Assembly: GCA_050747525.1 (NCBI GenBank)
Contig: JBOGOC010000097.1
Location: 74,209 to 138,208 of the forward strand
Length of the DNA: 64,000 nucleotides
From: Candidatus Polarisedimenticolia bacterium
GTDB taxonomy: Bacteria > Acidobacteriota > Polarisedimenticolia > JACPZX01 > DASXTC01
Reading direction: 5' to 3'
In this document: one piece after another, positions 1 through 64,000 of the stretch
Numbering within the stretch: the first letter of the stretch is position 1
Layout: every line of letters starts with the position of its first letter
The notes under the pieces: model-generated
What the model was told of the DNA's origin: nothing
The model's database searches: none
What the model saw: the letters and a program-made list of their open reading frames with translations, nothing else
Position numbers and translations under genes: made by a program

Positions 1-959
1 AGCTCCCCGGACTCCTCGAGATCGGTCAGGATGCGGCCCAACCCTTCGTCGACTGACAGGATCATCTCCGCCCTGTCCCGTATGCTCTGTTCGCTGGTCC
101 CCGGATCGAGCATGTCGCCGAACTCGCGAACGCTTGCGTCCGAGCCCTTCCGCTCGAGGAACCGCCGGACCATCTCGCTGCCGAGCGTCCCTGCCGCAGG
201 GCTCTTCGCGATCTTCGACCGTGGGAAGACCTCTTTCTGGTATCGCCCCTGGTGCCGTTGGGCGGCGATGTAGCGGGTTCCGTAGGAGGTGTCGAGAGAG
301 CCGTCGTTTCTTTGAATCGCGTCGGGGTGCACCGCCTTGTGTGCGAGATAAAGGAGGTACGGACGCGCCGCGCGGCGCTGCCCGCGAATGAAACGGAGCG
401 CTCGATCGGTCAGGAGATCGGTCACGTAGCCCGGGACCTTCTGGAGCTTCCCGTCCTGGTACAGCTCGGGATCGACGGTCTTTCCCTGACCGGGGAAGCT
501 GACCCAGTAGTCGAATCCCGGCCTCGGCGACGGGTCGTTCCCCATGTGCCACTTGCCGACGAGCCCCGTGGCGTAGCCCGATCGCTGCAGCTCCTGAGGG
601 AAGGTCGGCAGGAGGCGACTCAGGAGGCTGCGGTCGGCGTTGTTGTAGATGCCGTGGCGGGCGGTGTACTGGCCGGTGAGGATGCAGGCCCTGTTGGGGG
701 AGCAGAGCGGCGTCGCGTGGATCGCCTGCGAGAACGAAGCTCCTTCGCGCGCGAGGCGGTCGATGTTCGGCGTCTTGAGGTAGGGATGGCCACCGGCTCC
801 GAACTCGTCCCGTCGAAGGTCGTCGACGACGACGACCAGGATGTTCGGGCGATGATCGAGTCGGGCGGCGCGAATGAACGAGCCCCCCGTCCCGAGCGCA
901 GCCCCGACGATTGCGCCGCCCAGGAGCTTGAGTGAGGATCGCCGGTTGATGGTCATCAT
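1..959 (-). CDS. sulfatase (arylsulfatase family), partial; C-terminus lies beyond the window start
   Basis: Minus-strand translation from ATG at 959 reads MMTINRRSSLKLLGGAIVGAALG (Tat/Sec-like signal) ... HRPNILVVVVDDLRRDEFGAGGHPYLKTPNIDRLAREGASFSQAIHATPLCSPNRACILTGQYTA. It contains the sulfatase CxPxR signature (CSPNR). The ORF stays open to position 1. The track's plus ORF 252..935 is its antisense shadow. Confidence 0.7.
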   Translation of the reverse strand, partial: MMTINRRSSLKLLGGAIVGAALGTGGSFIRAARLDHRPNILVVVVDDLRRDEFGAGGHPYLKTPNIDRLAREGASFSQAIHATPLCSPNRACILTGQYTARHGIYNNADRSLLSRLLPTFPQELQRSGYATGLVGKWHMGNDPSPRPGFDYWVSFPGQGKTVDPELYQDGKLQKVPGYVTDLLTDRALRFIRGQRRAARPYLLYLAHKAVHPDAIQRNDGSLDTSYGTRYIAAQRHQGRYQKEVFPRSKIAKSPAAGTLGSEMVRRFLERKGSDASVREFGDMLDPGTSEQSIRDRAEMILSVDEGLGRILTDLEESGE

Positions 960-1067
960 CAATTGGCCCGGCGAACACTCTACTGGATGACACGTTCGCT
1001 TGACCAGAGAGAGTACCCTCCGGTGTTCGGCTCGTGAACCACGAAGCGCGCCGGGAAAGGACCCGCT

Positions 1068-2330
1068 TTGGCTCTGAACCCATGGAAAGGGCTCGAGGGT
1101 CTGCCGCGCGACCTGTGGCTGATCTGCGGGGCGGTGCTGATCAACCGCACCGGCACCATGGCGCTTCCTTTCCTGGTGCTCTACCTGACAGGCAGCGAGG
1201 GCTTCAGTGTTGGTGAGGCTGGATTCACGGTGACGCTGTATGGTCTCGGGTCGCTGGTGACGGCCCCGGTGGCCGGGGCTCTGTGTGACCGGATCGGCTC
1301 ACTCCGCGTCATGCGCGCTTCGTTGCTGCTGTCCGGCGCGCTGATGATCCTCATCCCGATGGTGCACGGCAAGCTGGCGATCATGGCTGCGACCCTGGTT
1401 TTGGCCATGACCGCGGAGGGGGCGCGACCCGCCTCCATGGCGCTTGTGACCGAGGCAGCGCCGGCCGGCCGTCACAAGGCCGCCTTCGCCGTGCACCGGT
1501 TGGCGATCAACCTGGGGATGAGCGTCGGTCCGGCCACGGGCGGGCTGCTGGCCAGCGTGTCCTTCCCGCTCATCTTCTACGTGGACGGGGCCACATCGAT
1601 TGCGGCCGGGCTGGTGCTGACGTCGGTTCGGCTGCCCGCGGTGGAGGCGGCGCGCGCGGCCGCCGTCGCGCGGCAGGCCGAACGACGAGGAAGCCGGCTG
1701 CGCGACGAGCTGCACGCATTCACCGATCGCCGCCTCATGTTCTTTCTGGCGGCGCTGCTGCCGGCGCTCATCGTGTTCTTCCAGCACCAGGCGGCCATGC
1801 CGCTCTATCTGGTCGGCGAGCTGGGCATGAGCGAGGCCACCTACGGCCTGCTGTTCACGGTCAACACCGTGCTGATCATCCTGCTGGAGGTGCCGCTGAA
1901 CCTGGCCATGTCTTCCTGGCCGCACCGGCGCGCGCTGCCTCTGGGGGCCCTCCTGACGGGGGCCGGTTTCGGCGCGATGGGGCTGGTGACCGGCTTCCCC
2001 ATGGTCGCGCTCACCGTGGTCGTCTGGACCTTCGGGGAGATGATCCTGCTGCCCGGCGCGTCGGCATGGGTCGCGGAGAGCGCGCCGGCGCACCGTCTCG
2101 GCGCGTACATGGGGTTATTCGTGATGAGCTTCTCGGTGGCCTTCGCCATCGGCCCGTGGCTAGGGGCCACGGTGTACGACCGCTATGGTGGCGGCGCTCT
2201 CTGGGGCATGGCCTTCCTGTGCGGCTGCCTTTCAGCGGCGCTCATGACGATGATCAGCGAGCCGCCGACGCCGGGAGTGCCACGCCGAGAGCTGGCTGAT
2301 GAGCAGGTCCCCACGAATCTCGCGGACTAA
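1068..2330 (+). CDS. MFS transporter (12-TM major facilitator)
   Basis: 420-aa ORF made of hydrophobic helices with Gly-rich motifs (LYGLGSLVTAPVAGALCDRIGSLR is a D-R-x-G-R-like MFS motif). Divergent from the sulfatase gene. Confidence 0.7.
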   Translation: MALNPWKGLEGLPRDLWLICGAVLINRTGTMALPFLVLYLTGSEGFSVGEAGFTVTLYGLGSLVTAPVAGALCDRIGSLRVMRASLLLSGALMILIPMVHGKLAIMAATLVLAMTAEGARPASMALVTEAAPAGRHKAAFAVHRLAINLGMSVGPATGGLLASVSFPLIFYVDGATSIAAGLVLTSVRLPAVEAARAAAVARQAERRGSRLRDELHAFTDRRLMFFLAALLPALIVFFQHQAAMPLYLVGELGMSEATYGLLFTVNTVLIILLEVPLNLAMSSWPHRRALPLGALLTGAGFGAMGLVTGFPMVALTVVVWTFGEMILLPGASAWVAESAPAHRLGAYMGLFVMSFSVAFAIGPWLGATVYDRYGGGALWGMAFLCGCLSAALMTMISEPPTPGVPRRELADEQVPTNLAD

Positions 2331-2334
2331 CTGT

Positions 2335-2424
2335 GGCTGAGACCAACAGTGCGTCCACTGCCGCGTCGATGACCTGCCCGATCAGCTTGTCGCGGTCGGA
2401 CCAGGGGAAGAGGATCACGAGGTA
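2335..2424 (-). pseudogene. remnant of a TetR-family regulator C-terminus (about 30 codons)
   Basis: Minus-strand frame encodes LYLVILFPWSDRDKLIGQVIDAAVDALL. It matches the C-terminus of the intact TetR at 28148-28753 (ILRPAFPWADRDRLIGLVVDAAVDGLLA). Nucleotide identity is about 85% over roughly 75 nt (gatcagcYtgtcgcggtcggMccaggggaag). No N-terminal HTH part and no start codon are present; it abuts the MFS stop. Confidence 0.35.
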
Positions 2425-2531
2425 GAGGACTGGCTACGGACTCGAATCGCCATGACCCCCATCGTGCCGGCACGCGGTCCGCAATGGCCTCCCTGTGGTC
2501 ACAGAGCCTCCTGCCTGAATCTGGCGCCGCC

Positions 2532-2960
2532 TCAGTGGCCCGGCCGTTGGAGAAACATCCAGCGGTGGCCTTCCAGGTCCTCGACGCGGTACCGGCGTCC
2601 CGGGCCGCCGCCCTCCGGTTCCGACAAGATCGAGGCGCCCGCTTTTCTGGCTCGTTCGCAGTGCGCGTCAACGTCCTCGATGTGAACCAGCACGCCGTCG
2701 ATGACCCAGGGAACGGCAGCCCACCGGCGGGCCGGCTCGCAGCGTTCTCGATGCCGCCTCGGGCTCTCGTAATCCGGCGTTGGCGTCGCAAGCATGATCA
2801 CGCCGTTGCCGACCGCCATCTCACCGTGGCTGAGTCTCCCGTCGGCGTCGAGCATGCGGGCGGTCTCTCGAAACCCGAACGCACGGGCAAGCCATTCGAG
2901 CGCGGCGACACCATTCTCATAGGAGAGCATGGGGACCACGGCAGGACTCACCTCCTTCAT
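2532..2960 (-). CDS. VOC / glyoxalase-bleomycin-resistance family protein (PhnB-like)
   Basis: From the internal Met: MKEVSPAVVPMLSYENGVAALEWLARAFGFRETARMLDADGRLSHGEMAVGNGVIMLATPTPDY...VLVHIEDVDAHCERARKAGASILSEPE. This is the paired beta-alpha-beta-beta-beta VOC pattern. The track's 200-aa ORF carries an implausible Arg-rich N-terminal extension, so the start was trimmed to the Met at 2960. Confidence 0.65.
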   Translation of the reverse strand: MKEVSPAVVPMLSYENGVAALEWLARAFGFRETARMLDADGRLSHGEMAVGNGVIMLATPTPDYESPRRHRERCEPARRWAAVPWVIDGVLVHIEDVDAHCERARKAGASILSEPEGGGPGRRYRVEDLEGHRWMFLQRPGH

Positions 2961-3199
2961 TGCTTCCTCCCCTCGAATTCGAAGGTCATCTGGCTGGCGT
3001 CCGGCAGGGTGATCACCGACCTGGTGGTCATGCGCCAGGGGTCGGGGAAGGTCCAGGTGATCGATTCGGTCATGGGCTTGCCCTGAAGGCCGCCGACGAA
3101 CGGATCGAACACGACTGTCGACTCTCCCTTCCAAAGCCCTTTGTGATCATGAACTTCTCCCATGGAGGTCACGCACACGGCCTCAGTCCATCCATTCAT
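2957..3199 (-). CDS. hypothetical small protein (80 aa)
   Basis: Its stop overlaps the start of the downstream VOC gene by 4 nt (ATGA), which suggests translational coupling. Composition is non-repetitive. No family recognised. Confidence 0.4.
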   Translation of the reverse strand: MNGWTEAVCVTSMGEVHDHKGLWKGESTVVFDPFVGGLQGKPMTESITWTFPDPWRMTTRSVITLPDASQMTFEFEGRKQ

Positions 3200-3414
3200 G
3201 AAGAAAACCCATGAGTCGGTGCCAGGCCATTCTAACCCGGAATCCGGACGCGCCTGCCTGGTTCCAGACGAACCTGTTCCGAGCCCTGTGCGCCGTCGCC
3301 GCCGCGATGGTCAAGTGGTGTCATGAGACGTGGAGTCGCTTTCGTCCCCGTGCACGGCGAGCCTAGGTGGGCGGGCCGCTGTCACCGGCCCGCCGTTTCG
3401 AGCAGGGTGTGTGT

Positions 3415-4578
3415 CTAGCGTTGGACTGCGAGGAAACCGATGCCGTCGGCGGTGTACCCGGCGATCTGGCCTTCGTTGTTGATATCTCCCGCGATGGTGA
3501 GGACCGGTGCGCCTGGTGCCAGGTCATTGAGCTTCTGTACCGGGGCCGTTGGAGTCTGCCAGATCACCGCCCGAAGGCCGACGCCGGCGATCCTCACCAG
3601 TCCTACGACCTGGTTGTTGTCGTTGATGCCCAGCGCCTGGCTGCGAATCGTTCCTGGCAGTTCATCCAGCTTGATGATGCCGCCTTCTTTGGTCCAGACG
3701 AAGGCTCGATAGTTCACGGTGCCTTCCTGATCGAGCGGCAGGGAGAAGCCCACGACGACACCGTCGTTGTTGATGGCCGTCGGTGTGTTCCAGGTATGAC
3801 CACCAAGGTCATCGATCCGCTGGGGCACGCCGTTCTCCCACAGCACCGAGTGCTTGGCACTGACGCCGCCAACGGCAATCCCGCAATCACCGGAAATCCC
3901 GACGACCTGCCCCTTGTCATTGATCGCAACGGCCGCGCTGGTCGTGTCGCCTGGCAACGGTGGCAGCTCCTGCATCTCCCCCTTGGGTCCCCAGATCACG
4001 GCCCGGAACTGCAACGTTTGAAACTCCGGATCGCACGTGGGGTCATGGATGCCATTCTCCGCCCAACCGACAATCTGCCCGCGGGCGTTCACGGCCGTGG
4101 CGTAGCTGTTGTACCCACCGGGAAACGCCGGCAGAGCCGTCATGACGCCCTTCTCCCAACGAAACCCCTTGCAGACCTTCCCGGTCGGCACTCCAGGCGC
4201 GAAGAACGGCCAGCAGGAGAAGGAGTTCTGCAACGGACTCAGGGGGTTGTCCTGCGTCGTGTCGGAGATACCCACGATGACACCATTGTTGCTCTTGACT
4301 GGCCAGGCGACGGCACTGTTGGTCTCCGGCCCGCCAAGGGAACCCAGGTCAATCGGTACCGGGCCACCCATCCACAGCGCAGCACGTGAGACAGCGTCAC
4401 CTTGCCTATTCGCCTGCCCGGTGACCCAGCCACGATCATTGATGCCGTTGGCTCCGGCGGCACCGCCAAGCCCCTGCAGGGTGGTAACCTCGTAGGTCTG
4501 GGCAGCCAGATCTGTCGGCAACGCCAGTGCGGCCAGGACTAGGGCCGCATCAATCCAGCGGGTGTTTCGCGACGTCAT
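3415..4578 (-). CDS. secreted HAF-family extracellular repeat protein
   Basis: Start trimmed to ATG at 4578 (MTSRNTRWIDAALVLAALALPTDLAAQ is a signal peptide). It is followed by about 8 repeats with the IND(R/K/N)GxVVG motif (GINDRGWVTG, AVNARGQIVGW, AINDKGQVVGISGD, AINNDGVVVGFS, GINDNNQVVGLV, DINNEGQIAGYTADG). The longer 644-aa track ORF has a low-complexity N-terminal extension. Confidence 0.6.
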   Translation of the reverse strand: MTSRNTRWIDAALVLAALALPTDLAAQTYEVTTLQGLGGAAGANGINDRGWVTGQANRQGDAVSRAALWMGGPVPIDLGSLGGPETNSAVAWPVKSNNGVIVGISDTTQDNPLSPLQNSFSCWPFFAPGVPTGKVCKGFRWEKGVMTALPAFPGGYNSYATAVNARGQIVGWAENGIHDPTCDPEFQTLQFRAVIWGPKGEMQELPPLPGDTTSAAVAINDKGQVVGISGDCGIAVGGVSAKHSVLWENGVPQRIDDLGGHTWNTPTAINNDGVVVGFSLPLDQEGTVNYRAFVWTKEGGIIKLDELPGTIRSQALGINDNNQVVGLVRIAGVGLRAVIWQTPTAPVQKLNDLAPGAPVLTIAGDINNEGQIAGYTADGIGFLAVQR

Positions 4579-4725
4579 GGTTATCCTCCTGATAGATGAA
4601 GTGGGACGGAATGTCCAACCGCCCACGGATTCACAGAAGCAGTACCTCCAGCAAGAGGTGGGTACTCGCCGGTTTCGGACGCACAACCGGACTTGAGGGA
4701 TTTGATGTCTGAAAAGGGCTGATCG

Positions 4726-6219
4726 ATGCGGCGGAGCGAGCGTATGGTCGATGTGCCCATGAGCACAGGACCCTCTTTCGATACTCGCGCCCTGGATCGC
4801 GCCCGCAACAGCAGGGATCCGAGGTTCGACGGAAAGTTCTTCATTGCGGTCACCTCGACCCGCATCTATTGCCGGCCCATCTGCACGGTCCGGGACGCTA
4901 AGAGAACGAACATCCGCTACTACTTTTCGGCCGCCGCCGCAGCCGCGGCGGGGTATCGACCGTGCCTCCGGTGCAGGCCGGAGGCAGCTCCGGGGACCGC
5001 CGCCTGGCGAGGAACCTCTGCGGTCGTCAGGCGTGGCCTTAGGCTCATCGATGAAGGGATTCTCGATGACAGCTCGGTCGACGACCTCGCCGGCAAGCTC
5101 GGCGTTGGACCGCGCCACCTGGACCGCTTGTTTGTCCAGCACCTGGGCGCGACGCCGATCGTGCTCGCGCAAACCAGAAGGCTGCACTTCGCCAAGCGCC
5201 TCCTCGACGAAACGAATCTGCCCATCGGCGAGATCGCGCTGGCTGCCGGCTTTGGAAGCCTTCGTCGTTTCAACACCGTGTTTCGGAAAACGTACAAGCG
5301 CGCCCCACGTGAGTTGCGACGACGCACGCGCACCGGCGCCGGTCATCATCCTGCCGACACGGTGATCCTGAAACTGGCGTTTCGTCCGCCCTACGAGTTT
5401 GCGCGGGTGCTGGCGTTCCTGCGGGCGCGAGCGATCCCTGGAGTCGAAAGGGTCGATGCCACCGGCTATTCACGCACGGTCCGAGCCGGAAACGGGGAGG
5501 CCATCGTCAGGGTCGGTCTCAGGGATGGCGAGAATGCGCTGGAGCTCCAGGTGACGGGAGCTGTCCCCCGAGACCTGTTTGAACTGTCGTTTGCCGCCCG
5601 CCGTGTGTTCGATGTTTCCGCGGATCCTGCTCAGATTGTAGAAGCGTTCCGATCGGACCAGATCCTTGGCCCGTTGGTTGCGCGCTCTCCCGGGCTGCGT
5701 ATTCCCGGAGCATGGGACCCTTTTGAATGCGCGGTCCGGGCGATCCTCGGGCAGCAAATCAGCGTCACCGGTGCCCGCACGCTGGCAACCAGATTGGTGC
5801 AGCGGTTGGGGACACGCGTCGAGAGTGCTGCTCCGGATCTGACGACCTTATTCCCATCACCTCGAGCGATCGCGGAAGGCGACCTGAGAGGGCTGGGCCT
5901 TACGAATGGGCGCATCGCTTCGATCCAGAGCCTCGCCCAGGCTGTTATCGCGCGCAAGATCGACTTCGCAGCCGCGACGGACGAGATCATCGAAGCCCTG
6001 ACCCATATCTCTGGCGTGGGACAGTGGACGGCGCAGTATGTCGCCTTGCGGGCGCTGGCAGATCCCGACGCCTTTCCAACGTCGGACCTGATCTTGCGGC
6101 GCATGGCCGGGGGCGAAGAGGGAGCGCTTTCCGAGGCCGAGCTGGAATCTCGTGCGAAGGCGTGGCGGCCGTGGAGAGGGTACGCGGCCACGTACCTCTG
6201 GGATGCCGCCGCACGGTGA
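4726..6219 (+). CDS. alkA: bifunctional Ada-like methylphosphotriester methyltransferase / AraC-HTH / DNA-3-methyladenine glycosylase II (AlkA)
   Basis: N-terminal Ada zinc domain (FFIAVTSTRIYCRPICTVR ... CLRCRP). AraC-type HTH (GEIALAAGFGSLRRFNTVFRKTYKRAP). C-terminal HhH-GPD glycosylase (AlkA N-domain followed by ...HISGVGQWTAQYVALRALADPDAFPTSDL). The start could be a downstream Met (4744 or 4759). Confidence 0.8.
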   Translation: MRRSERMVDVPMSTGPSFDTRALDRARNSRDPRFDGKFFIAVTSTRIYCRPICTVRDAKRTNIRYYFSAAAAAAAGYRPCLRCRPEAAPGTAAWRGTSAVVRRGLRLIDEGILDDSSVDDLAGKLGVGPRHLDRLFVQHLGATPIVLAQTRRLHFAKRLLDETNLPIGEIALAAGFGSLRRFNTVFRKTYKRAPRELRRRTRTGAGHHPADTVILKLAFRPPYEFARVLAFLRARAIPGVERVDATGYSRTVRAGNGEAIVRVGLRDGENALELQVTGAVPRDLFELSFAARRVFDVSADPAQIVEAFRSDQILGPLVARSPGLRIPGAWDPFECAVRAILGQQISVTGARTLATRLVQRLGTRVESAAPDLTTLFPSPRAIAEGDLRGLGLTNGRIASIQSLAQAVIARKIDFAAATDEIIEALTHISGVGQWTAQYVALRALADPDAFPTSDLILRRMAGGEEGALSEAELESRAKAWRPWRGYAATYLWDAAAR

Positions 6220-6336
6220 CCTGGACGCCGGTGCCCGCGTCGCACCACAACACCTACCACGGCACCATCCCTGCGGGACTGCTGGCGGGGCGCGGCCTGC
6301 CGTACGACCACAGCTGCTTCGAGAGCGCCGACGAGC

Positions 6337-7755
6337 ATGGCGACTAGCATCATCAACCGCCATCATGTTTCAGCGCTTGCCCTCGTGATCCTGTTCTGCG
6401 TGCCAGTGGGTTGCGGTGGCTCTGCGCCGGGCGATCGGGGCCGCGACGCCGCGGCCACCGGACCCGGGCCGACGGCCCTCGACTCCTCGGCGCTCGCTAT
6501 CAGGGTGCGGGAGGAGTTCGTCCACGCGTGGAACGGCTACAAGACGTACGCCTGGGGGAAGGATGATCTTCTGCCAGTGAGCCGCACGGGCCGCAACTGG
6601 CACGGCCACACGCTGTACATGACGCCGGTCGATGCGCTCGACACCATGATCCTGATGGGTCTCGACGAAGAGGCAGCGACAACCCGCGAGTTCCTAGCCG
6701 GCAATCTCTCCTTCGACCTCGATATCGAGGTGAAGAACTTCGAGATCACCATCCGTATCCTCGGCGGCCTCCTCTCCGCGTACCAGATGAGCCAGGATCG
6801 CCGGCTGCTCGCCCTGGCCGAGGATCTCGGCGATCGGCTGCTCCCCGTCTTCGAATCACCGACCGGCATGCCCTACATGTACGTGAACCTGAAGACCGGA
6901 AGAGTCCGTGAGCCCAGGTCCAATCCGGCGGAGATCGGGACCCTGATTCTCGAGTTCGGGACGCTCTCCCGGCTGACCGGCCGCAGCGTCTTCTTCGACA
7001 AGGCTAAGCGGGCTTTGGTCGCCCTCCACGAGCGCCGCGCACAGACCGATCTGGTGGGGGAGGGGATCGACGTGGAAACCGGCGGATGGGTCAGCACGGA
7101 GAGCCACGTCGGCGGTGGCATCGACTCGTACTACGAGTACCTCCTGAAGTGCGAGCGGCTGTTCGGCGATCCGGAGTGCGGCGCGATGTGGCGAAGGAGC
7201 ATCGCCGCCGCCAATAGCCACCTCGCGGCCGAGGATCCGCAGGGAAGGCTCTGGTATGGCGCATCGGAGATGGCCACAGGCCGCACCATCTCGGCCACCT
7301 ACGGCGCGCTCCATGCCTTCCTCCCGGCGGTCCTCGCCCTGGGAGGCGACCTCGACCGCGCGCGCCGACTCCAGGACTCCGGGTTCAGGATGTGGACTCT
7401 ACACGGCATCGAGCCGGAGGTGATCGACTACCGGAAGATGGAGGTCGTCTCGCCGGGCTACCAGCTGCGCCCCGAGTTCGCTGAGTCCACCTACTACCTC
7501 CACCGGCTCACCGGCGACGCACGCTACCTCGAGATGGGGCGAGTGATCCTGAACGACCTCGTGACGCATTGCCGAGTCGACGCCGGGTACACAGTCCTCG
7601 AGAGTGTGGTGACGAAAGAGAAGGGGGATTACCAGCACAGCTTCTTCCTGGCTGAGACGCTGAAGTACCTCTATCTCCTCTTCGCCCCGGACACCCTCGA
7701 CTTCGAGGGAGTTGTCTTCAACACCGAGGCGCATCCGCTGCGCAGGAGCTGGTAG
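6337..7755 (+). CDS. glycoside hydrolase family 47 (class I alpha-1,2-mannosidase) lipoprotein
   Basis: Lipoprotein signal (LVILFCVPVGCGG). Strong GH47 collinearity: EEFVHAWNGYKTYAWGKDDLLPVS...TPVDALDTMILMGLDEE...FEITIRILGGLLSAYQMS...ESTYYLHRLTGD...FFLAETLKYLYLLFAP. Confidence 0.8.
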   Translation: MATSIINRHHVSALALVILFCVPVGCGGSAPGDRGRDAAATGPGPTALDSSALAIRVREEFVHAWNGYKTYAWGKDDLLPVSRTGRNWHGHTLYMTPVDALDTMILMGLDEEAATTREFLAGNLSFDLDIEVKNFEITIRILGGLLSAYQMSQDRRLLALAEDLGDRLLPVFESPTGMPYMYVNLKTGRVREPRSNPAEIGTLILEFGTLSRLTGRSVFFDKAKRALVALHERRAQTDLVGEGIDVETGGWVSTESHVGGGIDSYYEYLLKCERLFGDPECGAMWRRSIAAANSHLAAEDPQGRLWYGASEMATGRTISATYGALHAFLPAVLALGGDLDRARRLQDSGFRMWTLHGIEPEVIDYRKMEVVSPGYQLRPEFAESTYYLHRLTGDARYLEMGRVILNDLVTHCRVDAGYTVLESVVTKEKGDYQHSFFLAETLKYLYLLFAPDTLDFEGVVFNTEAHPLRRSW

Positions 7756-7814
7756 CGAGACTCGGAGCGTTCCGGCTTCAATGAGCAGCCGCGCCTTCCG
7801 GGCTCGGCTCTGAG

Positions 7815-8981
7815 CTATTCCGTCCAGGTCCCAGCGAAGAAATTCAGGGCCAGTGGCGCGCCGAGTGCCGCGAACAGGAACAGCACGAGGTAATAAAGCC
7901 ACTTGCTCCTGCACAGGTACCCGAGCAGCATGAAGTGTGGGAACAGGGTCATGAGGTATCGCCCGATCGACCCCGTCGGCAGGGCCCCGGATCCCAGCGT
8001 GAGACTGAACGTCGAAAGCAGATAAATGGGCAGGCAGTAGAGCCAGTAGCTCGGCGCCATGAACCGCAGCGACAGGATCAGCAATCCGAGATGCGCGATC
8101 ATCGATGAAAGGTCGAGCAGCAGCAACGGCCGGTAGTAATGCCAGTATGGAATGACGCCGAACGCCTGGTACGAGAAGCTCAGCGCGGTGCCCAGCCCGA
8201 CCACCTGGCGCCCCCAGGCTGCCTGGACCGTGGCAAAGGCCAGGGGATCCTCGGTGGTACGCCAGCAGAACAGCATGAAGAGGCCGAGGGCCGCGGGGGG
8301 AAGCAGTAACCCCAGCGCTTCGAGACGACTCCGCCGCCGGGTATGCCATTCCCACGCGAGAGGCAGCACGATGGCAAGTCCCGCCAGGCGCGTCAACGTC
8401 GCGATCGCGCCCAGGCTCACGGCGATCCACCACCGTCCTGTCCGTGCGTGATAGAGAGTTGCCGCCACGAGGGCCAGGAAGAGCGATTCGGTGTAGCCGG
8501 CCGAGTAGAAATAGGAGAGCGGGAACAGCGCCACGAGCAGGACGGTCCTTTCTGCGGCCTCACGATCGAATTCGAGGGCGCAGATTCTGTACAGGTAGAC
8601 GAGATAGACCAGGAAGGACAGGTTGGCGATCAGGAAGAGCGCGCCGGCAATGTCTCCTCCGAGGCCCCGGCCGACGACGCGGGCCAGCATAGGCAAGACA
8701 GGAAAGAAGGCGAAGGTCGATTGCTCACCGGGACCCTTCCAGCTGTACCCGTTCCGGGCGATCTCCTCGTACCAGCCGGCATCCCATTGCATGAAGCTCG
8801 ATACCAGTCCGGCCTGCGGGACCGGACGGCTCGCCCCGTGCTCGCCGGGTCGCCAGGCCACGAACGCCAGGGCCAATGTGAAGAGCGCGACGCGGGAGGC
8901 CACGCCGATGCTGATTGGTGCGAGCCAGAGGTCCGGCCGGATGGCGCCCCGTATCTTGCGCGCAAGATGCAAAAGCTCCAT
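7815..8981 (-). CDS. GT-C fold integral-membrane glycosyl/mannosyltransferase (PMT/ArnT/DUF2029-like)
   Basis: About 11 predicted TM helices; aromatic-rich periplasmic loop near the N-terminus (SSFMQWDAGWYEEIARNGYSW). Start moved to ATG at 8981 (MELLHLARKIRG...) because it is preceded by the RBS AAGGAAGG. The track's start at 9065 adds 28 residues. Confidence 0.55.
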   Translation of the reverse strand: MELLHLARKIRGAIRPDLWLAPISIGVASRVALFTLALAFVAWRPGEHGASRPVPQAGLVSSFMQWDAGWYEEIARNGYSWKGPGEQSTFAFFPVLPMLARVVGRGLGGDIAGALFLIANLSFLVYLVYLYRICALEFDREAAERTVLLVALFPLSYFYSAGYTESLFLALVAATLYHARTGRWWIAVSLGAIATLTRLAGLAIVLPLAWEWHTRRRSRLEALGLLLPPAALGLFMLFCWRTTEDPLAFATVQAAWGRQVVGLGTALSFSYQAFGVIPYWHYYRPLLLLDLSSMIAHLGLLILSLRFMAPSYWLYCLPIYLLSTFSLTLGSGALPTGSIGRYLMTLFPHFMLLGYLCRSKWLYYLVLFLFAALGAPLALNFFAGTWTE

Positions 8982-9222
8982 CGCCCCATCCTTCCTTAGT
9001 TCTACATTCGCCGATCCAGCAGCGACCGGCCGCAAAATATAGGGTCGGCCTCGTTCGGGGCGCAAGAAGGCGGGGCTGAAGGGCGGGGACGGCGCTCCAT
9101 GACCCAGAGACCGGAGTTGTTCGAGGCCTACCGCCGGTATGCAGGTGGAGATGAGGGACCGTGGCCGTGTCGCCCCACTTCACCTCCTGCCCCTCCTTCG
9201 CGTCGACTTTCGATGCACCCGA

Positions 9223-10230
9223 CTAAAAGCGCCGCGCACTGACCAGCGCGAACGACCTGACGCTCTCGTCGAAGAAGTCGATGTCGGAGGTCTTCTCGTA
9301 GGCGGCGCCGGTGAAACCGGCACTCCATTTGCCCGGAGAAGGAAACAGGGCGATGAAGGAAACGCCAATGCCGTCCGAGTCGGCCGGCTTGCCGTAGATG
9401 GGATGCTCCTGGTCGTACCGGGTCGACTCGGCGTAGGCGGTGGCAGTGACCGTCACCCTCTTCCCGGCGTACACGTAGGCTATCTCGAATCCCGCAAGGT
9501 CGTGCGCCACCGCCTCACCATCCCGGTCCTGGATCTGAAGGGTCGCGCGCGGCGCCAGGCCGTGCCTCTTGGAGAGTCTGATGTGATACGAGACGCGGAC
9601 TTGCTGCATGAGTCCGTCCCGCTCGAGGAGCCGCTGCTCGGCGTCCGTGAGGCCGAGAAACCTGCCGCTGCGCTCTTTCTCGACTTCAATCCGGCCCGCC
9701 GTGAGCTCGATCTCGAGCCCCGAGCCGCCGATGCCGCTCCAGGTGAGGCGCGCTCCTCGCGACTCACGGTCGGTCACTTCGCGCTCTTCCCCCGTCACGT
9801 AAGGATCCTCCCAGACGCGCACCGGGAGACCGGCGAGCAGCTCGACCCCCAGGAGTCCCGCGCTTCCCAGCCCCTGAGTCAGGCGGATGCTGGCCGTGAA
9901 GTCGTACCGGATGACATCCTCGACGGAGTGGCCGGCGCTCAGATAGGTCCGCGATCCTGCGAAGCGGTAGCCGATCTCGCCCTTGAGGAACGGGACGGGA
10001 TCCGTGACGGAGCCGGGCTCGTCGACCAGTGAGCCGATCTCCTCCTTTCCAAACTGCTGGAGCCTGCTGCCGCTGATGAAGTTGCTCTCGAGTTTCTGGG
10101 TCCCCGCCCCCATCACGTCGAAGCCGTGCCAACCGGCCTTCTCGGGAGGTGGGTCAAGAGCCGCCGCCGGCGTCGCGGCGGCCAGGAGCGGCCCGAGGAC
10201 GACGAGGGTCCTCACCATCCAATGTTTCAT
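9223..10230 (-). CDS. putative outer-membrane beta-barrel protein
   Basis: Signal peptide MKHWMVRTLVVLGPLLAAATPAAA. Alternating amphipathic beta-strand pattern throughout. C-terminal ...FALVSARRF with a terminal Phe, typical of a BAM substrate. Confidence 0.5.
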   Translation of the reverse strand: MKHWMVRTLVVLGPLLAAATPAAALDPPPEKAGWHGFDVMGAGTQKLESNFISGSRLQQFGKEEIGSLVDEPGSVTDPVPFLKGEIGYRFAGSRTYLSAGHSVEDVIRYDFTASIRLTQGLGSAGLLGVELLAGLPVRVWEDPYVTGEEREVTDRESRGARLTWSGIGGSGLEIELTAGRIEVEKERSGRFLGLTDAEQRLLERDGLMQQVRVSYHIRLSKRHGLAPRATLQIQDRDGEAVAHDLAGFEIAYVYAGKRVTVTATAYAESTRYDQEHPIYGKPADSDGIGVSFIALFPSPGKWSAGFTGAAYEKTSDIDFFDESVRSFALVSARRF

Positions 10231-10374
10231 CCACTATATCTATCACCACTGGTTGAGGTTCGCAGCGTCACTGCGGCTCGGATGCCCGTCTCGACACTTC
10301 TATGTCACCCCGGCAGAGGTTCGAGTTCGTAGTCGCTGGTCACCCGGGATGCGCAGTGAAGGCTCCCTCCCACC

Positions 10375-11316
10375 TCATGGGCGCAACGTGCCCGCCGCCG
10401 ATCCCTCGGCGGTGGGCGGCTCGCGGTCAATGACGGGGGAGGGGAGGGCCTGCTCCATCCACGCGCGGATCCTGCTGGCGTCTCCCAGGCGCGTGTACTT
10501 CCCCCAGGAGTCGAGCAGGACGATGACGACGTCTCGCGCGGCAATCTTAGCTTCCATCACGAGGCACCGCCCGGCCTCGTTGATGTAGCCGGTTTTCGAC
10601 AGCGCGATGTCCCAGGTCTTGTTGCTCACCAGCCGGTTGGAGTTGTGGAGTTGGATCACCCGCCCGCGCGGAAGCCTCACCGTGTGGGAGGGGGAGGTGG
10701 TCGCCTCGCGGATCCTCGGATAGGCGCGGGCGGCCAGCACCAGCCGGGCGAGGTCCGCGGGGGTAGAGACGTTCTTGTCGGACAGCCCCGTCGGATCCGT
10801 GAAGCGGGTCGAGAGCATTCCCAGCTCCACCGCCTTGCGGTTCATGGCCTCAACGCACATGGAGGTCCCTCCCGGGTAGGCCCGCGCCAGAGCGGAGGCC
10901 GCCCGGTTGTCCGAGGCCATCAATGCCGCCAGGAGCAGATCCTCCCGCTTGAGGCGGGCTCGCACCGGAAGCCGGGACCCCGAATACTTGATCGTGTCGA
11001 CGTCCGCGCGCGTGATGGCGATCTCATCGTCGAGGGGAGACCCCGCATCCAGCACCACCATGGCGGTCATCAGCTTGGTGATGGAGGCGATCGGAGCAAC
11101 CTTGTCGGGGTGCTTCGAGTAGAGTGTCGTGCTCTTCTCCGCGTCGATCACCAGAGCGAGGTTCGATCTCACGCCGGGGCCGTGTTGCCCGCTCGGTCCA
11201 GGGCGCGCCGCGCTAGGGCGGACGGCTGCACGAGAGGCACCGGCGGCTGCCCCCCTCGCCGGCGTCGTGCCGGCTGCCATGAAGAGAGTCGAGAAAATCA
11301 TGACGACCAGGGTCAC
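10375..11316 (-). CDS. pbpG: D-alanyl-D-alanine endopeptidase / carboxypeptidase, peptidase S11 (PBP7-like)
   Basis: Signal peptide. SxxK motif (ASITKLMTAMVV), SxN motif (ASDNRAA), KTG motif (LSKTGYINEAG). 313 aa with no C-terminal DacA-type domain. Confidence 0.7.
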   Translation of the reverse strand: MTLVVMIFSTLFMAAGTTPARGAAAGASRAAVRPSAARPGPSGQHGPGVRSNLALVIDAEKSTTLYSKHPDKVAPIASITKLMTAMVVLDAGSPLDDEIAITRADVDTIKYSGSRLPVRARLKREDLLLAALMASDNRAASALARAYPGGTSMCVEAMNRKAVELGMLSTRFTDPTGLSDKNVSTPADLARLVLAARAYPRIREATTSPSHTVRLPRGRVIQLHNSNRLVSNKTWDIALSKTGYINEAGRCLVMEAKIAARDVVIVLLDSWGKYTRLGDASRIRAWMEQALPSPVIDREPPTAEGSAAGTLRP

Positions 11317-11774
11317 CGGGGGATCGATTCGATTCAGGAGAGCCTCCTCTCTGCGGGTTCCTCACCAAGGCATCGGTCGACAAGCTAGCGGAAATCCTTG
11401 CTCATGAAAAGGGGCGAGGCAAGGAAATCACGGTCATGTCCATCCCTCGTGAAAGTCCCCGTCAGCCCGGGGTCATCGGAGGAGGATGATTCCGGATCCA
11501 GAATAGGAAACGCGCTGATATGATGGGCCGGCACCCCACCATTGAGGGGCACCATGGCAGCGGTTCGCATCGCTCTCCTGGCAGTCGGTGCGGTCCTGTT
11601 CACCGGCGCCGCGGCACCTCCGCCCCGGCGTCGAGCCCGGGAAGGACTTCGATCGCGTGCGGTCGCTGACTCCAGCCGAGCCGTGGGAGCCCGGTCCCGT
11701 CGTCGACGAGGCCGATCGCTTCGTCATCCGGGTGGCCAAAGGCGACCCTTGTCCGTAGTGCCAGCGTCTGCCCC

Positions 11775-12527
11775 GTGCGCAAGGTGACCAGTGCCGAGAT
11801 CCTGTCCGGGCGCCGGCCTGCGGCGCAGCCGGCACTCTGGTCGGTACGTCTCCGGTTGCTTGCCGTCGCTTTGACCTGCCCGGCGAGTTCACGGGAGCGT
11901 GATCAGCGGCTCTCGGAGCTGTGGCCGCTGCTTTACGGCTCCTTGAGCCGGTTCGTCCGCCTTCACGCAAGCCGTTACGGATCCATGGGGCAGGATCTCG
12001 TTCATGACATCGCCTCCGAGAAAGCGATAGATCTGCTCGCCCGCCTCGATAAGGGAGCATGGGACCCGGGACGCTGGAGTCCTGCTCAGCTCGCGGGGCT
12101 CCTGTCCCGGATAGCCCGAAACGGCGTCGTCGACCACATCCGCTCTCTGCGCAGGCTGAGCGATCTGGATCCGCTTCCGTGTCTGGAGCGCGGATCGGCC
12201 CAGGCCCGTTCCGAGACCGCTGACAACGGCCTGGAGCGCCGTCTGTTCGCCGCCGCGCTGCGAGAGTGCGCCGGCACCCTGCAGAGGCGAGCGCGCGCGG
12301 TGTGGCTTCTGCGCGTCTTCCTCGAGATGCCGAGCGCGGAGATCGCGCGCCACCCGGGCGTTCGGATGCGCGCGCCGGCCGTTGACATGATGCTGATGCG
12401 TTGCCGGCGGATCATCGGACAGTGCATGCGGGGAAAGGGATTTGAGCCGAAAGACATCCCCCCTGGGGCCTTCGCGGTTGTGTGGAAGGCCTTCGGGCTC
12501 GACCAGCAGCCGGAGAGAGAGGAATGA
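11775..12527 (+). CDS. ECF (sigma-70 family) RNA polymerase sigma factor
   Basis: Region 2 (SELWPLLYGSLSRFVRLHASRYGSMGQDLVHDIASEKAIDLL). Region 4 HTH (LRVFLEMPSAEIARHPGVRMRAPAVDMMLMRCRRII). The true start is probably downstream (TTG/GTG near 11870), because the first ~30 codons are low-complexity. The stop overlaps the next start (ATGATGA). Confidence 0.65.
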   Translation: MRKVTSAEILSGRRPAAQPALWSVRLRLLAVALTCPASSRERDQRLSELWPLLYGSLSRFVRLHASRYGSMGQDLVHDIASEKAIDLLARLDKGAWDPGRWSPAQLAGLLSRIARNGVVDHIRSLRRLSDLDPLPCLERGSAQARSETADNGLERRLFAAALRECAGTLQRRARAVWLLRVFLEMPSAEIARHPGVRMRAPAVDMMLMRCRRIIGQCMRGKGFEPKDIPPGAFAVVWKAFGLDQQPEREE

Positions 12528-13246
12528 TGAAGGCGAGCCATTCCCATCCGGGCGATGACCGGCTCTTCGACCTCGCGCACGGGCTGCTTCCACGTGACGT
12601 GGGGAAGACCTGCTTCGACCACCTGGCCGCCTGCTCCGAATGCGAAGATCGCTTCCGGGAGATGACGCGGGATCGGCATCGAGCGTTGAGCATGGAGCCT
12701 CAGACGCTCGAACCGTCCGGAGCGTCCACCATCAGGAGCATCCCGAGGCTGTGGGCCACGCTGGGGTTGTCGGCCGCGGCGATCATCCTCATGGCCGTCC
12801 TGTTTCTGCCCGGGCGGGAGGACGGGCCGCCGCCCTACTGGCTGCCCATCGAGGTCGGCAACACGCTGCTTCGCTCCGGGCCGGCCCCGGACAGGTACGC
12901 GAGAGCGTTGGAGGCGTACGAGCGCCACGACGCCGCACGCGTCGTCGCGATCCTGGAAAGCGAGCCGATCCCTCGTCAGGATCTCTTCATGCGGCTTGTC
13001 TACGCGAGCGCGCTTCTCCTCGAGGATCGCCCGAGGCAGGCGCGGGAGGAGCTCATGAGCATCCGGATCGACCGGCTGCCGGAGCCCTCTCGGCGTCGCG
13101 CGCGCTGGCTCCTGTACAGCAGCCAGCGCCAGTTGGCGGAAAATGAGGAGGCTGATGCCCTGCTGGCGCAGCTTGCCGCCGATCCGGGAGTGATCGGCGA
13201 TCTTGCGCGGGCCGAGATCGTCAGGCTGGGATCGGCGCAGCCATGA
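12524..13246 (+). CDS. anti-sigma factor (zf-HC2 zinc-finger, single TM, periplasmic domain)
   Basis: MMKASHSHP start overlaps the sigma stop. Zinc-binding motif HLAACSECEDRF. One TM helice (LWATLGLSAAAIILMAVLFL), then a periplasmic segment. Stop overlaps the next ATG. Confidence 0.6.
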   Translation: MMKASHSHPGDDRLFDLAHGLLPRDVGKTCFDHLAACSECEDRFREMTRDRHRALSMEPQTLEPSGASTIRSIPRLWATLGLSAAAIILMAVLFLPGREDGPPPYWLPIEVGNTLLRSGPAPDRYARALEAYERHDAARVVAILESEPIPRQDLFMRLVYASALLLEDRPRQAREELMSIRIDRLPEPSRRRARWLLYSSQRQLAENEEADALLAQLAADPGVIGDLARAEIVRLGSAQP

Positions 13247-15654
13247 TCGGGACGCAGACCTCTCTCGGAGCGGCCGGCGCATTTCGTTTGAGCGTGGCTG
13301 CTTCCTTGCTGGTCGTATCCACAAGCCTGTGGATCGCGACCTATCTGCTGGCCCGGGAGAGCTCCGCTGAGCTGCGGGCGGCGGGGAACTCGGACGGCAC
13401 CCGCAGCGTCATTGAAACGCTCGTGAAGCAGGAGCGGTACCTCGAAGCGTTCTCGCGGGCCGTCGCCAGGGTGAGCGGGCTCTCGGAGGCGCTCGGTCTG
13501 GACTCGCCCGCGTCGCTGGATGCCCTCGAGCAGGTCGCGGTCATCGCGCATCGGGCAGGAGACCAGAACCTCGCGGAGCTGCTCCTCGAAGTGTCGCTCG
13601 CCCGGCGGCGGGTGGTTCACGGGGAGCGGTCGCCGGAGGTCGCGGAGAGCCTGCATCATGAGGGGCTCGTGGCCCGCTTCCTCGGCCGGTACGAGCAGGC
13701 GCGTCAGCTCCACGACCAGGCGATCCAACGGCTCGCGCCGCACCGGGCCACTCACGGCCCCCTCCTGGCCGAAGCGATTCAGGCCCAGGCGAGCTGGCTG
13801 CGCCACGTGGAACTCGACCGTGCCATCGACGGATACGCCGACGCGCTGGCCGTCCGCCTCGAGAATCCCGAAACCCCCAGGATCGCCATCGCCGACAACC
13901 TTGTGTGGCTGGGCTGGACGACGTTCCAGGCGGGACGACATGAGGAAGCGGCGCTTCACCTCGCGGAGGCCGAGCGTCTCCTGCGCGAGGCAGGACTGCA
14001 CGATCACACGCTCATGGGCGTCCTCCTCTCCGTTCGCGCGGATGAGCTGGCCATCCACGGAGCGTGGGCGGCCGCCGCGCAGGCGTACGAGGCGAGCACC
14101 GCGATCTTCGAGGTAGCGCGACGCAAGCACTTCCCAGGCTTCCCGCGTCGCAAGAGCCCGCCTCACGGGTACGCCACCTACGCGCTGACTCAGCTGATGC
14201 AGGGGCGGGACGAAGAGGCGTGGACGCTCCTGCAACGTGCGCGCGGCGCGGTGACCTCGGACTTCCTTCAGCTCGCCCGCTGGCAGGAGCTTCGCCCCGA
14301 CACCTGGCGGGAGATAACGGATCTGCGCAGGGCGACCCTGGCCGCCGAGGAGGATCTTCGCGACGCAGCACCGGAGGCGCAGTTGAAGTCGATCCTGCGC
14401 CTGCTCGATCTCCGCGCGCGGACCCTGGAGCTGGAGCAAGCCTTCCTTGACGCGCACCCTCCCCGCGAGGCCCCGTCGCTCACGGCACTGCAGGCCGCGC
14501 TCGCCCCGGAGGAGGCCTTCGTCGGCTGGGTCGACTTCCGGTTGGGAAACCATCACGGGCAATCCAGAGGCCCGAGCCGGGCGGAGATCTGGGCGTACGT
14601 CATCCGGCGCGACAGCATCCGCTGGGTTCCCTTGATGCGCGCCCGAACGACGGAGGAGGCGCGGGCGACTGACGAGAGCTTCAGGAGATACAGCCATGCC
14701 CTGAGGATCGCCGCGGGCTGGCCGGAGCGGGTGGAGCCGGACGAGGAGCTGGACCGATTGCGGCGCGAGGTGGGATCGATCCTCATGGATCCGGTGCTGC
14801 CCGAGCTGCACGGGAAGAAGGTCCTGATCGTCGAGCTGTCGAACCTGGTCCCCGAGCTTCCGATCGAAGCCCTGATCCTCGCGGACGGCACGGTGGTGAA
14901 GGAGCGCTTCGCGGTCTCCTACATCCACTCGGCAGAGACCTACATGGCGATGCGCCGCACGGATCCGGATCGCAGTGACCTCCGACGGCTGCCGGCCCTC
15001 ATCGTCGGAGATCCGGCCTTCGGCGCGGAGAGCCCGTATCTGCCGCTGCCGTTCTCCAGCCAGGAGATCGCGGGTATCTCCTCCCTGTTCCCGTCCGCGA
15101 GCGTCCTGCGCGGCGCCGCGGCGACCGAGGCCCGGCTGGACGAGCTGGCGCGTTCCGGCCGGCTCCGGGAGTTCGGCATCCTCCACTTCGCCACCCATGT
15201 GGTGAGCGGGGGGCACCTGGAACGCTCGGCGGTGGTGCTGTCCCCGGAGGACGAGGGCGGATACGACGGGCTCGTCGATGCCGCCGAGATCCTGGCCGGC
15301 TGGCGTCTGCGCGCCGACGTCGTGGCCCTCAGTGGCTGCCACTCGCTCGTCGGCCGGGGCCCGGCGGACAGCGGGGAGTACCTGGGATTCACGCAGGTTC
15401 TCCTGGCCGCTGGAGCCCGGAGCGTCCTGGCGAGCCTGTGGCGCGTCGACGACGAGGCGACCGCACACTTGATGAAGCGCTTCTACGAGAATCTGATGGG
15501 CCAGCCTTCCACGCGCGCCTCCCGGGCGCAGGCGCTCCGCGAGGCGGGCCTCTGGCTGCGCAGGTATGTCGACGAAGAAGGCCGGAGGCCCTTCGAGCAC
15601 CCGGTCTACTGGTCCGGGTTCATCGTGATCGGACCTCCCGGATCTCCGCGTTAG
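13243..15654 (+). CDS. TPR-repeat / CHAT-domain protease (caspase-like), N-terminal TM anchor
   Basis: N-terminal TM (LSVAASLLVVSTSLWIATYLLA). TPR-like helical repeats. C-terminal CHAT domain with His (ILHFATHVVSGGH) and Cys (VVALSGCHSLVG) of the caspase-like catalytic dyad. 4-nt overlap with the upstream anti-sigma gene. Confidence 0.8.
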   Translation: MIGTQTSLGAAGAFRLSVAASLLVVSTSLWIATYLLARESSAELRAAGNSDGTRSVIETLVKQERYLEAFSRAVARVSGLSEALGLDSPASLDALEQVAVIAHRAGDQNLAELLLEVSLARRRVVHGERSPEVAESLHHEGLVARFLGRYEQARQLHDQAIQRLAPHRATHGPLLAEAIQAQASWLRHVELDRAIDGYADALAVRLENPETPRIAIADNLVWLGWTTFQAGRHEEAALHLAEAERLLREAGLHDHTLMGVLLSVRADELAIHGAWAAAAQAYEASTAIFEVARRKHFPGFPRRKSPPHGYATYALTQLMQGRDEEAWTLLQRARGAVTSDFLQLARWQELRPDTWREITDLRRATLAAEEDLRDAAPEAQLKSILRLLDLRARTLELEQAFLDAHPPREAPSLTALQAALAPEEAFVGWVDFRLGNHHGQSRGPSRAEIWAYVIRRDSIRWVPLMRARTTEEARATDESFRRYSHALRIAAGWPERVEPDEELDRLRREVGSILMDPVLPELHGKKVLIVELSNLVPELPIEALILADGTVVKERFAVSYIHSAETYMAMRRTDPDRSDLRRLPALIVGDPAFGAESPYLPLPFSSQEIAGISSLFPSASVLRGAAATEARLDELARSGRLREFGILHFATHVVSGGHLERSAVVLSPEDEGGYDGLVDAAEILAGWRLRADVVALSGCHSLVGRGPADSGEYLGFTQVLLAAGARSVLASLWRVDDEATAHLMKRFYENLMGQPSTRASRAQALREAGLWLRRYVDEEGRRPFEHPVYWSGFIVIGPPGSPR

Positions 15655-15726
15655 AAATCCCTCCTCCCGCCGATCAGTCAGGGAGCCGGCGTCGTGAGCC
15701 GCTCCACCTTCAGGAGGAGAGTGGTG

Positions 15727-18700
15727 ATGAACCAGACCCCTGTCGCCTTCACCCGGTCGATTCCGCTGGTCCTGATCCTTCTCGTCCTGATGCCGGGGGG
15801 GGAGGTCGAGGCGGTGTCCCCTGCACCGCCGCAAGGGGCGCCTCCGGGCTCGGGGCAGTGGCTTGCCAGCTGGGAGGGGGCGCCTGCGCCGGGAGCCTTC
15901 CGCGCCGCCGAGGGCGTGGTGTCCCTGGGTGGGCCGCATGCGACTCAGGCAGAGGTGGTCGCCGCCGTGCAGAGCCACCTCGTCGCGAATCCGCAGCTCC
16001 TCGGGGGACTGGATCCTGCACAGGAGGTCGAGGTCGCCTATTCCGCGGGGATCCGCGACATGGTCTATGTCCACTACCGTCAGCTCCTGCAGGGAGAGGG
16101 GCTGGACGTGGAAGGGACCTGGGTGCGGTTCTCGGTCAAGCGGGGGGCCGGAGGCAGCATCATTCTGGACACGGACGTGCGCGTGTACCCGTCGCTGACG
16201 TCCTTGCTTCCCTCTGCGTCGCCGCGGCCGGGCGCCGAGCTGAATCAGGCGGCCCGGGCGGCCCTTGGGATCGCCGGGGGGACCCTCCTGCGGGAGAAGT
16301 ATGTCGTCCGGCACGTCGAGAGAAGGGCCGGTCAAGGCCGATGGTATCGGGTCTACGAGGCGCGCTTCGAGGAAAGCCCCTACACCGCCGTCGTCGACTC
16401 GGACACGGCCGAGGTGCTGGGCGTTCGCGACGATCGCCGTTACGCTGATCCGGCGATCCAGGTGGTCCAGGGGACGCTTCGTGGAGACGGCGTCTGGTTC
16501 GACCCGGTCACCACCGGCGAGGACCTCGACACCTTCAACCTCGCGGATCTCGCCGTGAACGCGGGCGGGCAGATCGTCTACACCGACGATCAAGGGCGCT
16601 TCATCTTCCCGACCCTCACGACACCGACCAACGTCAGCGCTCGGTTGACGGGACGCTGGGCGGATGTGTGGTCGTACTTTCTCGATGACCTGACCGTCTT
16701 GGGAGTCGCTACGCCGGGAGTCCCTCTCGACCTGCACTTCAACCCAGCCGGCTACCACAGCTATGAGGTAGCGCAGGTGAATGGCTACCACCACACGACT
16801 CTCGTACACGACTGGGTCAGCACGAGGCTTGGCAGCGCCCTCCCCATGCTGGACAGCTTCACCGTTCCAGTCTACGTGAACCTGCCGGGCCAACCATGCT
16901 ATGCATCCTTCAATGGCTCACTCAATTTCAATCGAGAAGGCATTCACGAGGGCAACGAGTGCATCAATACCGCCTACGACACCATCATCTACCACGAGTA
17001 CGGCCACTACGTGGACGCGTTGAGCCCCCTGGGAGAGGGAGAGGCTCTCGGAGAGGGTTTCGGGGACATGCTGGCGAGCTACGTGAGCGGCCAGCCCGAG
17101 ATTGGAGAGAACCTGGACGATCAGAGTCCTTTCCTCCGGACGGCCGACAACGACTACAGGTATCCCCCTGACGGGTTCGGGGAGATACACGAAGTCGGCC
17201 AGGCCTGGGCCGGCTTCGCATGGCATCTCCGCGAGAACCTGATCGCCGGGCTCGGGTCTGTGGCCGGCCGGCAGGCCGCCGAGGATCTCGTGATCCCGAT
17301 GTTCGTCGCGGATCCTTACAGCATTCCCGATGCCGTCTGGGAGGTGGTTCTTCTGGACGATGCGGACGAGGATCTCTCGAATGGCACGCCGCATCTCGCG
17401 GAGATCGCCGGCGCGGCGGCCCGGCACGGCCTCTTCCCCTTCCACTCCGATTCGGTGACGGTCATTTCCTATCCGGCCATGACGTCGGTCGAGGCCTCGC
17501 AAGGCACCGTCCCTGTCATCGGGACCGTGGATCCCGCCGCCGTCTATCCGGGCCTCGTGCTCCAGGACTACGAGTTGTCTTACGGCTTCGGGCGCAACCC
17601 CGGGAGCTGGATCTCGCTGGCCACCGGCACGAGCGCCGTCCGGAACGGCCTCCTGGGGACCTGGGACTTCAGCGCGCTGCCTGTCGGGCTGTACAGCCTC
17701 AGGCTCGTTGCGCGGGCGACAAACGGCCTGCTGTTTCAGTTCGTGACGAAGGTCGGAATCGAAGCGACGATCACACCGATCACCACGGATCCGGCCTGGC
17801 AATTCAGCCCGGCGATTTCGGGCCGCAACGTCGTCTGGGAAGACCATCGCAATGGATTCGCCTTCGCGGACATCTGGCGTCACGACCTCGTCACGGGCGC
17901 CGCGTCGAGCGTGACGACGTCCCCGGGGCGCCAGTCAAACCCGGACGTCGCAGGAAGTCTTGTCGTGTGGGAGGACTACCGCAGTGACTTTCACGGAGAC
18001 GTCTACCTCTTCGATCTGTCGACGGGCTCCGAATGGCCCCTCGCCACCGGAGCCTTGAACCAGATCGATGCCAGGGTCTCGGGGAACCGCGTGGTCCGGA
18101 CGGACTACGGGAACGGGAACGCGGACGTGATTCTGTGCGAGTTCGATCCGGCGACGGGCCAGTGCCCCCAGCGCTGGTCGACGAACCATGCGGCCACCCA
18201 GGAGCTCCCCGCCGTGTCAGGGAACGTGGTCGCGTGGACGGATTATCGCAGCGGCAACGCGGACGTTCGCGCATGCACTTACAATCCCGCGACCGGTGCG
18301 TGCGGCACTCTCTTCGCGCCGGCGGACCCGTCGATTCAGTGGTACCCGCACGTCTCGGATCCGCTCATCGTCTGGGAGGACTTCAGGAGCGATCCCGGCT
18401 GCTTCCCGTACCCCGGTGGTCCCGTCTGCGACACGGACATCTACCTGCGTGATGGCGCAGTCCGGACCATCGCCATCTCGTCGCCGGGGCTCCAGATGGA
18501 TCCGGTGGTCGACGCCGGGCGTAAGCTCGTGGTCTGGTCAGGGATGGTCGAGGACAACCTCGACATCTTCTACTGCAGGTACGATCCGGTGAGCGGGGCC
18601 TGCCCCGCGCAACAGCTCACCTTTGATCCGGGCAACCAGACGAATCCGGCCATCCATGGCGACATGATCATCTGGTCCGACGACAGAGGCGGGAACCTGG

Positions 18701-20268
18701 ACATCTACTTCGTCAATCTGGGCAACGACGCGCCGGTCTTTCCGCCGGTCCCGATTCCGGTCAGCCTCGACGCCGGCGAGGCGTACAGCGTGGATCTCAC
18801 GGCGACCGATCCGGACTTCGAGCCCGTGACCTACCCCGCGGCGACCCTGCCTTTCGGGGCTACGTTCGATCCGGTGACTCACGTCTTCAGCTGGACACCG
18901 ACCAACTCGCAGGGCGGCACGCACAACATCACGTTCAGCGCGAGGGATGCCCATGGAGCGACGGGCTACAGACTGCTGTCCATCGTCGTCACCGTGCTCC
19001 ACAACGAGCTGGTGACCGCCGCCGGGAACCAGACGAATCCCGCCGTGACGTCCCAGTCCGACGGGAACCTGGTGGTGTTCGAGGACGACCGGTCCGGTGA
19101 CATGGAGCTCTACCTCCACAACCCGACCACGGGCCGCGACATCCGGCTGACGAACCATCCCGCCGGACAACGCAGCCCGTTCCTGTACGGCAGGTCGGTT
19201 CTGTGGGAGGACAACCGTACGGGCGTGTGGAACATCTTCCAGTGTCTGTACGATCCCGTCGCTGAGACCTGCCCGCCGCAGCAGGTCAGCTTCCCGCTGG
19301 CTCCTGTCGTCAACTACATCCGGGCCGAAAAACCCGAGCGCTCCGGGGATCTCATCGTCTGGCAGGGCTATCGGAACTTCCTCAACTTCCAGTACGACAT
19401 CTGGGTCAACGACACGGCGGGCGGCGGCGAGCGGGCGATCACGTTGATCGAGGGCTCACAGGAGAACCCGGCGGTCAACGGAAGCCTCATCGCGTGGCAG
19501 GACAACCGGCACGGGAACTGGGAGATCTACCTCTGCCGGTACAGCCAGGGCAACTGCCCCGAGCGTCGGATCACCACGGATCCCGGGATTCAGAGGAACC
19601 CGGTCATCTCGGGGAGCTACGTGGTCTGGGAGGACAATCGCAACGGGAACTGGGATCTGTACTACTGCCTCTACAACTTCGCGACCGGCGCCTGCCCCGC
19701 GCAGCAGCTCACCAGCCATCCGGCGGATCAGATGGCGATCACGATCAACGGCGGGGTCCGCTGGCTCTGGCAGGACAACCGCGATGGAGACTGGGACATC
19801 TTCACCTGTTACAACGACTTCGTCACCTGTCCGATCATGCGGCTGACGGATCATCCGGCCAATCAGCAGTCACCCGCCATCTCGAGGGACAGTTTCGGGG
19901 ATCTCGTCGTCTGGCAGGACGATCGCGGAGGAACCTGGGATCTACGCTACGCGGACTTCTTCAACCGGGCACCGGTGATCGAACCCATCGGCACCAAGGA
20001 GGTTCAGCCCAACGGCACGCTCTCGTTCCACGTCTTCGCGACGGATCCGGAGGGAGATCCGGTGGCCTACTCCGCCAGCGGCCTTCCGAGCGGGGCGGTC
20101 TTCTATCCGGCCAGCCAGCGATTCACCTGGACCCCGACGCCCTCGCAGCTGGGAACGCACACCGTGAAGTTCACCGCGGAGGATCCCTACTCGAGCTCGT
20201 CCTCGGTGACGATCACCATCAGGGTGCGGTACGTGAAGCCCGATCCTCGAGACCCCACGGAGATGTGA
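15727..20268 (+). CDS. secreted multidomain zinc metalloprotease: PepSY/FTP-like propeptide + M4/M36 (thermolysin/fungalysin-like) catalytic domain + 2 x (7-blade PD40/TolB-like beta-propeller + cadherin-like He_PIG domain)
   Basis: Start taken at MNQTPVAF...LVLILLVLMPGGEVEA (signal peptide). Catalytic HExxH with downstream Glu ligand motif: IIYHEYGHYVD...GEGEALGEGFGDMLAS. Fourteen blade-like repeats of consensus NQtNPAisGxxVVWeDxRnGNwDIY, several with a paired-Cys loop (DPATGQCPQRW, NPATGACGT, DPVSGACPAQQLT, DPVAETCPPQQVS, SQGNCPERRIT, NFATGACPAQQLT). Two about 90-aa cadherin-like domains (NDAPVFPPVPIPVSLDAGEAYSVDLTATDPDFEPVTY... and NRAPVIEPIGTKEVQPNGTLSFHVFATDPEGDPVAY...). Confidence 0.75.
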   Translation: MNQTPVAFTRSIPLVLILLVLMPGGEVEAVSPAPPQGAPPGSGQWLASWEGAPAPGAFRAAEGVVSLGGPHATQAEVVAAVQSHLVANPQLLGGLDPAQEVEVAYSAGIRDMVYVHYRQLLQGEGLDVEGTWVRFSVKRGAGGSIILDTDVRVYPSLTSLLPSASPRPGAELNQAARAALGIAGGTLLREKYVVRHVERRAGQGRWYRVYEARFEESPYTAVVDSDTAEVLGVRDDRRYADPAIQVVQGTLRGDGVWFDPVTTGEDLDTFNLADLAVNAGGQIVYTDDQGRFIFPTLTTPTNVSARLTGRWADVWSYFLDDLTVLGVATPGVPLDLHFNPAGYHSYEVAQVNGYHHTTLVHDWVSTRLGSALPMLDSFTVPVYVNLPGQPCYASFNGSLNFNREGIHEGNECINTAYDTIIYHEYGHYVDALSPLGEGEALGEGFGDMLASYVSGQPEIGENLDDQSPFLRTADNDYRYPPDGFGEIHEVGQAWAGFAWHLRENLIAGLGSVAGRQAAEDLVIPMFVADPYSIPDAVWEVVLLDDADEDLSNGTPHLAEIAGAAARHGLFPFHSDSVTVISYPAMTSVEASQGTVPVIGTVDPAAVYPGLVLQDYELSYGFGRNPGSWISLATGTSAVRNGLLGTWDFSALPVGLYSLRLVARATNGLLFQFVTKVGIEATITPITTDPAWQFSPAISGRNVVWEDHRNGFAFADIWRHDLVTGAASSVTTSPGRQSNPDVAGSLVVWEDYRSDFHGDVYLFDLSTGSEWPLATGALNQIDARVSGNRVVRTDYGNGNADVILCEFDPATGQCPQRWSTNHAATQELPAVSGNVVAWTDYRSGNADVRACTYNPATGACGTLFAPADPSIQWYPHVSDPLIVWEDFRSDPGCFPYPGGPVCDTDIYLRDGAVRTIAISSPGLQMDPVVDAGRKLVVWSGMVEDNLDIFYCRYDPVSGACPAQQLTFDPGNQTNPAIHGDMIIWSDDRGGNLDIYFVNLGNDAPVFPPVPIPVSLDAGEAYSVDLTATDPDFEPVTYPAATLPFGATFDPVTHVFSWTPTNSQGGTHNITFSARDAHGATGYRLLSIVVTVLHNELVTAAGNQTNPAVTSQSDGNLVVFEDDRSGDMELYLHNPTTGRDIRLTNHPAGQRSPFLYGRSVLWEDNRTGVWNIFQCLYDPVAETCPPQQVSFPLAPVVNYIRAEKPERSGDLIVWQGYRNFLNFQYDIWVNDTAGGGERAITLIEGSQENPAVNGSLIAWQDNRHGNWEIYLCRYSQGNCPERRITTDPGIQRNPVISGSYVVWEDNRNGNWDLYYCLYNFATGACPAQQLTSHPADQMAITINGGVRWLWQDNRDGDWDIFTCYNDFVTCPIMRLTDHPANQQSPAISRDSFGDLVVWQDDRGGTWDLRYADFFNRAPVIEPIGTKEVQPNGTLSFHVFATDPEGDPVAYSASGLPSGAVFYPASQRFTWTPTPSQLGTHTVKFTAEDPYSSSSSVTITIRVRYVKPDPRDPTEM

Positions 20269-20440
20269 AGCGCCGTCCCCACGGGTCGCATGCGAGAGCC
20301 ACCCATGGTTTGCGTGGTGCCAGGGGAGGGAATTCAGGCCGTGGCAACGGGACGCGGGAGCCGTCGGCAAGCAGTCCCGTCTCCCAATCGATCAGGTTGC
20401 CGTAGCAATCGAAGCTCAACACCTGGTAGCCTTGGCGGCC

Positions 20441-20857
20441 GTGAAGACCCTCTCGAGCTTGATCCTGCTCTGTGCGCTGGCGCTCCTGACGGCCGGCTGT
20501 GCGAAGGGACCCAAGGTGAAACCCTCGCCGAAAGCCGCTCTCGAGGTGCGCGAGGGGCTTGCCTCCTACTACGGGCAGCGTTTCCACGGCAAGCTCACCG
20601 CCAGCGGTGCTCGATTCGACATGCATGAGCTCGTGGCGGCTCATCCAAGCTACCCGTTCGAAACCATCGTCCGCGTCACCAATCTCCGCAACGCTCGCTC
20701 GGTCCAGGTGCGCATCCTCGACCGGGGACCCTCCCAGCGTGCGCGGGCGGACGGCGTCGTGATCGATCTGTCGTACGGCGCCGCTCGGGCCCTTGGCTTT
20801 GTCGAGGAGGGCCGCACCCGCGTTCGGCTCGAAGTGCTGCGCTGGGGGAAAAAATGA
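20441..20857 (+). CDS. RlpA-like lipoprotein (double-psi beta-barrel domain only)
   Basis: GTG start gives MKTLSSLILLCALALLTAGC (lipobox). DPBB signature GLASYYGQRFHGKLTASGARFDMHELVAAHPSYPFETIVRVTNLRNARSVQVRILDRGP. No SPOR domain. Confidence 0.65.
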   Translation: MKTLSSLILLCALALLTAGCAKGPKVKPSPKAALEVREGLASYYGQRFHGKLTASGARFDMHELVAAHPSYPFETIVRVTNLRNARSVQVRILDRGPSQRARADGVVIDLSYGAARALGFVEEGRTRVRLEVLRWGKK

Positions 20858-21207
20858 CGCGGCTTCGCGCTACGGGCAGGGGGTGCAAAGTTCACCATGA
20901 CCTCCTTCAGCGAGATGACCGCTCCGAGGAAGGCCCTCCAAAGGCTGGATCGGCTCGTGGACGCCGGCCTCCATGATCGCCACCAGGCAATGGCCAGATC
21001 AGTTGACGCACCCCGACACGCTACCCGTGGGGCCGCAGTTGTCCGGTGTGTTGTCAGCCACCGTGCTGCCCGCGAGGTTCACTATTCCCAGCCTGGAGTG
21101 TCTCGGTCTCCCGTCACGTGCACCGCCGATCAACCGCCTGTGCTCGCAGGCCTCCTGCCGGCCGATCCCTGTCCTCCGTCGTCGGACGCCGGTTGCGGCA
21201 GCCTCGC

Positions 21208-21246
21208 GCTCGCTGGGGTGGCGACAGCTTGAAATCCCCCGGCACC
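21208..21246 (+). other. degenerate tRNA-Leu-like remnant (internally deleted), plus orientation
   Basis: gctggggtggcgacagcttgaaatcccccggcacc. Compare the intact tRNA-Leu 5' acceptor/D region (gccggggtggcggaactggcag...), the anticodon loop-stem (cttaaaatcccc) and the 3' acceptor end (ccccggcacca). These are joined with the D-arm core and variable/T arms missing. It lies in a ~600-bp region with no convincing ORF (20860-21440). Confidence 0.25.
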
Positions 21247-21473
21247 GGGACGAGAATGAGCGCAAGGGGTGAGGGCCGTGAGCCAAGACATAATGGCCAC
21301 TTCCCGGACGCTGGACCGGAACCAGGTTCAGACCGACCGCGTCCGCTCACCGGCGGCTGCGTGCCGTTGACGGGGCTCAATCGACCGCTCACCGCCAATC
21401 GGCTTGCCCGGAGGCCGCAGATGGGGTATCGGGATAGCCTGAGATGACTGGCGGGCGGGATCGCGAATCAGCC

Positions 21474-23177
21474 ATGCGGAAACCGCTGCGGCTGTGGCCG
21501 GGCGTGGTCATTGTCGTGCTGCAGTTGCTGATCCGGTTCGGTCTTCCCGTTATCGCGCCCGACGTGGGGGGGTTCGCCCCGCTGAGCGGACCGATCGGCG
21601 CGCTGGCCATCGTCGTCTGGTGGGTGTTCTTCAGCAGAGCCCACTGGTCCGAGCGCGTGGGCGCGTTCTTCCTGATAGTCGCCGCGTTGGCCGCAACACC
21701 GTACATCCTCCACGAATCGGTCCGATCCGGAAACATGGGGATCCAGTTCTTCATTTATGCCCCTGCGGTCTTGAGCCTCGGCTTCGTCGCATGGGCGGTG
21801 GTCATCCGTGACCTCCCTGACCGACTTCGGCGCGCGACGATGGTCGCGACCATCTTGCTCGCGTGCGGCGGGTTTGCGCTTTTCCGGAACGACGGCCTCA
21901 GCGGCGAGGGCGCTCCGGATTTCGCCTGGCGCTGGGCCGAGACGACCGAGGAGCGGCTCCTGGCGCGAGCCGGCGACGAGCCGACGGTGCTCCCCTCGGC
22001 GCCGGCGGCAGCGGAGACGGAAGCTGCGTGGCCCGGCTTTCGCGGGCCCGATCGCGACGGCAGCGTCCGCGGCCTGCAGATCGCGACCGACTGGTCCGCG
22101 TCGCCGCCGGTCGAGCTGTGGCGCCGGCCGATCGGACCAGGCGTCTCGTCGTTCGCGGTCCGCGGCGACCTCCTCTACACGCAGGAGCAGCGCGGCGACG
22201 ACGAAATCGTTGCCAGCTACCGCGTGACGACCGGCGAGCCGGTGTGGAGGCATCGCGATCCGGTCCGGTTCTGGGACTCACACGTCGGCGCCGGTCCGCG
22301 CGGGACGCCGGCATGCGGCGGCGGCCGCGTCTATACGCTCGGTGCGACGGGAATCGTGAACGCGCTCGACGCCGCCGACGGCACCGTGGTGTGGTCGCGC
22401 AACGCCGCGTCTGACTCCAACAGGAAAGTACCGGAGTTCGGCTTCACGAGCTCGCCATTGCTGGTCGACGACGTCGTCATCGTCGCCGTTGCCGGCCAGC
22501 TCCTCGCCTACAACACCGCCACCGGCGATCTTCGCTGGTCCGGCCCGAAGCACGGCGACAGTTTCAGCTCACCTCACCTGTTGACGATCGACGGGGTCGC
22601 ACAGGTCCTGCTCCTAAGCGGCGCAGGGGCCACGAGCGTCGCGCCTGCCGACGGCTCGCTTATCTGGGAGTATACGTGGCCGGGCGACAGCTACTTGCAG
22701 CCGGCCTTGACCGCGGACGGCGATCTGCTGATCGGCGCGATCGAGTTGATGCCGAGCGGCATGCTCCGCCTCTCGGTGGCGCGCGGCCCCGGCGGCTGGG
22801 CCGTCGAGGAACTCTGGAGCTCCAGGGGGTTGAAACCGCATTTCAGCGACTTCGTCGTTCACAAAGGCCACGTCTACGGCTTCGACGGCAACATCCTCGC
22901 GTGCATCGGCGTCGAGAACGGCGAGCGCAAGTGGAAGGGCGGACACTACGGTCAGGGCCAGCTCGTGCTGCTGACCGACCAGGACCTGCTGCTGGTGGTG
23001 TCCGAGGGAGGGGATCTGGTTCTCGTCGCGGCCACTGCCGACGGGTTCAAGGAGCTCGCGCGGTTCCCGGCGATCGAGGGCAGGACCTGGAACCACCCGG
23101 CGCTTGTCGGCGACGTCCTGCTGGTTCGCAACGGCCAGGAGATGGCGGCGTTCCGGCTGCCGCTCGCGGGCGGATGA
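21474..23177 (+). CDS. PQQ-like beta-propeller repeat protein with N-terminal 4-TM domain (BamB-like fold)
   Basis: Start taken at MRKPLRLWPG. Four N-terminal TM helices. Then repeats of the WxxxxGxxxxSSPxxxDGxVY type (LWRRPIGPGVSSFAVRGDLLYT, VWRHRDP..., VVWSRNA..., LRWSGPKHGDSFSSPHLLT, LIWEYTWPGDSYLQPALTADGDLL, RKWKGGHYGQGQLVLLTDQDLL). Confidence 0.7.
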   Translation: MRKPLRLWPGVVIVVLQLLIRFGLPVIAPDVGGFAPLSGPIGALAIVVWWVFFSRAHWSERVGAFFLIVAALAATPYILHESVRSGNMGIQFFIYAPAVLSLGFVAWAVVIRDLPDRLRRATMVATILLACGGFALFRNDGLSGEGAPDFAWRWAETTEERLLARAGDEPTVLPSAPAAAETEAAWPGFRGPDRDGSVRGLQIATDWSASPPVELWRRPIGPGVSSFAVRGDLLYTQEQRGDDEIVASYRVTTGEPVWRHRDPVRFWDSHVGAGPRGTPACGGGRVYTLGATGIVNALDAADGTVVWSRNAASDSNRKVPEFGFTSSPLLVDDVVIVAVAGQLLAYNTATGDLRWSGPKHGDSFSSPHLLTIDGVAQVLLLSGAGATSVAPADGSLIWEYTWPGDSYLQPALTADGDLLIGAIELMPSGMLRLSVARGPGGWAVEELWSSRGLKPHFSDFVVHKGHVYGFDGNILACIGVENGERKWKGGHYGQGQLVLLTDQDLLLVVSEGGDLVLVAATADGFKELARFPAIEGRTWNHPALVGDVLLVRNGQEMAAFRLPLAGG

Positions 23178-23375
23178 TCTGAATTCTCGGCACGCTATGC
23201 CCACCTTCAGCCGGATCATCTACGGCGCGCGGTAACGGCGCTCGATCGGAAGCTCAACTCGTCGAACGAACGCAGCGCATCAAGGAAGACGGGGGAGTGA
23301 GGATCGAGATGGACACTCGGGCCTCAATCCCCTCCTACCTCAACCATCCCACCGTCGCGCAAGTGATTGAATCCA

Positions 23376-23432
23376 TGGTGCCGGGGGTGGGAATCGAACC
23401 CACATGCCGCTTGCGCGGCAGGGGATTTTAAG
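23376..23432 (-). repeat. direct repeat A: 3' half of a tRNA-Leu(UAA) (anticodon loop to CCA); att-site-like fragment
   Basis: Reverse-complement reads cttaaaa|tcccc|tgccgcgcaagcggcat|gtggg ttcgatt cccac|ccccggc|a|cca. That is anticodon loop, stem 3' strand, class-II variable-arm hairpin, T arm, acceptor 3' strand and CCA. It is near-identical to the 3' half of the intact tRNA at 50967-51055. T-stem differences are compensatory (gtggg/cccac versus gcggg/cccgc). Confidence 0.6.
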
Positions 23433-23556
23433 ACGAAACGGGGAGGGCAATGGAATCAGTAAGTTACTAACTCGTTGCCCTTTCCCGTTTCCGAGGGTTA
23501 CGGGGAGCGACCGTATTTTACGAGGGTTATGGACACCCTGATGGACACCTGTTTCA
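23433..23556. repeat. A/C-type flanking arm: 16-bp-stem hairpin plus short direct repeats
   Basis: About 93% identical to 35436-35574. It contains the hairpin gaaacggggagggcaa-[24 nt]-ttgccctttcccgtttc. It also contains two direct-repeat pairs, cgagggttaYgg (x2) and atggacacc (x2), laid out like integrase arm-type sites. Confidence 0.5.
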
Positions 23557-23822
23557 AGGGTGGGCCATCGGTTTCGGGCAACGAAGCGGGTGGGGGTGTG
23601 AGAGCTGGCCTCACCTGAAAACTGTCGGGTCTCGCGGATCGGCGCGCGGTGCCCGGGATGGTGGTGTCGATACAGACGTCCGGGGAGCTGGCGAACTGGC
23701 AGCCGCACCTGCACGCGAGAATTGTCAACCGCAAGGGCGTGTTCACCCCGCTGACGCTGCCCCCGGCGGCGCGCTGGATGGAAAACTTCACGCCGCCGAC
23801 GCAGCTTGACAGCTGACTTCGC

Positions 23823-24593
23823 TCAGCCGTAGCTGCGTCGGGCAATGGTCCTCAGGGCGCGGTAGCCCGCCCGCGCCCCCCGCGCCAGCAATGAAAGAGA
23901 AGAAGCCAATAGGGATGACATGTTCCCCGCGATGCGTTCAGAAACCGGGATCTGCCTGAGCAGTTCCTGCCTTACAAAAACCTGGTTGGGGAATAGCGAT
24001 CTCCACAGCCCATAGCCAACCGCCCGAAGCCGCACTTTGTAGCGATCCAGTCGTAGGAAGTTTTCGAGAATTATTACGTCAGGCCGATAGCGGGCGACGT
24101 CGAGACCTTCGAGCACATCGAGCTCCCACCCCTCAACATCGACCGACAGGACGCCAATGCGGTCCACACCTGCATCTTGCAGGATGCTATCGAGCCGCCG
24201 CACCCTGACCTTGATGAAGGTCTTGCCGCAGCTGGCTGGGAGGAGCTTGGCGTAGCCCTCTTTGATCCCGAGAGAGGAGAAGCTCTCGTAGGAGACAGCG
24301 CCACCTCTGTAGGGCTCTGAGTGCGAGTTGACCACGACGAATTCGACGCTGTCGCGGTCCTCCGTCCCGCATGCGCATTCGAAAATCTCGTGGCCCAGCT
24401 CCCGGTGCATGGCGGCGAATTCGGGATTGGGCTCGATCGCGATCACCCGCCAGCCCTTCTTGCGAAACAGCGCGCTGACCGACAGGTAATCCGGCCGAGC
24501 CGCACCTACATCGACGAATACGCGTTCCGTATTTCCGTCGTCGAAGAACCTCGAGAACACCTTCCGATCAACGTCACCTTCGGCGCGGTTCAT
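23823..24593 (-). CDS. FkbM-family SAM-dependent methyltransferase
   Basis: Methyltransf_21 hallmarks: VFVDVGAARPDYLSV...VIAIEPNPE...LSVDVEGWELDVLEGL. Confidence 0.7.
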   Translation of the reverse strand: MNRAEGDVDRKVFSRFFDDGNTERVFVDVGAARPDYLSVSALFRKKGWRVIAIEPNPEFAAMHRELGHEIFECACGTEDRDSVEFVVVNSHSEPYRGGAVSYESFSSLGIKEGYAKLLPASCGKTFIKVRVRRLDSILQDAGVDRIGVLSVDVEGWELDVLEGLDVARYRPDVIILENFLRLDRYKVRLRAVGYGLWRSLFPNQVFVRQELLRQIPVSERIAGNMSSLLASSLSLLARGARAGYRALRTIARRSYG

Positions 24594-24953
24594 GAAACCT
24601 CCATTCCATTACATCCTATCACGCCAGCGGAGAGGCAGGCAGACCCCCCACATGTTCGCACCGGCGACCGTCAACTGTTGTGGAGCGAGTCTTCGGCGAG
24701 CTTGGGGTCCTGTGGCTGCGGACTCTGCGTGTGGGGCCACCTGCGTGAGCCTTGATGTGAAACCAGTCTGCATGGACTGATCAGCGCCAACGAATGAACT
24801 TTGATGAATCTATCGTGGTTCGCGTAATACTCCCCTTGGCTTGACGCAGGGCGCGGTGAGTCAGTTGCCGGCTCGTGGTCGCGTGGTACGAGTCGGCGAA
24901 CCAGAGGCCCTTGAAGATGTGTGCCCGCTCGGACCCGGATTCGGAGAGCTCAG

Positions 24954-25229
24954 ATGAGCACCTCGGGGTTGATCCACTTCATGGCAGGGGCCCTCGGCTT
25001 TCTGGCCCTTGCGGTGAGCTGCCTCGTGGTTGCGGTGGCGATGTTGCGGCGAGGGAACCCCTGGATGGCGTGCCTGTCCTTCTTCTCCGGGGCTTCGGTC
25101 TTGGGCGGGTTCTTCGCTCCAGCCATGATTCCCGCCTCGGGACCCGTAGCGGGCATCTGGTTCAGCGTCCTCGTCGGGTGGACCTGGCTGGCTCTCACGT
25201 CCGCGCATCTATACCGGGCGGCGCGCTAG
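24954..25229 (+). CDS. small membrane protein (3 TM), function unknown
   Basis: Start at ATG 24954, preceded by GGAGAG. MSTSGLIHFMAGALGFLALAVSCLVVAVAMLRRGNPWMACLSFFSGASVLGGFFAPAMI... Confidence 0.4.
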   Translation: MSTSGLIHFMAGALGFLALAVSCLVVAVAMLRRGNPWMACLSFFSGASVLGGFFAPAMIPASGPVAGIWFSVLVGWTWLALTSAHLYRAAR

Positions 25230-25382
25230 AAGAGGGCCGCCCCAGGACTTCGCCAGATCGATCGCGATAGTCGTATAGTTGATGCCGGGGAAGGTGCGAG
25301 CGCGAAGGGACGGATGGGAATGTCGATTTCAGTACGGCCCGTTCGACTGAACGGTGAACCGTCCTGAAGGAGCGGCGCCATC

Positions 25383-26900
25383 ATGGATAGTCCGGGTCCT
25401 GGAGCTGCCAAGGCGACCAGCCGTGAGTGGGTTGGACTCGCGGTGCTTGCCCTCCCCTGCATTCTTTACTCCATGGACCTTACGGTGCTGAATCTCGCGG
25501 TGCCGAAGCTGAGCGCGGCCCTGCGCCCCACCAACACCGAGTTGCTGTGGATCGTAGACATCTACGGGTTCGTCCTGGCCGGCGCCCTGATACCCATGGG
25601 GGTGCTCGGTGATCGAATTGGGCGCCGTCGTCTGCTGATGGTCGGCGCCGCCGCATTCGGTTGCGCGTCCGTCCTGGCCGCGTACGCCCCGAGTGTCGCG
25701 GCTCTCGTAGGGGCTCGGGCCCTCCTTGGCATGGCCGCGGCCACGCTCGCTCCTTCGACCTTGTCTCTGCTTCGCAACATGTTCCTTGACCCGAAGGAAC
25801 GGACGTTCGCGATCGGAGTCTGGATCAGCAGCTTCTCGGCGGGGGGCGCCATCGGACCCCTGATCGGCGGGGCGCTGCTCCAGTTCTACTGGTGGGGCTC
25901 CGTGTTCCTGATCAACATTCCCGTCATGCTGCTGCTTCTCTCCGTGGGTCCAAGGCTGCTTCCCGAATTCCGTGATCCTCGGGCAAGCAAGCCGGACGTC
26001 CTGAGCGCAGCTCTGTGCATCGCCACGGTTCTTACGGTCATCTACGGGGTCAAACGCATCGCCGGGCATGGGGCGGATTGGATCGCCGTGGCGACGATCG
26101 TGCTGGGTCTGGCCATCGGCGCCGCCTTCGTGCGCCGGCAGCGACACCTCGCCGACCCCTTCATCGACCTCGGCCTGTTCCGGCGAGCGACGTTCAGCGT
26201 GGCACTTGGGATCAACATTCTGGGCTTCTTCATCGCGTTCGGCACCTTCCTTCTGATCGCACTCTACCTGCAGCTGGTGATCGGACTCTCGCCACTCGCA
26301 GCGGGTCTGTGGACGGCTCCCTCCGGCATGGCCTTCATCGTGGGTGCGATGCTCACGTCACGGATCGTGCGCCACCTGAAACCCGCTCATGTGATCGCGG
26401 CGGGATTCGTGATCGCCGCGCTTGGCCTGTCCCTGCTGACACAAACGGGTACGGCGCACGATCTTTCCGTGGTCGTCGCGGCGTACGCCGCGTTCTCACT
26501 GGGCCTGGCTCCGGTGTTCACGCTCGCATCCGATCTCATCTTGAGCACCGCTCCGCCTGAGCGTGCTGGAGCCGCGGCCGGGATTTCCGAGATGAGCACC
26601 GAGCTGGGAGGAGCCCTCGGCATTGCGCTGCTTGGCAGCGTGGCGACCTTCATCTATCGCCGAACGGTAGCAGGCGCGCTGGACGGCGAGCTGCCACGGA
26701 GTGTGCTTGATGCTGCGGGCGACTCGTTGGGAGGCGCTCTGGAAGCGGCGGGGGCGTTGCCGGGCGAGCTCGGCGCTGCTTTGGTCGCCGTCTCGCGGAG
26801 CGCCTTCGTTGACGCCTTCCAGGCGACCGCCCTGATTTCCGCTGCGATTGCTTTCGTGGCAGCGGCCGGAGCGGTGCGGGAATTTCGCGGAGCGTCCTGA
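25383..26900 (+). CDS. MFS transporter, DHA2 (14-TM drug:H+ antiporter, EmrB/QacA-like)
   Basis: 505 aa with 14 hydrophobic segments. Motif A GDRIGRRRLLMVG. Typical DHA2 N-terminal LAVLALPCILYSMDLTVLNLAVPKL. Confidence 0.75.
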   Translation: MDSPGPGAAKATSREWVGLAVLALPCILYSMDLTVLNLAVPKLSAALRPTNTELLWIVDIYGFVLAGALIPMGVLGDRIGRRRLLMVGAAAFGCASVLAAYAPSVAALVGARALLGMAAATLAPSTLSLLRNMFLDPKERTFAIGVWISSFSAGGAIGPLIGGALLQFYWWGSVFLINIPVMLLLLSVGPRLLPEFRDPRASKPDVLSAALCIATVLTVIYGVKRIAGHGADWIAVATIVLGLAIGAAFVRRQRHLADPFIDLGLFRRATFSVALGINILGFFIAFGTFLLIALYLQLVIGLSPLAAGLWTAPSGMAFIVGAMLTSRIVRHLKPAHVIAAGFVIAALGLSLLTQTGTAHDLSVVVAAYAAFSLGLAPVFTLASDLILSTAPPERAGAAAGISEMSTELGGALGIALLGSVATFIYRRTVAGALDGELPRSVLDAAGDSLGGALEAAGALPGELGAALVAVSRSAFVDAFQATALISAAIAFVAAAGAVREFRGAS

Positions 26901-26958
26901 AGGACTGGATTGACCTGGCGTTGATGCACAACGAGACCATTGCCCCGAGGAAGCAGAG

Positions 26959-27288
26959 ATGATTGCCCGTATCTGGCATGGCTGGACGACCCCTGGCAAC
27001 GCGGACAAGTATGAGTCGCTGCTCAACGAGGAGATCTTCGTCGGTATTCAGAATCGACACATTCCAGGGTTCAAGGGTATTCAACTGCTGCGGCGGGAGC
27101 TCGGCGAGGAAGTCGAGTTCGTCACGATCATGCTCTTCGATTCGCTGGATGCGGTCCGTGAGTTTGCCGGAGAGGATTACGCGGCAGCCGTTATTCCCAG
27201 GGAGGCGAGAGCGGTCCTGGCTCGCTTCGATGCGAGATCGCAGCATTATGAAATCAGGACGGAGAGAAGCAACGAGGCCACGAGGTGA
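26959..27288 (+). CDS. ABM (antibiotic-biosynthesis monooxygenase / Dabb) domain protein
   Basis: 109-aa alpha+beta barrel pattern (IARIWHGWT...FKGIQLLRRELGEEVEFVTIMLFDSLDAVREFAGEDY). Confidence 0.55.
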   Translation: MIARIWHGWTTPGNADKYESLLNEEIFVGIQNRHIPGFKGIQLLRRELGEEVEFVTIMLFDSLDAVREFAGEDYAAAVIPREARAVLARFDARSQHYEIRTERSNEATR

Positions 27289-27438
27289 CGGCAATGGTCC
27301 GATGGATCTGCCAGGATTCCTGCAGAAGACGTTCGATGCCGCGATACTCGAGAGCAACGAGGGCGGTCCCACGCTCCTGCAGATCGGAGACTCGCTCCTC
27401 TGGGTGGAGGCGGGCGAGCTGCCTTCTCATGTCACACC

Positions 27439-27660
27439 ATGGGTGGAAAGGCGACAATGGGACAAACGAGGCAGGAGAGGAACAAAGCACTGGTGCTTGA
27501 AGCCTTCGACGCGCTATTCAACAGGCGTGACTACACAGCGGCAGAGCGGTTCTGGTCGCCCGGCTACATCCAGCACAGTGCCCACATCGCACCTGGCCGC
27601 GAGGGGCTCTTCGACCTCGTCCGCAGCCTGCCGCCGACTAGCATCCGGGCGAGAAACGAT
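27439..27660 (+). pseudogene. SnoaL-like (NTF2-fold) cyclase/ester hydrolase, 3'-truncated
   Basis: RNKALVLEAFDALFNRRDYTAAERFWSPGYIQHSAHIAPGREGLFDLVRSLPPT matches SnoaL_2 N-terminal two-thirds. The frame then decays into Ala/Pro/Arg junk and overlaps the convergent DUF1801 gene. Confidence 0.4.
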
Positions 27661-27667
27661 CGGATCA

Positions 27668-28027
27668 TTACCCGCTGCGCCTGCGCGCCGCCTGCTTCAG
27701 GAGCGCCCCGTAGGCCCGTTCGTCGATGTCCGACGTCGCCCTCACTTTGATGTGCCGCACGAACCTTCCCTGTCCCTCGAGGAGCTTCTTCGGGTCCTTG
27801 AGCATGGAGCCCCGGAAGAAGCCGAGCTGCACGTACGTAGGTGCCGAGTAGACGTAGGCGACGGGTTCCTTGCCCTTCACCCAGCACCCGTTGCCCCACT
27901 TCACCGACTCATCCAGCGCGGGCGCCAGGCGCTTCACGAACCTGCGCAGAGCACGGATGATGGTCCGGTTCTTCGGCCGCTGGCCGGCGAGGTACGCGTC
28001 GAAGCTGTCGTAGCGCTTCATCTTCAT
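27668..28027 (-). CDS. DUF1801 (YdhG-like) domain protein
   Basis: Start taken at MKMKRYDSFDAYLAGQRPKNRTIIRALRRFVKRLAPALDESVKWGNGCWVKGKEPVAYVYSAPTYVQLGFFRG. The track's longer ORF (to 28084) reads through tRNA-like fragment F and is rejected. Confidence 0.55.
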   Translation of the reverse strand: MKMKRYDSFDAYLAGQRPKNRTIIRALRRFVKRLAPALDESVKWGNGCWVKGKEPVAYVYSAPTYVQLGFFRGSMLKDPKKLLEGQGRFVRHIKVRATSDIDERAYGALLKQAARRRSG

Positions 28028-28047
28028 GACGAGGCTCCGCTGCAGGA

Positions 28048-28102
28048 TGGTGCCGGGGCCGGGCGCGAACCCGGAGGGGCCCATGGCCCATAGGATTCTA
28101 AG
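28048..28102 (-). repeat. direct repeat F: degenerate tRNA-Leu 3'-half-like fragment
   Basis: Reverse-complement reads cttagaa|tcct|atgggccatgggcccc (palindromic variable-arm hairpin)|ccggg ttcgcgc cccgg|ccccggc a cca. It is followed at 28103-28110 by acgaaacg, shared with repeats A and C. Confidence 0.45.
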
Positions 28103-28147
28103 ACGAAACGTGAACTCCCGGACGCACAGATCGACGGGCTCCGCAGC

Positions 28148-28753
28148 TCAGGCCAGCAGACCGTCCACGGCCGCGTCGACGACCAAGCCGATCAGCCTGT
28201 CGCGGTCGGCCCAGGGGAAGGCAGGGCGAAGGATGAGGAGTGAGGTGATGCCGTGGACGGCCGCCCAGAGCGCCTGGCTTGCGGCATGGCCCTCCACGCG
28301 GCGGAACCGCTTGTCCTCCAGGCACCGCCGTACGAGGGATCGCAGACGCTCGGAGGCGACGTGGGGCTTGTCGGCGCTCTGCCTCGGGCGGCGCAGGAGG
28401 AACGCGAACTCGTAGACGCTCGGGTTGGCCACGCCGAACTCCACATAGGCGCGCCCAATCTTCCGCACCAGCTCGACCGGATCGCGGCCCCTGTCCGATT
28501 CGATCAGACTCCGCATGCTGTCGGCGAGCCGATCGAAGCTCTCCTCCACCAGACAGTCGAAGAGCGCCTCCTTGTCCTTGAAGTGCCGGTAGAGGTTGCT
28601 GTGCGAGCAGCCGATCCTCTCGGCGAGCTTGCGCATCGAGACCCCTTCGTAGCCGTCCCGGACGAAGGCCTCCCGGGCGGCATCGAGGATCTCCCGCCGG
28701 AGCACCTCCCGGTAGCGCTCGCGGGGGGTGGAAAGTTTCGCTTGACCACTCAT
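28148..28753 (-). CDS. TetR/AcrR-family transcriptional regulator
   Basis: N-terminal HTH (REAFVRDGYEGVSMRKLAERIGCSHSNLYRHFKDKEALF) and a C-terminal ligand-binding helical domain. Confidence 0.8.
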   Translation of the reverse strand: MSGQAKLSTPRERYREVLRREILDAAREAFVRDGYEGVSMRKLAERIGCSHSNLYRHFKDKEALFDCLVEESFDRLADSMRSLIESDRGRDPVELVRKIGRAYVEFGVANPSVYEFAFLLRRPRQSADKPHVASERLRSLVRRCLEDKRFRRVEGHAASQALWAAVHGITSLLILRPAFPWADRDRLIGLVVDAAVDGLLA

Positions 28754-28763
28754 GACCGACGGT

Positions 28764-28785
28764 TATAATACTGACCACCGGTCAG
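28764..28785. promoter_or_regulatory. TATAAT -10 hexamer abutting a 6-3-6 inverted repeat (ctgacc-acc-ggtcag): candidate TetR operator in the divergent promoter
   Basis: ggttataatactgaccaccggtcagaagcg lies in the 59-bp gap between the tetR start (28753, minus) and the Ntn-hydrolase-LRR start (28813, plus). Confidence 0.35.
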
Positions 28786-28812
28786 AAGCGCAAGCCCCAT
28801 GGGAGGTGTTCG

Positions 28813-30915
28813 ATGCTCCACCACCGTGCTCGCGTGATCCCGTCATCCGGCCTCGTCCTCTTACTCTTCGCCACCGGTTGTCTCTCCGCCGCCGGCGATG
28901 ACACAGTCGTCCAGCAGGACCGTGTCATTGCCGGCGGCCCCAACGACTCCCTGGAGGTCCGCCACATCGTCCTGCGAGGGACCAACGAGCAGATCGGACG
29001 CGCGCTGGCCGAGATCGCCAAGGAGCGCTACGGCGTCCGGCCCAATCCCGCCATGGATCCCCTGCAGATGCGCGCTCAGCGCCGTTACCTCGAGCGCAAT
29101 TACCCCATCCTCCTCGACCGCATGCGCGGCGTCGCGGCGGCGTACGGCAGATCGATCGAGGAGGACGGCTGGGACTTCACGACGCTCATGTTCACCGACC
29201 TGCGAGCCGGCTGCTCCGTCGCGCACCTGCCGCCGTCGTCGACTGCGAACGGCAAGAGCGTGGTGAGCCGCGACTACGACTTCACGACCGGCGCCCTCAA
29301 CTTCGGGTTCCTCGAGGAGGGGATGCTGCATCCGACCGCCCGCCCCTACCTGCTCGAGCTTCACCCCGATCGTGGGTACGCCTCCATCGCGATGGTCGCC
29401 TATGACCTCCTGAGCGGCGTGCTCGACGGCATCAACTCCGAAGGTCTTACCGTCACTCTGGCCTTGGACGACACGCTCGTTTCCAGCAACGCCACGGAGC
29501 CGACACGGGGCCCGGCCGTGGGCCTCCACGAGGTGCAGACGCTCCGCCTGCTCCTCGACACGTGCGCCACGGTGGAGGAGGCGAAGCAGACGCTGATGGC
29601 GACCAAGCAGTACTACCAGTACGTCCCCGTCCACTACCTGATCGCGGACCGCAGCGGCAAGGCCTTTGTCTGGGAATACTCCGAGTTTCACAACAAGGAG
29701 TACGTCATGGAGAGCCCGGGGCAGCCTCTGGTCATGACGAACTTCACGCTCCACAAGCAGCTCGAGGACGGCAAGCCCCCTTCGGCGGAAAAGGCGAGAG
29801 GCGTCTGCAAGCGCTACGCGTACCTGAGCGAGAAGCTCGCGGCCGGGAACCTCGACGACAAGGTCATCCGCGGTTTCCACCAGAACGTGGATGCGCAGAT
29901 GTCGCAGGCGGCCGACCCATCCAGCCCTCCGGAGCGCACCTTCTGGCACGCCTTCTACTATCCGGAGGAGCGCCGGGTGCGCCTGAGCTACTACCTCAAG
30001 GACGAGCCGTTCCCCGGAAACGAGCGCTTCGTACGCCCGGTCCGAACCGACTACCTGGATTTCCGGCTTGAGCCGACGGAGAGTGTGCCGGCGAAGGCGG
30101 AGACACGCTCGGGATCGGCAGCGCCCCCCGCCGCATCGCCGGCCCGCCCGGCACCCTTGGACGCGCAGGCGGCCGTCGAGGGGGCCGGCGTCGCGTCAGC
30201 CATCGAGGCCGCAGGTGGCGGCGTCGAGCTTAAGGGAAAGCGGGTCGTCGGCGTGAGCCTCGACAAGGCGACCAGGCTCGAGACCGTCATCCCGCTGCTC
30301 GGCCAGCTCTCCGACCTCGAATCGTTGAGCCTCGGAAACCCCTCCTTGACCGATGCCGATGTTCGCGCTCTCGAGGGGCTGCCCAAGCTCCGTACTCTCG
30401 GCTTCATGGGAGCGCCCATCGGTGACGCGGCGCTCGAGGTCATGAAGACCTTGCCTTCTCTGCGCCAACTGAACATCATCGGCACGAAGGTGACGGACGC
30501 CGGTCTCGTGCACCTGCAGGGCCTCACCGCGCTCGAATACCTCGGCCTCAAGGGCACCGCCATCACCGACGCCGGCCTCGCGCATCTCAAGAACCTCACC
30601 GGCCTCAACACCCTCAACCTCGCCGACACCAGAATCACCGGCGTCGGCCTCGTGCACCTCGCCGGCATGAGGCGCCTGGAGGGCGTGAACCTGTCGAACA
30701 ACAATGTGACCGACGCCGGTCTCGGACACCTGGGTCGAATGCCCGGCCTCGGCGGCCTCAACCTTGCAGGGACGAAGGTGACGGATGCCGGCCTCGTCCA
30801 CCTGAAGCAGCTCCCGAAGCTGACCAAGCTCAACGTGACGGGGACCGCGGTCACGGAGCAAGGCGTGAAGGACGCGAAGAAGTTCCTGCCCTTCTGGTGC
30901 ACGGTGACGCGGTAG
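28813..30915 (+). CDS. lipoprotein: Ntn-hydrolase (peptidase C45 / choloylglycine-hydrolase-like acyltransferase) fused to a C-terminal leucine-rich-repeat domain
   Basis: Lipobox LLLFATGCLS. Putative autoproteolytic G|C site (DLRAGCSVAHLP) and INSEGLTVTL as in the C45/C59 Ntn family. Ala/Pro-rich linker. Then about 12 LRRs of the LxxLxLxGTKVTDAGLVHLKGLTxL type. Confidence 0.6.
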   Translation: MLHHRARVIPSSGLVLLLFATGCLSAAGDDTVVQQDRVIAGGPNDSLEVRHIVLRGTNEQIGRALAEIAKERYGVRPNPAMDPLQMRAQRRYLERNYPILLDRMRGVAAAYGRSIEEDGWDFTTLMFTDLRAGCSVAHLPPSSTANGKSVVSRDYDFTTGALNFGFLEEGMLHPTARPYLLELHPDRGYASIAMVAYDLLSGVLDGINSEGLTVTLALDDTLVSSNATEPTRGPAVGLHEVQTLRLLLDTCATVEEAKQTLMATKQYYQYVPVHYLIADRSGKAFVWEYSEFHNKEYVMESPGQPLVMTNFTLHKQLEDGKPPSAEKARGVCKRYAYLSEKLAAGNLDDKVIRGFHQNVDAQMSQAADPSSPPERTFWHAFYYPEERRVRLSYYLKDEPFPGNERFVRPVRTDYLDFRLEPTESVPAKAETRSGSAAPPAASPARPAPLDAQAAVEGAGVASAIEAAGGGVELKGKRVVGVSLDKATRLETVIPLLGQLSDLESLSLGNPSLTDADVRALEGLPKLRTLGFMGAPIGDAALEVMKTLPSLRQLNIIGTKVTDAGLVHLQGLTALEYLGLKGTAITDAGLAHLKNLTGLNTLNLADTRITGVGLVHLAGMRRLEGVNLSNNNVTDAGLGHLGRMPGLGGLNLAGTKVTDAGLVHLKQLPKLTKLNVTGTAVTEQGVKDAKKFLPFWCTVTR

Positions 30916-31141
30916 GCCAGCAAGGTCGAGGCCGACATCAGCTTCTGAGCTCCGTAGTCCAGTTGAGGACTACGGCGCGGGAGGCGGCCGTTCCATGCAC
31001 TCAGCTTGGGGGGCGCGTGTCAACTCCGAAGCCTGAGGCGTGGACTCCAATTCGTAGGCAGGCCGCCGCCTGGGGCATCCGCATTTACCCGTTGTCTCCT
31101 CGCCCGCCGCGCGGTACGATACGGGACAGCTTGGAGTAGGC

Positions 31142-32581
31142 ATGGGGCGTTTCCACCGCGTGCTGCTCGTCTCGGTGGTGTTCACCGTGGCGGCCCGGCT
31201 CGCCTCGGCCGCATGTCCCCCCTTCGATCCCCCCTCGACCGTTGCCGTCGGCGATCATCCCAGTGATCTGGCCGCCGGGGACGTCAACGGCGACGGCTTC
31301 CCCGACCTGGTGGTCGCGAACGCGGATTCGGACAACGTGACCGTCCTTCTAGGCGACGGCGCGGGTTCGTTTACTGTGGGGCCTTGGACTCCCGTCCTCG
31401 ACGCCCCCCGAGCCGTCGTCCTCACGGACTTCAACGGTGACTCCCGGCTCGACCTCGCGGTCATCGGGGCCCGCGTGAACGATGTGAATTGTCAGACCTT
31501 CCTCGGCAATGGCAACGGCACGTTCACCTTGACCCAGAGTCTCGAGAGGAGCGTAGCCCTGGACATGGTGACCGGGGACTTCAACGGCGACGGCCACGTC
31601 GATATCGCAATCCTCGACTTCAATTCCGCGCCTCCCGACCCGCCGACCGGCGGATACGCGGTGATCTACCTGGGCAACGGCGACGGGACTGTCCGTTTCC
31701 GTGGACTGTATGCGACACCCTTGTTCGGCTTGATCGTCACGAGCGACTTCAACGGGGATGGACACCCGGACCTCGCGGTGCGGTCGTCAGGACGGGTAAC
31801 CGTTCTCCTCGGCGTGGGCGACGGGTCGTTCAGCACGATGACGGCTTATGTGGCTGCCGGGGACGGCGACGTCGCGGCTGGCGACCTCGACGGCGACGGG
31901 CGCATCGACCTCGTCGCGGCGGATCTGGCATCGGACGGCGTGTCGGTCCTTCTTGGAGTTGGGAACGGCGCGTTCGGCGCCGAGACCCGCTACCCGTCTG
32001 GGGACGGTCCTTCGGGGATCGCGGTGGTCGATCTCTTCGGCCGCGGCGTGCCGGACATCCTGACCGTGGATCGGAATGGCGATACCGTCTCGCTGCTGGG
32101 GAGCCACGGCGACGGTTCCGTGGGACCGCCCACGGAGTTTGCGGTCGGAGACTTCCCGGTGGCGATCTCGGTCGCGGACTTCGACCTGGACGGCCGCCTT
32201 GACGTCGCCGTCGCGAACTACAACGCCGACACCGTGTCGGTCCTGCTCGGCAAGAGAGCCGACCGGCCGTGGATCGGGTTCGAGACGCCGGAGACGATCG
32301 TGTGGCAAGCGGTCCCCGGCGCCGTCGCCTACAACGTGTATCGCGGAGCGCTCGCTGACCTCGTGGACCCGAACGCGGACGGGCTACCGGACGGGGGCTA
32401 CGGCGCCTGCTTCGACGATCACGATCCCGATCTGTCCGACACGTCGCTCGTCGATGCGGAGACGCCTTCCGCGGGCGCAGGCTTCTTCTACGTCGCGAGC
32501 GTCGTCGGATCGAGCGGCGATCAGGGGATCGGCCTGACGAGCGCGTGCCTCCCTCGGGCACCGTCTTCCGTTTGTCCCTAG
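31142..32581 (+). CDS. secreted FG-GAP / VCBS repeat (integrin-alpha-like beta-propeller) protein
   Basis: Signal peptide. Seven repeats of the D(F/L)NGDGxxDL(A/V)V type (DVNGDGFPDLVVAN, DFNGDSRLDLAVI, DFNGDGHVDIAIL, DFNGDGHPDLAVR, DLDGDGRIDLVAA, DLFGRGVPDILTV, DFDLDGRLDVAVAN). Confidence 0.75.
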   Translation: MGRFHRVLLVSVVFTVAARLASAACPPFDPPSTVAVGDHPSDLAAGDVNGDGFPDLVVANADSDNVTVLLGDGAGSFTVGPWTPVLDAPRAVVLTDFNGDSRLDLAVIGARVNDVNCQTFLGNGNGTFTLTQSLERSVALDMVTGDFNGDGHVDIAILDFNSAPPDPPTGGYAVIYLGNGDGTVRFRGLYATPLFGLIVTSDFNGDGHPDLAVRSSGRVTVLLGVGDGSFSTMTAYVAAGDGDVAAGDLDGDGRIDLVAADLASDGVSVLLGVGNGAFGAETRYPSGDGPSGIAVVDLFGRGVPDILTVDRNGDTVSLLGSHGDGSVGPPTEFAVGDFPVAISVADFDLDGRLDVAVANYNADTVSVLLGKRADRPWIGFETPETIVWQAVPGAVAYNVYRGALADLVDPNADGLPDGGYGACFDDHDPDLSDTSLVDAETPSAGAGFFYVASVVGSSGDQGIGLTSACLPRAPSSVCP

Positions 32582-32715
32582 ACGGTTGAACCGGCGCCAC
32601 CAAGCAGCCATCGAAATCATGGGCGCTGATCTGGTGTGGTGAATATCACCGAAATTGAGTGCGACGTTTTTGCCGGAGGGCGTTATAGGCCGCGAGCCAG
32701 CGGAAGAACGCCAAA

Positions 32716-32771
32716 TGGTGCCGGGGCTGGGACTCGAACCCAGATGAGCCAAAGGCCCAGGGGATTTTAAG
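32716..32771 (-). repeat. direct repeat B: tRNA-Leu 3'-half-like fragment (divergent variable and T arms)
   Basis: Reverse-complement reads cttaaaa|tcccc|tgggcctttggctcat (hairpin gggcc/ggctc)|ctggg ttcgagt cccag|ccccggc a cca. It has the same anticodon-loop boundary as the other repeats. Confidence 0.55.
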
Positions 32772-32865
32772 ATGTCAGCCTGCCCCGGACGCATAGATCT
32801 CCATCAGACCTGATCGTAGCCCATCCCTCTATCGGCGCGTACTTCTGAACGTCTCCAGTCTGCAT

Positions 32866-32945
32866 GAAGTTCGATTCGTTGTCGGTCAGCGCGATGGAAC
32901 CCGACAAGTTGGTTACAAGCTGCCGGAGCCCCTCCCGATCTTCCG
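32866..32945. repeat. B/D-type flanking arm block (about 75 nt conserved, includes gtcgg...ccgac hairpin)
   Basis: ttgtcggtcagcgcgatggaacccgacaagttggttacaagctg...gatcttccgg aligns with 37338-37412 (tggtcggtcagcccgatgggacccgacaagttgcgtacaagtgg...gatcttccgg). Both lie about 90 nt from the fragment boundary. Confidence 0.4.
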
Positions 32946-33204
32946 GGGGAGCCCCCGCCGGGGATTTCTTATCCTTAACCTCGCGTCAGAACAGAAAGAG
33001 AGACGCAGCCGTCGGACGGCTTTTTCATTAGTCGCCGGAACCGGCCCAAATATAGGGCGGTTGCCATTGGCCCAACCACCCGAGGGAGGCTCCGCTCCCA
33101 CCGGTTTTCTGCATGACACCCTGCCTCCGGGCCGTGTTAGAGGATCAGCGTGAGCGCACGCAGGCCCTGGAGCGCGAGATTGGCCAGATCTGGTGAAGTG
33201 CCAG

Positions 33205-34632
33205 TCAGGATTCGATGACCGCTTTGACGCGCTTCTCTCTGATCGCTTTCACGAACGCCTTGTGATCGCGCTCGGCCTGATCGGCATAGTCGCCCGCAAA
33301 GTCGCAGATCGCCTCGTCAAAGGTGCGGCCGGAACCCATGTAGCCCGAGATCATGGCGGCGTCGCCCGAGCGCGCATGGGCTTGGGCCAGCGCCCACGCG
33401 CACGCGTCCGCATATTGTCGCAATAGTTGGGCGTCCATGCTCTCAACGTCAGCCGAGATCTTCATGTCGCGGAGCTGGCGCACGTAGAAGTGGCGCCCGA
33501 GGTGTCCCTGCGTCCACCCCAGGAAGATGTCGCTCGCCGCTTGCATCAGACGCTGGCCGACGACGACGCGCTGGCCGTGGTTGCCGTGAAGACTCCTCCC
33601 GGCATGAGGCTCAAGCACGGACGCGTTCGCCTGCTTGATCTGCAGGAACAGCGGGTCGTCATCGGCGGCCATGTAGAGCGCGACCAGGCACGCGGTACCG
33701 ACGCTGCCCACGCCGACGACCTTCAGCGCCATGTCGCAAAGATGAAAGCGGTCGAAGAGCACGCGGATCTGCTCGGGCAGAGATTCGCGGTAGAACGCCC
33801 ACGCTGCCTTGATTTCCTTGCTGCCCTCGTATTTCTTGAGCAGGGGGTGGTGGAAGATGAGCGGCGGGTTGTCCTTGATGCGCGGAGTGGAGCCATCGTA
33901 CTCGGCCAGCTTTGGGAAATCGTGCTCGGCGGCAGTGCGCGCGCGCGCCTTCTCCAGTGTTGTCTCCATACGCGCGCGCTCCTTTTCGTCCGGCACCGAA
34001 TCGACCAGGCGCTGGATGTCGATTCTGTCGTACCAGATGTCCAGCGCCTTCATGAAGGAATACTCCGCAATGTGTTCCCGGTACGAGCGCACCGCGGCGC
34101 GGGCGGCGCGCGCCGACTCGGTCTGCTTGAGCTGGATGTGGCGCCCGGCCAGGACCACGCTGGCGGTCAAGCGCTTGAGGTCCCATTCCCATGGAGCAGG
34201 AAGCGTTTCGTCCAGGTCATTGACGTCGAAGATCACGCCGCGCTCGGGCGTGGCAAAGACGCCGAAGTTCGAGAGGTGGGCGTCACCGCAGGCCTGCACC
34301 CTGAGGCCGGAGCTTGGGGTGTGAGCCAGGTCGGCGGCCATGATCGCGGCGGACCCGCGATAAAAGGCGAAGGGCGACCGAGACATCCGACCGTGGCGAA
34401 TCGGCAGAAGCTCCTGCAGCCTGCCCTCGTTCGCCGCGAGGACAATCTCGACCGGATCACGCCGGTCCTTGGGCGGCTTCCATCCGCTATGCTCCTCGCG
34501 GGGCACAGAGTCGCGCAGCGCCCTGCCCTCAGCCCGGCGCTCGGCCCGAGGGCGAAGCGGCGCCACGCTGGGCGCCTTGGAGTCACGATTCGTCCCAACG
34601 GCTCGGAGCCGCTCCTTCGCCTGGGTCTTCAT
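33205..34632 (-). CDS. DUF2252 family protein
   Basis: 475 aa. Conserved DUF2252 N-terminal block ERRAEGRALRDSVPREEHSGWKPPKDRRDPVEIVLAANEGRLQELLPIRHGRMSRSPFAFYRGSAAIMAADLA, collinear to the end. Confidence 0.6.
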   Translation of the reverse strand: MKTQAKERLRAVGTNRDSKAPSVAPLRPRAERRAEGRALRDSVPREEHSGWKPPKDRRDPVEIVLAANEGRLQELLPIRHGRMSRSPFAFYRGSAAIMAADLAHTPSSGLRVQACGDAHLSNFGVFATPERGVIFDVNDLDETLPAPWEWDLKRLTASVVLAGRHIQLKQTESARAARAAVRSYREHIAEYSFMKALDIWYDRIDIQRLVDSVPDEKERARMETTLEKARARTAAEHDFPKLAEYDGSTPRIKDNPPLIFHHPLLKKYEGSKEIKAAWAFYRESLPEQIRVLFDRFHLCDMALKVVGVGSVGTACLVALYMAADDDPLFLQIKQANASVLEPHAGRSLHGNHGQRVVVGQRLMQAASDIFLGWTQGHLGRHFYVRQLRDMKISADVESMDAQLLRQYADACAWALAQAHARSGDAAMISGYMGSGRTFDEAICDFAGDYADQAERDHKAFVKAIREKRVKAVIES

Positions 34633-34892
34633 GCCTTGCCTCCCGGCTGCGTCGGCTCTGAGTGACGACGGAATCTTCCGGCTTGCTGGCCACTGCCGGT
34701 GGCGACGGTCTCAACTCCACGAGCACCCGACGCCCGGGGGGTAGTCGACACAATGGCCGGTCGTTTCACCCGTTTTCCCTCAACGGAGCTTAGTGGACGG
34801 CAACCCCAATTGCACGGCTGGGCGGGCGGTGTCAACCAAGGCCGGGCGACCACCGTCGCGCCCTGGACTTCCTCGCACTCAGCGAGGCCCTG

Positions 34893-35310
34893 ATGCGGGA
34901 CTTCAAGCACCAGAGGAGGATCCCCGTGAGGTTCGTGCTCGTCTCGGCCATCGCTGTTCTGGCTGCCGCGATGAATGCCTTTGCCCGTGTGGGCCCGCCG
35001 GGCCTGGAGCCGGCGGGAAAGCATTACCAGGCCGCACGAGGAGCCATCACGAAGGGCGACAAGGACGAGGCAATCCTCGAGCTGAGGCCCGCGCTGCAGG
35101 ACAATTCTCTCGATGCCTCGTCGCACCACCTGCTGGGCTGCCTGCTGGCGCAGCAGGGTGAGGAAGAGCAGTCCATCGGTGGCGTTTCACCACGCGCAGG
35201 CCATCGATCCCACCCCATCCGGAGGTGCTCCCTTCCGCGCCCGCCGGCAGGTGACACCGCCGCTCTCCAAGGGCATCGGGGCCCGCACGGTCCTCCTTTC
35301 GCAAGTCTGA
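34893..35310 (+). pseudogene. TPR-like repeat gene disrupted by a frameshift near 35175
   Basis: Frame A: ...KHYQAARGAITKGDKDEAILELRPALQDNSLDASSHHLLGCLLAQQGEEEQSI. The TPR consensus then continues in frame B (AFHHAQAIDPT...) of track ORF 35113..35310. It lies directly next to repeat C. Confidence 0.4.
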
Positions 35311-35381
35311 AGGACCAAGGCAGATGGACACTTGGCCCTCCAACCTCGACGATCCCACCATCGCGCAACTCATTGATCACA

Positions 35382-35435
35382 TGGTGCCGGGGCTGGGACT
35401 CGAACCCAGATGGCCTTGCGGCGGGAGATTTTAAG
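35382..35435 (-). repeat. direct repeat C: tRNA-Leu 3'-half-like fragment
   Basis: Reverse-complement reads cttaaaa|tctcc|cgccgcaaggccat|ctggg ttcgagt cccag|ccccggc a cca. Confidence 0.55.
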
Positions 35436-35574
35436 GCGAAACGGGAAGGGCAATGAAATCAGTAAGTTACTAACTCGTTGCCCTCTCCCGTTTACGAGGG
35501 TTACGGGGAGCGACCGCATTTTACGAGGGTTATGGACACCCAGATGGACACCTGAGCCGGCCATGGCTGGTCTC
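35436..35574. repeat. A/C-type flanking arm (second copy)
   Basis: Same hairpin (gaaacgggaagggcaa...ttgccctctcccgttta) and the same direct repeats (cgagggttacgg / cgagggttatgg; atggacacc x2) as at 23433-23556. Confidence 0.5.
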
Positions 35575-35697
35575 GGACCGACCTGGTCGTCATGCGTCAT
35601 CTCTATGATCTCGAGCGCGTCCCGTGGCATGAACTCCCAGGCTCCGGTTGATGTCGCGCCCCTCTGTAAGGGGCCGGCCCCGACAGCGACTAACGAG

Positions 35698-36216
35698 ATG
35701 GACGAAGCGGACATGAAGCCAGCGGGCGAGGAACAAGAGTTCCTGGAGGTCCTGAACCGCTACCAGCCCGTCCTCCGGCGTGTATCCCGGATGTACGCGG
35801 ACAGTCCCGAGGAGCGTGAAGACCTGCTTCAGGAGACGATCTACCAGCTGTGGAGAAGCTATCCGACGTTTCGGGGTGAATCCTCGCACGGCACGTGGGT
35901 CTACCGCGTGGCGCTCAACACGGCCATCAGCGCCCTGCGACGAAGGGTGAAGCGGCCCAAGGAGGTGCCACTCGAAGCGGCGGCCCAACTTGGGACACCG
36001 CCTGGCCCATGGGGCTCCGAATCCGAGAGGGTCCGCCTGTTGTACGGGATGATCCAGAAGCTGAATCCGGTGGACCGCGCGCTGGCGCTGCTCTACCTGG
36101 AGGATCTGAGCTACAAGGAGCTGTCGAGCATTCTCGGGATCTCGGAGAGCAACATCGGCGTGAAGCTGAACCGGCTGAAGGCCAAGCTCCAGAGCTTCGC
36201 GAAGGAGCTGCGATGA
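35698..36216 (+). CDS. ECF sigma factor (sigma-70 family)
   Basis: Start taken at MDEADMKPAG. Region 2 (LLQETIYQLWRSYPTFRGESSHGTWVYRVALNTAISALR) and region 4 HTH (LYLEDLSYKELSSILGISESNIGVKLNRLKAKL). The track's upstream extension reads through repeat C and is rejected. Confidence 0.7.
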   Translation: MDEADMKPAGEEQEFLEVLNRYQPVLRRVSRMYADSPEEREDLLQETIYQLWRSYPTFRGESSHGTWVYRVALNTAISALRRRVKRPKEVPLEAAAQLGTPPGPWGSESERVRLLYGMIQKLNPVDRALALLYLEDLSYKELSSILGISESNIGVKLNRLKAKLQSFAKELR

Positions 36217-36812
36217 CCGACCTGGACGCACTGAAAAGGATTTGGCGGGAGTCAACCTGCCCTCCCGACTTGGATCCCCTCGGTAAGGAGGAGCTCATGG
36301 CGATGATTCAAACCCGAGCGGCCGACATCAAGCAAAGGACGATGGACCGAGTGCGGGTGGAGAGCTACAACTATCTTGCCCTTGTGCTGATCCCAGCCCT
36401 GCTGCTGCTTTTCAGCCAGGGCCAGACCATGCGGGCGCTTCTCGGAGTCGTCGGCCTGCTCGCGGCGCTCGGGCCGATCCTCGCAGCGCTCGCGTACAAG
36501 GAATACCGGCTCAGCAGCCTTCCCCTGGGTGGCACGTTGAAGGGATCGCTGGAATCAATGCTCGCGGCTGTCGACTCTACCTCGAGCCTCTACATGACCA
36601 CGTACATGCTCTGCGTGACCCTCGCGGTCGCGGTGGGCGAAGGGATTCTCGCCTGGCGCTACGGCGTGCACTGGATCCCGATGATCGCACTCGTCGCCGG
36701 CATCGCCTTCGTGGTCTGGGCTTATCGCAGCGGCCAGGGTTACCTTCGCGGGATGTTCGGATCGATTCGGCGGGAGTTGGCCGACTGCCTGCGAGAGCTC
36801 GAACAAGCCTAG
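36213..36812 (+). CDS. membrane protein cotranslated with the ECF sigma factor (putative anti-sigma or partner)
   Basis: ATGA overlap with the sigma stop (MTDLDALKRIWRE...). Cytoplasmic N-terminal segment, then 4 TM helices. No zinc-finger motif. Confidence 0.5.
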   Translation: MTDLDALKRIWRESTCPPDLDPLGKEELMAMIQTRAADIKQRTMDRVRVESYNYLALVLIPALLLLFSQGQTMRALLGVVGLLAALGPILAALAYKEYRLSSLPLGGTLKGSLESMLAAVDSTSSLYMTTYMLCVTLAVAVGEGILAWRYGVHWIPMIALVAGIAFVVWAYRSGQGYLRGMFGSIRRELADCLRELEQA

Positions 36813-37192
36813 AGGAGGGGCTGGCATTGGAAAAAGTGACCATTCGCTATTGCTTCGTCTGACCCATCAAACAATCGATGGCGGCCAGTCTGGCTGCCCG
36901 GCTCAGAAACGAATGCGCCGCACAAGTGGAGACCATCCGGGGAGGGTTGGGAGAGTTCACCGTCCTCGTGGGCGACGAAGAGGTGGTGAGCACAAGCCGC
37001 CTCTGGTACCCCGACCTCGCCGAGACATTCCGGGCGGTTCAGACGCGCGTCCGGAATGAGCGCTGAAGGCATGCAGCCCGTAGGACGATGGCGCTGAACT
37101 GCGAGATAGCTGGTCCGGCGTGACGACGGCGGATTCGTCGGGCATGTTGAAGGACCTCAACCATCCCACCTGCACGGAACTCTCTGAAAACA

Positions 37193-37249
37193 TGGTGCCG
37201 GGGGCGGGATTCGAACCCGCAAGAGCCTTCCGGCTCCGGAGATTTTAAG
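37193..37249 (-). repeat. direct repeat D: tRNA-Leu 3'-half-like fragment
   Basis: Reverse-complement reads cttaaaa|tctcc|ggagccggaaggctcttg (hairpin gagcc/ggctc)|cgggg? ttcgaat cccgc|ccccggc a cca. The B/D-type arm block lies at 37338-37412. Confidence 0.55.
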
Positions 37250-37494
37250 ACATCGGACGGCCCTGGCCTGAGCGATCCCCATCGTCCTGAACGGACCCCA
37301 TTCCATTACCCTTGCGACTTTCCGCACGTTCCTGATCGGGTCGAAGACCGATTAGTGGTCGGTCAGCCCGATGGGACCCGACAAGTTGCGTACAAGTGGG
37401 CGATCTTCCGGTTCCCACCTTCGGTGCTGATGGAAACCAACCGTGACGGACAGCATCGTGGACTTCGCCTTCATCGATCCACTATATTCCGCGC

Positions 37495-37878
37495 ATGAAG
37501 TTCCTGCCTCGATCGGCTTCGGCGATGGTGGCTCTTGCCGCGGTCCTTCTTCCCTGGGCGACGGGCGTTGTTGTTGTGGCGCATCTTGCCAGCGAAGGGC
37601 ACCATCATGCGAAACCGATCGTCCATGACGCCGAGGGCGTCAAGCTGGTCGTGCACGGACATCGCCATGGATCGGGCACTCCGCTGCATGAGCACACGGT
37701 CGTGATCGCGAAGCCAGCGACACTCACCGCAAAGCACTGTCTCATTCTGACCCCGGTGGGACTGCTTTCACCCGCGACCGGGTCCTCGAACCCCACCACA
37801 GGATCGTTCGCCGCGCCCGCGGACGTCGCGCACGGCCCACCTCACATACCCAAGGCCTCACTGATTCTCCGGATCTGA
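37495..37878 (+). CDS. His-rich secreted protein, possible periplasmic metal-binding protein
   Basis: Signal peptide MKFLPRSASAMVALAAVLLPWATG, then HLASEGHHHAKPIVHDAEGVKLVVHGHRHGSGTPLHEHTVV. It lies immediately upstream of the HME-RND efflux operon. Confidence 0.4.
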   Translation: MKFLPRSASAMVALAAVLLPWATGVVVVAHLASEGHHHAKPIVHDAEGVKLVVHGHRHGSGTPLHEHTVVIAKPATLTAKHCLILTPVGLLSPATGSSNPTTGSFAAPADVAHGPPHIPKASLILRI

Positions 37879-37965
37879 TCATCCCGCTGACGTGACAGCT
37901 GTGCGCGGGGTCGCGGAGCCGTCTGTTGACGCGGCCTGTCCGACGATGGATCACGGAGGATCGTC

Positions 37966-39168
37966 ATGGATCGACCACTTATCGCGGTCGTTGTGCTGTT
38001 CTTGGTCGCATCGGCCGCTCTTGCCCAGGAAGTCACCGAGGAGAAGTTCCTCTCGGCGCTCGACGAGGGGCACGTCGGCGTCCGTTCACTCACGGACGGC
38101 ATCGCCCGGGCCGAGGGGGCTCGCGTGCGAGCGGGCACGCTCGCGAACCCGCGCTTCGACTTCTGGCGCGAGGACCCCGAGGACAATCCCCGGGTGACGA
38201 ACTGGGCGCTTGCCTGGACGCCGCCCTTCGACGGGCGCTACGGCCTCGGGAAGCGGGTCGCCGAAGCGGGCGTGGCCGCAGCGCGCCAGCGCTTCGAGGT
38301 GGATCGCGCCGCGCTCCGGAGGGAGTTCCGGCAGGCATTCGCGAGGTGGAGCCTCGGGCTCGAGAGCCGGGAGATTCTTCAGCAGCAGCTCAATGTCGTG
38401 ACCGGCCTGGCCGAGCAGGCGCGCCATCGTGCGCGAGTTGGCGAGGAGTCGGGCCTTGCGGCGCGCCGTTTGACCCTCGCGGAGGGTGAGGTCCGCATGG
38501 CGCTCGGCAGCGCCGACGCCGAATATGTCCGGGCCGCCGCGACAGCGAGGGCCCTGCGACAGGACCTTCCGGCGGAGACATGGCCCGCGCCGGCGGCGCT
38601 TCCCGTCCCTCCGGCGGCGCTCGACCCTGGCGGCGCGTCGCTGGTGAGCGCCCTCGAGCAGGAAAAAGTTCAGGCCGAGTACGAAGCTCGCAGGCTCGGC
38701 CGATTTGTCGCCTTCCCCACGATCGTGCTCGGCTGGCAAACGATCGATGACCGCAACGCCAGCGACGGAGGGCCGATCCTCGCGGCCGGTTGGCCCGTCC
38801 CGCTTTTCGACCGTGACCAGGGATCCCGACTTGAAGCGGAACGACTGAAGGACATCGCGGCGGACCGCCTGAGCTTCGCGCAGGCGCGGGTCGCGGCGGA
38901 GGTCGAAGGTGGTCTCGATGCCTACCGGACGCTCCTCGCCGCGGCTCGCGACGCCCGCGAGGTCGCCGATGGCGCCGACCAGGTCATCGAGGCCGCAACA
39001 GCGGCATTCCGCGCGGGGGAATCTGGTCTGACCGATCTGCTTGACACCCTGCGCTCGGCGTTTGCCGCGCGTCTGCGGGCCATCGATGCACGAGGGCAGG
39101 CCCTGGAAGCGCACCGCGAGCTGGAGGCCGTGCTGGGACGACCGCTGACGGAGGGTCAAGGCCGATGA
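37966..39168 (+). CDS. TolC-family outer-membrane efflux protein (CusC/CzcC-like)
   Basis: Signal peptide. Two repeated halves of alpha-helical coiled coil and beta-barrel. Stop overlaps the next start. Confidence 0.75.
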   Translation: MDRPLIAVVVLFLVASAALAQEVTEEKFLSALDEGHVGVRSLTDGIARAEGARVRAGTLANPRFDFWREDPEDNPRVTNWALAWTPPFDGRYGLGKRVAEAGVAAARQRFEVDRAALRREFRQAFARWSLGLESREILQQQLNVVTGLAEQARHRARVGEESGLAARRLTLAEGEVRMALGSADAEYVRAAATARALRQDLPAETWPAPAALPVPPAALDPGGASLVSALEQEKVQAEYEARRLGRFVAFPTIVLGWQTIDDRNASDGGPILAAGWPVPLFDRDQGSRLEAERLKDIAADRLSFAQARVAAEVEGGLDAYRTLLAAARDAREVADGADQVIEAATAAFRAGESGLTDLLDTLRSAFAARLRAIDARGQALEAHRELEAVLGRPLTEGQGR

Positions 39169-40697
39169 TGCGCGCACGGCTGCTCGTCACGACGTTCGTC
39201 CTGCTGGGCGCCCTCGGGTGCGTTCAGGAGAAGTCCCCAGACAAGCTTGCTTCGGAGCCCGTCGATAGCTGGGCAGTCACAGCATGGGGAGAACGCTACG
39301 AGGTGTTTGCCGAGTGCGGCCCGCTGATCGCCGGAACGTCCGCCACCTGCAACGCGCACGTCACCGTCCTGCAGGGCTTCACCCCGCTGACGGCAGGCTC
39401 GGTGAGCGTGGTTCTCGGAGGTTCGGGCTCTGACCTGGTGTTCCGGCAGGATCACCCGAAGCGAGACGGGATCTACCCCGCCGAGGTCCGCCCGCCGTTG
39501 GAAGGGACCTTTGATCTGAGTTTTCAGGTGGATGGTCCCGCGGGTCGAGAGGAGATCGCCGCGGGTCGCGTGAGTGTCGGCAGCGCAGAGTCGCCCGGTG
39601 GGACGCTCGCGGCCCAGGAAGCCGCTCCCGATGCCATTTCATTCCTCAAGGAACAGCAATGGCGAACGGCCTTCGCGACGGCTCAGGTCTCGGAGGGCAC
39701 GCTCAATGAGAGCGTCGCCGGCCCGGGGCGCGTGACCCCACCGGCGGGAGGGGAGGTGACTCTGACGGCAACCTTCGATGCAACCGTGGCTCCGGAGCCG
39801 TGGCCGTATGCCGGCCTCGATGTGGAGAAGCGGAAAGTCCTGTTCCGGCTCCTGCCCAGGGTAGGGGAACGCAGTCTTCCGGAGTTGCGAGCTGAGGCGA
39901 CGTCGCTGGCAGCCGACGTCGAAGCCGCGAAGCGCCGGGTGGAACGGCTCACCGAACTGCTCCGAGTCGAGGCGACGAGCGCGGCAGAGCTCGAGCGCGC
40001 CCAGGCCACCCTCGCGGGCCTCGAAGCCCGCCTGCAGTCGGCTCGACAGGGGATGGGTGCGGCAGGTGATCCGGGCGGCTCTTCAGCCGGCACCGCCATC
40101 GCGGTCACGGCCCCGTGGTCGGGCCGCGTAGCCGAGGTATCCGTATCGCCCGGCCAGACCGTGACCGCGGGCACCCCCCTGGCGCGAGTGGTGAAGCTGC
40201 GACCGCTCTGGATCGTCCTCTCCCTGCGTCCGGTGGATGCGGCGCGCGTCCAAGGCAGCCCGTCAGGGTTGTTGCTTCGCCGTCCCGGGTCGACCGAAGT
40301 CATGAACGTCGGAGCGGAGGAGGTGCGCATCGTCTCACAGTCGCCGGAGGTGGATCCGCAGACGGCCTCCATCAGCCTCATCCTCGAAGTCAACCGCAGC
40401 GCTTCGGACCTGGCGATTGGAAGCGGAGTCGAGGCGGAACTGCTCCTCGAGGGGGAGAGGGAGGGGATCGTCATCCCGGTCTCCGCCTTGATCGACGATT
40501 CGGGCGTGAGCGTCGCCTACGTGCAGATCGAAGGGGAGAGCTTCGCCCGCAGGGAGGTGCGCGTCCTCGTACGGCAGGGCGAACGGGCTCTCGTCGATGG
40601 TCTCGGGGTGGGTGAACGGCTCGTCACCGTGGGTGGCGGCGCCATACGGCGCAGCTCTCTTCTCTCCTCGGGTGCCCCCGAGGGGCACGTCCACTGA
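39165..40697 (+). CDS. efflux RND periplasmic adaptor (membrane fusion protein, CusB/CzcB-like)
   Basis: Signal peptide; beta-barrel, coiled-coil and lipoyl segments (HlyD_D23-like). Sits between the OMF and RND genes. Confidence 0.75.
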   Translation: MMRARLLVTTFVLLGALGCVQEKSPDKLASEPVDSWAVTAWGERYEVFAECGPLIAGTSATCNAHVTVLQGFTPLTAGSVSVVLGGSGSDLVFRQDHPKRDGIYPAEVRPPLEGTFDLSFQVDGPAGREEIAAGRVSVGSAESPGGTLAAQEAAPDAISFLKEQQWRTAFATAQVSEGTLNESVAGPGRVTPPAGGEVTLTATFDATVAPEPWPYAGLDVEKRKVLFRLLPRVGERSLPELRAEATSLAADVEAAKRRVERLTELLRVEATSAAELERAQATLAGLEARLQSARQGMGAAGDPGGSSAGTAIAVTAPWSGRVAEVSVSPGQTVTAGTPLARVVKLRPLWIVLSLRPVDAARVQGSPSGLLLRRPGSTEVMNVGAEEVRIVSQSPEVDPQTASISLILEVNRSASDLAIGSGVEAELLLEGEREGIVIPVSALIDDSGVSVAYVQIEGESFARREVRVLVRQGERALVDGLGVGERLVTVGGGAIRRSSLLSSGAPEGHVH

Positions 40698-40704
40698 GCC
40701 GGCC

Positions 40705-43700
40705 ATGCTGAACGCAATCATCCAGGGCTCGTTGCGCCATCGCTGGGCGGTCCTCGTGACCGCCGCGGCGTTCATGGTGGCCGGGACGCTGATCGCGTTG
40801 CGGCTGCCCGTGGAGGTCTTCCCGGATCTCTCGGCGCCGACCGTCACGGTCATCACCGAGGCCAAGGGCCTGGCCCCCGAGGAAGTCGAGCTGCTGGTGA
40901 CCTTCCCGGTCGAGTCGGCCCTGAACGGGGCTTCCGGCGTGCGCCGCATCCGGTCGGTGTCGGGGCCCGGCATCGCCGTGGTGTGGGTCGAGTTCGAGTG
41001 GGGCGAGGAGATCTATCGCGCGCGCCAGGTGGTGGCCGAGCGCCTCCAGGTGGTGGTCTTGCCGGCGGGTGTCGAGCGCCCGACTCTCGGGCCGATCAGC
41101 TCGATCATGGGCGAGATCACCTTCATCGCGCTGACGTCGGATCGTGTGCCGCCGATGGAGCTGCGACGGCTGTCCGAGACGGTGGTTCGCCGCAGCCTCC
41201 TGGCGCTGCCGGGGATTTCCCAGGTGGTCCCGATCGGCGGAGAAGTCCGCGAGTATCTCGTCGAGCTCGACCCGGCGGCCAGCGCCCAGGCGAGCCTGTC
41301 CGTCCAGGAGGTCGTTGACGCCCTGCAGAAATCGAGTGCCGCTCCGGCGGCAGGCTTCCACGTCGACGGCGGGGAAGAGTATCTCGTCCGAGGCCTCGGC
41401 CGCGCCCATTCCGCGGATGACCTCGCCGCCACAGTGCTGCGCGAGCGCAACGGCATTCCTCTGCGTCTGGGACAGGTCGCCGCCGTCCGCGAGGCACCCG
41501 AGCCGGCCCGAGGAACCGCCTCCTACCGCGCGCATCCGGCCGTCATTCTCAGCATCCAGAAGCAGCCGGGCGCCAACACGCTGGAGCTCACAAGCCGGAT
41601 GGACCGTGTCCTCGTCGATCTGCAGGGGACCCTTCCGCCGGGCGTCGTCATCGAAAAGGAGAACTTCAGGCAGGCCGACTTCATCGAGATCGCGATCCAC
41701 AACGTCTCGGTCGCGCTGCGCGACGGCGCCGTGCTGGTGCTGATCGTGCTGTTCCTGTTTCTCGGCAACCTCCGGACGACGCTCATCTCGGCGGTCGCCA
41801 TTCCGATCTCGCTCGTGGCGGGCGTCATCGTGATATCGCTGTTCGGGGGCACCTTGAACACCATGACGCTGGGCGGCTTCACGATCGCCATCGGCGCCCT
41901 CGTAGACGACGCGATCATTGACGTGGAGAACGTGCTGCGGCGCCTGCGGGAGAATCGGCGGAAGCCGGAGGCCGAACGGCGGCCAGGGCCCGAAGTCGTG
42001 TTCCGCGCCTCCTCGGAAGTTCGCGGCGCGATTCTGTTCGCCACGCTTGTCATAGCGCTCGTGTTCGTCCCGCTTCTCTCCCTGCCCGGTCTCGAAGGGC
42101 GCCTGCTGCGCCCTCTCGGGACCGCCTACCTTGCCTCGCTCGCCGGCTCGATCATCGTCGCCCTCACAGTCACCCCCGTCCTCTGTCTGTTGCTCCTGCA
42201 GCGCAGCTCCCTGCTCGAGTCGCAGGAGCCCTGGCTCCTGCGGCAATGCAAGAGCGCCTACGACCGCACGCTGGTTGTGTGTCTCGATCGGACCGCTCTT
42301 GTCATCGGGGGCGCGGCGGTCTTCCTTCTGGCCGCACTCGCGACCGTGCCTTTCCTCGGCCATTCGTTCCTGCCGCCCTTCAACGAAGGCAGTCTGACGA
42401 TCGCTCTCGTGAGCCCGCTCGGCACGCCCCTGGCCGATGGGGATGCGCTTGGCCGGGACGTGGAGAAAACGCTTCTCGCGTTTCCCGAGGTGGTCTCCAC
42501 GAGCCGGCGGACGGGGCGCGCCGAGAAGGACGAACACGTCCAGGGCGTAAACGCCTCCGAGATGGAGGTCGTGCTCCGGCCCGGGCGGCCGAAGGCCGAG
42601 CTGCTGGCCGAGATGCGCAAGACGGTCGCGACTATTCCGGGCGTGAACGTGAGTTTCGGCCAGCCGATCAGCCATCGGATCGACCACATGATCTCCGGCA
42701 GCAAGACAAACCTCGCGATAAAAATATTCGGCCCCGAGCTTGCCCAGCTGCGCGGCCTGTCCTCAAGTGCAGAGCGAGTGCTTCGTGAGGTTCCGGGACT
42801 CGTAGACCTGTCCAACCAGGAACAGGCGTCGGTCCCGCAGATCCTCATCGACTTCGATCGTCAGGCCATGGCGCGTCAGGGCCTGACCCCCGCCGACCTG
42901 GCACAGTCCGTCGAGGCACTCTTCCAGGGAACGCTAGCCGGCGAGATGGTGGAGGGAGGCCTCACCTCCCGGATCGTCGTGCGCTACCCCGAGAGGCTGC
43001 GATCCCGGCGGGATCAGATGGCGGCCCTCCCCGTGACGACACCGGATGGTGGTCTGATTCGCCTCGGCGATGTGGCGCGCGTCCGGTTCGACCTGGGTCC
43101 GGGCCTCATCCGGCGCGAGAGCGTGCAGCGCGTCGCCATGTTGACGGCCAACGTCACCGGCAGCGACCTCACGGGTGTCGTGGAGCGGGCGCGCGCGGCG
43201 CTGGCTGCGAAGCTCGCTCTGCCCGAAGGCTACCGGATAGTGTTCGGAGGGCAGTTCGAGGAAGCGGCGCGCAGCGTGCAGAACCTCGGCTTCCTGTCGG
43301 GTGGGCTCCTGCTGGCCATGTACGGCCTGCTCTTCCTGGCGTTCCGCAGTCACCGCCACACGATGATTGTCCTGGTGAACTTGCCTCTTGCGCTCATCGG
43401 CGGGTTGGCGGCCGTGGCTCTGGGCGGCCAGGGTCTGAGCGTCGCCTCGCTCGTGGGCTTCATCACCCTCTTCGGGATCGCCACGCGCAACGGTGTGCTG
43501 CTCGCCAGTCACTACGGGCACTTGATGCGCGACGAAGGTCTGGCTCTCAGAGAAGCGGTTGTCCGCGGATCACGAGAGCGGCTCGCGCCGGTGCTGATGA
43601 CCGCGCTGACGGCGGGGCTTGCGCTGATCCCCCTCGTGCTTGCCGGAGACAAACCTGGCAATGAGATCCAGAGCCCGATGGCCGAGGTGATCCTCGGGGG

Positions 43701-43812
43701 ACTTCTCAGCTCGACATTTCTCAACCTCGTCGTGGTGCCGGTGCTCTTCTGCCGTTGGGGGGAGTCGCGGGCGTTGAAGCCAGGTGTTCGGCCTCCGCAG
43801 CCTGAGATCTGA
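40705..43812 (+). CDS. heavy-metal efflux RND transporter (HME family, CusA/CzcA-like)
   Basis: Start at MLNAIIQGSLRHRWAVLVTAAAFMVAG (8 nt after the adaptor's stop). 1035 aa with 12 TM helices and 2 large periplasmic loops. AcrB/CzcA signatures (GGxxxDDAIIDVEN). Confidence 0.85.
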   Translation: MLNAIIQGSLRHRWAVLVTAAAFMVAGTLIALRLPVEVFPDLSAPTVTVITEAKGLAPEEVELLVTFPVESALNGASGVRRIRSVSGPGIAVVWVEFEWGEEIYRARQVVAERLQVVVLPAGVERPTLGPISSIMGEITFIALTSDRVPPMELRRLSETVVRRSLLALPGISQVVPIGGEVREYLVELDPAASAQASLSVQEVVDALQKSSAAPAAGFHVDGGEEYLVRGLGRAHSADDLAATVLRERNGIPLRLGQVAAVREAPEPARGTASYRAHPAVILSIQKQPGANTLELTSRMDRVLVDLQGTLPPGVVIEKENFRQADFIEIAIHNVSVALRDGAVLVLIVLFLFLGNLRTTLISAVAIPISLVAGVIVISLFGGTLNTMTLGGFTIAIGALVDDAIIDVENVLRRLRENRRKPEAERRPGPEVVFRASSEVRGAILFATLVIALVFVPLLSLPGLEGRLLRPLGTAYLASLAGSIIVALTVTPVLCLLLLQRSSLLESQEPWLLRQCKSAYDRTLVVCLDRTALVIGGAAVFLLAALATVPFLGHSFLPPFNEGSLTIALVSPLGTPLADGDALGRDVEKTLLAFPEVVSTSRRTGRAEKDEHVQGVNASEMEVVLRPGRPKAELLAEMRKTVATIPGVNVSFGQPISHRIDHMISGSKTNLAIKIFGPELAQLRGLSSSAERVLREVPGLVDLSNQEQASVPQILIDFDRQAMARQGLTPADLAQSVEALFQGTLAGEMVEGGLTSRIVVRYPERLRSRRDQMAALPVTTPDGGLIRLGDVARVRFDLGPGLIRRESVQRVAMLTANVTGSDLTGVVERARAALAAKLALPEGYRIVFGGQFEEAARSVQNLGFLSGGLLLAMYGLLFLAFRSHRHTMIVLVNLPLALIGGLAAVALGGQGLSVASLVGFITLFGIATRNGVLLASHYGHLMRDEGLALREAVVRGSRERLAPVLMTALTAGLALIPLVLAGDKPGNEIQSPMAEVILGGLLSSTFLNLVVVPVLFCRWGESRALKPGVRPPQPEI

Positions 43813-43900
43813 AACAGCTCCACTCATGATAACTTCGTTGCCATCGAGTTTGACGTGACACCCCCCGGTGCGAGGCCGCGTTCTCCAGAAGAGGGAGTCC

Positions 43901-44650
43901 ATGAAACGACGTGATGCATTTGGCGTGATCACGATGGGGGCCATGGGCGTCGCGGTGTCGTTAGAAGGAGTTGCCATGGCACAACAACCGACAAGCCCCC
44001 CTCCAGGTTCCGCGTCGCCGGCGTCGACCGGCGTGATCCCCGGGCAGCACGCGGTGAAGCCACTTCCATTCGTGGCCAAGAACCTTCGCGGGCTGTCAGA
44101 GAGACTGATCGTTTCGCACCACGACAACAACTACGCCGGTGCGGTGAAGAACCTCAACAAGGTCGAAGAAGAGCTGTCGAGGGTCACCGCGGACACGCCC
44201 GGATTCATCGTCGGCGGTCTCAAGGAACGGGAACTGACTTTCACCAATTCGATGATCCTGCACGAGCTGTACTTCGGCAATCTAGGCGGCGACGGCCGGG
44301 CCGTGGGATCGATCCTGAAGGATCTGGCCAGCGCGAACGGATCCTTCGCGCGCTGGGAAGAAATGTTCCGGGCCACCGGAATGAGTCTTTCCGGAGGCAG
44401 CGGCTGGACCATACTCGACTTCAATCTCCACACCGGAGACCTGCGCACCTACTGGTCCGGCAATCATAGCCAGGCTCTCGCCTCGGGATGTCCGTTGCTC
44501 GTCATGGATATGTACGAGCACGCCTACCAGATGGATTACGGAGCCGCGGCGGCAAAATACGTCGACGCGTTTTTCGAGAACATCCAATGGGATGAGGTGA
44601 ACCGGAGACTGGAGCGCGCGCAGAAAGCCGCCGCAGTGCTCCGCGCCTGA
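43901..44650 (+). CDS. Fe/Mn-family superoxide dismutase with Tat signal peptide
   Basis: MKRRDAFGVITMGAMGVAVSLEGVAMA is a twin-arginine signal peptide. SOD motifs VSHHDNNYAGAVKNLN and DMYEHAYQMDY. Confidence 0.8.
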   Translation: MKRRDAFGVITMGAMGVAVSLEGVAMAQQPTSPPPGSASPASTGVIPGQHAVKPLPFVAKNLRGLSERLIVSHHDNNYAGAVKNLNKVEEELSRVTADTPGFIVGGLKERELTFTNSMILHELYFGNLGGDGRAVGSILKDLASANGSFARWEEMFRATGMSLSGGSGWTILDFNLHTGDLRTYWSGNHSQALASGCPLLVMDMYEHAYQMDYGAAAAKYVDAFFENIQWDEVNRRLERAQKAAAVLRA

Positions 44651-44677
44651 CAGGCTTCGCGGCGGGGAGGTTAGTCA

Positions 44678-44838
44678 TGAAGTGGGTCACGCGCGAGGGT
44701 GCAAAGACGGACCGCGTGGCCTGTCCGTGGCTCATCACCCGGTTTATCGACGCGGACCATGTGCTCTCCGCTGAGCTGCGGCTCCAGTTCCCGCTGTACG
44801 ACGCCCTCTATGCCTACTGTCGTGACGATTCACCCTGA
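44678..44838 (+). pseudogene. ChrB-C-like (chromate-resistance regulator domain) 5' fragment
   Basis: MKWVTREGAKTDRVACPWLITRFIDAD matches the conserved N-terminus of the ChrB C-domain. The frame then diverges and stops after 53 codons. Confidence 0.3.
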
Positions 44839-44853
44839 GGAACAAACGAGGAC

Positions 44854-45891
44854 ATGAGCCACGCAGGCCTCCGCCCCACCCTCCTGGTGCTGGTCGCGGC
44901 TGCCCTGTTCGGCTCAGCCACTCCACTGGCGAAGGCGCTTCTCGAGTCGCTGGGTCCGTTCCCGCTCGCCGGATTGCTCTATTTCGGCGCCGCTGCGGCC
45001 GTCTGGCCCACCGTTGTGCGAGACGGGCTGCCTGACCGGCGGCACCTCTCGCGCAATGCCCTGCGCCTGACCGGCATCCTGCTGTTCGGCGGAGTGCTGG
45101 CGCCCGTGCTGCTCCTCTGGGGTCTCACGCTCGCCGCCGCGGCCTCCGTCGCCCTGTGGCTCACGCTGGAGACGCTGATCACCGTTCTGCTGGCATGGTT
45201 CTTCTTCAACGAACACATCCATCGGCGCGTGTGGCTCAGCGTCCTGTTGATCCTCGCGGCAAGCGTGCTGCTCGTCTGGCCGGCGGGATTCGACGCCGGG
45301 CAGGCTGCGCTCCTGGTTGCCCTCGCGTGTTGCTGCTGGGGTCTGGACAATAACCTGACCGCGCTCATCGACGGGCTGACACCGGCCCAGACGACCCTGG
45401 TCAAGGGCCTGGCCGCCGGCACGATCAACCTCTTCCTGGGCAGCCTCACAGGCCTGGGGCGACCGCGCGGGCATATCGTTGCTGCAGCCCTCGTTCTCGG
45501 GGCTTTGTGCTACGGCCTGTCGCTGGTCCTTTACATCGGCGGGGCGCAACAGCTCGGCTCGGCGAGGGTTCAGCTCATCTTCTCGACGGCCCCCTTCTGG
45601 GGTGTCATGCTGGCCTGGACTGTGTTCTCCGAGCCCGTTCTCCCGGCACAGATCGCGGCCGGAGCCATGATGCTCGCTGCCCTATGGCTCCTGCACGGCG
45701 AACGTCACGATCACGAGCATGCGCACGAGGCCGTCCGGCACGTTCACTGGCACCGCCACGACGATGGTCACCACGGCCACACCCACGAGGGTGTCACGCC
45801 GTCGAAGGGTCATATCCACGAGCACATCCACGATCCGGCAACCCATTCACACCCGCATCGGCCGGACATTCAGCATCGCCACGAGCACTGA
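44854..45891 (+). CDS. DMT/EamA-family transporter with His-rich C-terminal tail
   Basis: 10 TM helices in two EamA halves. Cytoplasmic tail HGERHDHEHAHEAVRHVHWHRHDDGHHGHTHEG...HIHEHIHDPATHSHPHRPDIQHRHEH is a candidate metal-binding tail. Confidence 0.7.
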   Translation: MSHAGLRPTLLVLVAAALFGSATPLAKALLESLGPFPLAGLLYFGAAAAVWPTVVRDGLPDRRHLSRNALRLTGILLFGGVLAPVLLLWGLTLAAAASVALWLTLETLITVLLAWFFFNEHIHRRVWLSVLLILAASVLLVWPAGFDAGQAALLVALACCCWGLDNNLTALIDGLTPAQTTLVKGLAAGTINLFLGSLTGLGRPRGHIVAAALVLGALCYGLSLVLYIGGAQQLGSARVQLIFSTAPFWGVMLAWTVFSEPVLPAQIAAGAMMLAALWLLHGERHDHEHAHEAVRHVHWHRHDDGHHGHTHEGVTPSKGHIHEHIHDPATHSHPHRPDIQHRHEH

Positions 45892-45927
45892 TGTGAATGC
45901 TATCGGAGGAAGAAAGGAGCGTAACCG

Positions 45928-46587
45928 ATGACCGCCATCCTGCCAGCCCTCGCCCTGCTCCTCGTCGTCCCTGCTGCCGGCGCCCAGGAAAAAACCTCCC
46001 CGCCCAGCAAGACCTGGAACTTCGATTCTGACAAACCTGAGGCGCCGCCTGTCGGGTTCACGTTCGACAGGACCGGTGGAGGCCCAGTCGGTCGGTGGGT
46101 CGTCCTGGCCATGCAGGGCGCGCCCAGCGGCGGACAGGTCTTGGCGCAACTCGACGCGGATGCAACCAGCGCCCGCTTCCCGGTGGCGGTGGCCGACGAA
46201 CCGGCCGTGCGCGACCTTCGTCTCACCGTCAAGTGCAAGCCGGTGTCCGGAAATGTCGACCAGGCCTGCGGTCTCGTGTTTCGATACCGCGACGCGAACA
46301 ACTACTACATCACGCGGTCGAACGCTCTGGAGGGGAACATCAGGCTGTACTATGTGAAGGATGGCCAACGGAAGCAGATCGCGAGCTTTGCCGGCTCCGT
46401 CTCCGCTGACGCCTGGCACGAGCTCGGTATGGAAGCGAAGGGCGAGCACATCGAAGTGTTCTGGGACGGAAAGCGGGTGCTCTCCGCCGACGACAAGACA
46501 TTCCCGGACGCGGGCAAGGTCGGCGTATGGACGAAGGCCGACTCCGTCACCTACTTCGACGACCTGAGTCTCACAACGCCGAACTGA
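45928..46587 (+). CDS. secreted DUF1080 / LamG-like (3-keto-disaccharide-hydrolase-like) domain protein
   Basis: Signal peptide. Conserved W/G pattern (WNFD...GRWVVL...ACGLVFRYRDANNYYI...VGVWTKADSVTYFDDL). Confidence 0.55.
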   Translation: MTAILPALALLLVVPAAGAQEKTSPPSKTWNFDSDKPEAPPVGFTFDRTGGGPVGRWVVLAMQGAPSGGQVLAQLDADATSARFPVAVADEPAVRDLRLTVKCKPVSGNVDQACGLVFRYRDANNYYITRSNALEGNIRLYYVKDGQRKQIASFAGSVSADAWHELGMEAKGEHIEVFWDGKRVLSADDKTFPDAGKVGVWTKADSVTYFDDLSLTTPN

Positions 46588-46723
46588 GGTCGTTCATCGA
46601 TGCCGACAAGGGATGACGACCTTCTCCCCGAACCCTCTCGCGGATGACGGGCGCCGGGGAGAACGCCATCATCCTGACCGTCATCACGGGCGGGCTGCTC
46701 GGCCTCGCCCGGTCCTTCCTCAC

Positions 46724-47488
46724 GTGAGAGCGTCGTCCCGCCCTTCGACAGTATGGATCCTGAGGCCCTGGATCGTCGTGCTGGTCATTCCGGCTGAGTT
46801 GTCGGGCGTCGCGCTGGCGTACCGTCCGTTCGACGGCACGGACGCCGCCGTGGTCGATCCACGCGAGATCGAGATCGAAGTGGGTCCGCTCGGCTTTCTC
46901 GACGACGAGGGCGAGGAGTACCTGGTCGGCCCGGCTGTGGTCGTCAACTGGGGGATCGCGCCGGAATGGGAGGTCGTCGTCGAGGGCACGGGAGTTTTCC
47001 CGCGGGATACCGGCGAGGACGAGCACCGCTTCCGGTTCGAGGATACTGCGGCGCTCCTCAAGGGAGTCCTTCGAAGCGGCGCACTCCAGGATGCCGCTGG
47101 CGCGAGCCTCGCCGTCGAAGGCGGTTTCCTCCTGCCTACGGTTCATGGAGAATCGGGGATGGGCGCCAGCGCGGCACTGATCGTTTCGTGGCGGCTGGGC
47201 CGCGCCATGCTCCACCTGAACGCTGAGGCCGAACGGTCGCGAGCCGGGAAGCCCGGTCTCTTCACCGGGGCCATTGTGGAAGGTCCGGATTCGTGGTGGG
47301 TCCGTCCGGTCGGAGAAGTGTCTCTACAGGGCGAAAGTGGCGACGGCAGTGTCCGGTCGGTCCTCATCGGCCTGATTGCAAGAGCCGGCGGTCGACTGAC
47401 ATTCGACGCCGCCGTCAGGCTCGAGCGCGGTGGGAAGTTCAGGGGCCATGAGCTACGCGCAGGGTTCACGGTAGTTCTGCCTCAATGA
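46724..47488 (+). CDS. hypothetical secreted protein (start uncertain)
   Basis: GTG start gives MRASSRPSTVWILRPWIVVLVIPAELSGVALA (signal peptide). The track's ATG at 46613 adds a low-complexity Arg/His/Pro leader. 4-nt overlap with the downstream ABC substrate-binding gene. Confidence 0.35.
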   Translation: MRASSRPSTVWILRPWIVVLVIPAELSGVALAYRPFDGTDAAVVDPREIEIEVGPLGFLDDEGEEYLVGPAVVVNWGIAPEWEVVVEGTGVFPRDTGEDEHRFRFEDTAALLKGVLRSGALQDAAGASLAVEGGFLLPTVHGESGMGASAALIVSWRLGRAMLHLNAEAERSRAGKPGLFTGAIVEGPDSWWVRPVGEVSLQGESGDGSVRSVLIGLIARAGGRLTFDAAVRLERGGKFRGHELRAGFTVVLPQ

Positions 47489-48528
47489 AGGGAGCGACGA
47501 TGATGGGTTCATGGGCCCGAACGATAACGCTCGCCACCGGGCTCGCCGCGATCGGCTGCATGGCCGGCGGTATCGGATGCCGATCCGACATCGCCGAAGT
47601 AGTGGCCTATACGTCCGTGGACCAGGTGTTCTCCGAGCCGGTGTTCCGCGCATTCGAGGAACGCAGCGGAATCCGGGTGCGGGCGGTTTATGACACGGAA
47701 GAGACCAAGAGCACCGGCGTTCTGAACCGCCTGCTCGCCGAGGCCGCCCACCCCCAGGCCGACGTCTTCTGGTCCGGCGACCCGGTGCGACCATTCATCC
47801 TGATTCGCAAGGGCCTGGTTGAACCCTACCAGTCTCCTGCGGCGACCGGGTTGCCTGTGTCGTTCAGGGCAGACGACGGAAGCTGGAGCGGCTTCGCCGC
47901 CCGCGCTCGCGTACTTCTTGTCAATCGTGACTTGGTCCGCGTGGAGGACATGCCGGGATCGATCCGCGATCTCGCCGATCCCTGCTGGCGCGGCAGGGCC
48001 GCCATCGCCAACCCCTTGTTCGGAACCACGACGATGCACGTCGCCGCGCTCTTCACATTGTGGGGAGAGGAGCCGGCGCGGAATTTCCTCGAAGACCTGA
48101 AGCGCAATGCCGTCCGCATCGCGGGCTCGAACGGAGAGGTCCGGAGGCTGGTGGTCGCCGGAGAGGTGGCCTTCGGCCTGACCGACACGGACGACGCGAA
48201 CGAGGCCCTCAAGGCGGGGGCGCCGGTGGAAGTCGTCTACCCGGACCAAGGAGGACAGGGGACCCTGGTGATGCCGACCGTCGCCGTCCTGCTGCGTGGC
48301 GGGCCGAACCGCGAGGCCGGGAGGAAGCTGATCGACCATCTCCTTGCCGCGGAGACGGAGGAAGTGATGGCCCTCCGTGCCGCGCACATGCCGCTGCGCC
48401 CAGGCGTTCCGGTGCCGTCCGGCGTGAGGCGCGTCGAAGAGATCGATGCCGCCCAGGTTGACTACGCCCGGGTTGCAGAGACGATGGAGTCAATCCAGGA
48501 ATGGCTGCGAAGCTGGTCGGGTTACTGA
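47485..48528 (+). CDS. ABC transporter substrate-binding protein, Fe(3+)/FbpA-AfuA family
   Basis: Lipoprotein-like signal (LAAIGCMAGGIGC). Cluster-1 SBP fold with motifs AYTSVDQ, VFWSGDP and VVYPDQGG. Confidence 0.65.
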   Translation: MKGATMMGSWARTITLATGLAAIGCMAGGIGCRSDIAEVVAYTSVDQVFSEPVFRAFEERSGIRVRAVYDTEETKSTGVLNRLLAEAAHPQADVFWSGDPVRPFILIRKGLVEPYQSPAATGLPVSFRADDGSWSGFAARARVLLVNRDLVRVEDMPGSIRDLADPCWRGRAAIANPLFGTTTMHVAALFTLWGEEPARNFLEDLKRNAVRIAGSNGEVRRLVVAGEVAFGLTDTDDANEALKAGAPVEVVYPDQGGQGTLVMPTVAVLLRGGPNREAGRKLIDHLLAAETEEVMALRAAHMPLRPGVPVPSGVRRVEEIDAAQVDYARVAETMESIQEWLRSWSGY

Positions 48529-50090
48529 AGTCGCCTTTCAGACGATCCCAGCAATCGATTGCCCTGACGGCTGCGTCGGCGGTGGTGTGCCTGGCGGTCC
48601 TCGTCCCATTCGCATGCCTGCTGGCGGAGACGTGGGACGCGGGGGGAGCGGCCGCGCGTGTCCTTGTCTCGGCAGCACCGTGGCGGCTCCTGCTCCGTTC
48701 CGTCGTTTTTTCGGTCGCCGTGACGTCCCTCGCGCTGGTCATTGGTGTGCCGCTCGGAGTGCTGCTGGCCCGGACCGATGTCCCCGCGCGCCGTCTCGCA
48801 TGGGTCATCCATTCGTTCCCGTTGTTCCTGCCACCATTCCTTCCGGCTCTGGGATGGTTCTACCTGTTTGGAACGAACGGGTTCCTCGGCACGGCGGCCT
48901 CGTCGCGGCTGCTCTTCAGCGAGTGCGGGCTGATCGCCGTGCTCGGCCTGGCCTTCTCGCCCGTCGTCACCTCGCTGGTGGGGCTCGGTGTCCTCGGCGT
49001 GGACGCGAGCCTGGAGGACGCGGCGCGCTGCGTGGCGGGACCCGGGAGGGTTGCGGCGCGCATTCTCCTTCCAGCGGCTGCCCCGGCAGTGGCCATGGCG
49101 GGCATCGTTGTTTTTGCCATGACTGTCTCCGAGCTGGCCGTGCCGTCCTTCCTCCGGGTGGAGGTATTTCCGGCTGCGGTTTTTGCCCGTCTCGGCGGTC
49201 TCGATTACGCGCCGGGAGAGGCGTTCGCGCTCGCCCTCCCTCTGCTCCCCGTAGCCTTGGCGCTGCTCTGGCTCGAGCAGCGCTTCGTCGGCCGTCGGTC
49301 CTTCGCCGTCCTGGGGCTTCGTAGCCTGTCGCGAAGCCCCATGCTGCTCGGGCGCCGGTGGCGGCGGCCCGCGATCATCCTCTGCTGGCTCGTCGCGCTG
49401 GTGTCCGCCGCCCCCGTCGCGGCTCTGGCGGTTCGTGCGGGCACCGGAGGTCTCGCCAGCCTGCCGGCCTGGATCGGAGGGGCGCCCTGGAACAGCCTTC
49501 GGGCGGGTATCGCGGCAGCCACCCTCATCACCGGCCTCGGGCTCGTTCTCGGACACGCGCTCGCCCGGCGCCTGCCGGGCTCCGGACCCCTCGACACCGT
49601 GGTCGTCCTGGGATTCGTGGCGCCCGCCCCGGTCATCGGGGTGGGACTCGTCGCAGCCTGGAACCGCCCCGCAACCCAGCTGCTCTACGGCAGCGCCGGT
49701 ATCCTGGTCCTGGGCCTGCTGGCTCGCTACGCCGTCATCGGGCTGCGCACCGTGGCAGCGTCCGTCGCTCAGGCTTCCCCGTCATTCGAGGAGGCCGCGG
49801 CCGTCGGCGGTGCGGGATACTGGAGACGTCTTACGGGGATTGTGCTCCCGCTCCACGCCCGGGGTGTCGGCCTCGCATGGCTCCTGGCGCTCGTCTTCTG
49901 CCTGCGTGACCTGGAGACGTCGATCCTCTTCTACCCGCCGGGCGGCGAGCCGCTTCCTGTGCGCATCTTCACCCTCGAAGCGAATGGGCCCGAACCTGTC
50001 GTGGCCGCGCTGGCCGTCGTGCAGGCGGGGCTCGTCGCCGCGGTGTTCGCGCTCGGATCCGTCCTGATCTTTCGGCAGAGAACGACATGA
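48501..50090 (+). CDS. ABC transporter permease (fused double permease, FbpB-like)
   Basis: 529 aa with 12 TM helices and two EAA-like permease motifs. Stop overlaps the ATPase start. Confidence 0.7.
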   Translation: MAAKLVGLLKSPFRRSQQSIALTAASAVVCLAVLVPFACLLAETWDAGGAAARVLVSAAPWRLLLRSVVFSVAVTSLALVIGVPLGVLLARTDVPARRLAWVIHSFPLFLPPFLPALGWFYLFGTNGFLGTAASSRLLFSECGLIAVLGLAFSPVVTSLVGLGVLGVDASLEDAARCVAGPGRVAARILLPAAAPAVAMAGIVVFAMTVSELAVPSFLRVEVFPAAVFARLGGLDYAPGEAFALALPLLPVALALLWLEQRFVGRRSFAVLGLRSLSRSPMLLGRRWRRPAIILCWLVALVSAAPVAALAVRAGTGGLASLPAWIGGAPWNSLRAGIAAATLITGLGLVLGHALARRLPGSGPLDTVVVLGFVAPAPVIGVGLVAAWNRPATQLLYGSAGILVLGLLARYAVIGLRTVAASVAQASPSFEEAAAVGGAGYWRRLTGIVLPLHARGVGLAWLLALVFCLRDLETSILFYPPGGEPLPVRIFTLEANGPEPVVAALAVVQAGLVAAVFALGSVLIFRQRTT

Positions 50091-50854
50091 ACGAGTCGAT
50101 AGCCTTCGACGGTGTGTCGCTTCGCCTTGCAGGCCGTACGGTGCTGGACGGATTCTCGCTGACCGTCCATCGGGGCGACACCCTCGCCTTGCTCGGGCGA
50201 TCGGGCTGCGGCAAGACGAGCGTGCTGCGCCTCGCGCTGGGTCTTATCGCCCCTGATCGAGGATGTGTGCGGCTGCGCGGCGAGGTCGTCAGCCGCGAAG
50301 GGCGCGTCCTCCGGCTCCCGGAAGAGCGTCGACTGGCGGTGGTCTTCCAGGATCTGGCCCTGTGGCCGCACCTCACGGTCCGGGGCAACCTGGAGTTCGG
50401 ACTGGCCGCCGCCCGCGTGCCGCCCGCGGAGAGGATGGCCCGGATCGCCGAGATCGTGAGACTGGTGGGGATCAAGGACAAGGAAGAATCCTACCCTGGG
50501 GACCTTTCCGGTGGAGAGAGGCAGCGGGTGGCGATCGCGCGCGCCCTCGTGCTCGACCCGGAGGCAGTGCTCCTGGACGAGCCACTGAGCAACCTCGACG
50601 TGAGCCTCAAGCGGGAGCTCCTGCGACTGTTCCGGGATCTGATCGAGCGGCGCGGCGCGACCGCCATCTACGTCACCCACGATCCGCATGAGGCGATCTT
50701 TCTCGCAAACCGCATCGCGGTCATGGAGCAGGGTCAGATCATTCAGGAAGGAACCGCTGCGGAACTCGCGTCGGCACCAGCAAGCGAGTTTGTCAGGGAA
50801 CTGGTTGTCAACCTGAACGGCCGGCCGTTCGCAACTGGGAGGGACGAAGCATGA
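50087..50854 (+). CDS. ABC transporter ATP-binding protein
   Basis: Walker A GRSGCGKT; signature LSGGERQRVAIARAL; Walker B VLLDEP; H-loop VTHD. Confidence 0.85.
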   Translation: MNESIAFDGVSLRLAGRTVLDGFSLTVHRGDTLALLGRSGCGKTSVLRLALGLIAPDRGCVRLRGEVVSREGRVLRLPEERRLAVVFQDLALWPHLTVRGNLEFGLAAARVPPAERMARIAEIVRLVGIKDKEESYPGDLSGGERQRVAIARALVLDPEAVLLDEPLSNLDVSLKRELLRLFRDLIERRGATAIYVTHDPHEAIFLANRIAVMEQGQIIQEGTAAELASAPASEFVRELVVNLNGRPFATGRDEA

Positions 50855-50966
50855 GGCCAGGTCGCCGCCGATCACAGTTCTCCTGTCGATTCATCCACTT
50901 CCATCTCGACAGGAACACAAGCTCGCGCACGACGGGATGGTCCCGCGGCTCCCGCGGTGGCCCTGA

Positions 50967-51055
50967 TGGTGCCGGGGGCGGGGATCGAACCCGCATGCCG
51001 CTTGCGCGGCAGGGGATTTTAAGTCCCCTGCGTCTGCCAGTTCCGCCACCCCGGC
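50967..51055 (-). tRNA. tRNA-Leu (anticodon UAA), class II, 89 nt including CCA
   Basis: Minus strand reads gccgggg tg gcg gaactggcaga cgc a gggga cttaaaa tcccc tgccgcgcaagcggcat gcggg ttcgatc cccgc ccccggc a cca. The acceptor forms 7 bp. D-loop GGAACTGGCAGA is typical of tRNA-Leu. Anticodon stem forms 5 bp, long variable arm with a GNRA-looped hairpin, and T arm. Confidence 0.8.
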
Positions 51056-51161
51056 CGCGGCCAGTATAAGGCCCGAAGGGCAGTCCATCTGGGGGCGAGC
51101 GGAGGGTGAGGCGGTTTTCATGGGCACGCACTCGCGGGTTTTGGGGTAATCTCGGCCCATC

Positions 51162-51659
51162 ATGTCGGCCAGGTCGAGCTTCATCCGGCGACTTCTTGCC
51201 CGTCAGGTCCGGCCGCGGGCCGGGCATCGGGCCCCGGGTCTGCTGGAAGCGTGCCTGGGGCCTCTCGAGGTCCGCGTGCTCGAGACCCTCTGGCAGCGCA
51301 CGGGTGAGGCGGGCGTCCGCGACATTCTGGGCGGCTTCCCGGGCATCGCCTACACGACTCTCATGACCACGCTCGATCGCCTCCACAAGAAGGGTTGTCT
51401 CGAGCGGCGCAAGGACGGCCGTGCCTACTTGTATTCTCCCCGGTACCGGCGCGAGGAGCTGGAAGCGGTGCTGGCGCGCGACGCCATCGAGGATCTTCTC
51501 CGCGACGGTGTCCGGGCGTCCGCGCCGGAGCCGGTTCTCGTGGGTTTCGTCGAGGCCATCGGAGGGCGTGATGCCCGGATGCTGGACGAGCTCGAGCGGC
51601 TCGTGAGGCGATACAGGGCTGCGGCGCGCCGTCATTCACGCCGTGGAGGGACCGAATGA
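51162..51659 (+). CDS. BlaI/MecI/CopY-family transcriptional repressor
   Basis: Winged-helix LGPLEVRVLETLWQRTGEAGVRDILGGFPGIAYTTLMTTLDRLHKKGCLERRKDGRAYLYSP. ATGA overlap with the next gene. The true start may be downstream of 51162. Confidence 0.65.
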   Translation: MSARSSFIRRLLARQVRPRAGHRAPGLLEACLGPLEVRVLETLWQRTGEAGVRDILGGFPGIAYTTLMTTLDRLHKKGCLERRKDGRAYLYSPRYRREELEAVLARDAIEDLLRDGVRASAPEPVLVGFVEAIGGRDARMLDELERLVRRYRAAARRHSRRGGTE

Positions 51660-52609
51660 GGATGGCCCTGCTCGCCGTGTGCAGCACGCTGCTCATCTTC
51701 GCGGCCGCCAACGCCGTGGCCTCGGTTCTCATGATGCTGCACTGGCGCAGCCGCCGCGCGGCATGGATGCGCCGGTCCGCCTCGAGCCTTCTGTTCTACC
51801 GATGCCTCCCCGCGGCGTTCTCGGCCGCGCTGGCCTGGCTGACCGTGCTGCCGTCGTTCATCCTCCACGAATCAAGGGACCAGGTGGAGGCCGTCAGCCT
51901 GCCGCTCGCCATCGGCGCCGCCGCAGGCCTTGCCATACTCGCGGCCGCGGCCGTCCGTGGTGTCGTGGCCATCCGGCGTACGCGCCTCTCGTTGCGTCGA
52001 TGGCTGCTCTCGGCCAGATCCACCGTGGTTCCAGGATGGTCGGGTCCGGCATGGCTCGTCGAGCCGGACTCCGCGGGTGTCTGCGTCGTCGGATTCCGGC
52101 ACCCGGTCCTGCTGGTCGCGCGGAGGGTCGTCGAGACCTGCACTTCCGGCGAGCTGACCGGTGTGGCGGCCCACGAGACGGCGCACGCCGCGACCGGCGA
52201 CAACTGGAAGCGATTGATCCTGCGCGGCATGCCGGACGTGGTGGGGATGACGCCCATCGCCGGACAGCTCGAACGCGTCTGGCGCGCCAGGGCCGAGGAG
52301 GAGGCCGATGCCGCCGCGGTGTCCACTCACGGGGCGAACGGCGTCGAGATTGCGGGAGCCCTGGTCAAGCTCGCCCGGTGGCACGTCGGACCCGGCCTTC
52401 CCCTGGCGACCTCCATCGATGCCGGCGGGTCGCTCGAGCGGCGCGTGCGGAAGGTGCTGGAAGACGTGTCGCCGGTTCCCGATGCGCGCCGGTCACGATG
52501 GACGGTCCTGGGTCTGGCCGTGGGGGTGTCGATCCTCCTCGGCACTCTGCCCCCCTTCTCGCGCAGCGTGCATCTCGTGGTCGAGGCTCTCGTGCAGGCC
52601 CTGGTCTGA
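51656..52609 (+). CDS. BlaR1-like peptidase M56 family membrane protein (no penicillin-binding sensor domain)
   Basis: 4 TM helices. HExxH zinc motif (AAHETAHAATGDNWKRL) in the cytoplasmic loop, as in BlaR1/MecR1. Only 317 aa. Confidence 0.65.
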   Translation: MRMALLAVCSTLLIFAAANAVASVLMMLHWRSRRAAWMRRSASSLLFYRCLPAAFSAALAWLTVLPSFILHESRDQVEAVSLPLAIGAAAGLAILAAAAVRGVVAIRRTRLSLRRWLLSARSTVVPGWSGPAWLVEPDSAGVCVVGFRHPVLLVARRVVETCTSGELTGVAAHETAHAATGDNWKRLILRGMPDVVGMTPIAGQLERVWRARAEEEADAAAVSTHGANGVEIAGALVKLARWHVGPGLPLATSIDAGGSLERRVRKVLEDVSPVPDARRSRWTVLGLAVGVSILLGTLPPFSRSVHLVVEALVQALV

Positions 52610-52672
52610 CCAGGCGACTCCGCCATCTACGAGCGCTGGTAGTAGGATCCGACCCCATGCTGTGATGCGCCC

Positions 52673-54898
52673 ATGCATCAGCACGGCAGGACCACGCGCT
52701 TCGTCACGTTCGCGGGTGTGGTCACGGCGCTGGCCCTGGCCTCCGGGGCGGCCATGGCGCTCGAGGGACGTGTGGTCGACGCGCAGAGCGGCGCGCCGCT
52801 GGCCAACGTCACGCTGTCGGTCATCGGGGGAACCCAGACGGCCAGAAGCGACGCCGAGGGACGTTTCGTGCTGATCCCCGACCCGCGGCCGCCCTTCGAG
52901 ATCCTTCCGCTCCTGCCAGGCGGCGGGTACGGGAAGACGCTGCGCATCGACGCGCTGCCCGAAGAAGGCCCTCTCACCATCAGGATCGAGACGGCCGCGA
53001 CGGAATCGGTGCTGGTGACCGCGGGGGCGGCTCCGGGAATTCTGACCGCGCCTGCCAGCGGCACGACCACCGTCTCGCTGGAGGACATTCGCTCCCGCCA
53101 GTCCCGCAACCTGACGCAGGCACTCGAGAACGTGCCGGGTGTCACCAATGTGTCGGAAGGGCACGCCTCGGTGCCGGCGATACGCGGACTGGCCCAGGCG
53201 CGGTCCCTGGTTCTCATCGACGGCGCGCGCGTCACGGCGGAGCGCCGCATCGGCCCCAGCGCGACGTTCGTGGATCCGTTCGTGCTCGAAGGGGTCGAGG
53301 TGGCGCGCGGCCCCGGCTCGGTGGCCTATGGCTCGGACGCGCTGGGAGGGGTGGTCATGGCCCGGACCCGCCGGCCGCGGCCGGGGGGCGACCTGGCCAT
53401 CGCGGTGGAGGGAACGCTCGGCGCCGGAGTGCCGCAGGAGCGCGCCGGCGTCGAGATCGAATCGGGCCTCGGCGCGAAGGCCGGCGTCCTGTTTTCGGCG
53501 CACTACCGGGACTTCGGAGACTACGACAGCCCCGAAGGGGTGGTCCTCAACTCGGGCAGCACCGACCATGGCTTTCTGGCCAGCTATGCCCAGGCGGCGG
53601 GTGATGGCCTTCTGACCTTCGCGGTCCAGGGTGACTACGGAAGGGACATCGAGCGGCCTCGCATCAACTCCGATGTCGTGCGCTTCTACTATCCCACCGA
53701 GGATTCGCTGAGGTTCACCGCCGCCTACGAGAGCGGCTCCGTTCCTGGATTCGACGCGACCGAACTGTCGTTGTTCGTCGGAGACTACCAGGTCGTCACC
53801 GACCAGGACGAGTTCGGCACCGCCACGACCCCGCGCCAGATCGCGCGCTCGGACGTCGCGGCCCACGACTTCGGCCTGCGGGCCGGTGCGGAGCGGCACT
53901 GGGGTCAGGTACAGCTTCACTTCGGCGTCGATCTGAACGGCCGCGTGGACCTCGAGGCGGAGGACGTGACCATCGATTTCGACCTGTCGGGCTCCCAGAC
54001 GCAGGAAACCTCCTTCACCACCATCGAGGATGCGCGCCGGATCGACACCGGAGTCTACGTTTCGGCAGAGGGCCCCGTCGCCAAAGTCGTTTCGCTCGCC
54101 GGCGGGCTGCGCTACGACCACGTGCGGTCGACGAACGAGGACGGCTTCTTCGGTGACGTCTCGGTGGACAACAGCGAGCCGTCGGGCTTCGTGGCTGTGA
54201 CGCTCGGGTCGCTGTCGGGCTTCTCGGCCACGGCGCAGTACTCCCACGGGTTCCGTGACGCGCGCCTCTCGGACAGGTTCTTCCGCGGCGTCACCGGAGC
54301 CGGGTTCATCACCGGCAACCCGGACCTCGATCCGGAGACGAGCAATCAGTACGATCTCGCCCTGCGCTACGTGAAGAACCGCTGGAAGCCGGCTCTCTAC
54401 CTCTATCACTACGACATCGAAGACCTGATCGAGCGGTTCGAGGACCCCGCGCAGCCCGACTTCTTCTTCTTTCGCAACCGGGGCGAGGCCCGCATCCGCG
54501 GCGTCGAGCTCGAGCTGCTCGTCGATTTGCCGAAGCAGATGACCTTGCTGGTCGCCGGCGGCATGTCCGAGGGCGAAGCGCTCGACGACGGGACGCCTCT
54601 GGACGACATCTCACCCGAGAACCTGGTGGTTCAGGGGCGAAAGGGGCTTGGCGGGCGCGGCTGGGTGCAGATGCGCGTGGCCTGGGTGGGAGATCTGGAT
54701 GAGCCGGGCCCCAACGAGGTCGCGCTCGACTCCCGCACGGTCATCGACGCGTCGGGGGGATATAGATTCACCTCGAACTTCGAGCTGCAGCTTCTCGTGC
54801 GCAACCTGCTCGATGAGGAGTATCTGCTGACCGCGGACGGCCGCTCGCCGCTGGCCCCCGGGGTCTCCGGCACGCTGGCGGCCCGGTTGTCCTTCTGA
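52673..54898 (+). CDS. TonB-dependent outer-membrane receptor with N-terminal carboxypeptidase-regulatory-like domain
   Basis: Signal peptide. CarbopepD_reg-like region (GRVVDAQSGAPLANVTLSVIGGTQTARSDAEGRFVL). Plug (PGVTNVSEGHASVPAIRGLAQARSLVLIDG). Beta-barrel with C-terminal ...LAARLSF. Confidence 0.8.
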   Translation: MHQHGRTTRFVTFAGVVTALALASGAAMALEGRVVDAQSGAPLANVTLSVIGGTQTARSDAEGRFVLIPDPRPPFEILPLLPGGGYGKTLRIDALPEEGPLTIRIETAATESVLVTAGAAPGILTAPASGTTTVSLEDIRSRQSRNLTQALENVPGVTNVSEGHASVPAIRGLAQARSLVLIDGARVTAERRIGPSATFVDPFVLEGVEVARGPGSVAYGSDALGGVVMARTRRPRPGGDLAIAVEGTLGAGVPQERAGVEIESGLGAKAGVLFSAHYRDFGDYDSPEGVVLNSGSTDHGFLASYAQAAGDGLLTFAVQGDYGRDIERPRINSDVVRFYYPTEDSLRFTAAYESGSVPGFDATELSLFVGDYQVVTDQDEFGTATTPRQIARSDVAAHDFGLRAGAERHWGQVQLHFGVDLNGRVDLEAEDVTIDFDLSGSQTQETSFTTIEDARRIDTGVYVSAEGPVAKVVSLAGGLRYDHVRSTNEDGFFGDVSVDNSEPSGFVAVTLGSLSGFSATAQYSHGFRDARLSDRFFRGVTGAGFITGNPDLDPETSNQYDLALRYVKNRWKPALYLYHYDIEDLIERFEDPAQPDFFFFRNRGEARIRGVELELLVDLPKQMTLLVAGGMSEGEALDDGTPLDDISPENLVVQGRKGLGGRGWVQMRVAWVGDLDEPGPNEVALDSRTVIDASGGYRFTSNFELQLLVRNLLDEEYLLTADGRSPLAPGVSGTLAARLSF

Positions 54899-55184
54899 AG
54901 GGGAAGCCCTTCGGCGGTACGCCATCGTGGATGAGGCCATGATGCGCGAAGGGGCCGAGAAGCTCTTGCCGCGCCCAAGTTGCCCGCAGGGGTTAGAGAC
55001 GTGTCTTGGGGGCATGAGCACGTCGCGTGCTGCATGAAGATTGAGTCCAGAGAGGGTTCCGCCGATCTGCGGCCTCGGGAAAACCCGCGTGCTTTCGCCT
55101 TTTCCTGACTGAATGCCGCGCCCGCCACATTGTGCAGGTTTTTTTCTTGACACCGCCCGGACAACAAGAGCAGTCTCACCAATC

Positions 55185-58100
55185 ATGAAATTGATCCTCG
55201 TCTTCGGCTGCTGCCTTGTCATGACGGCGCCGATTTGCGCCGAGGAAATCCTGCTGCGCCGAGACGCGCCTTCCGGACTGAACCCCCCGGCGCTCGAGAT
55301 GTTCGTGGATGCGGTCGCGCCGTTCGTGACGAACGCGCGGAGATCGCCGGCGATCCTCGATGTGCCGCGCGACGTCACGCTCGAGCTGCGCGCGGTCAGC
55401 GATCGCCCCGCCCAATTCCTCTGGGAGGGAGCCAAGGGGGCGCGCAGCCAGGAGCACGGCTCGACGGCCAGCCGGCGGTTTCCAAAGCCCGGACGCTACG
55501 TGATCAGGGTGACGGCGGTTTTCGACGCCGCGACCCAGGTTCCCCGGCTCGAGCGAACGCTGGTCGTCCGTGTGGGGCCGGAGCGGGCGTCCGGCATCCG
55601 GATCCGGATGGTCAATCCCGCCGTCGGGGGCACCGAGATCGGAACCCGCCGCAGCGCGCGGGTGTGCCGGGCGAGCATCAGCCATCCCCAATACACGCAC
55701 CTGGTGGAATGGCGGACGCTGGACGGCTCCGCCGATCCCGGCATCGGTCTGACCTGGGCTCCCACCTTCCGAAGAGTCGGCATCCATCCCGTCCAGGTCG
55801 GCAACGACCGGACCCAGGCGGCGGTGTTCGAGACGTTCGACGTCGCGCGGGTGGACCGGTCGGGCCCCTACGGAGAGATGATCTGGTACGACTTTCCGAT
55901 CACCTTCAGGGCGTCCACGGTTCCTGTGGGCTACGAGCGCCACGTCTCCTGGAAGGTGGACACCCATCACGACATGTTCACGCGCGCAGAGCCCTCGTCG
56001 GGGACGGGGGGCCAGTTCACGACGGTCTTCCGTATGTCGGGAGCGGACAGACTGTTCTGGGCGATGGTTTACGCGTCCGAGGTGGAAGCCTTCGACAATC
56101 CCGACCAGCTGCCGCCGCAGCAATCGGTGAACTCGGGGCTTGAGGCTCCCAATGACGCTGGGCAGTCCTCGCTGAACCTCGCGCGTCTGCCCGTGAACGT
56201 GAACGCCGGGAGCGTGTACCTCCACTCCGGTGAGTACCGTTTCTCGGAGGTCGTTCTGAGGATCCCGGGACGCGGGTTCGACTTCGTCTGGGGCATGACG
56301 CACCGCTCCCGCGAAGGACGGCTCACCGCCATGGGAAACAACTGGGACCACTCGTACAACATCCGGGTCGAGGTCAATCTGCTCAATCCGACCCAAAGGT
56401 GGCTCTATGACGGCCATGGGCGGCGTGACACGTACAGCCCGGTGGGCGGGAACTGTTGGGCCAGTAACGGATTCTTCGCGGAGCTGTGCCTGCAACCGGA
56501 TCTGAAGTACACGCTCACTCTGCTCGACCGGACCGTGTGGACCATGAAAGCCATCGATGGGACGCTCACCGCGGGGAAGATTCTGGAGATCCGGGACCGC
56601 AACCAGAACGCGATGACCTTCGGATATGACGGATCGGGGCGGCTGGCCACGATCGTGGACACCCTGGATCGCATCATCCAGGTGACCAGCACCGGGACCT
56701 TCATCCAGTCGGTGAACGATTTCCGGGGCCGCGTGGTGCAATTCGCGTTCTACCAGGCCGGTGACGCGGGAGGCGATGCCGGGGATCTCAAGTCATGGAC
56801 CACCCCCGCGGTCACGGGCACCCCCAACGGAAACGACTTCCCCGCAGGCAAGACGACCACCTGCACGTACAGCAAGGGGTTCGTCGACCCGGCGCTGAAC
56901 CACAACCTGCTGACGATCACGGATCCGCGGGGCCTGGTCATCGTGCAGAACCAGTACCAGACCTCCGGGTTCCCCACGGACATCGTCAACGGGATGCTGT
57001 TTCCCAACGGGCGGGTGACGTTCTATTACGTCGGCCAGGTCCCCGGTCCGGGCAACGACATGGCGACCGTGAAGACCATCGTCAAGGATCGCGCCGGCAA
57101 CGTGCGGGAAGCCTTATTCAACGCGCGCAACGAGCTGGTGCTGCTCAAGGAGTACACCGGCCGCGCCCCCGATCTCACGTCGACCGTCACGGAGTCTCTC
57201 AACCGACCCGTCGCGAAGCTTCGGCCGGGTGATCCCGGCGTCTACCAGACCCACTTCGCCTTCAACCCGGACTCCATGCTGAAGAGGATCGATTATCCCC
57301 GCGGCAATGTGACCTTGATGAACTACGAGGTGGACGTGAATCCCACCCCGCTGAGGCGATCCCGGGGGAACCTCCGCGTCCGGACACGCCAGCCGGGAAC
57401 GGCGGGTGGAGACCAGTCCTCGATCGTCGACAGCTGGCAATACGACCCGAATTTCAACATGGTCGTGCAGTACGTGGATGGCCGGGGCCATCCCACCATC
57501 CATTCGCTGGACGCCTCGGGCAACCGGATCCAGACGCAGCATCGCATTCCGACCATCCTCGAGAACTGGGAGGTCAACGCCTTCGGGCAGGTGACGGCGC
57601 ACATCCTGCCGGACAACGGCAGCGGATGGCGGCGGCGGGACGAGTTCGCCTACTACACGTCGGGTTCCCAGCGAGGCTACCTCGAGTCGTCCACCCTCGA
57701 CGCGCTGGGACGGGCGCTGCTGACGGGCTACAGCTGGAACCCCTCCGGCGCGCTCATCGCCCTCGTCGACGCGAAGGGGAACGACACCGCGTTCGACGTC
57801 AATGCCCTGGATCAGGTGGTGCGGGAAACCTCGCGCGAGGTCGCACCGGAGTCCGGGGTGCGGTACGTGACCGACAGCTTCTATGATGCCGCGAACAACC
57901 TCGTGCGGCGCGACGTGCGCAACGTGGACGAGGACGGTGTGCTGCAGCCGAACCAGGATTTCACCACCACGTACGAGCGTGACGCGCTGAACCGGATGAC
58001 GGCAGTGGTCCAGGAAGTGGACGAGACGCGGAGCATCAGGACGGAGTTCGGCTACGACGTGAACGATCACCAGAGCCTGATCCGCAGAGGCGAGGCGACG

Positions 58101-61100
58101 GCGGGACGGATCCCGGCCGACACGCTCACCACGCTCTACGACGAGCGGGACTTCGTCTTCCGTGAGATCCAGGCTCAGGGGGCCACGGAACAGTCCACAA
58201 GCCAGCGCGACTACGACCTCAATGGGAACCCGTCCCGGGTCTCCGAAGGGCTGGAGGCGAGTCCTCACGTCTCATCGGTGGTCTGCGACGGATTCGATCG
58301 GGCGATCACCTCGGTCGACCCCATGGGCAACGTCTCGAGGCTTCGCTACGATGCCAACGGCAACGTGGTCTCGCAACGGGTTGAGGGTGAGCTGGTGGAT
58401 CTGCCGGGGAGCACGGCGAACGTCCGCCTGAGGGAAGCCTTCACGACCTACGACTTCCTCGATCGGCCGATCCGGGAGGACGAAGCGTTCTTCAACCGGC
58501 AGACGCAGGCGCCGGTGGGGGACGGGATGTCCTCCACGATCACCGACTACACGGGGATGTCCGCCGTGGCGCGCATCGAGGACGACAACGGCCACGCGAT
58601 CCTTCGTATCTACGACACCACGGGCGAGCTGGCCGAGACGACCGATGCGGAGGGCAACATCATCGCTTTCCTCTACGACGAGAACCTCAATGTGGTGACC
58701 CGGGAGGAGACGGATACGTGCGATCTGGGAGGCCCCGAGGATCGGTTCTCCACCACCTACATACTCGACGGCCTCGATCGCGTGATCCAGATGGTGGACT
58801 CCTCGGGAAACGTCTTCGACTATGCCTATGACTCACGGGGGAACGAGGCACGTACCAGCGACGGCGCCCGGGCGGCGCCCGAGCTTCCGGGAAACATCGT
58901 GACCCATGAGTACGACGGTGCGAACCGGCAGACATCGACCACCATGGTCCTGACGAACGACGGCACCGGCGGCGGCACTCCCGTGGGCAGCATCGGGCTC
59001 GGTCAGACGTGGGACGACAGTGGTCGGATCGCCTCGCAGATCGACGCCAACGGCCGCGCGACCTCCTACCAGTACGATCCGCTGGGCCGTGTCACCCGGA
59101 TGACCATGGCCGATGGAACGTTCTCGACGACGGTCTACGACGTGCACGATCACGAGGTCCAGGTGACCCAGGCCAACGGCACGTCGCTCACCTCGGTGTA
59201 CGACGATCTCGGCGGGATGACGAGCCGGACGATCGTTCCGGGGCCCGGGGTGTCGGCGGACACCACCTTCGAGACCTACCAGTACGACGGAGACTCGCAT
59301 GTCGTGCGCGCGGAGAACAACAATGCGATCGTGCTGCGCAGCTACGACTCGCTCTGGAACGTTACGGCCGAGACGCTCAACGGCGTGACCACCACCTTCA
59401 CCCGCGACGGTAAGGGGAACCAGACGGGAGCCGTCTATCCGGGAGGCCGCTCCCTCTCGACCACCTACGACGGCAACGATCGCAAGGTCGACATCAGCGA
59501 CGCCGCGGGCTTGGTGGCCATCTACGCCTACATCGGTCCGACGCGCGTTCAGCGCCGCACGCTGCGCAACGGAACGATCACCACCTACGCCTACGACGGC
59601 AAGGTCGGAGTGCCCAACCCGGGAGGAGACTTCGGCGTCAAGTACCCCGTGCGCATGACCCATCAGCGGACCGCTCCCCCCCTTGTCATCGACGATCGCA
59701 GCTTCGAGTGGAACCGCACCGGGAGCCGCACGGAGCAGAAAGACCTGCGCGTCGGCTCGCCCCGCCGCGCCACCCGGTACGACTACGACTCCGCCTACAG
59801 GCTGGCCCAGGCGCAGGACTTCGATCCCAACGGCATTCTGCTGCGGGATTCTCCGTACACGCTGGATGGAGCCGGTAATCGGCTGACCGTGGGCGGACCG
59901 GGGGGCGGGACCTACACTCGCAGCCCGGCGACGCCCTCTCCCGCCGACGCCCAGGTCAACCAGTACACGAGCACCCCCTTCGATGCGCGCACGTACGACG
60001 ACAACGGCGACCTGAAGACCATGACCCCGGCGGGACCGGGAGGCGTTCGGTCCCTGACGTTTGACTACGCGGGCCGGCTGGTCGGCTACCAGGACGCCGG
60101 GACGGGCACGACGCTGCACCTTTTCTATGACCCGTTTGGCAGGCGCATCCGGCGTACGGTCACCGGAGCCGGCACGGCCGACACGCGGTTCTTCTTCGAC
60201 GAATGGCAGGAGATCGAGGAGCAGAACAGCGCGGGCGCCACGCAGGCGACGTACGTCTACGGGAACAACATCGACGAGGTCCTGAACATGGAGCGTTCCG
60301 GGGCGTCGTATTTCTACCACGGGGACGACCTCGACGGGACCAGGGCCGTCACCGACGCCACGGGGACGGTGGTGGAGCGCTACGACTATGGCGACTTCGG
60401 ACAACCGGTCTTCATGAACGCCGCCGGGACCCCGATCCCCGGCTCGGCCATCGGCAACCCCTTCCTCTTCGCCGGCCGCCGGTACGACCCGGTGACGGGA
60501 CTCTACGACTATCGCAAGCGGCAGTTCGATCCGATGACCGGCCGGTTCGTCACGCGCGATCCGACGGGTCCCTGGGGGGACGACCAGAACGAGGGGAATC
60601 CCTACACCTACGCAGGGAACACTCCGTGGACCCTGATCGACCCCACAGGTGAGGCCGCCCTCGAGCCGACGTGGGCCAAGGACCCGAACGGAGTTGCAAC
60701 CTGCTCACCGGGGCAGCAGGCCACGGCGTGGGCCGCGACGAACAAGGCGCAGAGCCTGGCACGGGAGGCCGCGCGTCGTCTGGGCTCGCTCAAGCCGCGG
60801 GAACGGTGGTGCGATGACGGGTACCGGCTCTGGTTCGGCAACTACTCCAAGACGCGGTTCCGGACCGTCCGAAGGGTCTTCGACGAGGTGAGGCTCTGGT
60901 TGGACACCCAGAATGTCCCGCTGAACTGCGAGACCCCTTGCACCAAGATGATAGACGGCCAGGAAGCGAACGCCCACACGGACTTCGCACCGGGATCGAC
61001 CATCCACCTGTGCCAGCCGTTCTTCGGCAGCCTGTACGAGAGCAACGCCTTCGCCCAGATCGGCGACCAGGACGCAGATGGACAGCGGGGGGCAGGACTG

Positions 61101-61403
61101 ATCCACGAGATGACTCACTGGTACGGCACCAATGTTTCGCAGCATGAGAGATACGGCCCCGGCGAGTGTCTCCGCTTCGCGCAGTCGCATCCCATCATGG
61201 CCACCCGGAATGCACAGAACTATGCCCTCTACACCATCTCGCCGCTCCAGGGCGGCTGCGGAGCCGTGGATGTCTGGTCCAAGAGCCTGGTCAACGTCGT
61301 CCGGGGGGCGGCCGGGTACGTGGCCAAGTCGGCGCAGCGGGCGGGGGAGAAAGTCTCGAACGCCGCCAAGAGGATCAAGAAGAAGATCAAGAAATGGTTC
61401 TGA
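55185..61403 (+). CDS. RHS/YD-repeat polymorphic toxin: signal peptide, N-terminal domain, long YD-repeat shell, RHS-repeat-associated core, C-terminal HExxH metallopeptidase-like toxin domain
   Basis: Start at MKLILVFGCCLVMTAPICAEE. Dozens of YD repeats (FGYDGSGRLATIVD, YDANGNVVSQRVEG, YQYDPLGRVTRMTMADG, ...). RHS core (YFYHGDDLDGTRAVTDATGTVVERYDYGDFGQPV...NPFLFAGRRYDPVTGLYDYRKRQFDPMTGRFVTRDPTGPWGDDQNEGNPYTYAGNTPWTLIDPTGE). About 250-aa C-terminal tail with GLIHEMTHWYGTNVSQHERYG (HExxH followed by GT...xxYG, aspzincin/M35-like). Confidence 0.8.
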   Translation: MKLILVFGCCLVMTAPICAEEILLRRDAPSGLNPPALEMFVDAVAPFVTNARRSPAILDVPRDVTLELRAVSDRPAQFLWEGAKGARSQEHGSTASRRFPKPGRYVIRVTAVFDAATQVPRLERTLVVRVGPERASGIRIRMVNPAVGGTEIGTRRSARVCRASISHPQYTHLVEWRTLDGSADPGIGLTWAPTFRRVGIHPVQVGNDRTQAAVFETFDVARVDRSGPYGEMIWYDFPITFRASTVPVGYERHVSWKVDTHHDMFTRAEPSSGTGGQFTTVFRMSGADRLFWAMVYASEVEAFDNPDQLPPQQSVNSGLEAPNDAGQSSLNLARLPVNVNAGSVYLHSGEYRFSEVVLRIPGRGFDFVWGMTHRSREGRLTAMGNNWDHSYNIRVEVNLLNPTQRWLYDGHGRRDTYSPVGGNCWASNGFFAELCLQPDLKYTLTLLDRTVWTMKAIDGTLTAGKILEIRDRNQNAMTFGYDGSGRLATIVDTLDRIIQVTSTGTFIQSVNDFRGRVVQFAFYQAGDAGGDAGDLKSWTTPAVTGTPNGNDFPAGKTTTCTYSKGFVDPALNHNLLTITDPRGLVIVQNQYQTSGFPTDIVNGMLFPNGRVTFYYVGQVPGPGNDMATVKTIVKDRAGNVREALFNARNELVLLKEYTGRAPDLTSTVTESLNRPVAKLRPGDPGVYQTHFAFNPDSMLKRIDYPRGNVTLMNYEVDVNPTPLRRSRGNLRVRTRQPGTAGGDQSSIVDSWQYDPNFNMVVQYVDGRGHPTIHSLDASGNRIQTQHRIPTILENWEVNAFGQVTAHILPDNGSGWRRRDEFAYYTSGSQRGYLESSTLDALGRALLTGYSWNPSGALIALVDAKGNDTAFDVNALDQVVRETSREVAPESGVRYVTDSFYDAANNLVRRDVRNVDEDGVLQPNQDFTTTYERDALNRMTAVVQEVDETRSIRTEFGYDVNDHQSLIRRGEATAGRIPADTLTTLYDERDFVFREIQAQGATEQSTSQRDYDLNGNPSRVSEGLEASPHVSSVVCDGFDRAITSVDPMGNVSRLRYDANGNVVSQRVEGELVDLPGSTANVRLREAFTTYDFLDRPIREDEAFFNRQTQAPVGDGMSSTITDYTGMSAVARIEDDNGHAILRIYDTTGELAETTDAEGNIIAFLYDENLNVVTREETDTCDLGGPEDRFSTTYILDGLDRVIQMVDSSGNVFDYAYDSRGNEARTSDGARAAPELPGNIVTHEYDGANRQTSTTMVLTNDGTGGGTPVGSIGLGQTWDDSGRIASQIDANGRATSYQYDPLGRVTRMTMADGTFSTTVYDVHDHEVQVTQANGTSLTSVYDDLGGMTSRTIVPGPGVSADTTFETYQYDGDSHVVRAENNNAIVLRSYDSLWNVTAETLNGVTTTFTRDGKGNQTGAVYPGGRSLSTTYDGNDRKVDISDAAGLVAIYAYIGPTRVQRRTLRNGTITTYAYDGKVGVPNPGGDFGVKYPVRMTHQRTAPPLVIDDRSFEWNRTGSRTEQKDLRVGSPRRATRYDYDSAYRLAQAQDFDPNGILLRDSPYTLDGAGNRLTVGGPGGGTYTRSPATPSPADAQVNQYTSTPFDARTYDDNGDLKTMTPAGPGGVRSLTFDYAGRLVGYQDAGTGTTLHLFYDPFGRRIRRTVTGAGTADTRFFFDEWQEIEEQNSAGATQATYVYGNNIDEVLNMERSGASYFYHGDDLDGTRAVTDATGTVVERYDYGDFGQPVFMNAAGTPIPGSAIGNPFLFAGRRYDPVTGLYDYRKRQFDPMTGRFVTRDPTGPWGDDQNEGNPYTYAGNTPWTLIDPTGEAALEPTWAKDPNGVATCSPGQQATAWAATNKAQSLAREAARRLGSLKPRERWCDDGYRLWFGNYSKTRFRTVRRVFDEVRLWLDTQNVPLNCETPCTKMIDGQEANAHTDFAPGSTIHLCQPFFGSLYESNAFAQIGDQDADGQRGAGLIHEMTHWYGTNVSQHERYGPGECLRFAQSHPIMATRNAQNYALYTISPLQGGCGAVDVWSKSLVNVVRGAAGYVAKSAQRAGEKVSNAAKRIKKKIKKWF

Positions 61404-61421
61404 CCCCTGGTGATGCGGGCG

Positions 61422-62021
61422 TCACTTCTCGACCGGCAGCGCGGCCACCTGGCGCTCCAGCTCCTCGGCGCCGTCCTCGACGGGGTTAGCCCACCAGACG
61501 GGGGAGGGGAACGGCTCTTCCCAGACCGCGCCCGGTGAGAAGCCCGCGATGACGTCCCAGGCGATGGCGCCGGGGGCCCAGTCGGGCTCGCGTCCCTGGG
61601 ATCGATAGATCAGGACGGCGCGCTCCATCATGCGCGGCGAAGCCCACCGTTGAGGGTCCCAGTACTCCGTCACGCGGGGGTCTCGCACCCGGGCGCGCGC
61701 CTCGTCGCCGGGGGGGCCGGTGTCCGACGCGATGACCGGCAGCCAGATCACGAACACGCGCACGCGCGCGCCGGGATGCGCCGCAAGGGTGGTGCCGACT
61801 GCGGAGGCCCCCCGCAGGCAGGTCTGTCACGTGGGGGAGAGCGCCACGACGTAGCGCCCCCGGTCCGACGCGCCATCGAAGTCCCGGCGCAGCGCGGACG
61901 CCGTGGACTCGTCGAGTGTGCGCAGGGCGGCCGGATCGTCCGGCGGCTTTCCGCCCGTCCCCTGGCAGGCAGCCCCCAGGCAGGTCATGGCCAGCAGGAT
62001 GGCCGGCGCCGCGGCCCTCAT
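61422..62021 (-). CDS. candidate selenoprotein: TlpA/ResA-like thioredoxin-fold thiol-disulfide oxidoreductase with U-x-x-C redox motif (in-frame TGA at 61827-61829)
   Basis: Minus-strand frame: MRAAAPAILLAMTCLGAACQG (signal) ...DFDGASDRGRYVVALSPT-[TGA]-QTCLRGASAVGTTLAAHPGARVRVFVIWLPV...RMMERAVLIYRSQGRE...IAGFSPGAVWEE. This aligns with the thioredoxin-fold TlpA/AhpC-TSA pattern (..[34 protein letters not shown]...VVVLGVNVD...). The TGA falls exactly where the first Cys of the CxxC motif belongs. It is read as a selenocysteine codon rather than a stop. The track splits this gene into 61827..62021 and 61422..61763. Its start overlaps the stop of the upstream methyltransferase (ATGA). Confidence 0.45.
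61795..61826 (-). promoter_or_regulatory. SECIS-like hairpin 9 nt downstream of the in-frame UGA
   Basis: mRNA reads UGA CAGACCUGC CUGCGG GGGGCCU CCGCAG UCGG. That is a perfect 6-bp GC-rich stem with a 7-nt G-rich loop, which can be extended with a bulge. Position and size resemble a bacterial SECIS upper stem-loop. Confidence 0.3.
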
Positions 62022-62578
62022 GAGGGCTTGCTCATCAGAAACGCGCGCGCTCCCGGAAACACGACGATCCCCTCGCGCAGGAAGCCCACCCCGGCGGCCG
62101 TCTGCACCAGGATGTCGAAGTCCTTCGCGCGCACGTGCATCCTGGGCTCGGCCACCAGCATCCGTCCTCCCGGGCGGAGCGCCCGGTAGGCCTGTGAGAA
62201 GAAGTCCGCCGCATCGGGCGCCTCGTGCACCATGAAGATGGCCGGCACGAAGTCCACGCGTCCCGCCATGTCCTCCACCCCCAGATGCCCGTGAGATCCG
62301 TGCCGGGCGTCGATCCGATCCGCCAGCCCCGCCCGCGCGGCGCGGCGCCGCAGCGCGGCGAGCATCCTGTCCTGCACGTCCACAGCCACCACGCGTCCCG
62401 AAGGCCCCACGAGGCGGGCCAGCTCCAGCGTGAAGAACCCCATCCCCGGGCCGGGCTCCAGCACCGTCATCCCCTCGCGCACGTGAGGCCCGAGCAGCTT
62501 AGCGGGATTCTGGCGGAGCCGCCGCAGCGGAATCAGGAGAAGATACCCGGCCCACCAGGGACAGAGGCGGTGCGGCAT
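62018..62578 (-). CDS. class I SAM-dependent methyltransferase
   Basis: Motif I VLEPGPGMGFFTLELARLVGPSGRVVAVDV. Post-I acidic (DVQDRML). Motif II/III region. Stop overlaps the start of the selenoprotein candidate. Confidence 0.65.
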   Translation of the reverse strand: MPHRLCPWWAGYLLLIPLRRLRQNPAKLLGPHVREGMTVLEPGPGMGFFTLELARLVGPSGRVVAVDVQDRMLAALRRRAARAGLADRIDARHGSHGHLGVEDMAGRVDFVPAIFMVHEAPDAADFFSQAYRALRPGGRMLVAEPRMHVRAKDFDILVQTAAGVGFLREGIVVFPGARAFLMSKPS

Positions 62579-62610
62579 GCCTGTCAGGATGACACATGGA
62601 TGGATGTACC

Positions 62611-64000
62611 ATGCGGCCCATGGGCCGCAGCACCACGACCACGTGGCTGAGCAACCTGGCGCTTTCCTTCGTCGCGGTCATCGTGTTCGCCGCGGTGGGC
62701 GAGACCGTCCTGTGGCTGGCGGGCGCCCCCACCTTGAGGGAGTCGCGCGACCCGTTCCGGGGTTTCTCGAACAGGGTGCGGGTGTTCGAGGAGGACCGAT
62801 CGCATGGCGTCTTCCGCACCGCGGAGCACGCCATGCGGCATTCGTTCCGCGACCAGCGGTTCCTGGCGCGCAGGCCCTCCGGGGGGCTGCGCGTGTTCGT
62901 GCTGGGAGGCTCCAGCGCCTACGGCTTTCCACACGACGCCGGGACGGCGTTTGCCGCGTTGCTGGGGCGCACGCTCGAGCTGGCGCATCCCGACAGGCGT
63001 GTGGAGGTGGTCAACGCGGCGGCCATGTCGTACGGCTCGCACCGCCTGCGGGTGCTCGCCCACGAGGTGCTGGAGCACGAGGTGGACGTTCTGGTGCTGT
63101 ACGAAGCGCACAACGAGTTCGTGGAGGAGCGGTTCTACCGCCAGATCGCGGACGCCCCACGGGCGCTCGAGCCGCTGCGCGCCCGGCTGCACGGCACGCG
63201 ACTCTATTCCGCTCTGACATTCGGCCTCCAGGGGCTGATGCGGCGCGAACCCCCGGCCATCCCGGCCGGCGCGCTCCTGGGGCTCGACGTGGCGCGAGAG
63301 GATGCTTCGCACCGCAGGGACGACGACAAGCGCCTTGCCGTGGCCAGATTCCGGGAGAATCTCTCCGCGGTGCTCGACCTGGCGCGCAGACGTGGCACGC
63401 AGGCCGTGCTGTGCACCGTGGCAGCCAACCTGCGGGACTGGCCTCCGAACCAGTCGCTCTTCGACCCCTCGACATCCGCAGAGGGGCGCGAGGAGGCGCT
63501 GGCGCTGGAGGCGGCCGCCCGCACGGCGCTCGACAAGTCCGACGCTGCCGGCGCTCTCGCGGCGATCCAGCGCGCGACGATGCTGGCGCCCGGACACGCG
63601 GGCTTCCGTTACCTGGAGGGGCGAGCCCTGGAGGGGCTGGCGCGATGGGACGAGGCGCGCACGGCCTACCGGCGCGCCGCGGACGACGACGCCCAGCCCG
63701 CGCGGGCTCTCTCGAACTTCAACGACACGATCCGGCGTCTGGCAAGCGAGAGGTCGCTCCCGCTGGCCGACATCGAACGGCACTTCGAGCGCTCCTCGCC
63801 TCACGGACTCGTGGGCTTCAACCTGATCGAGGACTACGTGCACCCCACCGCCGAGGGGCACCAGCGGATCGCCTTCGAGGTGTGGCGCGTCATGGAGGAA
63901 GCGGGCCTGGCCGGCGACCCGGCGCGCGCCGATGAGGCGCTGTTCGGCAGGGTCGTGGCGGCGGCGCGCGCGGCGCGCAACCAGGCCGAGGCCCCCACCG
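62611..64000 (+). CDS. membrane-anchored SGNH/GDSL-family hydrolase with TPR-like region, partial (runs off the window end)
   Basis: Frame 1 is absent from the track because it has no stop inside the window. MRPMGRSTTTTWLSNLALSFVAVIVFAAVGETVLWLAG (TM anchor). Block I (RVFVLGGSSAYGF). Block V catalytic DxxH (EDYVHPTAEGHQRIAFEVW). The two track ORFs here (62577..63935 plus, 62584..63861 minus) are Arg/Gly-rich shadows. Confidence 0.6.
   Translation, partial: MRPMGRSTTTTWLSNLALSFVAVIVFAAVGETVLWLAGAPTLRESRDPFRGFSNRVRVFEEDRSHGVFRTAEHAMRHSFRDQRFLARRPSGGLRVFVLGGSSAYGFPHDAGTAFAALLGRTLELAHPDRRVEVVNAAAMSYGSHRLRVLAHEVLEHEVDVLVLYEAHNEFVEERFYRQIADAPRALEPLRARLHGTRLYSALTFGLQGLMRREPPAIPAGALLGLDVAREDASHRRDDDKRLAVARFRENLSAVLDLARRRGTQAVLCTVAANLRDWPPNQSLFDPSTSAEGREEALALEAAARTALDKSDAAGALAAIQRATMLAPGHAGFRYLEGRALEGLARWDEARTAYRRAADDDAQPARALSNFNDTIRRLASERSLPLADIERHFERSSPHGLVGFNLIEDYVHPTAEGHQRIAFEVWRVMEEAGLAGDPARADEALFGRVVAAARAARNQAEAPT

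What the first reader, a model, noticed from the sequence alone, without database searches (positions are those of the whole stretch)
11775..20268. ECF sigma / anti-sigma / TPR-CHAT protease / giant secreted metalloprotease gene string with overlapping stop-starts
The three upstream genes are translationally coupled (ATGATGA and ATGA overlaps at 12524 and 13243). A TM-anchored TPR-CHAT caspase-like protease, with an intact His/Cys dyad, is not a usual third member of an ECF-sigma/anti-sigma pair. It is followed 40 nt later by a 1,514-aa exported M4/M36 protease. Two hypotheses follow. The CHAT protease may be the regulated protease that degrades the zf-HC2 anti-sigma; that would be a non-canonical replacement for site-1/site-2 proteolysis. 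Or it may process the giant exoprotease. TPR-CHAT proteases have recently been recognised as signalling effectors (for example Csx29 in type III-E CRISPR, and gasdermin-activating proteases), so a sigma-coupled version would be a new context.
Basis: inference. Interest (0 to 1): 0.6.

Follow-up and report, generated by a model that had tools for sequence, protein, structure and literature searches.

The report
Sigma/anti-sigma pair with separate caspase-like protease
An acidobacterial operon encodes a stress-type sigma factor, its membrane anti-sigma factor and a separate membrane-anchored caspase-like (TPR-CHAT) protease; the trio recurs in several phyla and looks like an unfused version of the Myxococcus DdvA-DdvS switch, so the idea that the protease cuts the anti-sigma factor could be tested directly.

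Summary
The gene string is real. It comprises a divergent ECF-type sigma (11775-12527), a zinc-finger single-pass anti-sigma (12524-13246), a membrane-anchored TPR-CHAT protease with an intact His/Cys pair (13243-15654), and a 1,513-aa secreted protein with a thermolysin-like (M4/M36-type) catalytic domain (15727-20268). Both ATGA stop/start overlaps are present.

The first three genes form a conserved module. The window-type sigma/anti-sigma pair lies beside a TPR-CHAT gene in 12 of 14 loci, in co-directional, convergent and divergent arrangements. Those loci carrying an organism name come from Acidobacteriota, Eisenbacteria and Krumholzibacteriia. More broadly, 39 of 78 loci encoding related TPR-CHAT proteins have an ECF-like sigma ORF within 2 kb. 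That is about ten times the density 2-6 kb away.

The giant protease is linked only in the ~80%-identical orthologues.

The closest known system is M. xanthus DdvA-DdvS (2024), where the anti-sigma is fused to a periplasmic TPR-CHAT proposed to act as its own site-1 protease. This locus is the unfused version.

The second hypothesis, that CHAT processes the exoprotease, is not supported. No cleavage has been shown. Verdict: new variant of a known kind, moderately interesting.

The parts
11775..12527 (+). Divergent ECF-type sigma factor (250 aa), with N- and C-terminal extensions conserved across its family
   Evidence: NCBIfam sigma70-ECF E 1.8e-6 and Sig-70_gvs1 E 1.6e-8, both below their cutoffs. 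The family profile hits only sigma factors among solved structures. The family holds 204 50%-identity clusters at E<=1e-30. The GTG start is supported by L002.
12524..13246 (+). Single-pass anti-sigma factor (240 aa): a cytoplasmic zinc-finger (ZAS) domain, a TM segment at aa 77-95, and a ~145-aa TPR-like periplasmic domain
   Evidence: ATGA overlap with the sigma gene. H33, C37 and C40 are invariant, and the juxtamembrane WLP motif and C-terminal domain are conserved across 8 loci. TM by hydropathy. Weak matches to RsiW and the DdvA N-terminal domain and to ChrR.
12620..12643 (+). Hx3Cx2C zinc-binding motif of the anti-sigma (His33, Cys37, Cys40)
   Evidence: Invariant columns in alignment A10
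13243..15654 (+). Membrane-anchored TPR-CHAT caspase-like protease (803 aa)
   Evidence: ATGA overlap. Pfam CHAT 183.9 bits, plus TPR_12. AF2 model pLDDT 84.8, pTM 0.85. Foldseek top matches are Csx29/craspase, DdvA and separase.
13294..13350 (+). N-terminal hydrophobic anchor or uncleaved signal segment of the CHAT protein (aa 18-36)
   Evidence: Hydropathy 1.87-1.99. Modelled as a helix over aa 11-39. Homologues carry signal peptides.
14764..15633 (+). CHAT protease domain (aa 508-797), with catalytic His652 (nt 15196-15198) and Cys699 (nt 15337-15339)
   Evidence: Pfam envelope. H652 and C699 are invariant or nearly so.
15655..15726 (+). Conserved spacer between CHAT and the protease gene. 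It includes AGGAGG and a possible ECF-type promoter-like motif, GAAAT-N18-AGTCAG.
   Evidence: Nearly invariant among the three orthologous loci apart from a 32-nt indel. The motif was found but is not statistically enriched.
15727..20268 (+). Secreted 1,513-aa multidomain protein: signal peptide, FTP/PepSY-like propeptide, thermolysin-like (M4/M36-type) catalytic domain, 12 beta-propeller repeats, and He_PIG/Big_9 Ig-like domains. Linked to the trio only in close orthologues.
   Evidence: domains; homologues with PF02128; invariant HEYGH/E443/D447; profile hits thermolysin and fungalysin; fold.
16993..17067 (+). Zinc-binding and catalytic motif HEYGH (aa 423-427) ... GEGFGD (Glu443, Asp447)
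   Evidence: Invariant in the 18-sequence alignment A6. Aligned with the fungalysin HEYTH...GEGWGD motif.

Best explanation
Genes 1-3 form a three-component ECF signalling module, an unfused counterpart of Myxococcus DdvA-DdvS.

**Proposed mechanism.**
1. The anti-sigma holds the sigma factor in the cytoplasm through its zinc-finger domain. It projects a conserved TPR-like domain into the periplasm.
2. The TPR-CHAT protease is tethered to the same membrane facing the periplasm. It docks on, or sits near, that domain.
3. On an unknown periplasmic (probably protein) signal, the protease cleaves the anti-sigma's periplasmic part, the site-1 step.
4. An RseP-type intramembrane protease and cytoplasmic proteases then free the sigma factor.

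The giant thermolysin-like secreted protein is a lineage-specific addition. It is most likely an output gene of the sigma factor rather than part of the switch.

**Shown:** the gene identities, the overlaps, the predicted topology, and the conservation of the trio.

**Inferred:** physical contact between CHAT and the anti-sigma, the cleavage, the signal, and the regulon.
For: **1. Conservation of the module.**
- The window-type sigma and anti-sigma lie next to a TPR-CHAT gene in the window, L001, L002, L007, L008, L009, L016, L086, L090, L091, L093 and L094.
- Gene order varies: sigma>anti>CHAT, convergent, and divergent.
- The organism-named loci come from Acidobacteriota, Eisenbacteria and Krumholzibacteriia MAGs; the rest are unclassified.
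- Linkage that survives rearrangement argues for a functional tie.

**2. The broader pattern.**
- 39 of 78 loci of TPR-CHAT relatives have an ECF-like sigma ORF within 2 kb.
- Sigma ORF density is 21.4 per 100 kb at 0-1 kb from the CHAT gene, against 1.5-2.9 per 100 kb at 2-6 kb.
- Most of these sigma ORFs (about 30 of 39) are followed by a 220-360 aa single-pass membrane protein.
- Pfam recognises 28 of 40 sigma candidates as Sigma70_r4_2 and 12 of 35 partner proteins as zf-HC2.
- At least five distinct sigma clusters are involved.

**3. Compatible topology.**
- The anti-sigma has about 75 aa in the cytoplasm, one TM segment and about 145 aa outside.
- The CHAT protein has an N-terminal anchor, and its relatives carry signal peptides.

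**4. Catalytic residues retained.** The dyad motifs are kept in 34 of 40 sigma-linked CHAT proteins.

**5. Fusion precedent.**
- DdvA is ZAS-TM-TPR-CHAT in a single chain. Its periplasmic CHAT is proposed to clip its own linker in trans before RseP acts (PMC11506125).
- The window's CHAT model matches DdvA (8rw5, E 8.6e-11) with 16% identity. That is the highest identity among the TPR-CHAT proteases in the list.

**6. Coupled production.** The ATGA overlaps suggest co-production of the three proteins.

**7. Constraint on the anti-sigma.** Its periplasmic domain and the juxtamembrane WLP motif are conserved across phyla.
Against: - No cleavage is shown here, or even for DdvA. Its dyad mutants behaved like wild type in the uninduced state, and the signal is unknown.
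- A conserved neighbour of an ECF pair can be a target rather than a regulator. Casas-Pastor et al. state this caveat.
- The association is not universal. L089 has the window-type pair with no CHAT gene within 6 kb. The CHAT relatives P0005, P0006 and P0008, and half of the sampled loci, have no sigma nearby.
- The 80 loci are the top tblastn hits, not an independent sample. 22 of the 39 positives share one acidobacterial sigma clade.
- The sigma ORFs were found with an iterated home-made HMM, and Pfam confirms only part of them.
- Topology rests on hydropathy and homology, not on a dedicated predictor. The charge distribution around the window's CHAT anchor is ambiguous.
- DdvA is not uniquely the closest structure. 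Craspase and separase score similarly.
Confidence: 0.48

Rival explanations
1. The TPR-CHAT protease is an output of the sigma factor, not its regulator. The sigma/anti-sigma pair responds to some envelope signal by the ordinary route (DegS/Prc-type site-1 protease, then RseP). It then switches on its own operon, which delivers an exported caspase-like protease, and in this lineage a giant metalloprotease, as effectors against other cells, proteins or phage.
For: ECF operons are commonly autoregulated and sit beside their targets, and regulators cannot be told from targets by neighbourhood alone (PMC7826278). In the window and its orthologues two exported proteases follow each other. Many related CHAT proteins are exported with no sigma nearby, so the protease has a life of its own. 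The spacer before the protease gene is conserved and holds a motif resembling one upstream of the sigma gene in L001 and L002.
Against: The anti-sigma's own periplasmic domain co-occurs with CHAT across phyla. The fused DdvA shows that the two parts can work as one polypeptide. The linkage survives changes of orientation that split the transcription unit.
Confidence: 0.27
2. The TPR-CHAT protein acts as a non-proteolytic partner. It would be a periplasmic sensor or shield that binds the anti-sigma domain, as RseB binds RseA, and blocks or permits cleavage by another site-1 protease. Its caspase-like site would have a different substrate or be regulatory only.
For: In DdvA the bulky TPR-CHAT sterically protects the protein from RseP, and dyad mutants keep the repressed state. 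TPR arrays are protein-binding modules. A third gene for a periplasmic modulator has a precedent in rpoE-rseA-rseB (established knowledge).
Against: The His/Cys dyad motifs are retained in 34 of 40 sigma-linked members, which argues for selection on catalysis.
Confidence: 0.15
3. The CHAT protease matures or activates the giant thermolysin-like pro-enzyme encoded next to it.
For: The two genes are adjacent and both products are exported. The metalloprotease has a propeptide-like N-terminal region that must be removed. The spacer is conserved in the three orthologues.
Against: The metalloprotease follows CHAT only in the ~80%-identical orthologues. It is absent downstream of CHAT in L090 (50% identity), L006-L010 and P0004. 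Homologues of the metalloprotease domain occur in other architectures. M4 propeptides are normally removed autocatalytically (established knowledge of the M4 family).
Confidence: 0.07

Closest known systems
[quoted passage not shown]
   Same: An ECF sigma is paired with a zinc-finger (Hx3Cx2C/CHCC) single-pass anti-sigma and an extracytoplasmic TPR-CHAT module with a His/Cys dyad. Summing the window's anti-sigma (240 aa) and CHAT protein (803 aa) gives roughly DdvA's length (about 991 aa). The window's CHAT model matches 8rw5 at E 8.6e-11 and 16% identity. The proposed logic is the same: CHAT acts as the site-1 protease ahead of RseP.
   Different: Here the anti-sigma and the TPR-CHAT are two genes and two membrane-anchored polypeptides, so any cleavage would be truly in trans between different proteins. 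The anti-sigma keeps its own small TPR-like periplasmic domain. No CBASS/CRISPR or other defence genes are nearby. The lineages differ too: fused DdvA-like proteins were reported only in Myxococcota and one Comamonas. Sequence similarity to DdvA is not detectable with phmmer.
ECF group ECF54, whose conserved neighbourhood includes carboxypeptidase, subtilase and CHAT proteins (reviewed in PMC8999054)
   Same: A CHAT-domain protein recurs next to an ECF sigma, and proteolytic control of the sigma has been proposed.
   Different: ECF54 is described as actinobacterial and as lacking an anti-sigma factor. Here a ZAS anti-sigma is always present (9 of 9). The sigma belongs to a distinct divergent family.
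Canonical regulated intramembrane proteolysis of anti-sigma factors (RseA/DegS/RseP with RseB; RsiW/PrsW/RasP)
   Same: [quoted passage not shown] The third operon gene encodes a periplasmic partner.
   Different: The candidate site-1 enzyme is a caspase-fold cysteine protease with a TPR array, not a PDZ serine protease or a PrsW-type metalloprotease.
Craspase (Cas7-11/gRAMP with Csx29 TPR-CHAT) and the CalpL-CalpT-CalpS type III CRISPR protease-anti-sigma-sigma cascade
   Same: The TPR-CHAT fold matches (Foldseek E 2.7e-11 to 8eey_B). The general theme is a signal-activated protease that releases a sigma factor by cutting its inhibitor.
   Different: Those systems are cytoplasmic, RNA- or cOA-activated and CRISPR-linked. 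Here the protease is predicted to be periplasmic, no cas genes are present, and the Csx29 model scores 13.6 bits against a cutoff of 300.
Thermolysin/fungalysin-type metallopeptidases (MEROPS M4/M36), for the fourth gene
   Same: HExxH plus Glu 20 residues downstream (GEGFGD). The thermolysin-like fold and an FTP/PepSY-type propeptide are present. Some homologues carry PF02128.
   Different: The window protein itself scores below the Pfam M4/M36 thresholds. It also carries about 900 aa of beta-propeller and Ig-like domains.

Membership tests
ECF (group 4) sigma-70 factors | Sigma2 and sigma4 domains recognised by family models | tested here: inconclusive
   TIGR02937 E 1.8e-6, 27.7 bits (cutoff 42.9). 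Sigma70_r4_2 18.7 bits (cutoff 25.7). No Sigma70_r2 hit. All six hits of the family profile against solved structures are sigma factors, but with E 0.008-0.4. The IARNGVVDHxR motif is conserved.
ECF (group 4) sigma-70 factors | Co-transcribed cognate anti-sigma factor immediately downstream | tested here: met
   ATGA overlap. Window-type anti-sigma follows window-type sigma in 9 of 9 metagenome loci with enough sequence.
Class I / ZAS anti-sigma factors | N-terminal Hx3Cx2C zinc motif | tested here: met
   H33, C37 and C40 are invariant in 8 sequences. The Pfam zf-HC2 model does not reach E 0.01 for the window protein, but hits 12 of 35 partner proteins in related loci.
Class I / ZAS anti-sigma factors | Single transmembrane helix separating cytoplasmic and extracytoplasmic domains | tested here: met
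   One hydropathy peak, aa 77-95. The position is conserved in the family. No experimental topology.
TPR-CHAT caspase-like proteases (Pfam PF12770) | CHAT domain above the gathering threshold, with the His/Cys dyad | tested here: met
   183.9 bits vs 24. H652 and C699 are conserved.
TPR-CHAT caspase-like proteases (Pfam PF12770) | TPR superhelix followed by a caspase-like fold, as in separase, Csx29 and DdvA | tested here: met
   AF2 model pLDDT 84.8. Foldseek E 1e-10 to 1e-11 against craspase, DdvA and separase.
DdvA-type anti-sigma factors | ZAS domain, TM helix and TPR-CHAT in one polypeptide | tested here: not met
   Two genes separated by a stop codon (ATGA overlap). The split is conserved in L001, L002, L007, L008, L086, L090 and L094.
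DdvA-type anti-sigma factors | TPR-CHAT located in the periplasm | tested here: inconclusive
   An N-terminal anchor is predicted, and relatives carry signal peptides. The flanking charges of the window's anchor are ambiguous. No experiment.
DdvA-type anti-sigma factors | CHAT active site lacking the three-helix motif, and a dimeric arrangement | not tested
DdvA-type anti-sigma factors | Controls an adjacent antiphage defence island | tested here: not met
   No significant PADLOC hit for the four proteins. The neighbours are cell-wall and glycan enzymes.
ECF54 neighbourhood type | No anti-sigma factor; actinobacterial sigma clade | tested here: not met
   An anti-sigma is present. The host is Acidobacteriota. 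ECF-group HMMs are not available here.
Type III-E craspase (Csx29) | Match to the Csx29 model and association with Cas7-11 | tested here: not met
   NF041237 scores 13.6 bits against a cutoff of 300. No cas genes were found among the neighbours examined.
Thermolysin-like metallopeptidases (M4/M36) | HExxH plus a downstream Glu zinc ligand, and the thermolysin fold | tested here: met
   HEYGH, E443 and D447 are invariant. Foldseek against aureolysin, thermolysin and ProA gives E 4e-7 to 1e-6 and target TM 0.58-0.67.
Thermolysin-like metallopeptidases (M4/M36) | Match to the Pfam Peptidase_M4 or M36 models | tested here: not met
   No hit at E<=0.1 for the window protein. Homologues P0066 and P0069 carry PF02128, and P0084 carries PF01447.

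The most novel reading that the evidence does not exclude
Exported TPR-CHAT caspase-like proteases are a widespread, previously unrecognised class of dedicated site-1 proteases or signal sensors for ECF sigma signalling. Each would cleave a cognate single-pass anti-sigma factor in trans in the periplasm. They would operate in Acidobacteriota, Planctomycetota, Eisenbacteria, Krumholzibacteriia and other lineages. On this view the fused DdvA of myxobacteria is one derived special case.
Probability: 0.35. Interest if true: 0.75.

Novelty: new variant of a known kind. Interest (0 to 1): 0.58.

Why it matters
How ECF anti-sigma factors are first cut is known for only a few systems. The DdvA study proposed caspase-like self-cleavage but could not test it, because protease and substrate are one chain and the signal is unknown.

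In the split version the enzyme and its presumed substrate are separate proteins. A simple mixing experiment with catalytic-dead controls could test the idea directly.

The survey also suggests that the sigma/anti-sigma/TPR-CHAT trio is common in abundant but poorly studied soil and sediment phyla. It would then account for a sizeable share of their many unassigned ECF systems and of their many orphan CHAT proteins.

If the CHAT protein turns out to be only an output, the finding is still a useful conserved regulon marker, but much less interesting.

Tried and rejected
- **Alignment too diverse.** An 8-sequence CHAT alignment was too diverse for the search for related loci. A 6-sequence one worked.
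- **Sequence searches against solved structures.** Single-sequence and profile searches with the CHAT protein returned only TPR proteins. DdvA was not detectable by sequence. The anti-sigma alone gave nothing. The metalloprotease region alone gave nothing, and only the family profile and the fold search resolved it.
- **Contexts without a sigma.** The contexts of P0005, P0006 and P0008 contain no sigma/anti-sigma. The two ORFs upstream of P0006 are unrelated. The association is therefore not universal.
- **P0004 unresolved.** P0004 has two upstream overlapping genes of the right sizes, but no DNA could be fetched, so their identity is untested.
- **Promoter idea.** A GGAAC-N16-AGTCTG-like motif sits upstream of the sigma gene in L001 and L002, and a similar one lies in the CHAT-protease spacer. 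The motif is no more frequent in the window than in shuffles (4 vs 3.5), and one hit lies inside an MFS transporter gene. It counts as a lead only.
- **Promoter and terminator scan.** The sigma-70 promoter and terminator scan found nothing above chance.
- **Defence-system models.** PADLOC gave no significant hit.
- **Apparent fusion in L064.** The long N-terminus of its CHAT ORF is an artefact of taking the most upstream start codon. The real start gives a lipoprotein signal peptide.
- **Multimer modelling.** AlphaFold-multimer on anti-sigma x CHAT could not be run with these tools.

Full report
**1. What is there**

The window has 62-72% G+C. It matches at 100% a CHAT protein annotated from a Candidatus Polarisedimenticolia MAG, class-level Acidobacteriota.

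Four co-directional ORFs occupy 11775-20268. The sequence shows both 4-base overlaps:
- ATG 12524-12526 overlaps TGA 12525-12527.
- ATG 13243-13245 overlaps TGA 13244-13246.

*Gene 1* is a divergent ECF-type sigma.
- It scores below curated thresholds: TIGR02937 27.7 bits vs 42.9, and Sigma70_r4_2 18.7 vs 25.7.
- Its per-protein E-values are 1e-6 to 1e-8, and nearly all weak NCBIfam hits are sigma factors.
- A six-sequence family profile hits only sigma factors among solved structures.
- The GTG at 11775 is the only start codon conserved in orthologue L002.
- The NCBI call for this gene (P0061, 180 aa) starts at Met71 and drops conserved N-terminal sequence.

*Gene 2* has no Pfam hit. It has an invariant Hx3Cx2C motif, a single hydrophobic segment (aa 77-95), and a conserved ~130-aa TPR-like C-terminal domain preceded by a conserved WLP motif.

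*Gene 3* is an unambiguous TPR-CHAT protein.
- Pfam CHAT scores 183.9 bits.
- It has an N-terminal hydrophobic anchor.
- His652 and Cys699 are conserved.
- The AF2 model is confident (pLDDT 84.8, pTM 0.85).
- The best Foldseek matches are Csx29/craspase (2.7e-11), the anti-sigma DdvA (8rw5, 8.6e-11, 16% identity) and separase.

*Gene 4* most likely starts at ATG 15727, behind a conserved AGGAGG, giving 1,513 aa.
- It has a signal peptide.
- It has no Pfam M4/M36 hit.
- It has an invariant HEYGH...GEGFGD motif.
- Two homologues carry Peptidase_M36 and one carries Peptidase_M4.
- Its family profile touches the thermolysin propeptide and the fungalysin active site.
- Its model (pLDDT 76) matches aureolysin, thermolysin, ProA and the M4/M36 propeptides.
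- The remainder is 12 beta-propeller repeats and He_PIG/Big_9 Ig-like domains.

**2. Is the string conserved?**

Two other contigs, L001 (NCBI MAG) and L002 (JGI), carry all four genes at 75-81% amino-acid identity with different flanking genes. The cassette therefore travels as a unit.

Further away the fourth gene is lost but the first three stay together. A scan of GTDB representative genomes with a CHAT alignment returned 80 loci. Among the closest of them:
- The window-type sigma is present in L007 and L009 (Eisenbacteria), L008 (unclassified) and L016 (Krumholzibacteriia).
- The window-type anti-sigma is present in L006 (Fibrobacteraceae MAG), L007, L008, L009 and L016.

The reciprocal scan started from the sigma alignment and searched metagenomes.
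- All nine loci with enough sequence have the window-type anti-sigma immediately downstream.
- A CHAT gene is adjacent in L086, L090 and L094 (co-directional), L091 (convergent) and L093 (divergent).
- L089 has none within 6 kb. L087 is unclear.

Overall, 12 of 14 informative loci keep the trio, in three orientations. The sigma family itself is sizeable, with 204 50%-identity clusters at E<=1e-30.

**3. A broader pattern**

I seeded an ECF HMM with RpoE plus the window family and iterated it on all ORFs of the loci.
- 39 of 78 loci of TPR-CHAT relatives have a sigma-like ORF within 2 kb of the CHAT ORF.
- Sigma density falls from 21.4 per 100 kb (0-1 kb) and 6.5 (1-2 kb) to 1.5-2.9 (2-6 kb).
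- Most of these sigma ORFs (about 30 of 39) are followed by a 220-360 aa protein with a single TM segment, usually at about residue 105-165.
- Pfam independently of 40 candidates Sigma70_r4_2 (10 Sigma70_r2, 6 Sigma70_ECF) and 12 of 35 partners zf-HC2.
- The sigmas fall into at least five BLAST clusters. The largest holds 22 members, mostly Pyrinomonadaceae/Blastocatellia.
- Most CHAT proteins in the set, linked or not, start with a signal-peptide-like segment. The dyad motifs are kept in 34 of 40 linked members.

Caveats:
- The loci are the best hits, not a random or phylogenetically independent sample.
- ORF starts are heuristic.
- The HMM is home-made.

**4. Mechanism**

The literature supplies a direct precedent. 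M. xanthus DdvA is an anti-sigma with a cytoplasmic zinc-bound domain, one TM helix, a flexible linker and a periplasmic TPR-CHAT.
- Removing the TPR-CHAT makes DdvA an RseP substrate.
- The authors propose signal-induced CHAT autoproteolysis in trans as the site-1 step.
- They could not trigger it, and dyad mutants behave like wild type in the resting state (PMC11506125).
- They found DdvA-like fused proteins only in Myxococcota and one Comamonas.

The window encodes the same parts as two polypeptides, both anchored in the membrane and both predicted to face the periplasm. It is not met, because site-1 cleavage is periplasmic.

I therefore favour (about 0.5) a split DdvA-like module in which the TPR-CHAT senses a periplasmic signal and cleaves the anti-sigma's external part. 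The rivals are:
- CHAT as a sigma-dependent output (about 0.27).
- CHAT as a non-catalytic shield or sensor (about 0.15).
- CHAT as the maturase of the metalloprotease (about 0.07). This one is weakened because the metalloprotease is linked only in the close orthologues.

The metalloprotease is best read as a lineage-specific output. The spacer before it is almost invariant and contains a motif loosely like the one upstream of the sigma gene in L001 and L002. That motif is not enriched over chance.

**5. Comparison and novelty**

The locus works like DdvA-DdvS but fails DdvA's defining fused architecture. It also has no defence island.

A link between ECF sigmas and CHAT proteins has been noted for group ECF54, described as lacking an anti-sigma (PMC8999054; PMC7826278). 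Here an anti-sigma is always present.

I found no paper describing the unfused sigma/anti-sigma/exported TPR-CHAT trio or its breadth. The held library is incomplete, so this is absence of evidence only.

Verdict: a new variant of a known kind. The regulatory role is a well-founded but unproven inference.

Noticed in passing
window 11775-11985 and 12420-12524 (sigma N- and C-terminal extensions): The sigma family carries a conserved ~45-aa N-terminal extension (invariant Pro12, Trp19, Leu26) and a conserved C-terminal tail (D-x-PPG-x-F...W), both beyond the sigma2/sigma4 core. NCBI's gene call for this locus (P0061, 180 aa) starts at Met71 and removes the extension and part of sigma2.
   Followed up: partly
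window 15655-15726; L001 10457-10561; L002 10451-10555: The spacer between the CHAT and metalloprotease genes is almost invariant among orthologues whose proteins are only ~80% identical, apart from a 32-nt indel. It contains short complementary runs (CTCCC...GGGAG, and CTCC...GGAG around the ribosome-binding site). These could form regulatory hairpins or mark a promoter.
   Followed up: partly
window 9223-10230 (-) versus L001 15274-16173 (-): A DUF2860 gene lies upstream of the four-gene cassette in the window but downstream of it in L001. L002 has neither arrangement. The cassette has moved relative to its neighbours.
   Followed up: no
window 6337-7755 (+) and 7815-9065 (-): A glycoside hydrolase family 47 (alpha-mannosidase-type, E 8e-117) gene sits next to a PIG-V-like mannosyltransferase membrane protein. 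This is a pairing of families best known from eukaryotes.
   Followed up: no
L012 2065-7323 (Gemmataceae MAG): A 1,752-aa ORF combines an N-terminal Cys-rich segment, a Ser/Thr protein kinase and a C-terminal TPR-CHAT, with an ECF-like sigma ORF 555 nt downstream on the other strand. This is a different, fused way of coupling CHAT to sigma signalling.
   Followed up: no
L009 566-3823 (-) (Eisenbacteria MAG): A 1,084-aa kinase/NB-ARC/TPR (STAND-type) protein lies directly beside the divergent sigma/anti-sigma and CHAT genes.
   Followed up: no
L006 5332-8214 (+) and 9085-12507 (-): Two TPR-CHAT genes lie within 4 kb of each other. The first is preceded by a window-type anti-sigma (4504-5316), but no sigma ORF was detectable upstream, so the partner sigma may be elsewhere or lost.
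   Followed up: partly
L005 (context of P0008) 392-11364 and 11408-15049: Several short CHAT and TPR gene fragments surround a full-length TPR-CHAT gene next to type VI secretion genes (DotU, VasE, IcmF-related). This suggests a decaying or rearranging CHAT gene cluster.
   Followed up: no
window 20432-20857 and 10375-11316: The cassette is flanked by cell-wall enzymes: a DPBB lytic-transglycosylase-like protein downstream and an S11 D-Ala-D-Ala carboxypeptidase upstream. This may hint at an envelope-related stimulus, but these neighbours are not conserved in L001 or L002.
   Followed up: partly

Follow-up and report, generated by a model that had tools for sequence, protein, structure and literature searches.

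Genomic islands that stack at tRNA genes are well known, and the usual account assigns each unit its own integrase. Of the 3919 Islander islands, 2083 had anticodon-centred sites; the insert restored the tRNA gene, and the displaced fragment marked the far end (PMC4383910). Arrays of such islands require one integrase per unit, and arrays of three or more accounted for only 4 of the 3919 islands (PMC4383910). The tycheposons of Prochlorococcus are defined by a tyrosine (or large serine) recombinase of their own, and many carry replication genes as well (bioRxiv 10.1101/2020.12.28.424599). In integrons, small cassettes without a recombinase, mostly of one to three genes and rich in toxin-antitoxin and defence genes, are inserted at a fixed point, with one conserved recombination site per cassette. 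Cis-mobilizable elements (CIMEs), which arise by accretion with ICEs or IMEs, are bounded by att sites, lack integrase and transfer genes, lie in tandem at tRNA-type sites, and are thought to be moved by the integrase of a related element.

The array described here lies in a 64,000-nt stretch of DNA (the window) from a Candidatus Polarisedimenticolia bacterium. ARAGORN analysis revealed a single tRNA gene in the window, an intact tRNA-Leu(UAA) at 50967-51055 on the minus strand; it anchors the array, and the insertion point is its anticodon loop (CTTAAAA). Five 3' fragments of tRNA-Leu(UAA), covering tRNA positions 32-76 (anticodon loop to CCA), have the same minus-strand orientation as the intact gene, and all lie at lower coordinates. 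These are fragment A (23376-23432), the degenerate fragment F (28048-28102), fragment B (32716-32771), fragment C (35382-35435) and fragment D (37193-37249). A profile built from all fragments (nhmmer) recovered six copies in the 64 kb, namely the tRNA and A, F, B, C and D, and no others. At the anticodon loop, the plus-strand end of the fragments is GATTTTAAG, or GATTCTAAG in F, and similarity to the tRNA stops at TAAG in each fragment. The GATTTTAAG string was found five times in the window, against 0.05 expected by chance.

Comparison of the fragments showed that their T stems vary by paired changes, with GTGGG/CCCAC in A, CTGGG/CCCAG in B and C, and GCGGG/CCCGC in D and the tRNA. The variable arms are unlike among the fragments, yet each is self-complementary. 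These two features together argue that the fragments come from different working tRNA-Leu(UAA) genes and not from duplication of one copy; paired changes are expected if each fragment was once in use as a working 3' half. Fragment A is the likely original, displaced 3' half, since it is the copy closest to the intact gene (94.7% identity) and stands at the far end of the array. A group I intron remnant or a split tRNA was rejected as a source of the fragments: the break lies before position 32 and not within the anticodon, and only one 5' half is present. Small plus-strand ORFs cross fragments A, C and D in the antisense direction and terminate at the TAA of the anticodon; they were judged non-coding because they had no Pfam match and because the differences between A and C fell mostly at first codon positions.

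On the high-coordinate side of fragments A and C lies a conserved non-coding arm, referred to as the A/C-type arm. Copy A (23433-23551) is 119 nt long and ends at ACCTG; copy C (35436-35554) is 94.9% identical to it. BLAST analysis of the two flanks gave 94.9% identity over 118 nt, and with part of the fragment included the identity was 93% over 137 nt (23415-23551 versus 35418-35554). The first-pass annotation had put the identity of these flanks at about 93% over about 130 nt, which was borne out, but the C copy ends at about 35554 and not at 35574. The annotated 16-bp hairpin is present in copy A as the inverted repeat GAAACGGGGAGGGCAA (23435-23450) and TTGCCCTTTCCCGTTT (23475-23490) with the 24-nt spacer described, and the predicted fold has one bulged base. 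Of the two annotated direct-repeat pairs, ATGGACACC was located at 23529-23537 and 23541-23549. The other, CGAGGGTTAYGG, occurs as CGAGGGTTACGG (23492-23503) and CGAGGGTTATGG (23521-23532), but the spacing is 29 nt from start to start (a 17-nt gap) and not 22 nt. A third near-copy of ATGGACACC, ATGGACACT, lies at 23309 in the low-side tail of A, and junction C has three matching copies of this type of repeat, at 35324, 35532 and 35544. Fragment F was correctly said to retain the first 8 nt of the flank: ACGAAACG follows TAAG, which extends the feature to 28048-28110, and the rest of the F flank is weakly B-like (CCCGGACGCACAGATC).

The minimum free energy of the whole flank of copy A was about -46 to -47 kcal/mol on either strand, with z = -2.6 for the plus strand and z = -4.4 for the minus (tRNA-sense) strand. 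Among 16 copies of the arm, none of 23 stem pairs showed a compensatory change. The core-proximal half of the hairpin varies and the partner half is fixed, and in several copies the outer stem is disrupted on just one of its sides. Given this one-sided variation, the hairpin is best read as an inverted repeat in the DNA and not as a fold under selection.

The low-side tails of the junctions were also compared. The tail of A (23309-23375) contains CCTCAACCATCCCACC at 23338-23353; the tail of C (35324-35381) contains ATGGACACT at 35324 and CCTCGACGATCCCACC; the tail of D (37150-37192) contains CCTCAACCATCCCACC. The tail that the first-pass annotation had seen in common to A, C and D was confirmed as CCTCRACSATCCCACC-N21-ATGGTGCC. 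The tails are not uniform: this type was found only in A, C and D and, more loosely, in two related loci (L013 and L015) described below.

Fragments B and D are followed by a different arm, the B/D-type arm (pattern GTCGGTCAGCNCGATGGNACCCGACAAGTTG). Copy B spans 32772-32945, with a conserved block at 32809-32919 and a core at 32872-32911; copy D spans 37250-37454, with a block at 37286-37396 and a core at 37349-37388. The two blocks align ungapped and in register with 71% identity over 111 nt, and the 40-nt core has 90% identity and contains GTCGG-N15-CCGAC, in agreement with the distinct B/D block that had been annotated. The alignment score of B with D had a z of 13.9 against shuffles. Global alignment of A/C with B/D arms was no better than shuffles (z 0.2-2.1), and the idea that the two arms are diverged homologues was rejected on this result. 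The motif GATGGnACC occurs in both arms at offsets about 13 nt apart, and no claim is made from it. The B/D flank forms a second arm family at this junction, with greater divergence between its copies. It was not found outside the window by BLAST, by scans of viral collections with arm patterns, or in the contexts of DUF2252 homologues; in relatives, the homology of DUF2252 was limited to the gene, which stood in other contexts without fragment or arm. Of the earlier proposal that at least two related element families had used one tRNA-Leu target, the two arm families hold, each internally homologous and the two mutually dissimilar, but the units are small cassettes without an integrase and not conventional element families.

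Every unit sits between two fragment junctions, and its cargo consists of non-mobility genes. The A-F interval contains genes for an FkbM methyltransferase, an MFS transporter and a DUF1801 protein; the F-B interval, a TetR regulator, an acyltransferase/LRR protein and an FG-GAP protein; the B-C interval, DUF2252 and a 166-aa ORF. The C-D interval contains an ECF sigma factor gene, a 305-aa ORF without a Pfam match (199 aa as called in L001) and a 62-aa ORF. The interval between D and the tRNA contains an RND efflux operon and genes for a superoxide dismutase, an EamA transporter and an ABC transporter. The smallest complete unit of the window is 1.8 kb long (35436-37249) and consists of the A/C arm, the C-D cargo, the tail and fragment D. 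Unit sizes ranged from 0.9 to 14 kb, and the cargo included toxin-antitoxin, defence, efflux, kinase and regulator genes. Cargo genes next to the arm were oriented both toward it and away from it.

A search for further copies of the arm was carried out in metagenomes with the junction as query (T loop ... GATTTTAAGRCGAAACG), which returned nine loci, and in genomes with the two invariant arm blocks, which returned six. Together with the window, these loci yielded 16 copies of the A/C-type arm, of which 14 lie outside the window on about 12 contigs, mostly of Polarisedimenticolia or other Acidobacteriota. Four of the six loci from the genome scan were labelled Polarisedimenticolia or Acidobacteriota; the other two were labelled Acidimicrobiia and Nitrospirales and may be mis-binned. 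The recurrence on which the first-pass annotation had staked its reading was thus found, always at a tRNA-Leu fragment junction. All full-length copies begin right after the TAAG of differing tRNA-Leu(UAA) 3' fragments, and in every one of them similarity ends within a few bases of ACCTG. Fourteen fragments in the other loci also end at GATTTTAAG in the anticodon loop. In the 64-kb window, a profile HMM of the arm found the two junction copies only.

Two of the related loci include the anchor itself. L018 and L020 each have an intact tRNA-Leu(UAA) followed by cargo (1.3 kb and 2.6 kb, respectively) and then by an arm and fragment, in the predicted order and orientation; the tRNA-Leu of L020 is 98.9% identical to that of the window. 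In L017, three arms lie within 2.7 kb. The cargo of the related loci comprised Ser/Thr kinases, an FAD monooxygenase, MacB/HlyD and RND efflux systems, BlaR, a beta-lactamase, a TOTE-type primase-helicase, Phd/ParE, PIN and DUF433/DUF5615 toxin-antitoxin pairs, and Hen1. Some copies were damaged: F is degenerate, the hairpin of L011 was lost between two ACGGGGAG repeats, and the arms of L020 and L012 are truncated. IS110-like and IS256-type genes are present in related arrays, and an IS110-like gene interrupts the arm in L013 and L015. IS1111-attC elements provide a parallel to this insertion of an IS110-family element into the site.

The mean pairwise identity among copies was 92% for the distal 100 nt or so of the arm, 76% for the 21 nt at the crossover, which are the least conserved part of the arm, and 80% for the tRNA fragments. 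Shared protein-coding cargo was about 90% identical, compared with 92% for the distal arm. Arm divergence within one genome was about the same as divergence between genomes. Because conservation is higher in the arm than in the accompanying coding cargo, and because within-genome divergence is close to that between genomes, continuing selection on the arm site is favoured over recent copying or neutral decay.

No match to the arm was found in phage, plasmid or IMG/VR collections, in which four arm patterns gave 0 viral matches; a protein scan with the TOTE primase-helicase and a genome scan with the tail pattern also gave 0 matches. Neither excised circles nor empty sites or polymorphic arrays were seen. 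The one other assembly of the organism (L002) is identical over the part that overlaps, and homologues of the PQQ-propeller gene to the left of fragment A (75-85% identity) stood in unrelated contexts without a tRNA.

Cargo was shuffled between arrays. L012 and L021 match the RND cargo of the window (37455-43781) at about 90% identity, with an abrupt onset of the homology at 37455-37457. In the window this cargo is preceded by the B/D arm, and the run continues into further genes; in L021 it is preceded by a fragment and an intact A/C arm; in L012 a remnant of the A/C arm lies before it, and a fragment and arm of its own close the module after AcrB. L008 and L009 have a kinase cargo, tail and fragment (95%) in common, and their adjoining arms differ. 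L011 and L022 have a tail in common at 97.6%. Homologous cargo modules therefore occupy more than one array context, and their ends are marked by fragment-arm junctions. The presence of one cargo behind different arm families requires recombination steps beyond the simple model given below.

A Pfam scan of essentially all sizeable ORFs in the window and the 15 related loci revealed no integrase and no Phage_integrase match. The array, the rest of the window and the 10 kb of contig beyond each of its edges yielded neither an integrase nor any other recombinase. A crude motif for box II of tyrosine recombinases was absent from the six-frame translations of 317 kb. The related loci are stretches of MAG and metagenome contigs of 1-12.5 kb, and an integrase farther along an array would escape these searches. 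At least 20 units were covered, none with even a fragment of an integrase. Three consecutive ORFs of about 410 aa in L017 were considered as a recombinase trio and proved to be MacB/FtsX and HlyD. No gene like intI adjoins the insertion point: on the 5' side of the tRNA lie BlaI/BlaR-like genes in the window, a CAAX protease and CdsA in L018, and a DEAD helicase in L020, none of which is a recombinase. Likewise, no integrase-bearing helper element of matching att specificity was found in the window, in the 10 kb on either side of it, or in the 15 related loci.

In our reading, the A/C flank is probably the element-side att arm of small cassettes without an integrase, which insert site-specifically into the anticodon loop of tRNA-Leu(UAA). 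The annotated role of the flanks as element-derived att arms beside a recombination core was supported, and the core is placed in this anticodon loop. In the proposed mechanism, a circular cassette would carry the arm, the crossover (TTTTAAG), its own tRNA-Leu 3' half and a short tail. Insertion would join the 3' half of the cassette to the chromosomal 5' half, and the tRNA would stay intact; the previous 3' half would be pushed outward, with the arm of the newcomer now before it. After five rounds of insertion, the tRNA would be followed on its own strand by repeats of cassette, arm and fragment, with fragment D first, fragment C next and so on, and with fragment A, the oldest, last. On this strand a unit would consist of its own tRNA 3' half, tail, cargo and arm, with the 3' half found either in the intact gene or in the next fragment. 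The arm would be the element-derived (P-type) arm of each attR-like junction.

Together with the 16-bp inverted repeat, the direct repeats (CGAGGGTTAYGG twice, and ATGGACACC twice with one more in the tail) are putative sites for a recombinase and accessory proteins, and we infer this from the dense layout of short repeats, which fits protein binding. They had been annotated as arm-type binding sites of an integrase; the layout is as claimed apart from the spacing of one pair, no integrase gene was found, and binding by an integrase is putative. In the layout of its repeats the arm may be compared with a lambda-type attP, in which a recombinase and accessory proteins bind arm-type sites; the non-uniform tails weaken the picture of a single two-armed attP. 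The recombinase would be a tyrosine integrase encoded elsewhere and acting in trans, and the arms would be kept by selection, with sites still in use. An enzyme encoded elsewhere is inferred to be the most economical mechanism because a recombinase is missing from all of the approximately 20 units, some of which span only 0.9-1.8 kb.

Compared with the tandem tDNA islands, namely those of Islander (PMC4383910) and those at Dehalococcoides ssrA (PMC3146451), the array is alike in the regenerated tRNA, the direct-orientation 3' fragments at the unit ends, the anticodon-loop crossover and the outward displacement of older inserts. An intact tRNA (50967-51055) is accompanied by five cognate fragments in direct orientation, and the boundary lies at a recognised crossover sublocation, the anticodon loop (class A of PMC4383910). 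Unlike the Islander islands, the array has five units without an integrase (none was detected by the Pfam scan of ORFs or by the box II motif in 317 kb), units as small as 1-3 kb with one or two cargo genes, and a 119-nt arm conserved across many genomes. With tycheposons it shares cargo elements at a few tRNA genes, several partial tRNA copies and degenerate remnants; here, however, there are no recombinase or replication genes, the host belongs to the Acidobacteriota, and the target is tRNA-Leu(UAA).

The units resemble CIMEs in being integrase-less, att-bounded and tandem at a tRNA-type site: each has att-like sequence on both sides and no integrase or transfer genes. However, no cognate integrase-bearing element was found near any array, and the cassettes are much smaller and more numerous. 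The likeness to integrons is one of outline, and includes the fixed insertion point, the small cassettes mostly of one to three genes without a recombinase, the wealth of toxin-antitoxin and defence genes, and the single conserved site per cassette. Neither the window nor L018 or L020 has intI and attI by its first cassette, insertion occurs inside an essential tRNA that each cassette must repair, and cargo lies on both strands. An attC-like folded site was rejected, being contradicted by sequence conservation without structural covariation: where attC sites conserve a folded structure, the arm shows the opposite, with 92% sequence identity and 0 of 23 compensatory pairs.

The main rival to the cassette reading is that the junctions are inert scars, left by ordinary integrase-carrying islands or prophages at tRNA-Leu that lost their integrase and mobility genes, with functionless arms that look conserved through close kinship. 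We consider this unlikely. It would account for the absence of an integrase from everything that was searched, and for the damaged copies (F, L011, L012, L020 and the IS110-interrupted L013/L015), and degenerated elements with scattered partial tRNAs have been described for tycheposon islands (bioRxiv 10.1101/2020.12.28.424599). However, not one of at least 20 units keeps a remnant of an integrase, and units of 0.9-1.8 kb have both intact arms and intact cargo. The distal part of the non-coding arm (92%) also stands above the coding cargo (about 90%) and the tRNA fragments (80%); the similar arm divergence within and between genomes argues for long-term constraint over recent copying; and the sharp ACCTG boundary in all copies would be hard to obtain by random decay.

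Two further explanations are both far less probable than inert scars. In one, the arm derives from the end of a transposable element, as a MITE or a fragment of an IS, or is a homology patch through which cassettes are swapped by ordinary homologous recombination after DNA uptake, with no dedicated site-specific enzyme. A repeated non-coding unit of about 120 nt with an internal inverted repeat, and the IS110-like and IS256-type genes of related arrays, would suit a transposon end; direct-repeat arrays would permit RecA-mediated deletion and exchange, and cargo is seen behind different arms. Yet the arm has no terminal inverted repeats, no target duplications and no dispersal to unrelated sites: the HMM found the two junction copies alone in 64 kb, full-length copies elsewhere are all at tRNA-Leu fragments, and the phage, plasmid and IMG/VR collections gave no match. 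As the first-pass annotation required, the arm did not prove to be a fragment of a known IS, MITE or Rfam family. Homologous recombination can reshuffle units, but it cannot create a precise TAAG junction with differing tRNA halves. In the other explanation, which we rate as the least probable by a small step, the arm is a cis-acting RNA or transcription element (a small RNA, stabilising hairpin, terminator or insulator), and its position at tRNA fragments is secondary. The strong predicted hairpin (about -46 to -47 kcal/mol, and z = -4.4 on the tRNA-sense strand of copy A) and the high conservation over the whole 100 nt, loop included, speak for it. On the other side, none of the 23 stem pairs is compensatory in the 16 copies and several break the outer stem one-sidedly, neighbouring cargo genes point both ways relative to the arm, and the exact anticodon-loop start of every full-length copy is left unexplained. 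Rfam gave no relevant match at E <= 1 for positions 22500-38500, no promoter-like or terminator-like site was found in 23200-23700, and a known structured RNA was rejected on the lack of an Rfam match and of covariation.

What is newly described here is a lineage-wide family of cassettes without an integrase, which stack at tRNA-Leu(UAA) and whose 119-nt arm is strongly conserved. In place of islands with an integrase of their own, very small units are found across poorly studied sediment and soil Acidobacteriota, with a common 119-nt site and a self-supplied tRNA half. More tentatively, and with the balance against it, the Polarisedimenticolia may possess an integron-like, tRNA-anchored cassette system, in which a site of about 180 nt (the 119-nt arm plus the tRNA 3' half) would be used by a single recombinase encoded elsewhere to capture, stack and release cassettes at tRNA-Leu(UAA). 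If this is true, genes for defence, toxin-antitoxin, efflux and regulatory functions would form a reservoir open to exchange throughout the lineage. With inactive sites, the arrays would instead be fossils that record, with unusual clarity, how one tRNA gene received insert after insert. If the sites are active, they would represent a second route to integron-like cassette capture besides integrons, with a built-in safeguard in that each cassette must repair an essential tRNA, and the arm would be a precise sequence handle for finding the cassettes and the missing recombinase in metagenomes.

Comparison of the cassettes stacked beside tRNA-Leu(UAA) with other contigs carrying the A/C arm, the conserved 119-nt flank after fragments A and C (23433–23551 and 35436–35554), showed that cargo was shared between contigs. 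The RND efflux operon and its small upstream His-rich ORF (37455–43812) had about 90% nucleotide identity to L012 (173–6495) and L021 (2371–8000), both metagenome or MAG contigs, in which this cargo made up a unit, about 6.5 kb long, with fragment-arm junctions at its ends. In the same window, five direct repeats of about 41 nt, spaced about 150 nt apart (31279–32216), lay inside an FG-GAP repeat protein gene (31142–32581); these were protein repeats with no relation to the arms.

Another cargo gene encoded an 832-aa protein that combines a helicase with an archaeo-eukaryotic primase domain of the "TOTE conflict system" type. In each of three contigs, L013 (8464–10959), L015 (9403–11898), and L020 (4455–6953), it directly abutted a tRNA-Leu fragment on the tail side (the low-coordinate flank in the window). 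In L013 it was adjoined by DUF433/DUF5615, while in L020 it formed a 3.4-kb unit with a Phd/ParE pair. Two arm-carrying contigs were binned to other phyla, L020 being titled Acidimicrobiia and L022 Nitrospirales. These titles could reflect transfer of the arm across phyla; mis-binning appears more likely, because the tRNA-Leu of L020 was 98.9% identical to that of the window.

A seventh tRNA-Leu(UAA)-like 3' fragment (CTTAAGATCC...CCCCGGCACCA) lay outside the window, about 7.6 kb to the left of its position 1 on the same contig (L024, 1299–1354), and was oriented opposite to the array. No A/C arm was found beside it, and ARAGORN called no intact tRNA there.

Short plus-strand ORFs began within the tail, crossed fragments A, C, and D in antisense (23309–23431, 35324–35434, and 37132–37248), ended at a stop codon that is the TAA of the tRNA anticodon, and encoded similar peptides (LNHPTVAQVIE / LDDPTIAQLID). 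The nucleotide differences among them had no third-codon-position bias; therefore, these ORFs were set aside as the source of conservation, which was taken to act at the DNA level. Just past arm A, a 52-aa plus-strand ORF (23658–23816) read VVSIQTSGELANWQPHLHARIV, which may resemble the motif conserved in the HUH region of IS91-family (Y2) transposases; the ORF had no Pfam match at E <= 1.

Some arm copies were altered. The copy at L011 12–63 lacked the entire hairpin. Both endpoints of the deletion lay inside the arm's two ACGGGGAG repeats, a pattern that slippage or recombination involving this repeat pair would be expected to leave. In L013 (11195–11358) and L015 (12134–12346), the arm was broken at an identical point (TACGAG|GGTTATGG), and a gene with the N-terminus MEEHTREGSGLTIGVDLGDRYSQLCVL started about 100 nt past the break; it was assigned as IS110-family-like by reading the motif by eye, not by Pfam scan. 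The shared break point suggests an insertion sequence aimed at the arm itself. IS1111 elements target integron attC sites, and the putative IS110-like element would resemble them in targeting a recombination site, here the A/C arm.

Follow-up and report, generated by a model that had tools for sequence, protein, structure and literature searches.

Among integrations into tRNA genes, crossover in the anticodon loop with displacement of a 3' fragment is the most frequent class, with 2083 of the 3919 islands in the Islander survey (PMC4383910). Serial integration at one tRNA gene, with older elements pushed outward, has been described in the same survey (PMC4383910), in the tycheposon preprint (10.1101/2020.12.28.424599) and as CIME accretion (PMC5704250). 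Here we describe an array anchored on a tRNA-Leu(UAA) gene of an uncultured acidobacterium, in a contig of a metagenome-assembled genome (MAG), of which a stretch of 64,000 nucleotides (hereafter the window) was analysed.

ARAGORN called a single tRNA gene in the window, a tRNA-Leu(UAA), and Rfam was concordant. Five minus-strand repeats of its 3' half span the CTTAAAA anticodon loop to CCA, as an earlier note made from the sequence alone had described. A search of the window with the fragment profile retrieved the six copies, with E = 1e-13 to 1e-17, but no other match, and a degenerate 25-nt pattern covering the T arm and acceptor end gave five matches against 0.03 expected from shuffles. 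The copies are as follows:

50967–51055, minus strand: intact tRNA-Leu(UAA), the array anchor (ARAGORN; Rfam RF00005, 55.3 bits; sequence)
37193–37249, minus strand: displaced tRNA-Leu 3' half f37193 (profile and degenerate-pattern matches)
35382–35435, minus strand: displaced tRNA-Leu 3' half f35382 (profile and degenerate-pattern matches)
32716–32771, minus strand: displaced tRNA-Leu 3' half f32716 (profile and degenerate-pattern matches)
28048–28102, minus strand: displaced 3' half f28048, degenerate (profile match)
23376–23432, minus strand: displaced 3' half f23376, the most distal (profile match)

All six copies are co-oriented and start at the same position of the anticodon loop. Their alignment bears out the compensatory stem changes noted before: the T stems vary by paired changes (GCGGG/CCCGC, CTGGG/CCCAG, GTGGG/CCCAC, CCGGG/CCCGG), and the variable arms vary likewise. 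The CTTAAAA loop that had been ascribed to all five repeats is present in four, f28048 reading CTTAGAA with a T loop one base short. When the resident 5' half was joined to each fragment, ARAGORN called all five chimeras tRNA-Leu; that of f37193 is a valid tRNA-Leu(UAA), and that of f28048, because of its altered loop, reads anticodon UAG. A search of the window for a repeated tRNA 5' half found only the single resident one. Since the 5' half occurs only once and all chimeras are valid tRNAs, the fragments are neither slippage copies nor intron-split tRNA genes, and both candidates were rejected. These data support the earlier interpretation of the repeats as marks of repeated anticodon-loop recombination, each derived from a working tRNA-Leu 3' half. 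Fragment f23376 differs from the present tRNA by one compensated T-stem pair and one T-loop base, nothing more (94.8% identity to 50966–51023), and f37193 is identical to fragments of the related locus L020+L011 except for one T-loop base. The anticodon stem-loop of the resident gene, GGGGA-CTTAAAA-TCCCC, is the probable target site. Outside the window, ~7.6 kb to its left, lies a seventh fragment, degenerate and in inverted orientation.

The repeat had previously been taken for a bare 57-nt half-tRNA. The flanks of the fragments proved to be conserved as well, and the actual site is composite, ~175 nt long, with an arm of type R_A or R_B. Two fragments carry an R_A arm of ~120 nt and two an R_B arm, and L1-type trailers follow three of them:

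37250–37402, minus strand: R_B-type arm directly 5' of f37193 (72% identical to 32772–32925)
32772–32925, minus strand: R_B-type arm 5' of f32716 (profile and alignment)
35436–35555, minus strand: R_A-type arm 5' of f35382 (covariance model match 35424–35555, 153 bits)
23433–23552, minus strand: R_A-type arm 5' of f23376 (covariance model match 23421–23552, 161 bits)
37119–37192, minus strand: L1-type trailer 3' of f37193 (profile match, E = 1.9e-18; alignment)
35310–35381, minus strand: L1-type trailer 3' of f35382, with one further GTGTCCATC motif (profile)
23300–23375, minus strand: L1-type trailer 3' of f23376, with GTGTCCATC motif (profile)

The last of these represents the native tRNA trailer or, alternatively, the beginning of a sixth cassette without detectable end; L1-like sequence is also found 3' of the intact tRNA in L006 and L010. 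Upstream of f28048, only ~30 nt are weakly R_B-like (28047–28132 against 32715–32799, 76% identity). The R_A covariance model has no match on the R_B-type arm at 37250–37402, and no R_B arm was found beyond the window. The two R_A arms are ~93% identical over 137 nt and resemble each other more than their adjoining tRNA fragments do; together with f23376, the distal arm is 96.6% identical to a unit of L018. Each R_A arm contains two copies of GTGTCCAT, two of TAACCCTCG and a 57-nt imperfect hairpin that abuts CTTAAAA, ending 2–3 nt before it. The hairpin apex varies from copy to copy with complementarity kept (GTCAAC/GTTGAC, ATCAAGGA/TCCTTGAT, CGAATCAA/TTGATTCG), and 17 double-change cells were counted against 6.0±2.1 in shuffles, none of 500 shuffles reaching 17. 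The sense-strand DNA fold of the arm at 23433–23552 has an energy of -34.5 kcal/mol (z = -4.3). We found no recognisable left core half-site in the unit: the hairpin foot, and no TCCCC mirror, lies 5' of CTTAAAA.

The units divide the array into five cassettes, listed here without strand except for the DUF2252 gene:

37250–51023: cassette 1, tRNA 3' half, body and R_B arm (Pfam)
35436–37249: cassette 2, ECF sigma factor and 199-aa ORF (Pfam; L001 gene calls)
32772–35435: cassette 3, single DUF2252 gene at 33205–34632, minus strand (Pfam, E = 4e-152)
28103–32771: cassette 4, TetR regulator, Ntn-hydrolase/LRR protein and FG-GAP protein (Pfam)
23433–28102: cassette 5, DUF1801, weak SnoaL and ABM ORFs, MFS transporter, DUF998 fragment and FkbM methyltransferase (Pfam)

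The spacings (13774, 1811, 2666, 4668 and 4672 nt) match the segment sizes given earlier, and Pfam returned the gene content as claimed. Cassette 1 encodes an ABC importer (SBP, permease, ATPase), a lectin-like protein, EamA, a ChrB_C remnant, an Fe/Mn SOD, an RND efflux system (OEP, HlyD, AcrB) and a small ORF. This segment had been treated as one element; it is a mosaic and not evidently one element. Its RND part (37455–43083) has 90.1% nucleotide identity to L018 2371–8000, and in its ABC/EamA part the genes are ordered as in L020+L011, at an amino-acid identity of only 35–58%. In cassette 2, Pfam recognised the ECF sigma factor, the true start of which lies near 35629 (L001 gene calls); the 199-aa ORF, taken as its anti-sigma partner, has no Pfam match. 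Part of the earlier list of truncated junction genes does not hold. DUF1801 (27668–28084) looks intact, with a probable ATG ~25 nt downstream of the fragment, and the TPR and SnoaL ORFs match Pfam below threshold only; the ChrB_C remnant (44677–44838) is a real truncation, covering 25 of 132 profile positions, yet lies inside cassette 1, at no junction. The GC steps looked for at the repeat boundaries are small (cassette 5 has a lower GC, 0.628). Close homologues of the DUF2252 gene, and of a PQQ gene in the array flank, occur at 80–88% nucleotide identity in unrelated contexts without units, which counts against the reading proposed below.

The R_A plus half-tRNA unit is not confined to the window: about ten MAGs, chiefly Acidobacteriota, contribute 14 loci with it, and a pair of almost identical soil metagenome contigs (L006/L007) also has it, the arrays comprising up to five units on the same tRNA; this comparison set consists of MAGs and metagenome contigs, in which repeats can mis-order segments. 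An intact tRNA-Leu(UAA) anchors three arrays, those of the window, L006 and L010, and in L010+L015 five units follow the tRNA. Spacing is 0.9–4.7 kb overall, the largest being 13.8 kb, and the cargo includes toxin-antitoxin pairs such as DUF4160/DUF2442. As the earlier note had proposed to ask of relatives, segments were found separately: the DNA beyond the unit differs between the RND segment and its L018 counterpart, L008 4687–6561 and L010+L015 6293–8149 are 82% identical with different neighbours on both sides, and a PIN cassette is common to L008 and L018. Where cassettes are shared, the downstream body is accompanied by the 3' half and trailer and the upstream body by the arm, the partition predicted by a crossover at CTTAAAA. 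The RND cassette has an R_B arm in the window and an R_A arm in L018, so arm inheritance with the body is not strict, and further steps, for instance replacement of an arm or fusion of cassettes, have to be invoked. These comparisons support the view that the cassettes behave as separate units, and suggest that they are mobile.

Neither the related loci nor ~95 kb of the source contig yielded a tyrosine or serine recombinase, in agreement with the earlier statement for the window. Pfam searches covered practically every gene called between 1 and 55 kb of the window, and 78 ORFs of related loci (the family lists being complete for 15 ORFs of 150 aa or more and, for 14 others, complete to E ≈ 1e-3); precomputed Pfam annotations covered ~19 kb more to the left and ~9 kb more to the right, and a six-frame motif screen was equally negative. 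Among ~30 units (window, 14 related genome loci and soil contig), none lies beside an integrase or a recognisable integrase remnant, most related loci being 8 kb or shorter, so that an integrase just outside would escape detection. Between 'ancient and decayed' and 'mobilised in trans', the alternatives left by the earlier note, the latter fits better, the units being 75–97% identical across MAGs with no adjoining integrase.

We consider it probable (about 0.6) that this array of at least five cassettes was built by repeated conservative site-specific recombination at the tRNA-Leu(UAA) anticodon loop (CTTAAAA), with the recombinase acting in trans. The inserting form would be a cassette circle with a composite attachment site, made of an arm of ~120–150 nt (R_A or R_B), the anticodon-loop heptamer and a full tRNA-Leu 3' half. 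Insertion would replace the resident 3' half by the cassette-borne one, so that the tRNA would stay functional, and the earlier 3' half would stay downstream with the new cassette's arm now 5' of it. Repeated rounds would yield the order tRNA, cassette 1, arm and fragment, cassette 2 and so on, the oldest cassette being outermost. Since no recombinase gene lies in the cassettes or nearby, the enzyme would act from elsewhere. It is most likely a tyrosine recombinase, because in the target a 7-nt spacer is flanked by a perfect 5-bp inverted repeat and the arms contain direct repeats, which look like arm-type binding sites; the hairpin may also have a role.

That classical integrative elements (prophages, ICEs, IMEs) piled up in tandem and since lost their own integrases by deletion, leaving a graveyard of att scars, appears unlikely. 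Such pile-ups are well documented (Islander, PMC4383910; tycheposon islands; CIMEs, PMC5704250), and signs of decay exist: the ChrB_C remnant, the weak SnoaL and TPR ORFs, the degenerate f28048, fragments truncated or mutated in L008, L010 and L013, and IS insertions in L018, L019 and L021. However, integrases or their remnants are missing beside all ~30 units, spacing goes down to 0.9–1.7 kb with only intact toxin-antitoxin pairs as cargo, the R_A arm keeps its 75–97% identity and a sharp 5' boundary, and most T stems are still perfectly paired, which is not expected of disused scars. We also hold it quite improbable that the same array was moved in trans by a single-strand, hairpin-guided enzyme (HUH/Y1 transposase, relaxase of IS200/IS605 or oriT type, or an integron-like folded-strand reaction), whose recognition site would be the 57-nt hairpin and whose cut would fall a few bases 3' of it, in the anticodon loop. 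The position of the long imperfect hairpin 2–3 nt before CTTAAAA, similar in geometry to nic sites and IS608 right ends, the preservation of its structure while the sequence varies and a unit lacking a symmetric core site would suit such an enzyme; yet none of the loci showed a Y1, Rep or relaxase gene, the direct repeats, typical of arm-type sites, favour a lambda-like tyrosine integrase, and the hairpin lacks the attC R-box consensus. Moreover, the sense strand is the more stable in only 3 of 17 units (DNA parameters), both strands folding about equally, and thus gives no sign of one active strand.

That the units are a structured non-coding RNA or a REP/MITE-like self-multiplying repeat, resembling a tRNA by chance and bounding no cassettes, is very improbable. 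Stable folding (z = -4.3), some covariation and sharp ends would fit, but units share the tRNA orientation within each array, three arrays begin at an intact tRNA-Leu(UAA), and no Rfam match exists for the arm plus half-tRNA unit. The similarity to the tRNA starts exactly at the anticodon loop and extends to CCA; within this part the copies differ by compensated changes characteristic of genuine tRNA genes, the arm being constant, and in shared cassettes fragment and arm lie on opposite sides. An assembly or binning artefact, in which repeats made contigs of several strains join, is hardly credible: the source is a MAG contig and Logan unitigs break exactly at the repeats (L002 covers exactly 32772–35435, bounded by a 31-mer common to both fragments), but independent unitigs match the contig at 100% over 12-kb stretches, identical stretches between repeats are ~32 nt or less, well under read length, and independent assemblies from other samples give arrays of the same architecture.

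Repeated recombination at the anticodon loop in trans, as proposed here, resembles CIME accretion or dif modules and looks integron-like. The general principle is already known; the cassette family and its arm appear to be undescribed.

ARAGORN and Rfam searches identified a single tRNA gene in the window, the tRNA-Leu(UAA) gene, as the earlier note had expected of an ARAGORN run. The core observation of that note, one tRNA accompanied by five same-strand repeats of its 3' half, was likewise recovered by pattern and profile searches: a degenerate 25-nt pattern matched five times in the window (0.03 matches expected by chance), and a fragment profile returned six copies at E <= 1e-13 and no other match in the window. 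All copies, named here by their lower coordinate, begin at CTTAAAA, i.e., in the anticodon loop, and the displaced halves run from there to CCA:

50967-51055, minus strand: intact tRNA-Leu(UAA) gene
37193-37249, minus strand: tRNA-Leu 3' half (f37193)
35382-35435, minus strand: tRNA-Leu 3' half (f35382)
32716-32771, minus strand: tRNA-Leu 3' half (f32716)
28048-28102, minus strand: tRNA-Leu 3' half (f28048)
23376-23432, minus strand: tRNA-Leu 3' half (f23376)

The T stem and variable arm of the copies vary by paired changes, and joining the resident 5' half to each fragment produced a tRNA-Leu according to ARAGORN in 5/5 cases, with the anticodon UAA in four and UAG in the chimera made with the degenerate f28048 (loop CTTAGAA). 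A second tRNA 5' half was not found in the window, even with 3 mismatches allowed, and Rfam gave no match to a group I intron. As the 5' half is present only once, the fragments are not split, intron-containing or permuted tRNA genes, which excludes the objection that the earlier note had raised against its own reading (fragments as intron-containing tRNA genes). The loop variant CTTAGAA occurs in two organisms, at 28048-28102 of the window and at 4146-4202 of the soil metagenome contig L006, and further displaced units carry CCTAAAA, CTTGAAA or CTTGAGA. These variants might be mutations acquired after displacement, traces of tRNA-Leu(UAG) donors, or changes locking the site against recombination. 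We also observed a seventh, degenerate tRNA-Leu(UAA) 3' fragment ~7.6 kb left of window position 1 (L025 1296-1354, plus strand; record ~99.58 kb), with the loop CTTAAGA and a defective T loop. Its orientation is opposite to that of the array, so that its 3' end faces that of f23376, ~31 kb apart; no intact tRNA or integrase lies near it within a further 10 kb, and it could be the trace of an ancient inversion or of another site that has decayed.

The earlier note had described the repeat as a bare half-tRNA. The half-tRNA stands, but the repeat extends further, as it includes conserved flanking arms and a trailer. An arm of ~120 nt, R_A, lies 5' (in tRNA orientation) of f23376 and f35382; its two copies are ~93% identical over 137 nt, and the adjoining tRNA fragments are less alike. 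A second arm type, R_B (~150 nt), is found on f32716 and f37193, with 72% identity between copies, and ~30 nt of a weakly R_B-like arm are left at f28048. On the 3' side, f37193, f35382 and f23376 have a trailer, L1, in common. Because a covariance model of R_A does not detect R_B, homology between the two arm types cannot be claimed; R_B gave 0 matches in viral contigs and was absent from all fetched loci. The 5' edge of R_A is sharp, and the arm contains two GTGTCCAT and two TAACCCTCG repeats as well as a 57-nt imperfect hairpin whose foot stands 2-3 nt from CTTAAAA (DNA fold -34.5 kcal/mol, z = -4.3), and the L1 trailers of f23376 and f35382 each contain an extra GTGTCCATC motif. In lambda-type attP sites, direct repeats flank a core on both sides, a layout which that of the R_A and L1 repeats would match by analogy. 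The apex of the hairpin varies among copies with complementarity kept (GTCAAC/GTTGAC, ATCAAGGA/TCCTTGAT, CGAATCAA/TTGATTCG); 17 double-change cells were counted among its pairs, compared to 6.0±2.1 in shuffles (0/500 as high), and this covariation exceeds every slid control. These data lend modest support to selection on a hairpin or palindrome. As L1-like sequence is also present 3' of the intact tRNA in L006 and in the related MAG locus L010, L1 at the left end of the array may be the native tRNA trailer, or else it may open a sixth cassette. In the window, the trailer that follows the intact tRNA includes ACCATCCCGTCGTGCGCGAG (50920-50945, minus strand), which resembles the L1 motif ACCATCCCACCGTCGCGCAAG (23337-23363, plus strand) in reversed orientation, and L1 is also a partial mirror image of the variable arm in the fragment that it follows; both likenesses could be due to chance or to a shared binding motif.

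The L1-trailer pattern had 0 matches in genome_contigs and viral_contigs and two in metagenomes, the near-identical soil contigs L006 and L007, which led to a wider family. In these contigs, an intact tRNA-Leu(UAA), whose 5' half matches that of the window's tRNA exactly, is followed by two units, each an R_A arm with its fragment, at spacings of 2.4 and 0.9 kb; the 0.7-kb body between units encodes a DUF4160/DUF2442 pair only. The R_A-repeat pattern then identified 14 loci in about ten MAGs, mostly labelled Acidobacteriota or Polarisedimenticolia, with one locus each in bins labelled Gemmatimonadota, Nitrospiraceae and Krumholzibacteriia, and profiles brought the total to ~30 units. The paired loci L010+L015 have an intact tRNA-Leu(UAA) and then five units, L008 and L017 three units each, and L014 and L020+L011 two each. 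Units are spaced by 0.9-4.7 kb, every unit has the orientation of its array's tRNA, and across copies the arm is much more constant than the adjoining tRNA half. The comparisons were all made with contigs from MAGs or metagenomes, most of them <=8 kb long. The unit was absent from phage, plasmid and IMG/VR collections, in which plasmid and phage matches were limited to the tRNA-Leu part, and no autonomous relative turned up in the retrieved loci or in collections of viruses, plasmids and phages.

Comparison with relatives, proposed in the earlier note as a check, showed that shared cassettes sit beside different neighbours and so behave as separate units. A small ORF and the RND efflux genes at 37455-43083 of the window are 90% identical in nucleotides to positions 2371-8000 of L018, another related locus; past the adjoining unit, the ECF-sigma cassette comes next in the window, and a PIN-domain ORF and IS256 in L018. 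L008 4687-6561 and L010+L015 6293-8149 (82% identity) share one cassette with both flanking units, with different neighbours on either side, and a PIN cassette is common to L008 and L018. In shared cassettes, the downstream body keeps the fragment and trailer and the upstream body keeps the arm, as predicted for a crossover at CTTAAAA that moves a cassette running from 3' half through body to arm. The genes of the window's ABC/EamA block have the same order in L020+L011, where a fragment-and-arm unit terminates the block at the position of the window's intact tRNA, as expected if later insertions added more cassettes at that point. A complication is that the arm of the RND cassette is R_B in the window and R_A in L018. 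Segment 1, the block next to the tRNA (37250-51023), is a mosaic, its RND part having 90% nucleotide identity and its ABC part 35-58% amino-acid identity to the related loci. Between its SOD and EamA genes lies a ChrB_C pseudogene remnant (44677-44838, plus strand) covering the first 25/132 profile positions. Since this remnant sits where the 90%-identical L018-like part yields to the far more divergent ABC/EamA part, it may mark an internal fusion point.

The gene inventory of the earlier note agreed with Pfam, three corrections apart: the DUF1801 gene, thought to have lost its 5' end, is intact; the ORFs named TPR and SnoaL have sub-threshold Pfam matches; and the ChrB truncation is genuine but internal to segment 1 rather than junctional. 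Steps in GC and GC3 at the repeat boundaries, which the note had suggested looking for, were measured and are small and inconsistent. The genes adjacent to the tRNA are BlaI/BlaR-like in the window, unidentified in L006, and a CAAX protease and a cytidylyltransferase in L010. Homologues of the DUF2252 gene (33205-34632) and of the PQQ-propeller gene (21444-23177) have 80-88% nucleotide identity and lie in unrelated contexts (L003-L005, L022-L024); similarity ends within a few bases of the coding region, much conservation for single genes without synteny, and these homologues yielded neither an empty site nor a left boundary for the array. A candidate hidden unit, 2336-2410 compared to 28146-28220 (84% over 75 nt), was rejected, the latter copy being the 3' end of the TetR gene, and the likeness looks like coding-level similarity between paralogues. 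The 2336-2410 copy adjoins an MFS gene (1068-2330), among ORFs without Pfam match or left unscanned, and may be the remnant of a paralogous TetR gene.

The earlier note had reported no integrase, excisionase or transposase in the window, and Pfam searches over essentially all called genes of its 1-55 kb part indeed revealed no tyrosine or serine recombinase, excisionase, relaxase or Y1 transposase. The same enzyme classes were absent from the precomputed Pfam annotations of genes called in the adjoining contig sequence (~19 kb on the left, 9 kb on the right) and from 78 ORFs of the related loci (Pfam; the family list was complete for 15 ORFs of >=150 aa and complete to E ≈ 1e-3 for 14 more). 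A crude catalytic-motif screen in all six frames was negative, the cassettes of the window contained no detectable recombinase or transfer genes, and no primase/helicase replication module was found in window genes or related loci. The transposases seen in the related loci belong to IS elements only: IS256 in L018 and IS21 in L019, both of which adjoin units, and an IS110-family transposase in L021, carried by a ~1.5-kb insertion that interrupts an R_A arm (325-403 and ~1870-1971). The arm hairpin region may be a preferred IS110 target.

As judged from sequence, the best explanation for this organization is probably a series of conservative recombination events at the anticodon loop, carried out by a recombinase that acts in trans; we give this reading a probability of about 0.6. 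Each insertion would proceed by a crossover at CTTAAAA and deliver a cassette composed of a 3' half, a body and an arm, later arrivals displacing the older ones outward. The enzyme is most likely a tyrosine recombinase, since in the target, GGGGA-CTTAAAA-TCCCC, a 7-nt spacer separates the two halves of a perfect inverted repeat. The main rival, that the array is a graveyard of decayed classical islands, appears unlikely: the arm is conserved, the T stems are intact, and some cassettes consist of toxin-antitoxin pairs alone. We consider improbable a single-strand mechanism guided by the hairpin. The G·T wobbles had hinted at a strand asymmetry in favour of the sense strand, but folding energies favour neither strand, so that single-stranded, RNA and cruciform roles are not distinguishable. 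That the arm is an autonomous RNA or repeat seems more improbable still; Rfam holds no known RNA family for it at the gathering threshold or at E <= 1. Least credible of all is an assembly artefact. The Logan unitig L002 (SRR27067778, 2694 nt, window 32716-35409) has the same ~30-nt T-arm sequence at both ends; its reading as a circle was rejected, as f35382 and f32716 have a 32-nt identical stretch in common and the unitig is broken at a shared 31-mer, a graph break at a repeat.

Recombination in trans at the anticodon loop leads to a broader and distinctly tentative proposal, namely that Acidobacteriota might possess an undescribed integron-like gene-acquisition system with the tRNA-Leu(UAA) anticodon loop as its platform. 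Its small recombinase-less cassettes would carry the hairpin arm and a functional tRNA 3' half as the counterpart of attC, and a dedicated recombinase elsewhere in the genome would insert, excise and shuffle them, always regenerating the tRNA. If cassettes are moved in trans, integrons would be joined by a second type of ordered array that captures genes at a single site, in an abundant but poorly cultured phylum of soils and sediments, and part of the flexible genome of these organisms would be explained, with efflux pumps, transporters, regulators and toxin-antitoxin modules as cargo. Island finders that require an integrase, such as Islander, will miss the whole class, and the conserved ~120-nt arm offers an easy sequence tag for such arrays and, via co-occurrence across genomes, for the missing recombinase.

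Several traits of the array are known from other systems. Anticodon-loop crossover is the commonest class of tDNA integration (2083/3919 Islander islands; PMC4383910), and the outward displacement of older elements by successive integrations is an established principle (PMC4383910; 10.1101/2020.12.28.424599). As in Islander class A islands, formed by lambda-type tyrosine integrases, an intact, regenerated tDNA is accompanied on one replicon by co-oriented cognate 3' fragments, five here, whose identity block starts in the anticodon loop; there too, the element brings a working 3' half and newcomers displace their predecessors outward. However, class A islands typically span 5-100 kb and have their own integrase, usually beside the tRNA, whereas this array has at least five units, spaced as closely as ~0.9 kb in related loci, and no Phage_integrase in the window, the contig extensions or the related loci; Islander recorded arrays of at least three only 4 times in 2168 genomes (PMC4383910). 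What is unusual is the number of units, their short spacing, that no integrases or remnants were found, the conserved structured arm fused to a functional half-tRNA, and the recurrence in independently assembled MAGs.

Another parallel is with the CIMEs of Streptococcus ICE/IME families, which have kept attL and attR without integration genes. CIMEs pile up by accretion at the 3' end of tRNA genes or other targets, where the integrase of a related element can mobilize them (PMC5704250); in the present array, the borders of each cassette are a 3' half at one end and an arm with its 3' half at the opposite end. CIMEs are regarded as decayed ICEs or IMEs, of which a site usually has one or two, whereas this family has many tiny cassettes with one highly conserved structured arm, and no parental ICE/IME was found in the collections and loci searched. 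Prochlorococcus tycheposon islands are also variable and tRNA-adjacent, with partial tRNAs from successive integrations and cargo exchanged among genomes (10.1101/2020.12.28.424599). What defines tycheposons, however, is a tyrosine (or large serine) recombinase of their own together with a replication module, and their islands contain fragmented integrases; here partial tRNAs are present, but neither a recombinase or its fragments nor a primase/helicase module was found, and the host phylum, target tRNA and arm sequence are different. Small recombinase-less modules lying between recombination sites and shuffled among replicons by an enzyme encoded elsewhere are known as the dif modules of Acinetobacter plasmids and IMEX (PMC13141974, PMC6449649). 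Their boundaries are 28-bp XerC/D sites located on plasmids or at dif, whereas the conserved site here is, by inspection, a tRNA half with a long arm at a chromosomal anticodon loop.

With integrons and CALINs (attC clusters without integrase), the array shares a single platform, ordered small recombinase-less cassettes each ended by an imperfect-palindrome site of conserved structure, frequent toxin-antitoxin cargo and shuffling between genomes. In contrast to integrons, the genes next to the tRNA in the window, L006 and L010 gave no sign of an intI, attI or Pc, genes lie in both orientations, and some cassettes are multigene with their own regulators. An attC site is an imperfect palindrome with R''/L''-L'/R' boxes that is conserved in structure more than in sequence and recombines as a single folded strand. 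The site here is a tRNA half with a sequence-conserved arm; its 57-nt palindrome shows some covariation, but has no RYYYAAC/GTTRRRY boxes and showed no asymmetry in strand stability. The system therefore departs from integrons in the features that define them, yet it looks like an integron that has a tRNA gene as its platform.
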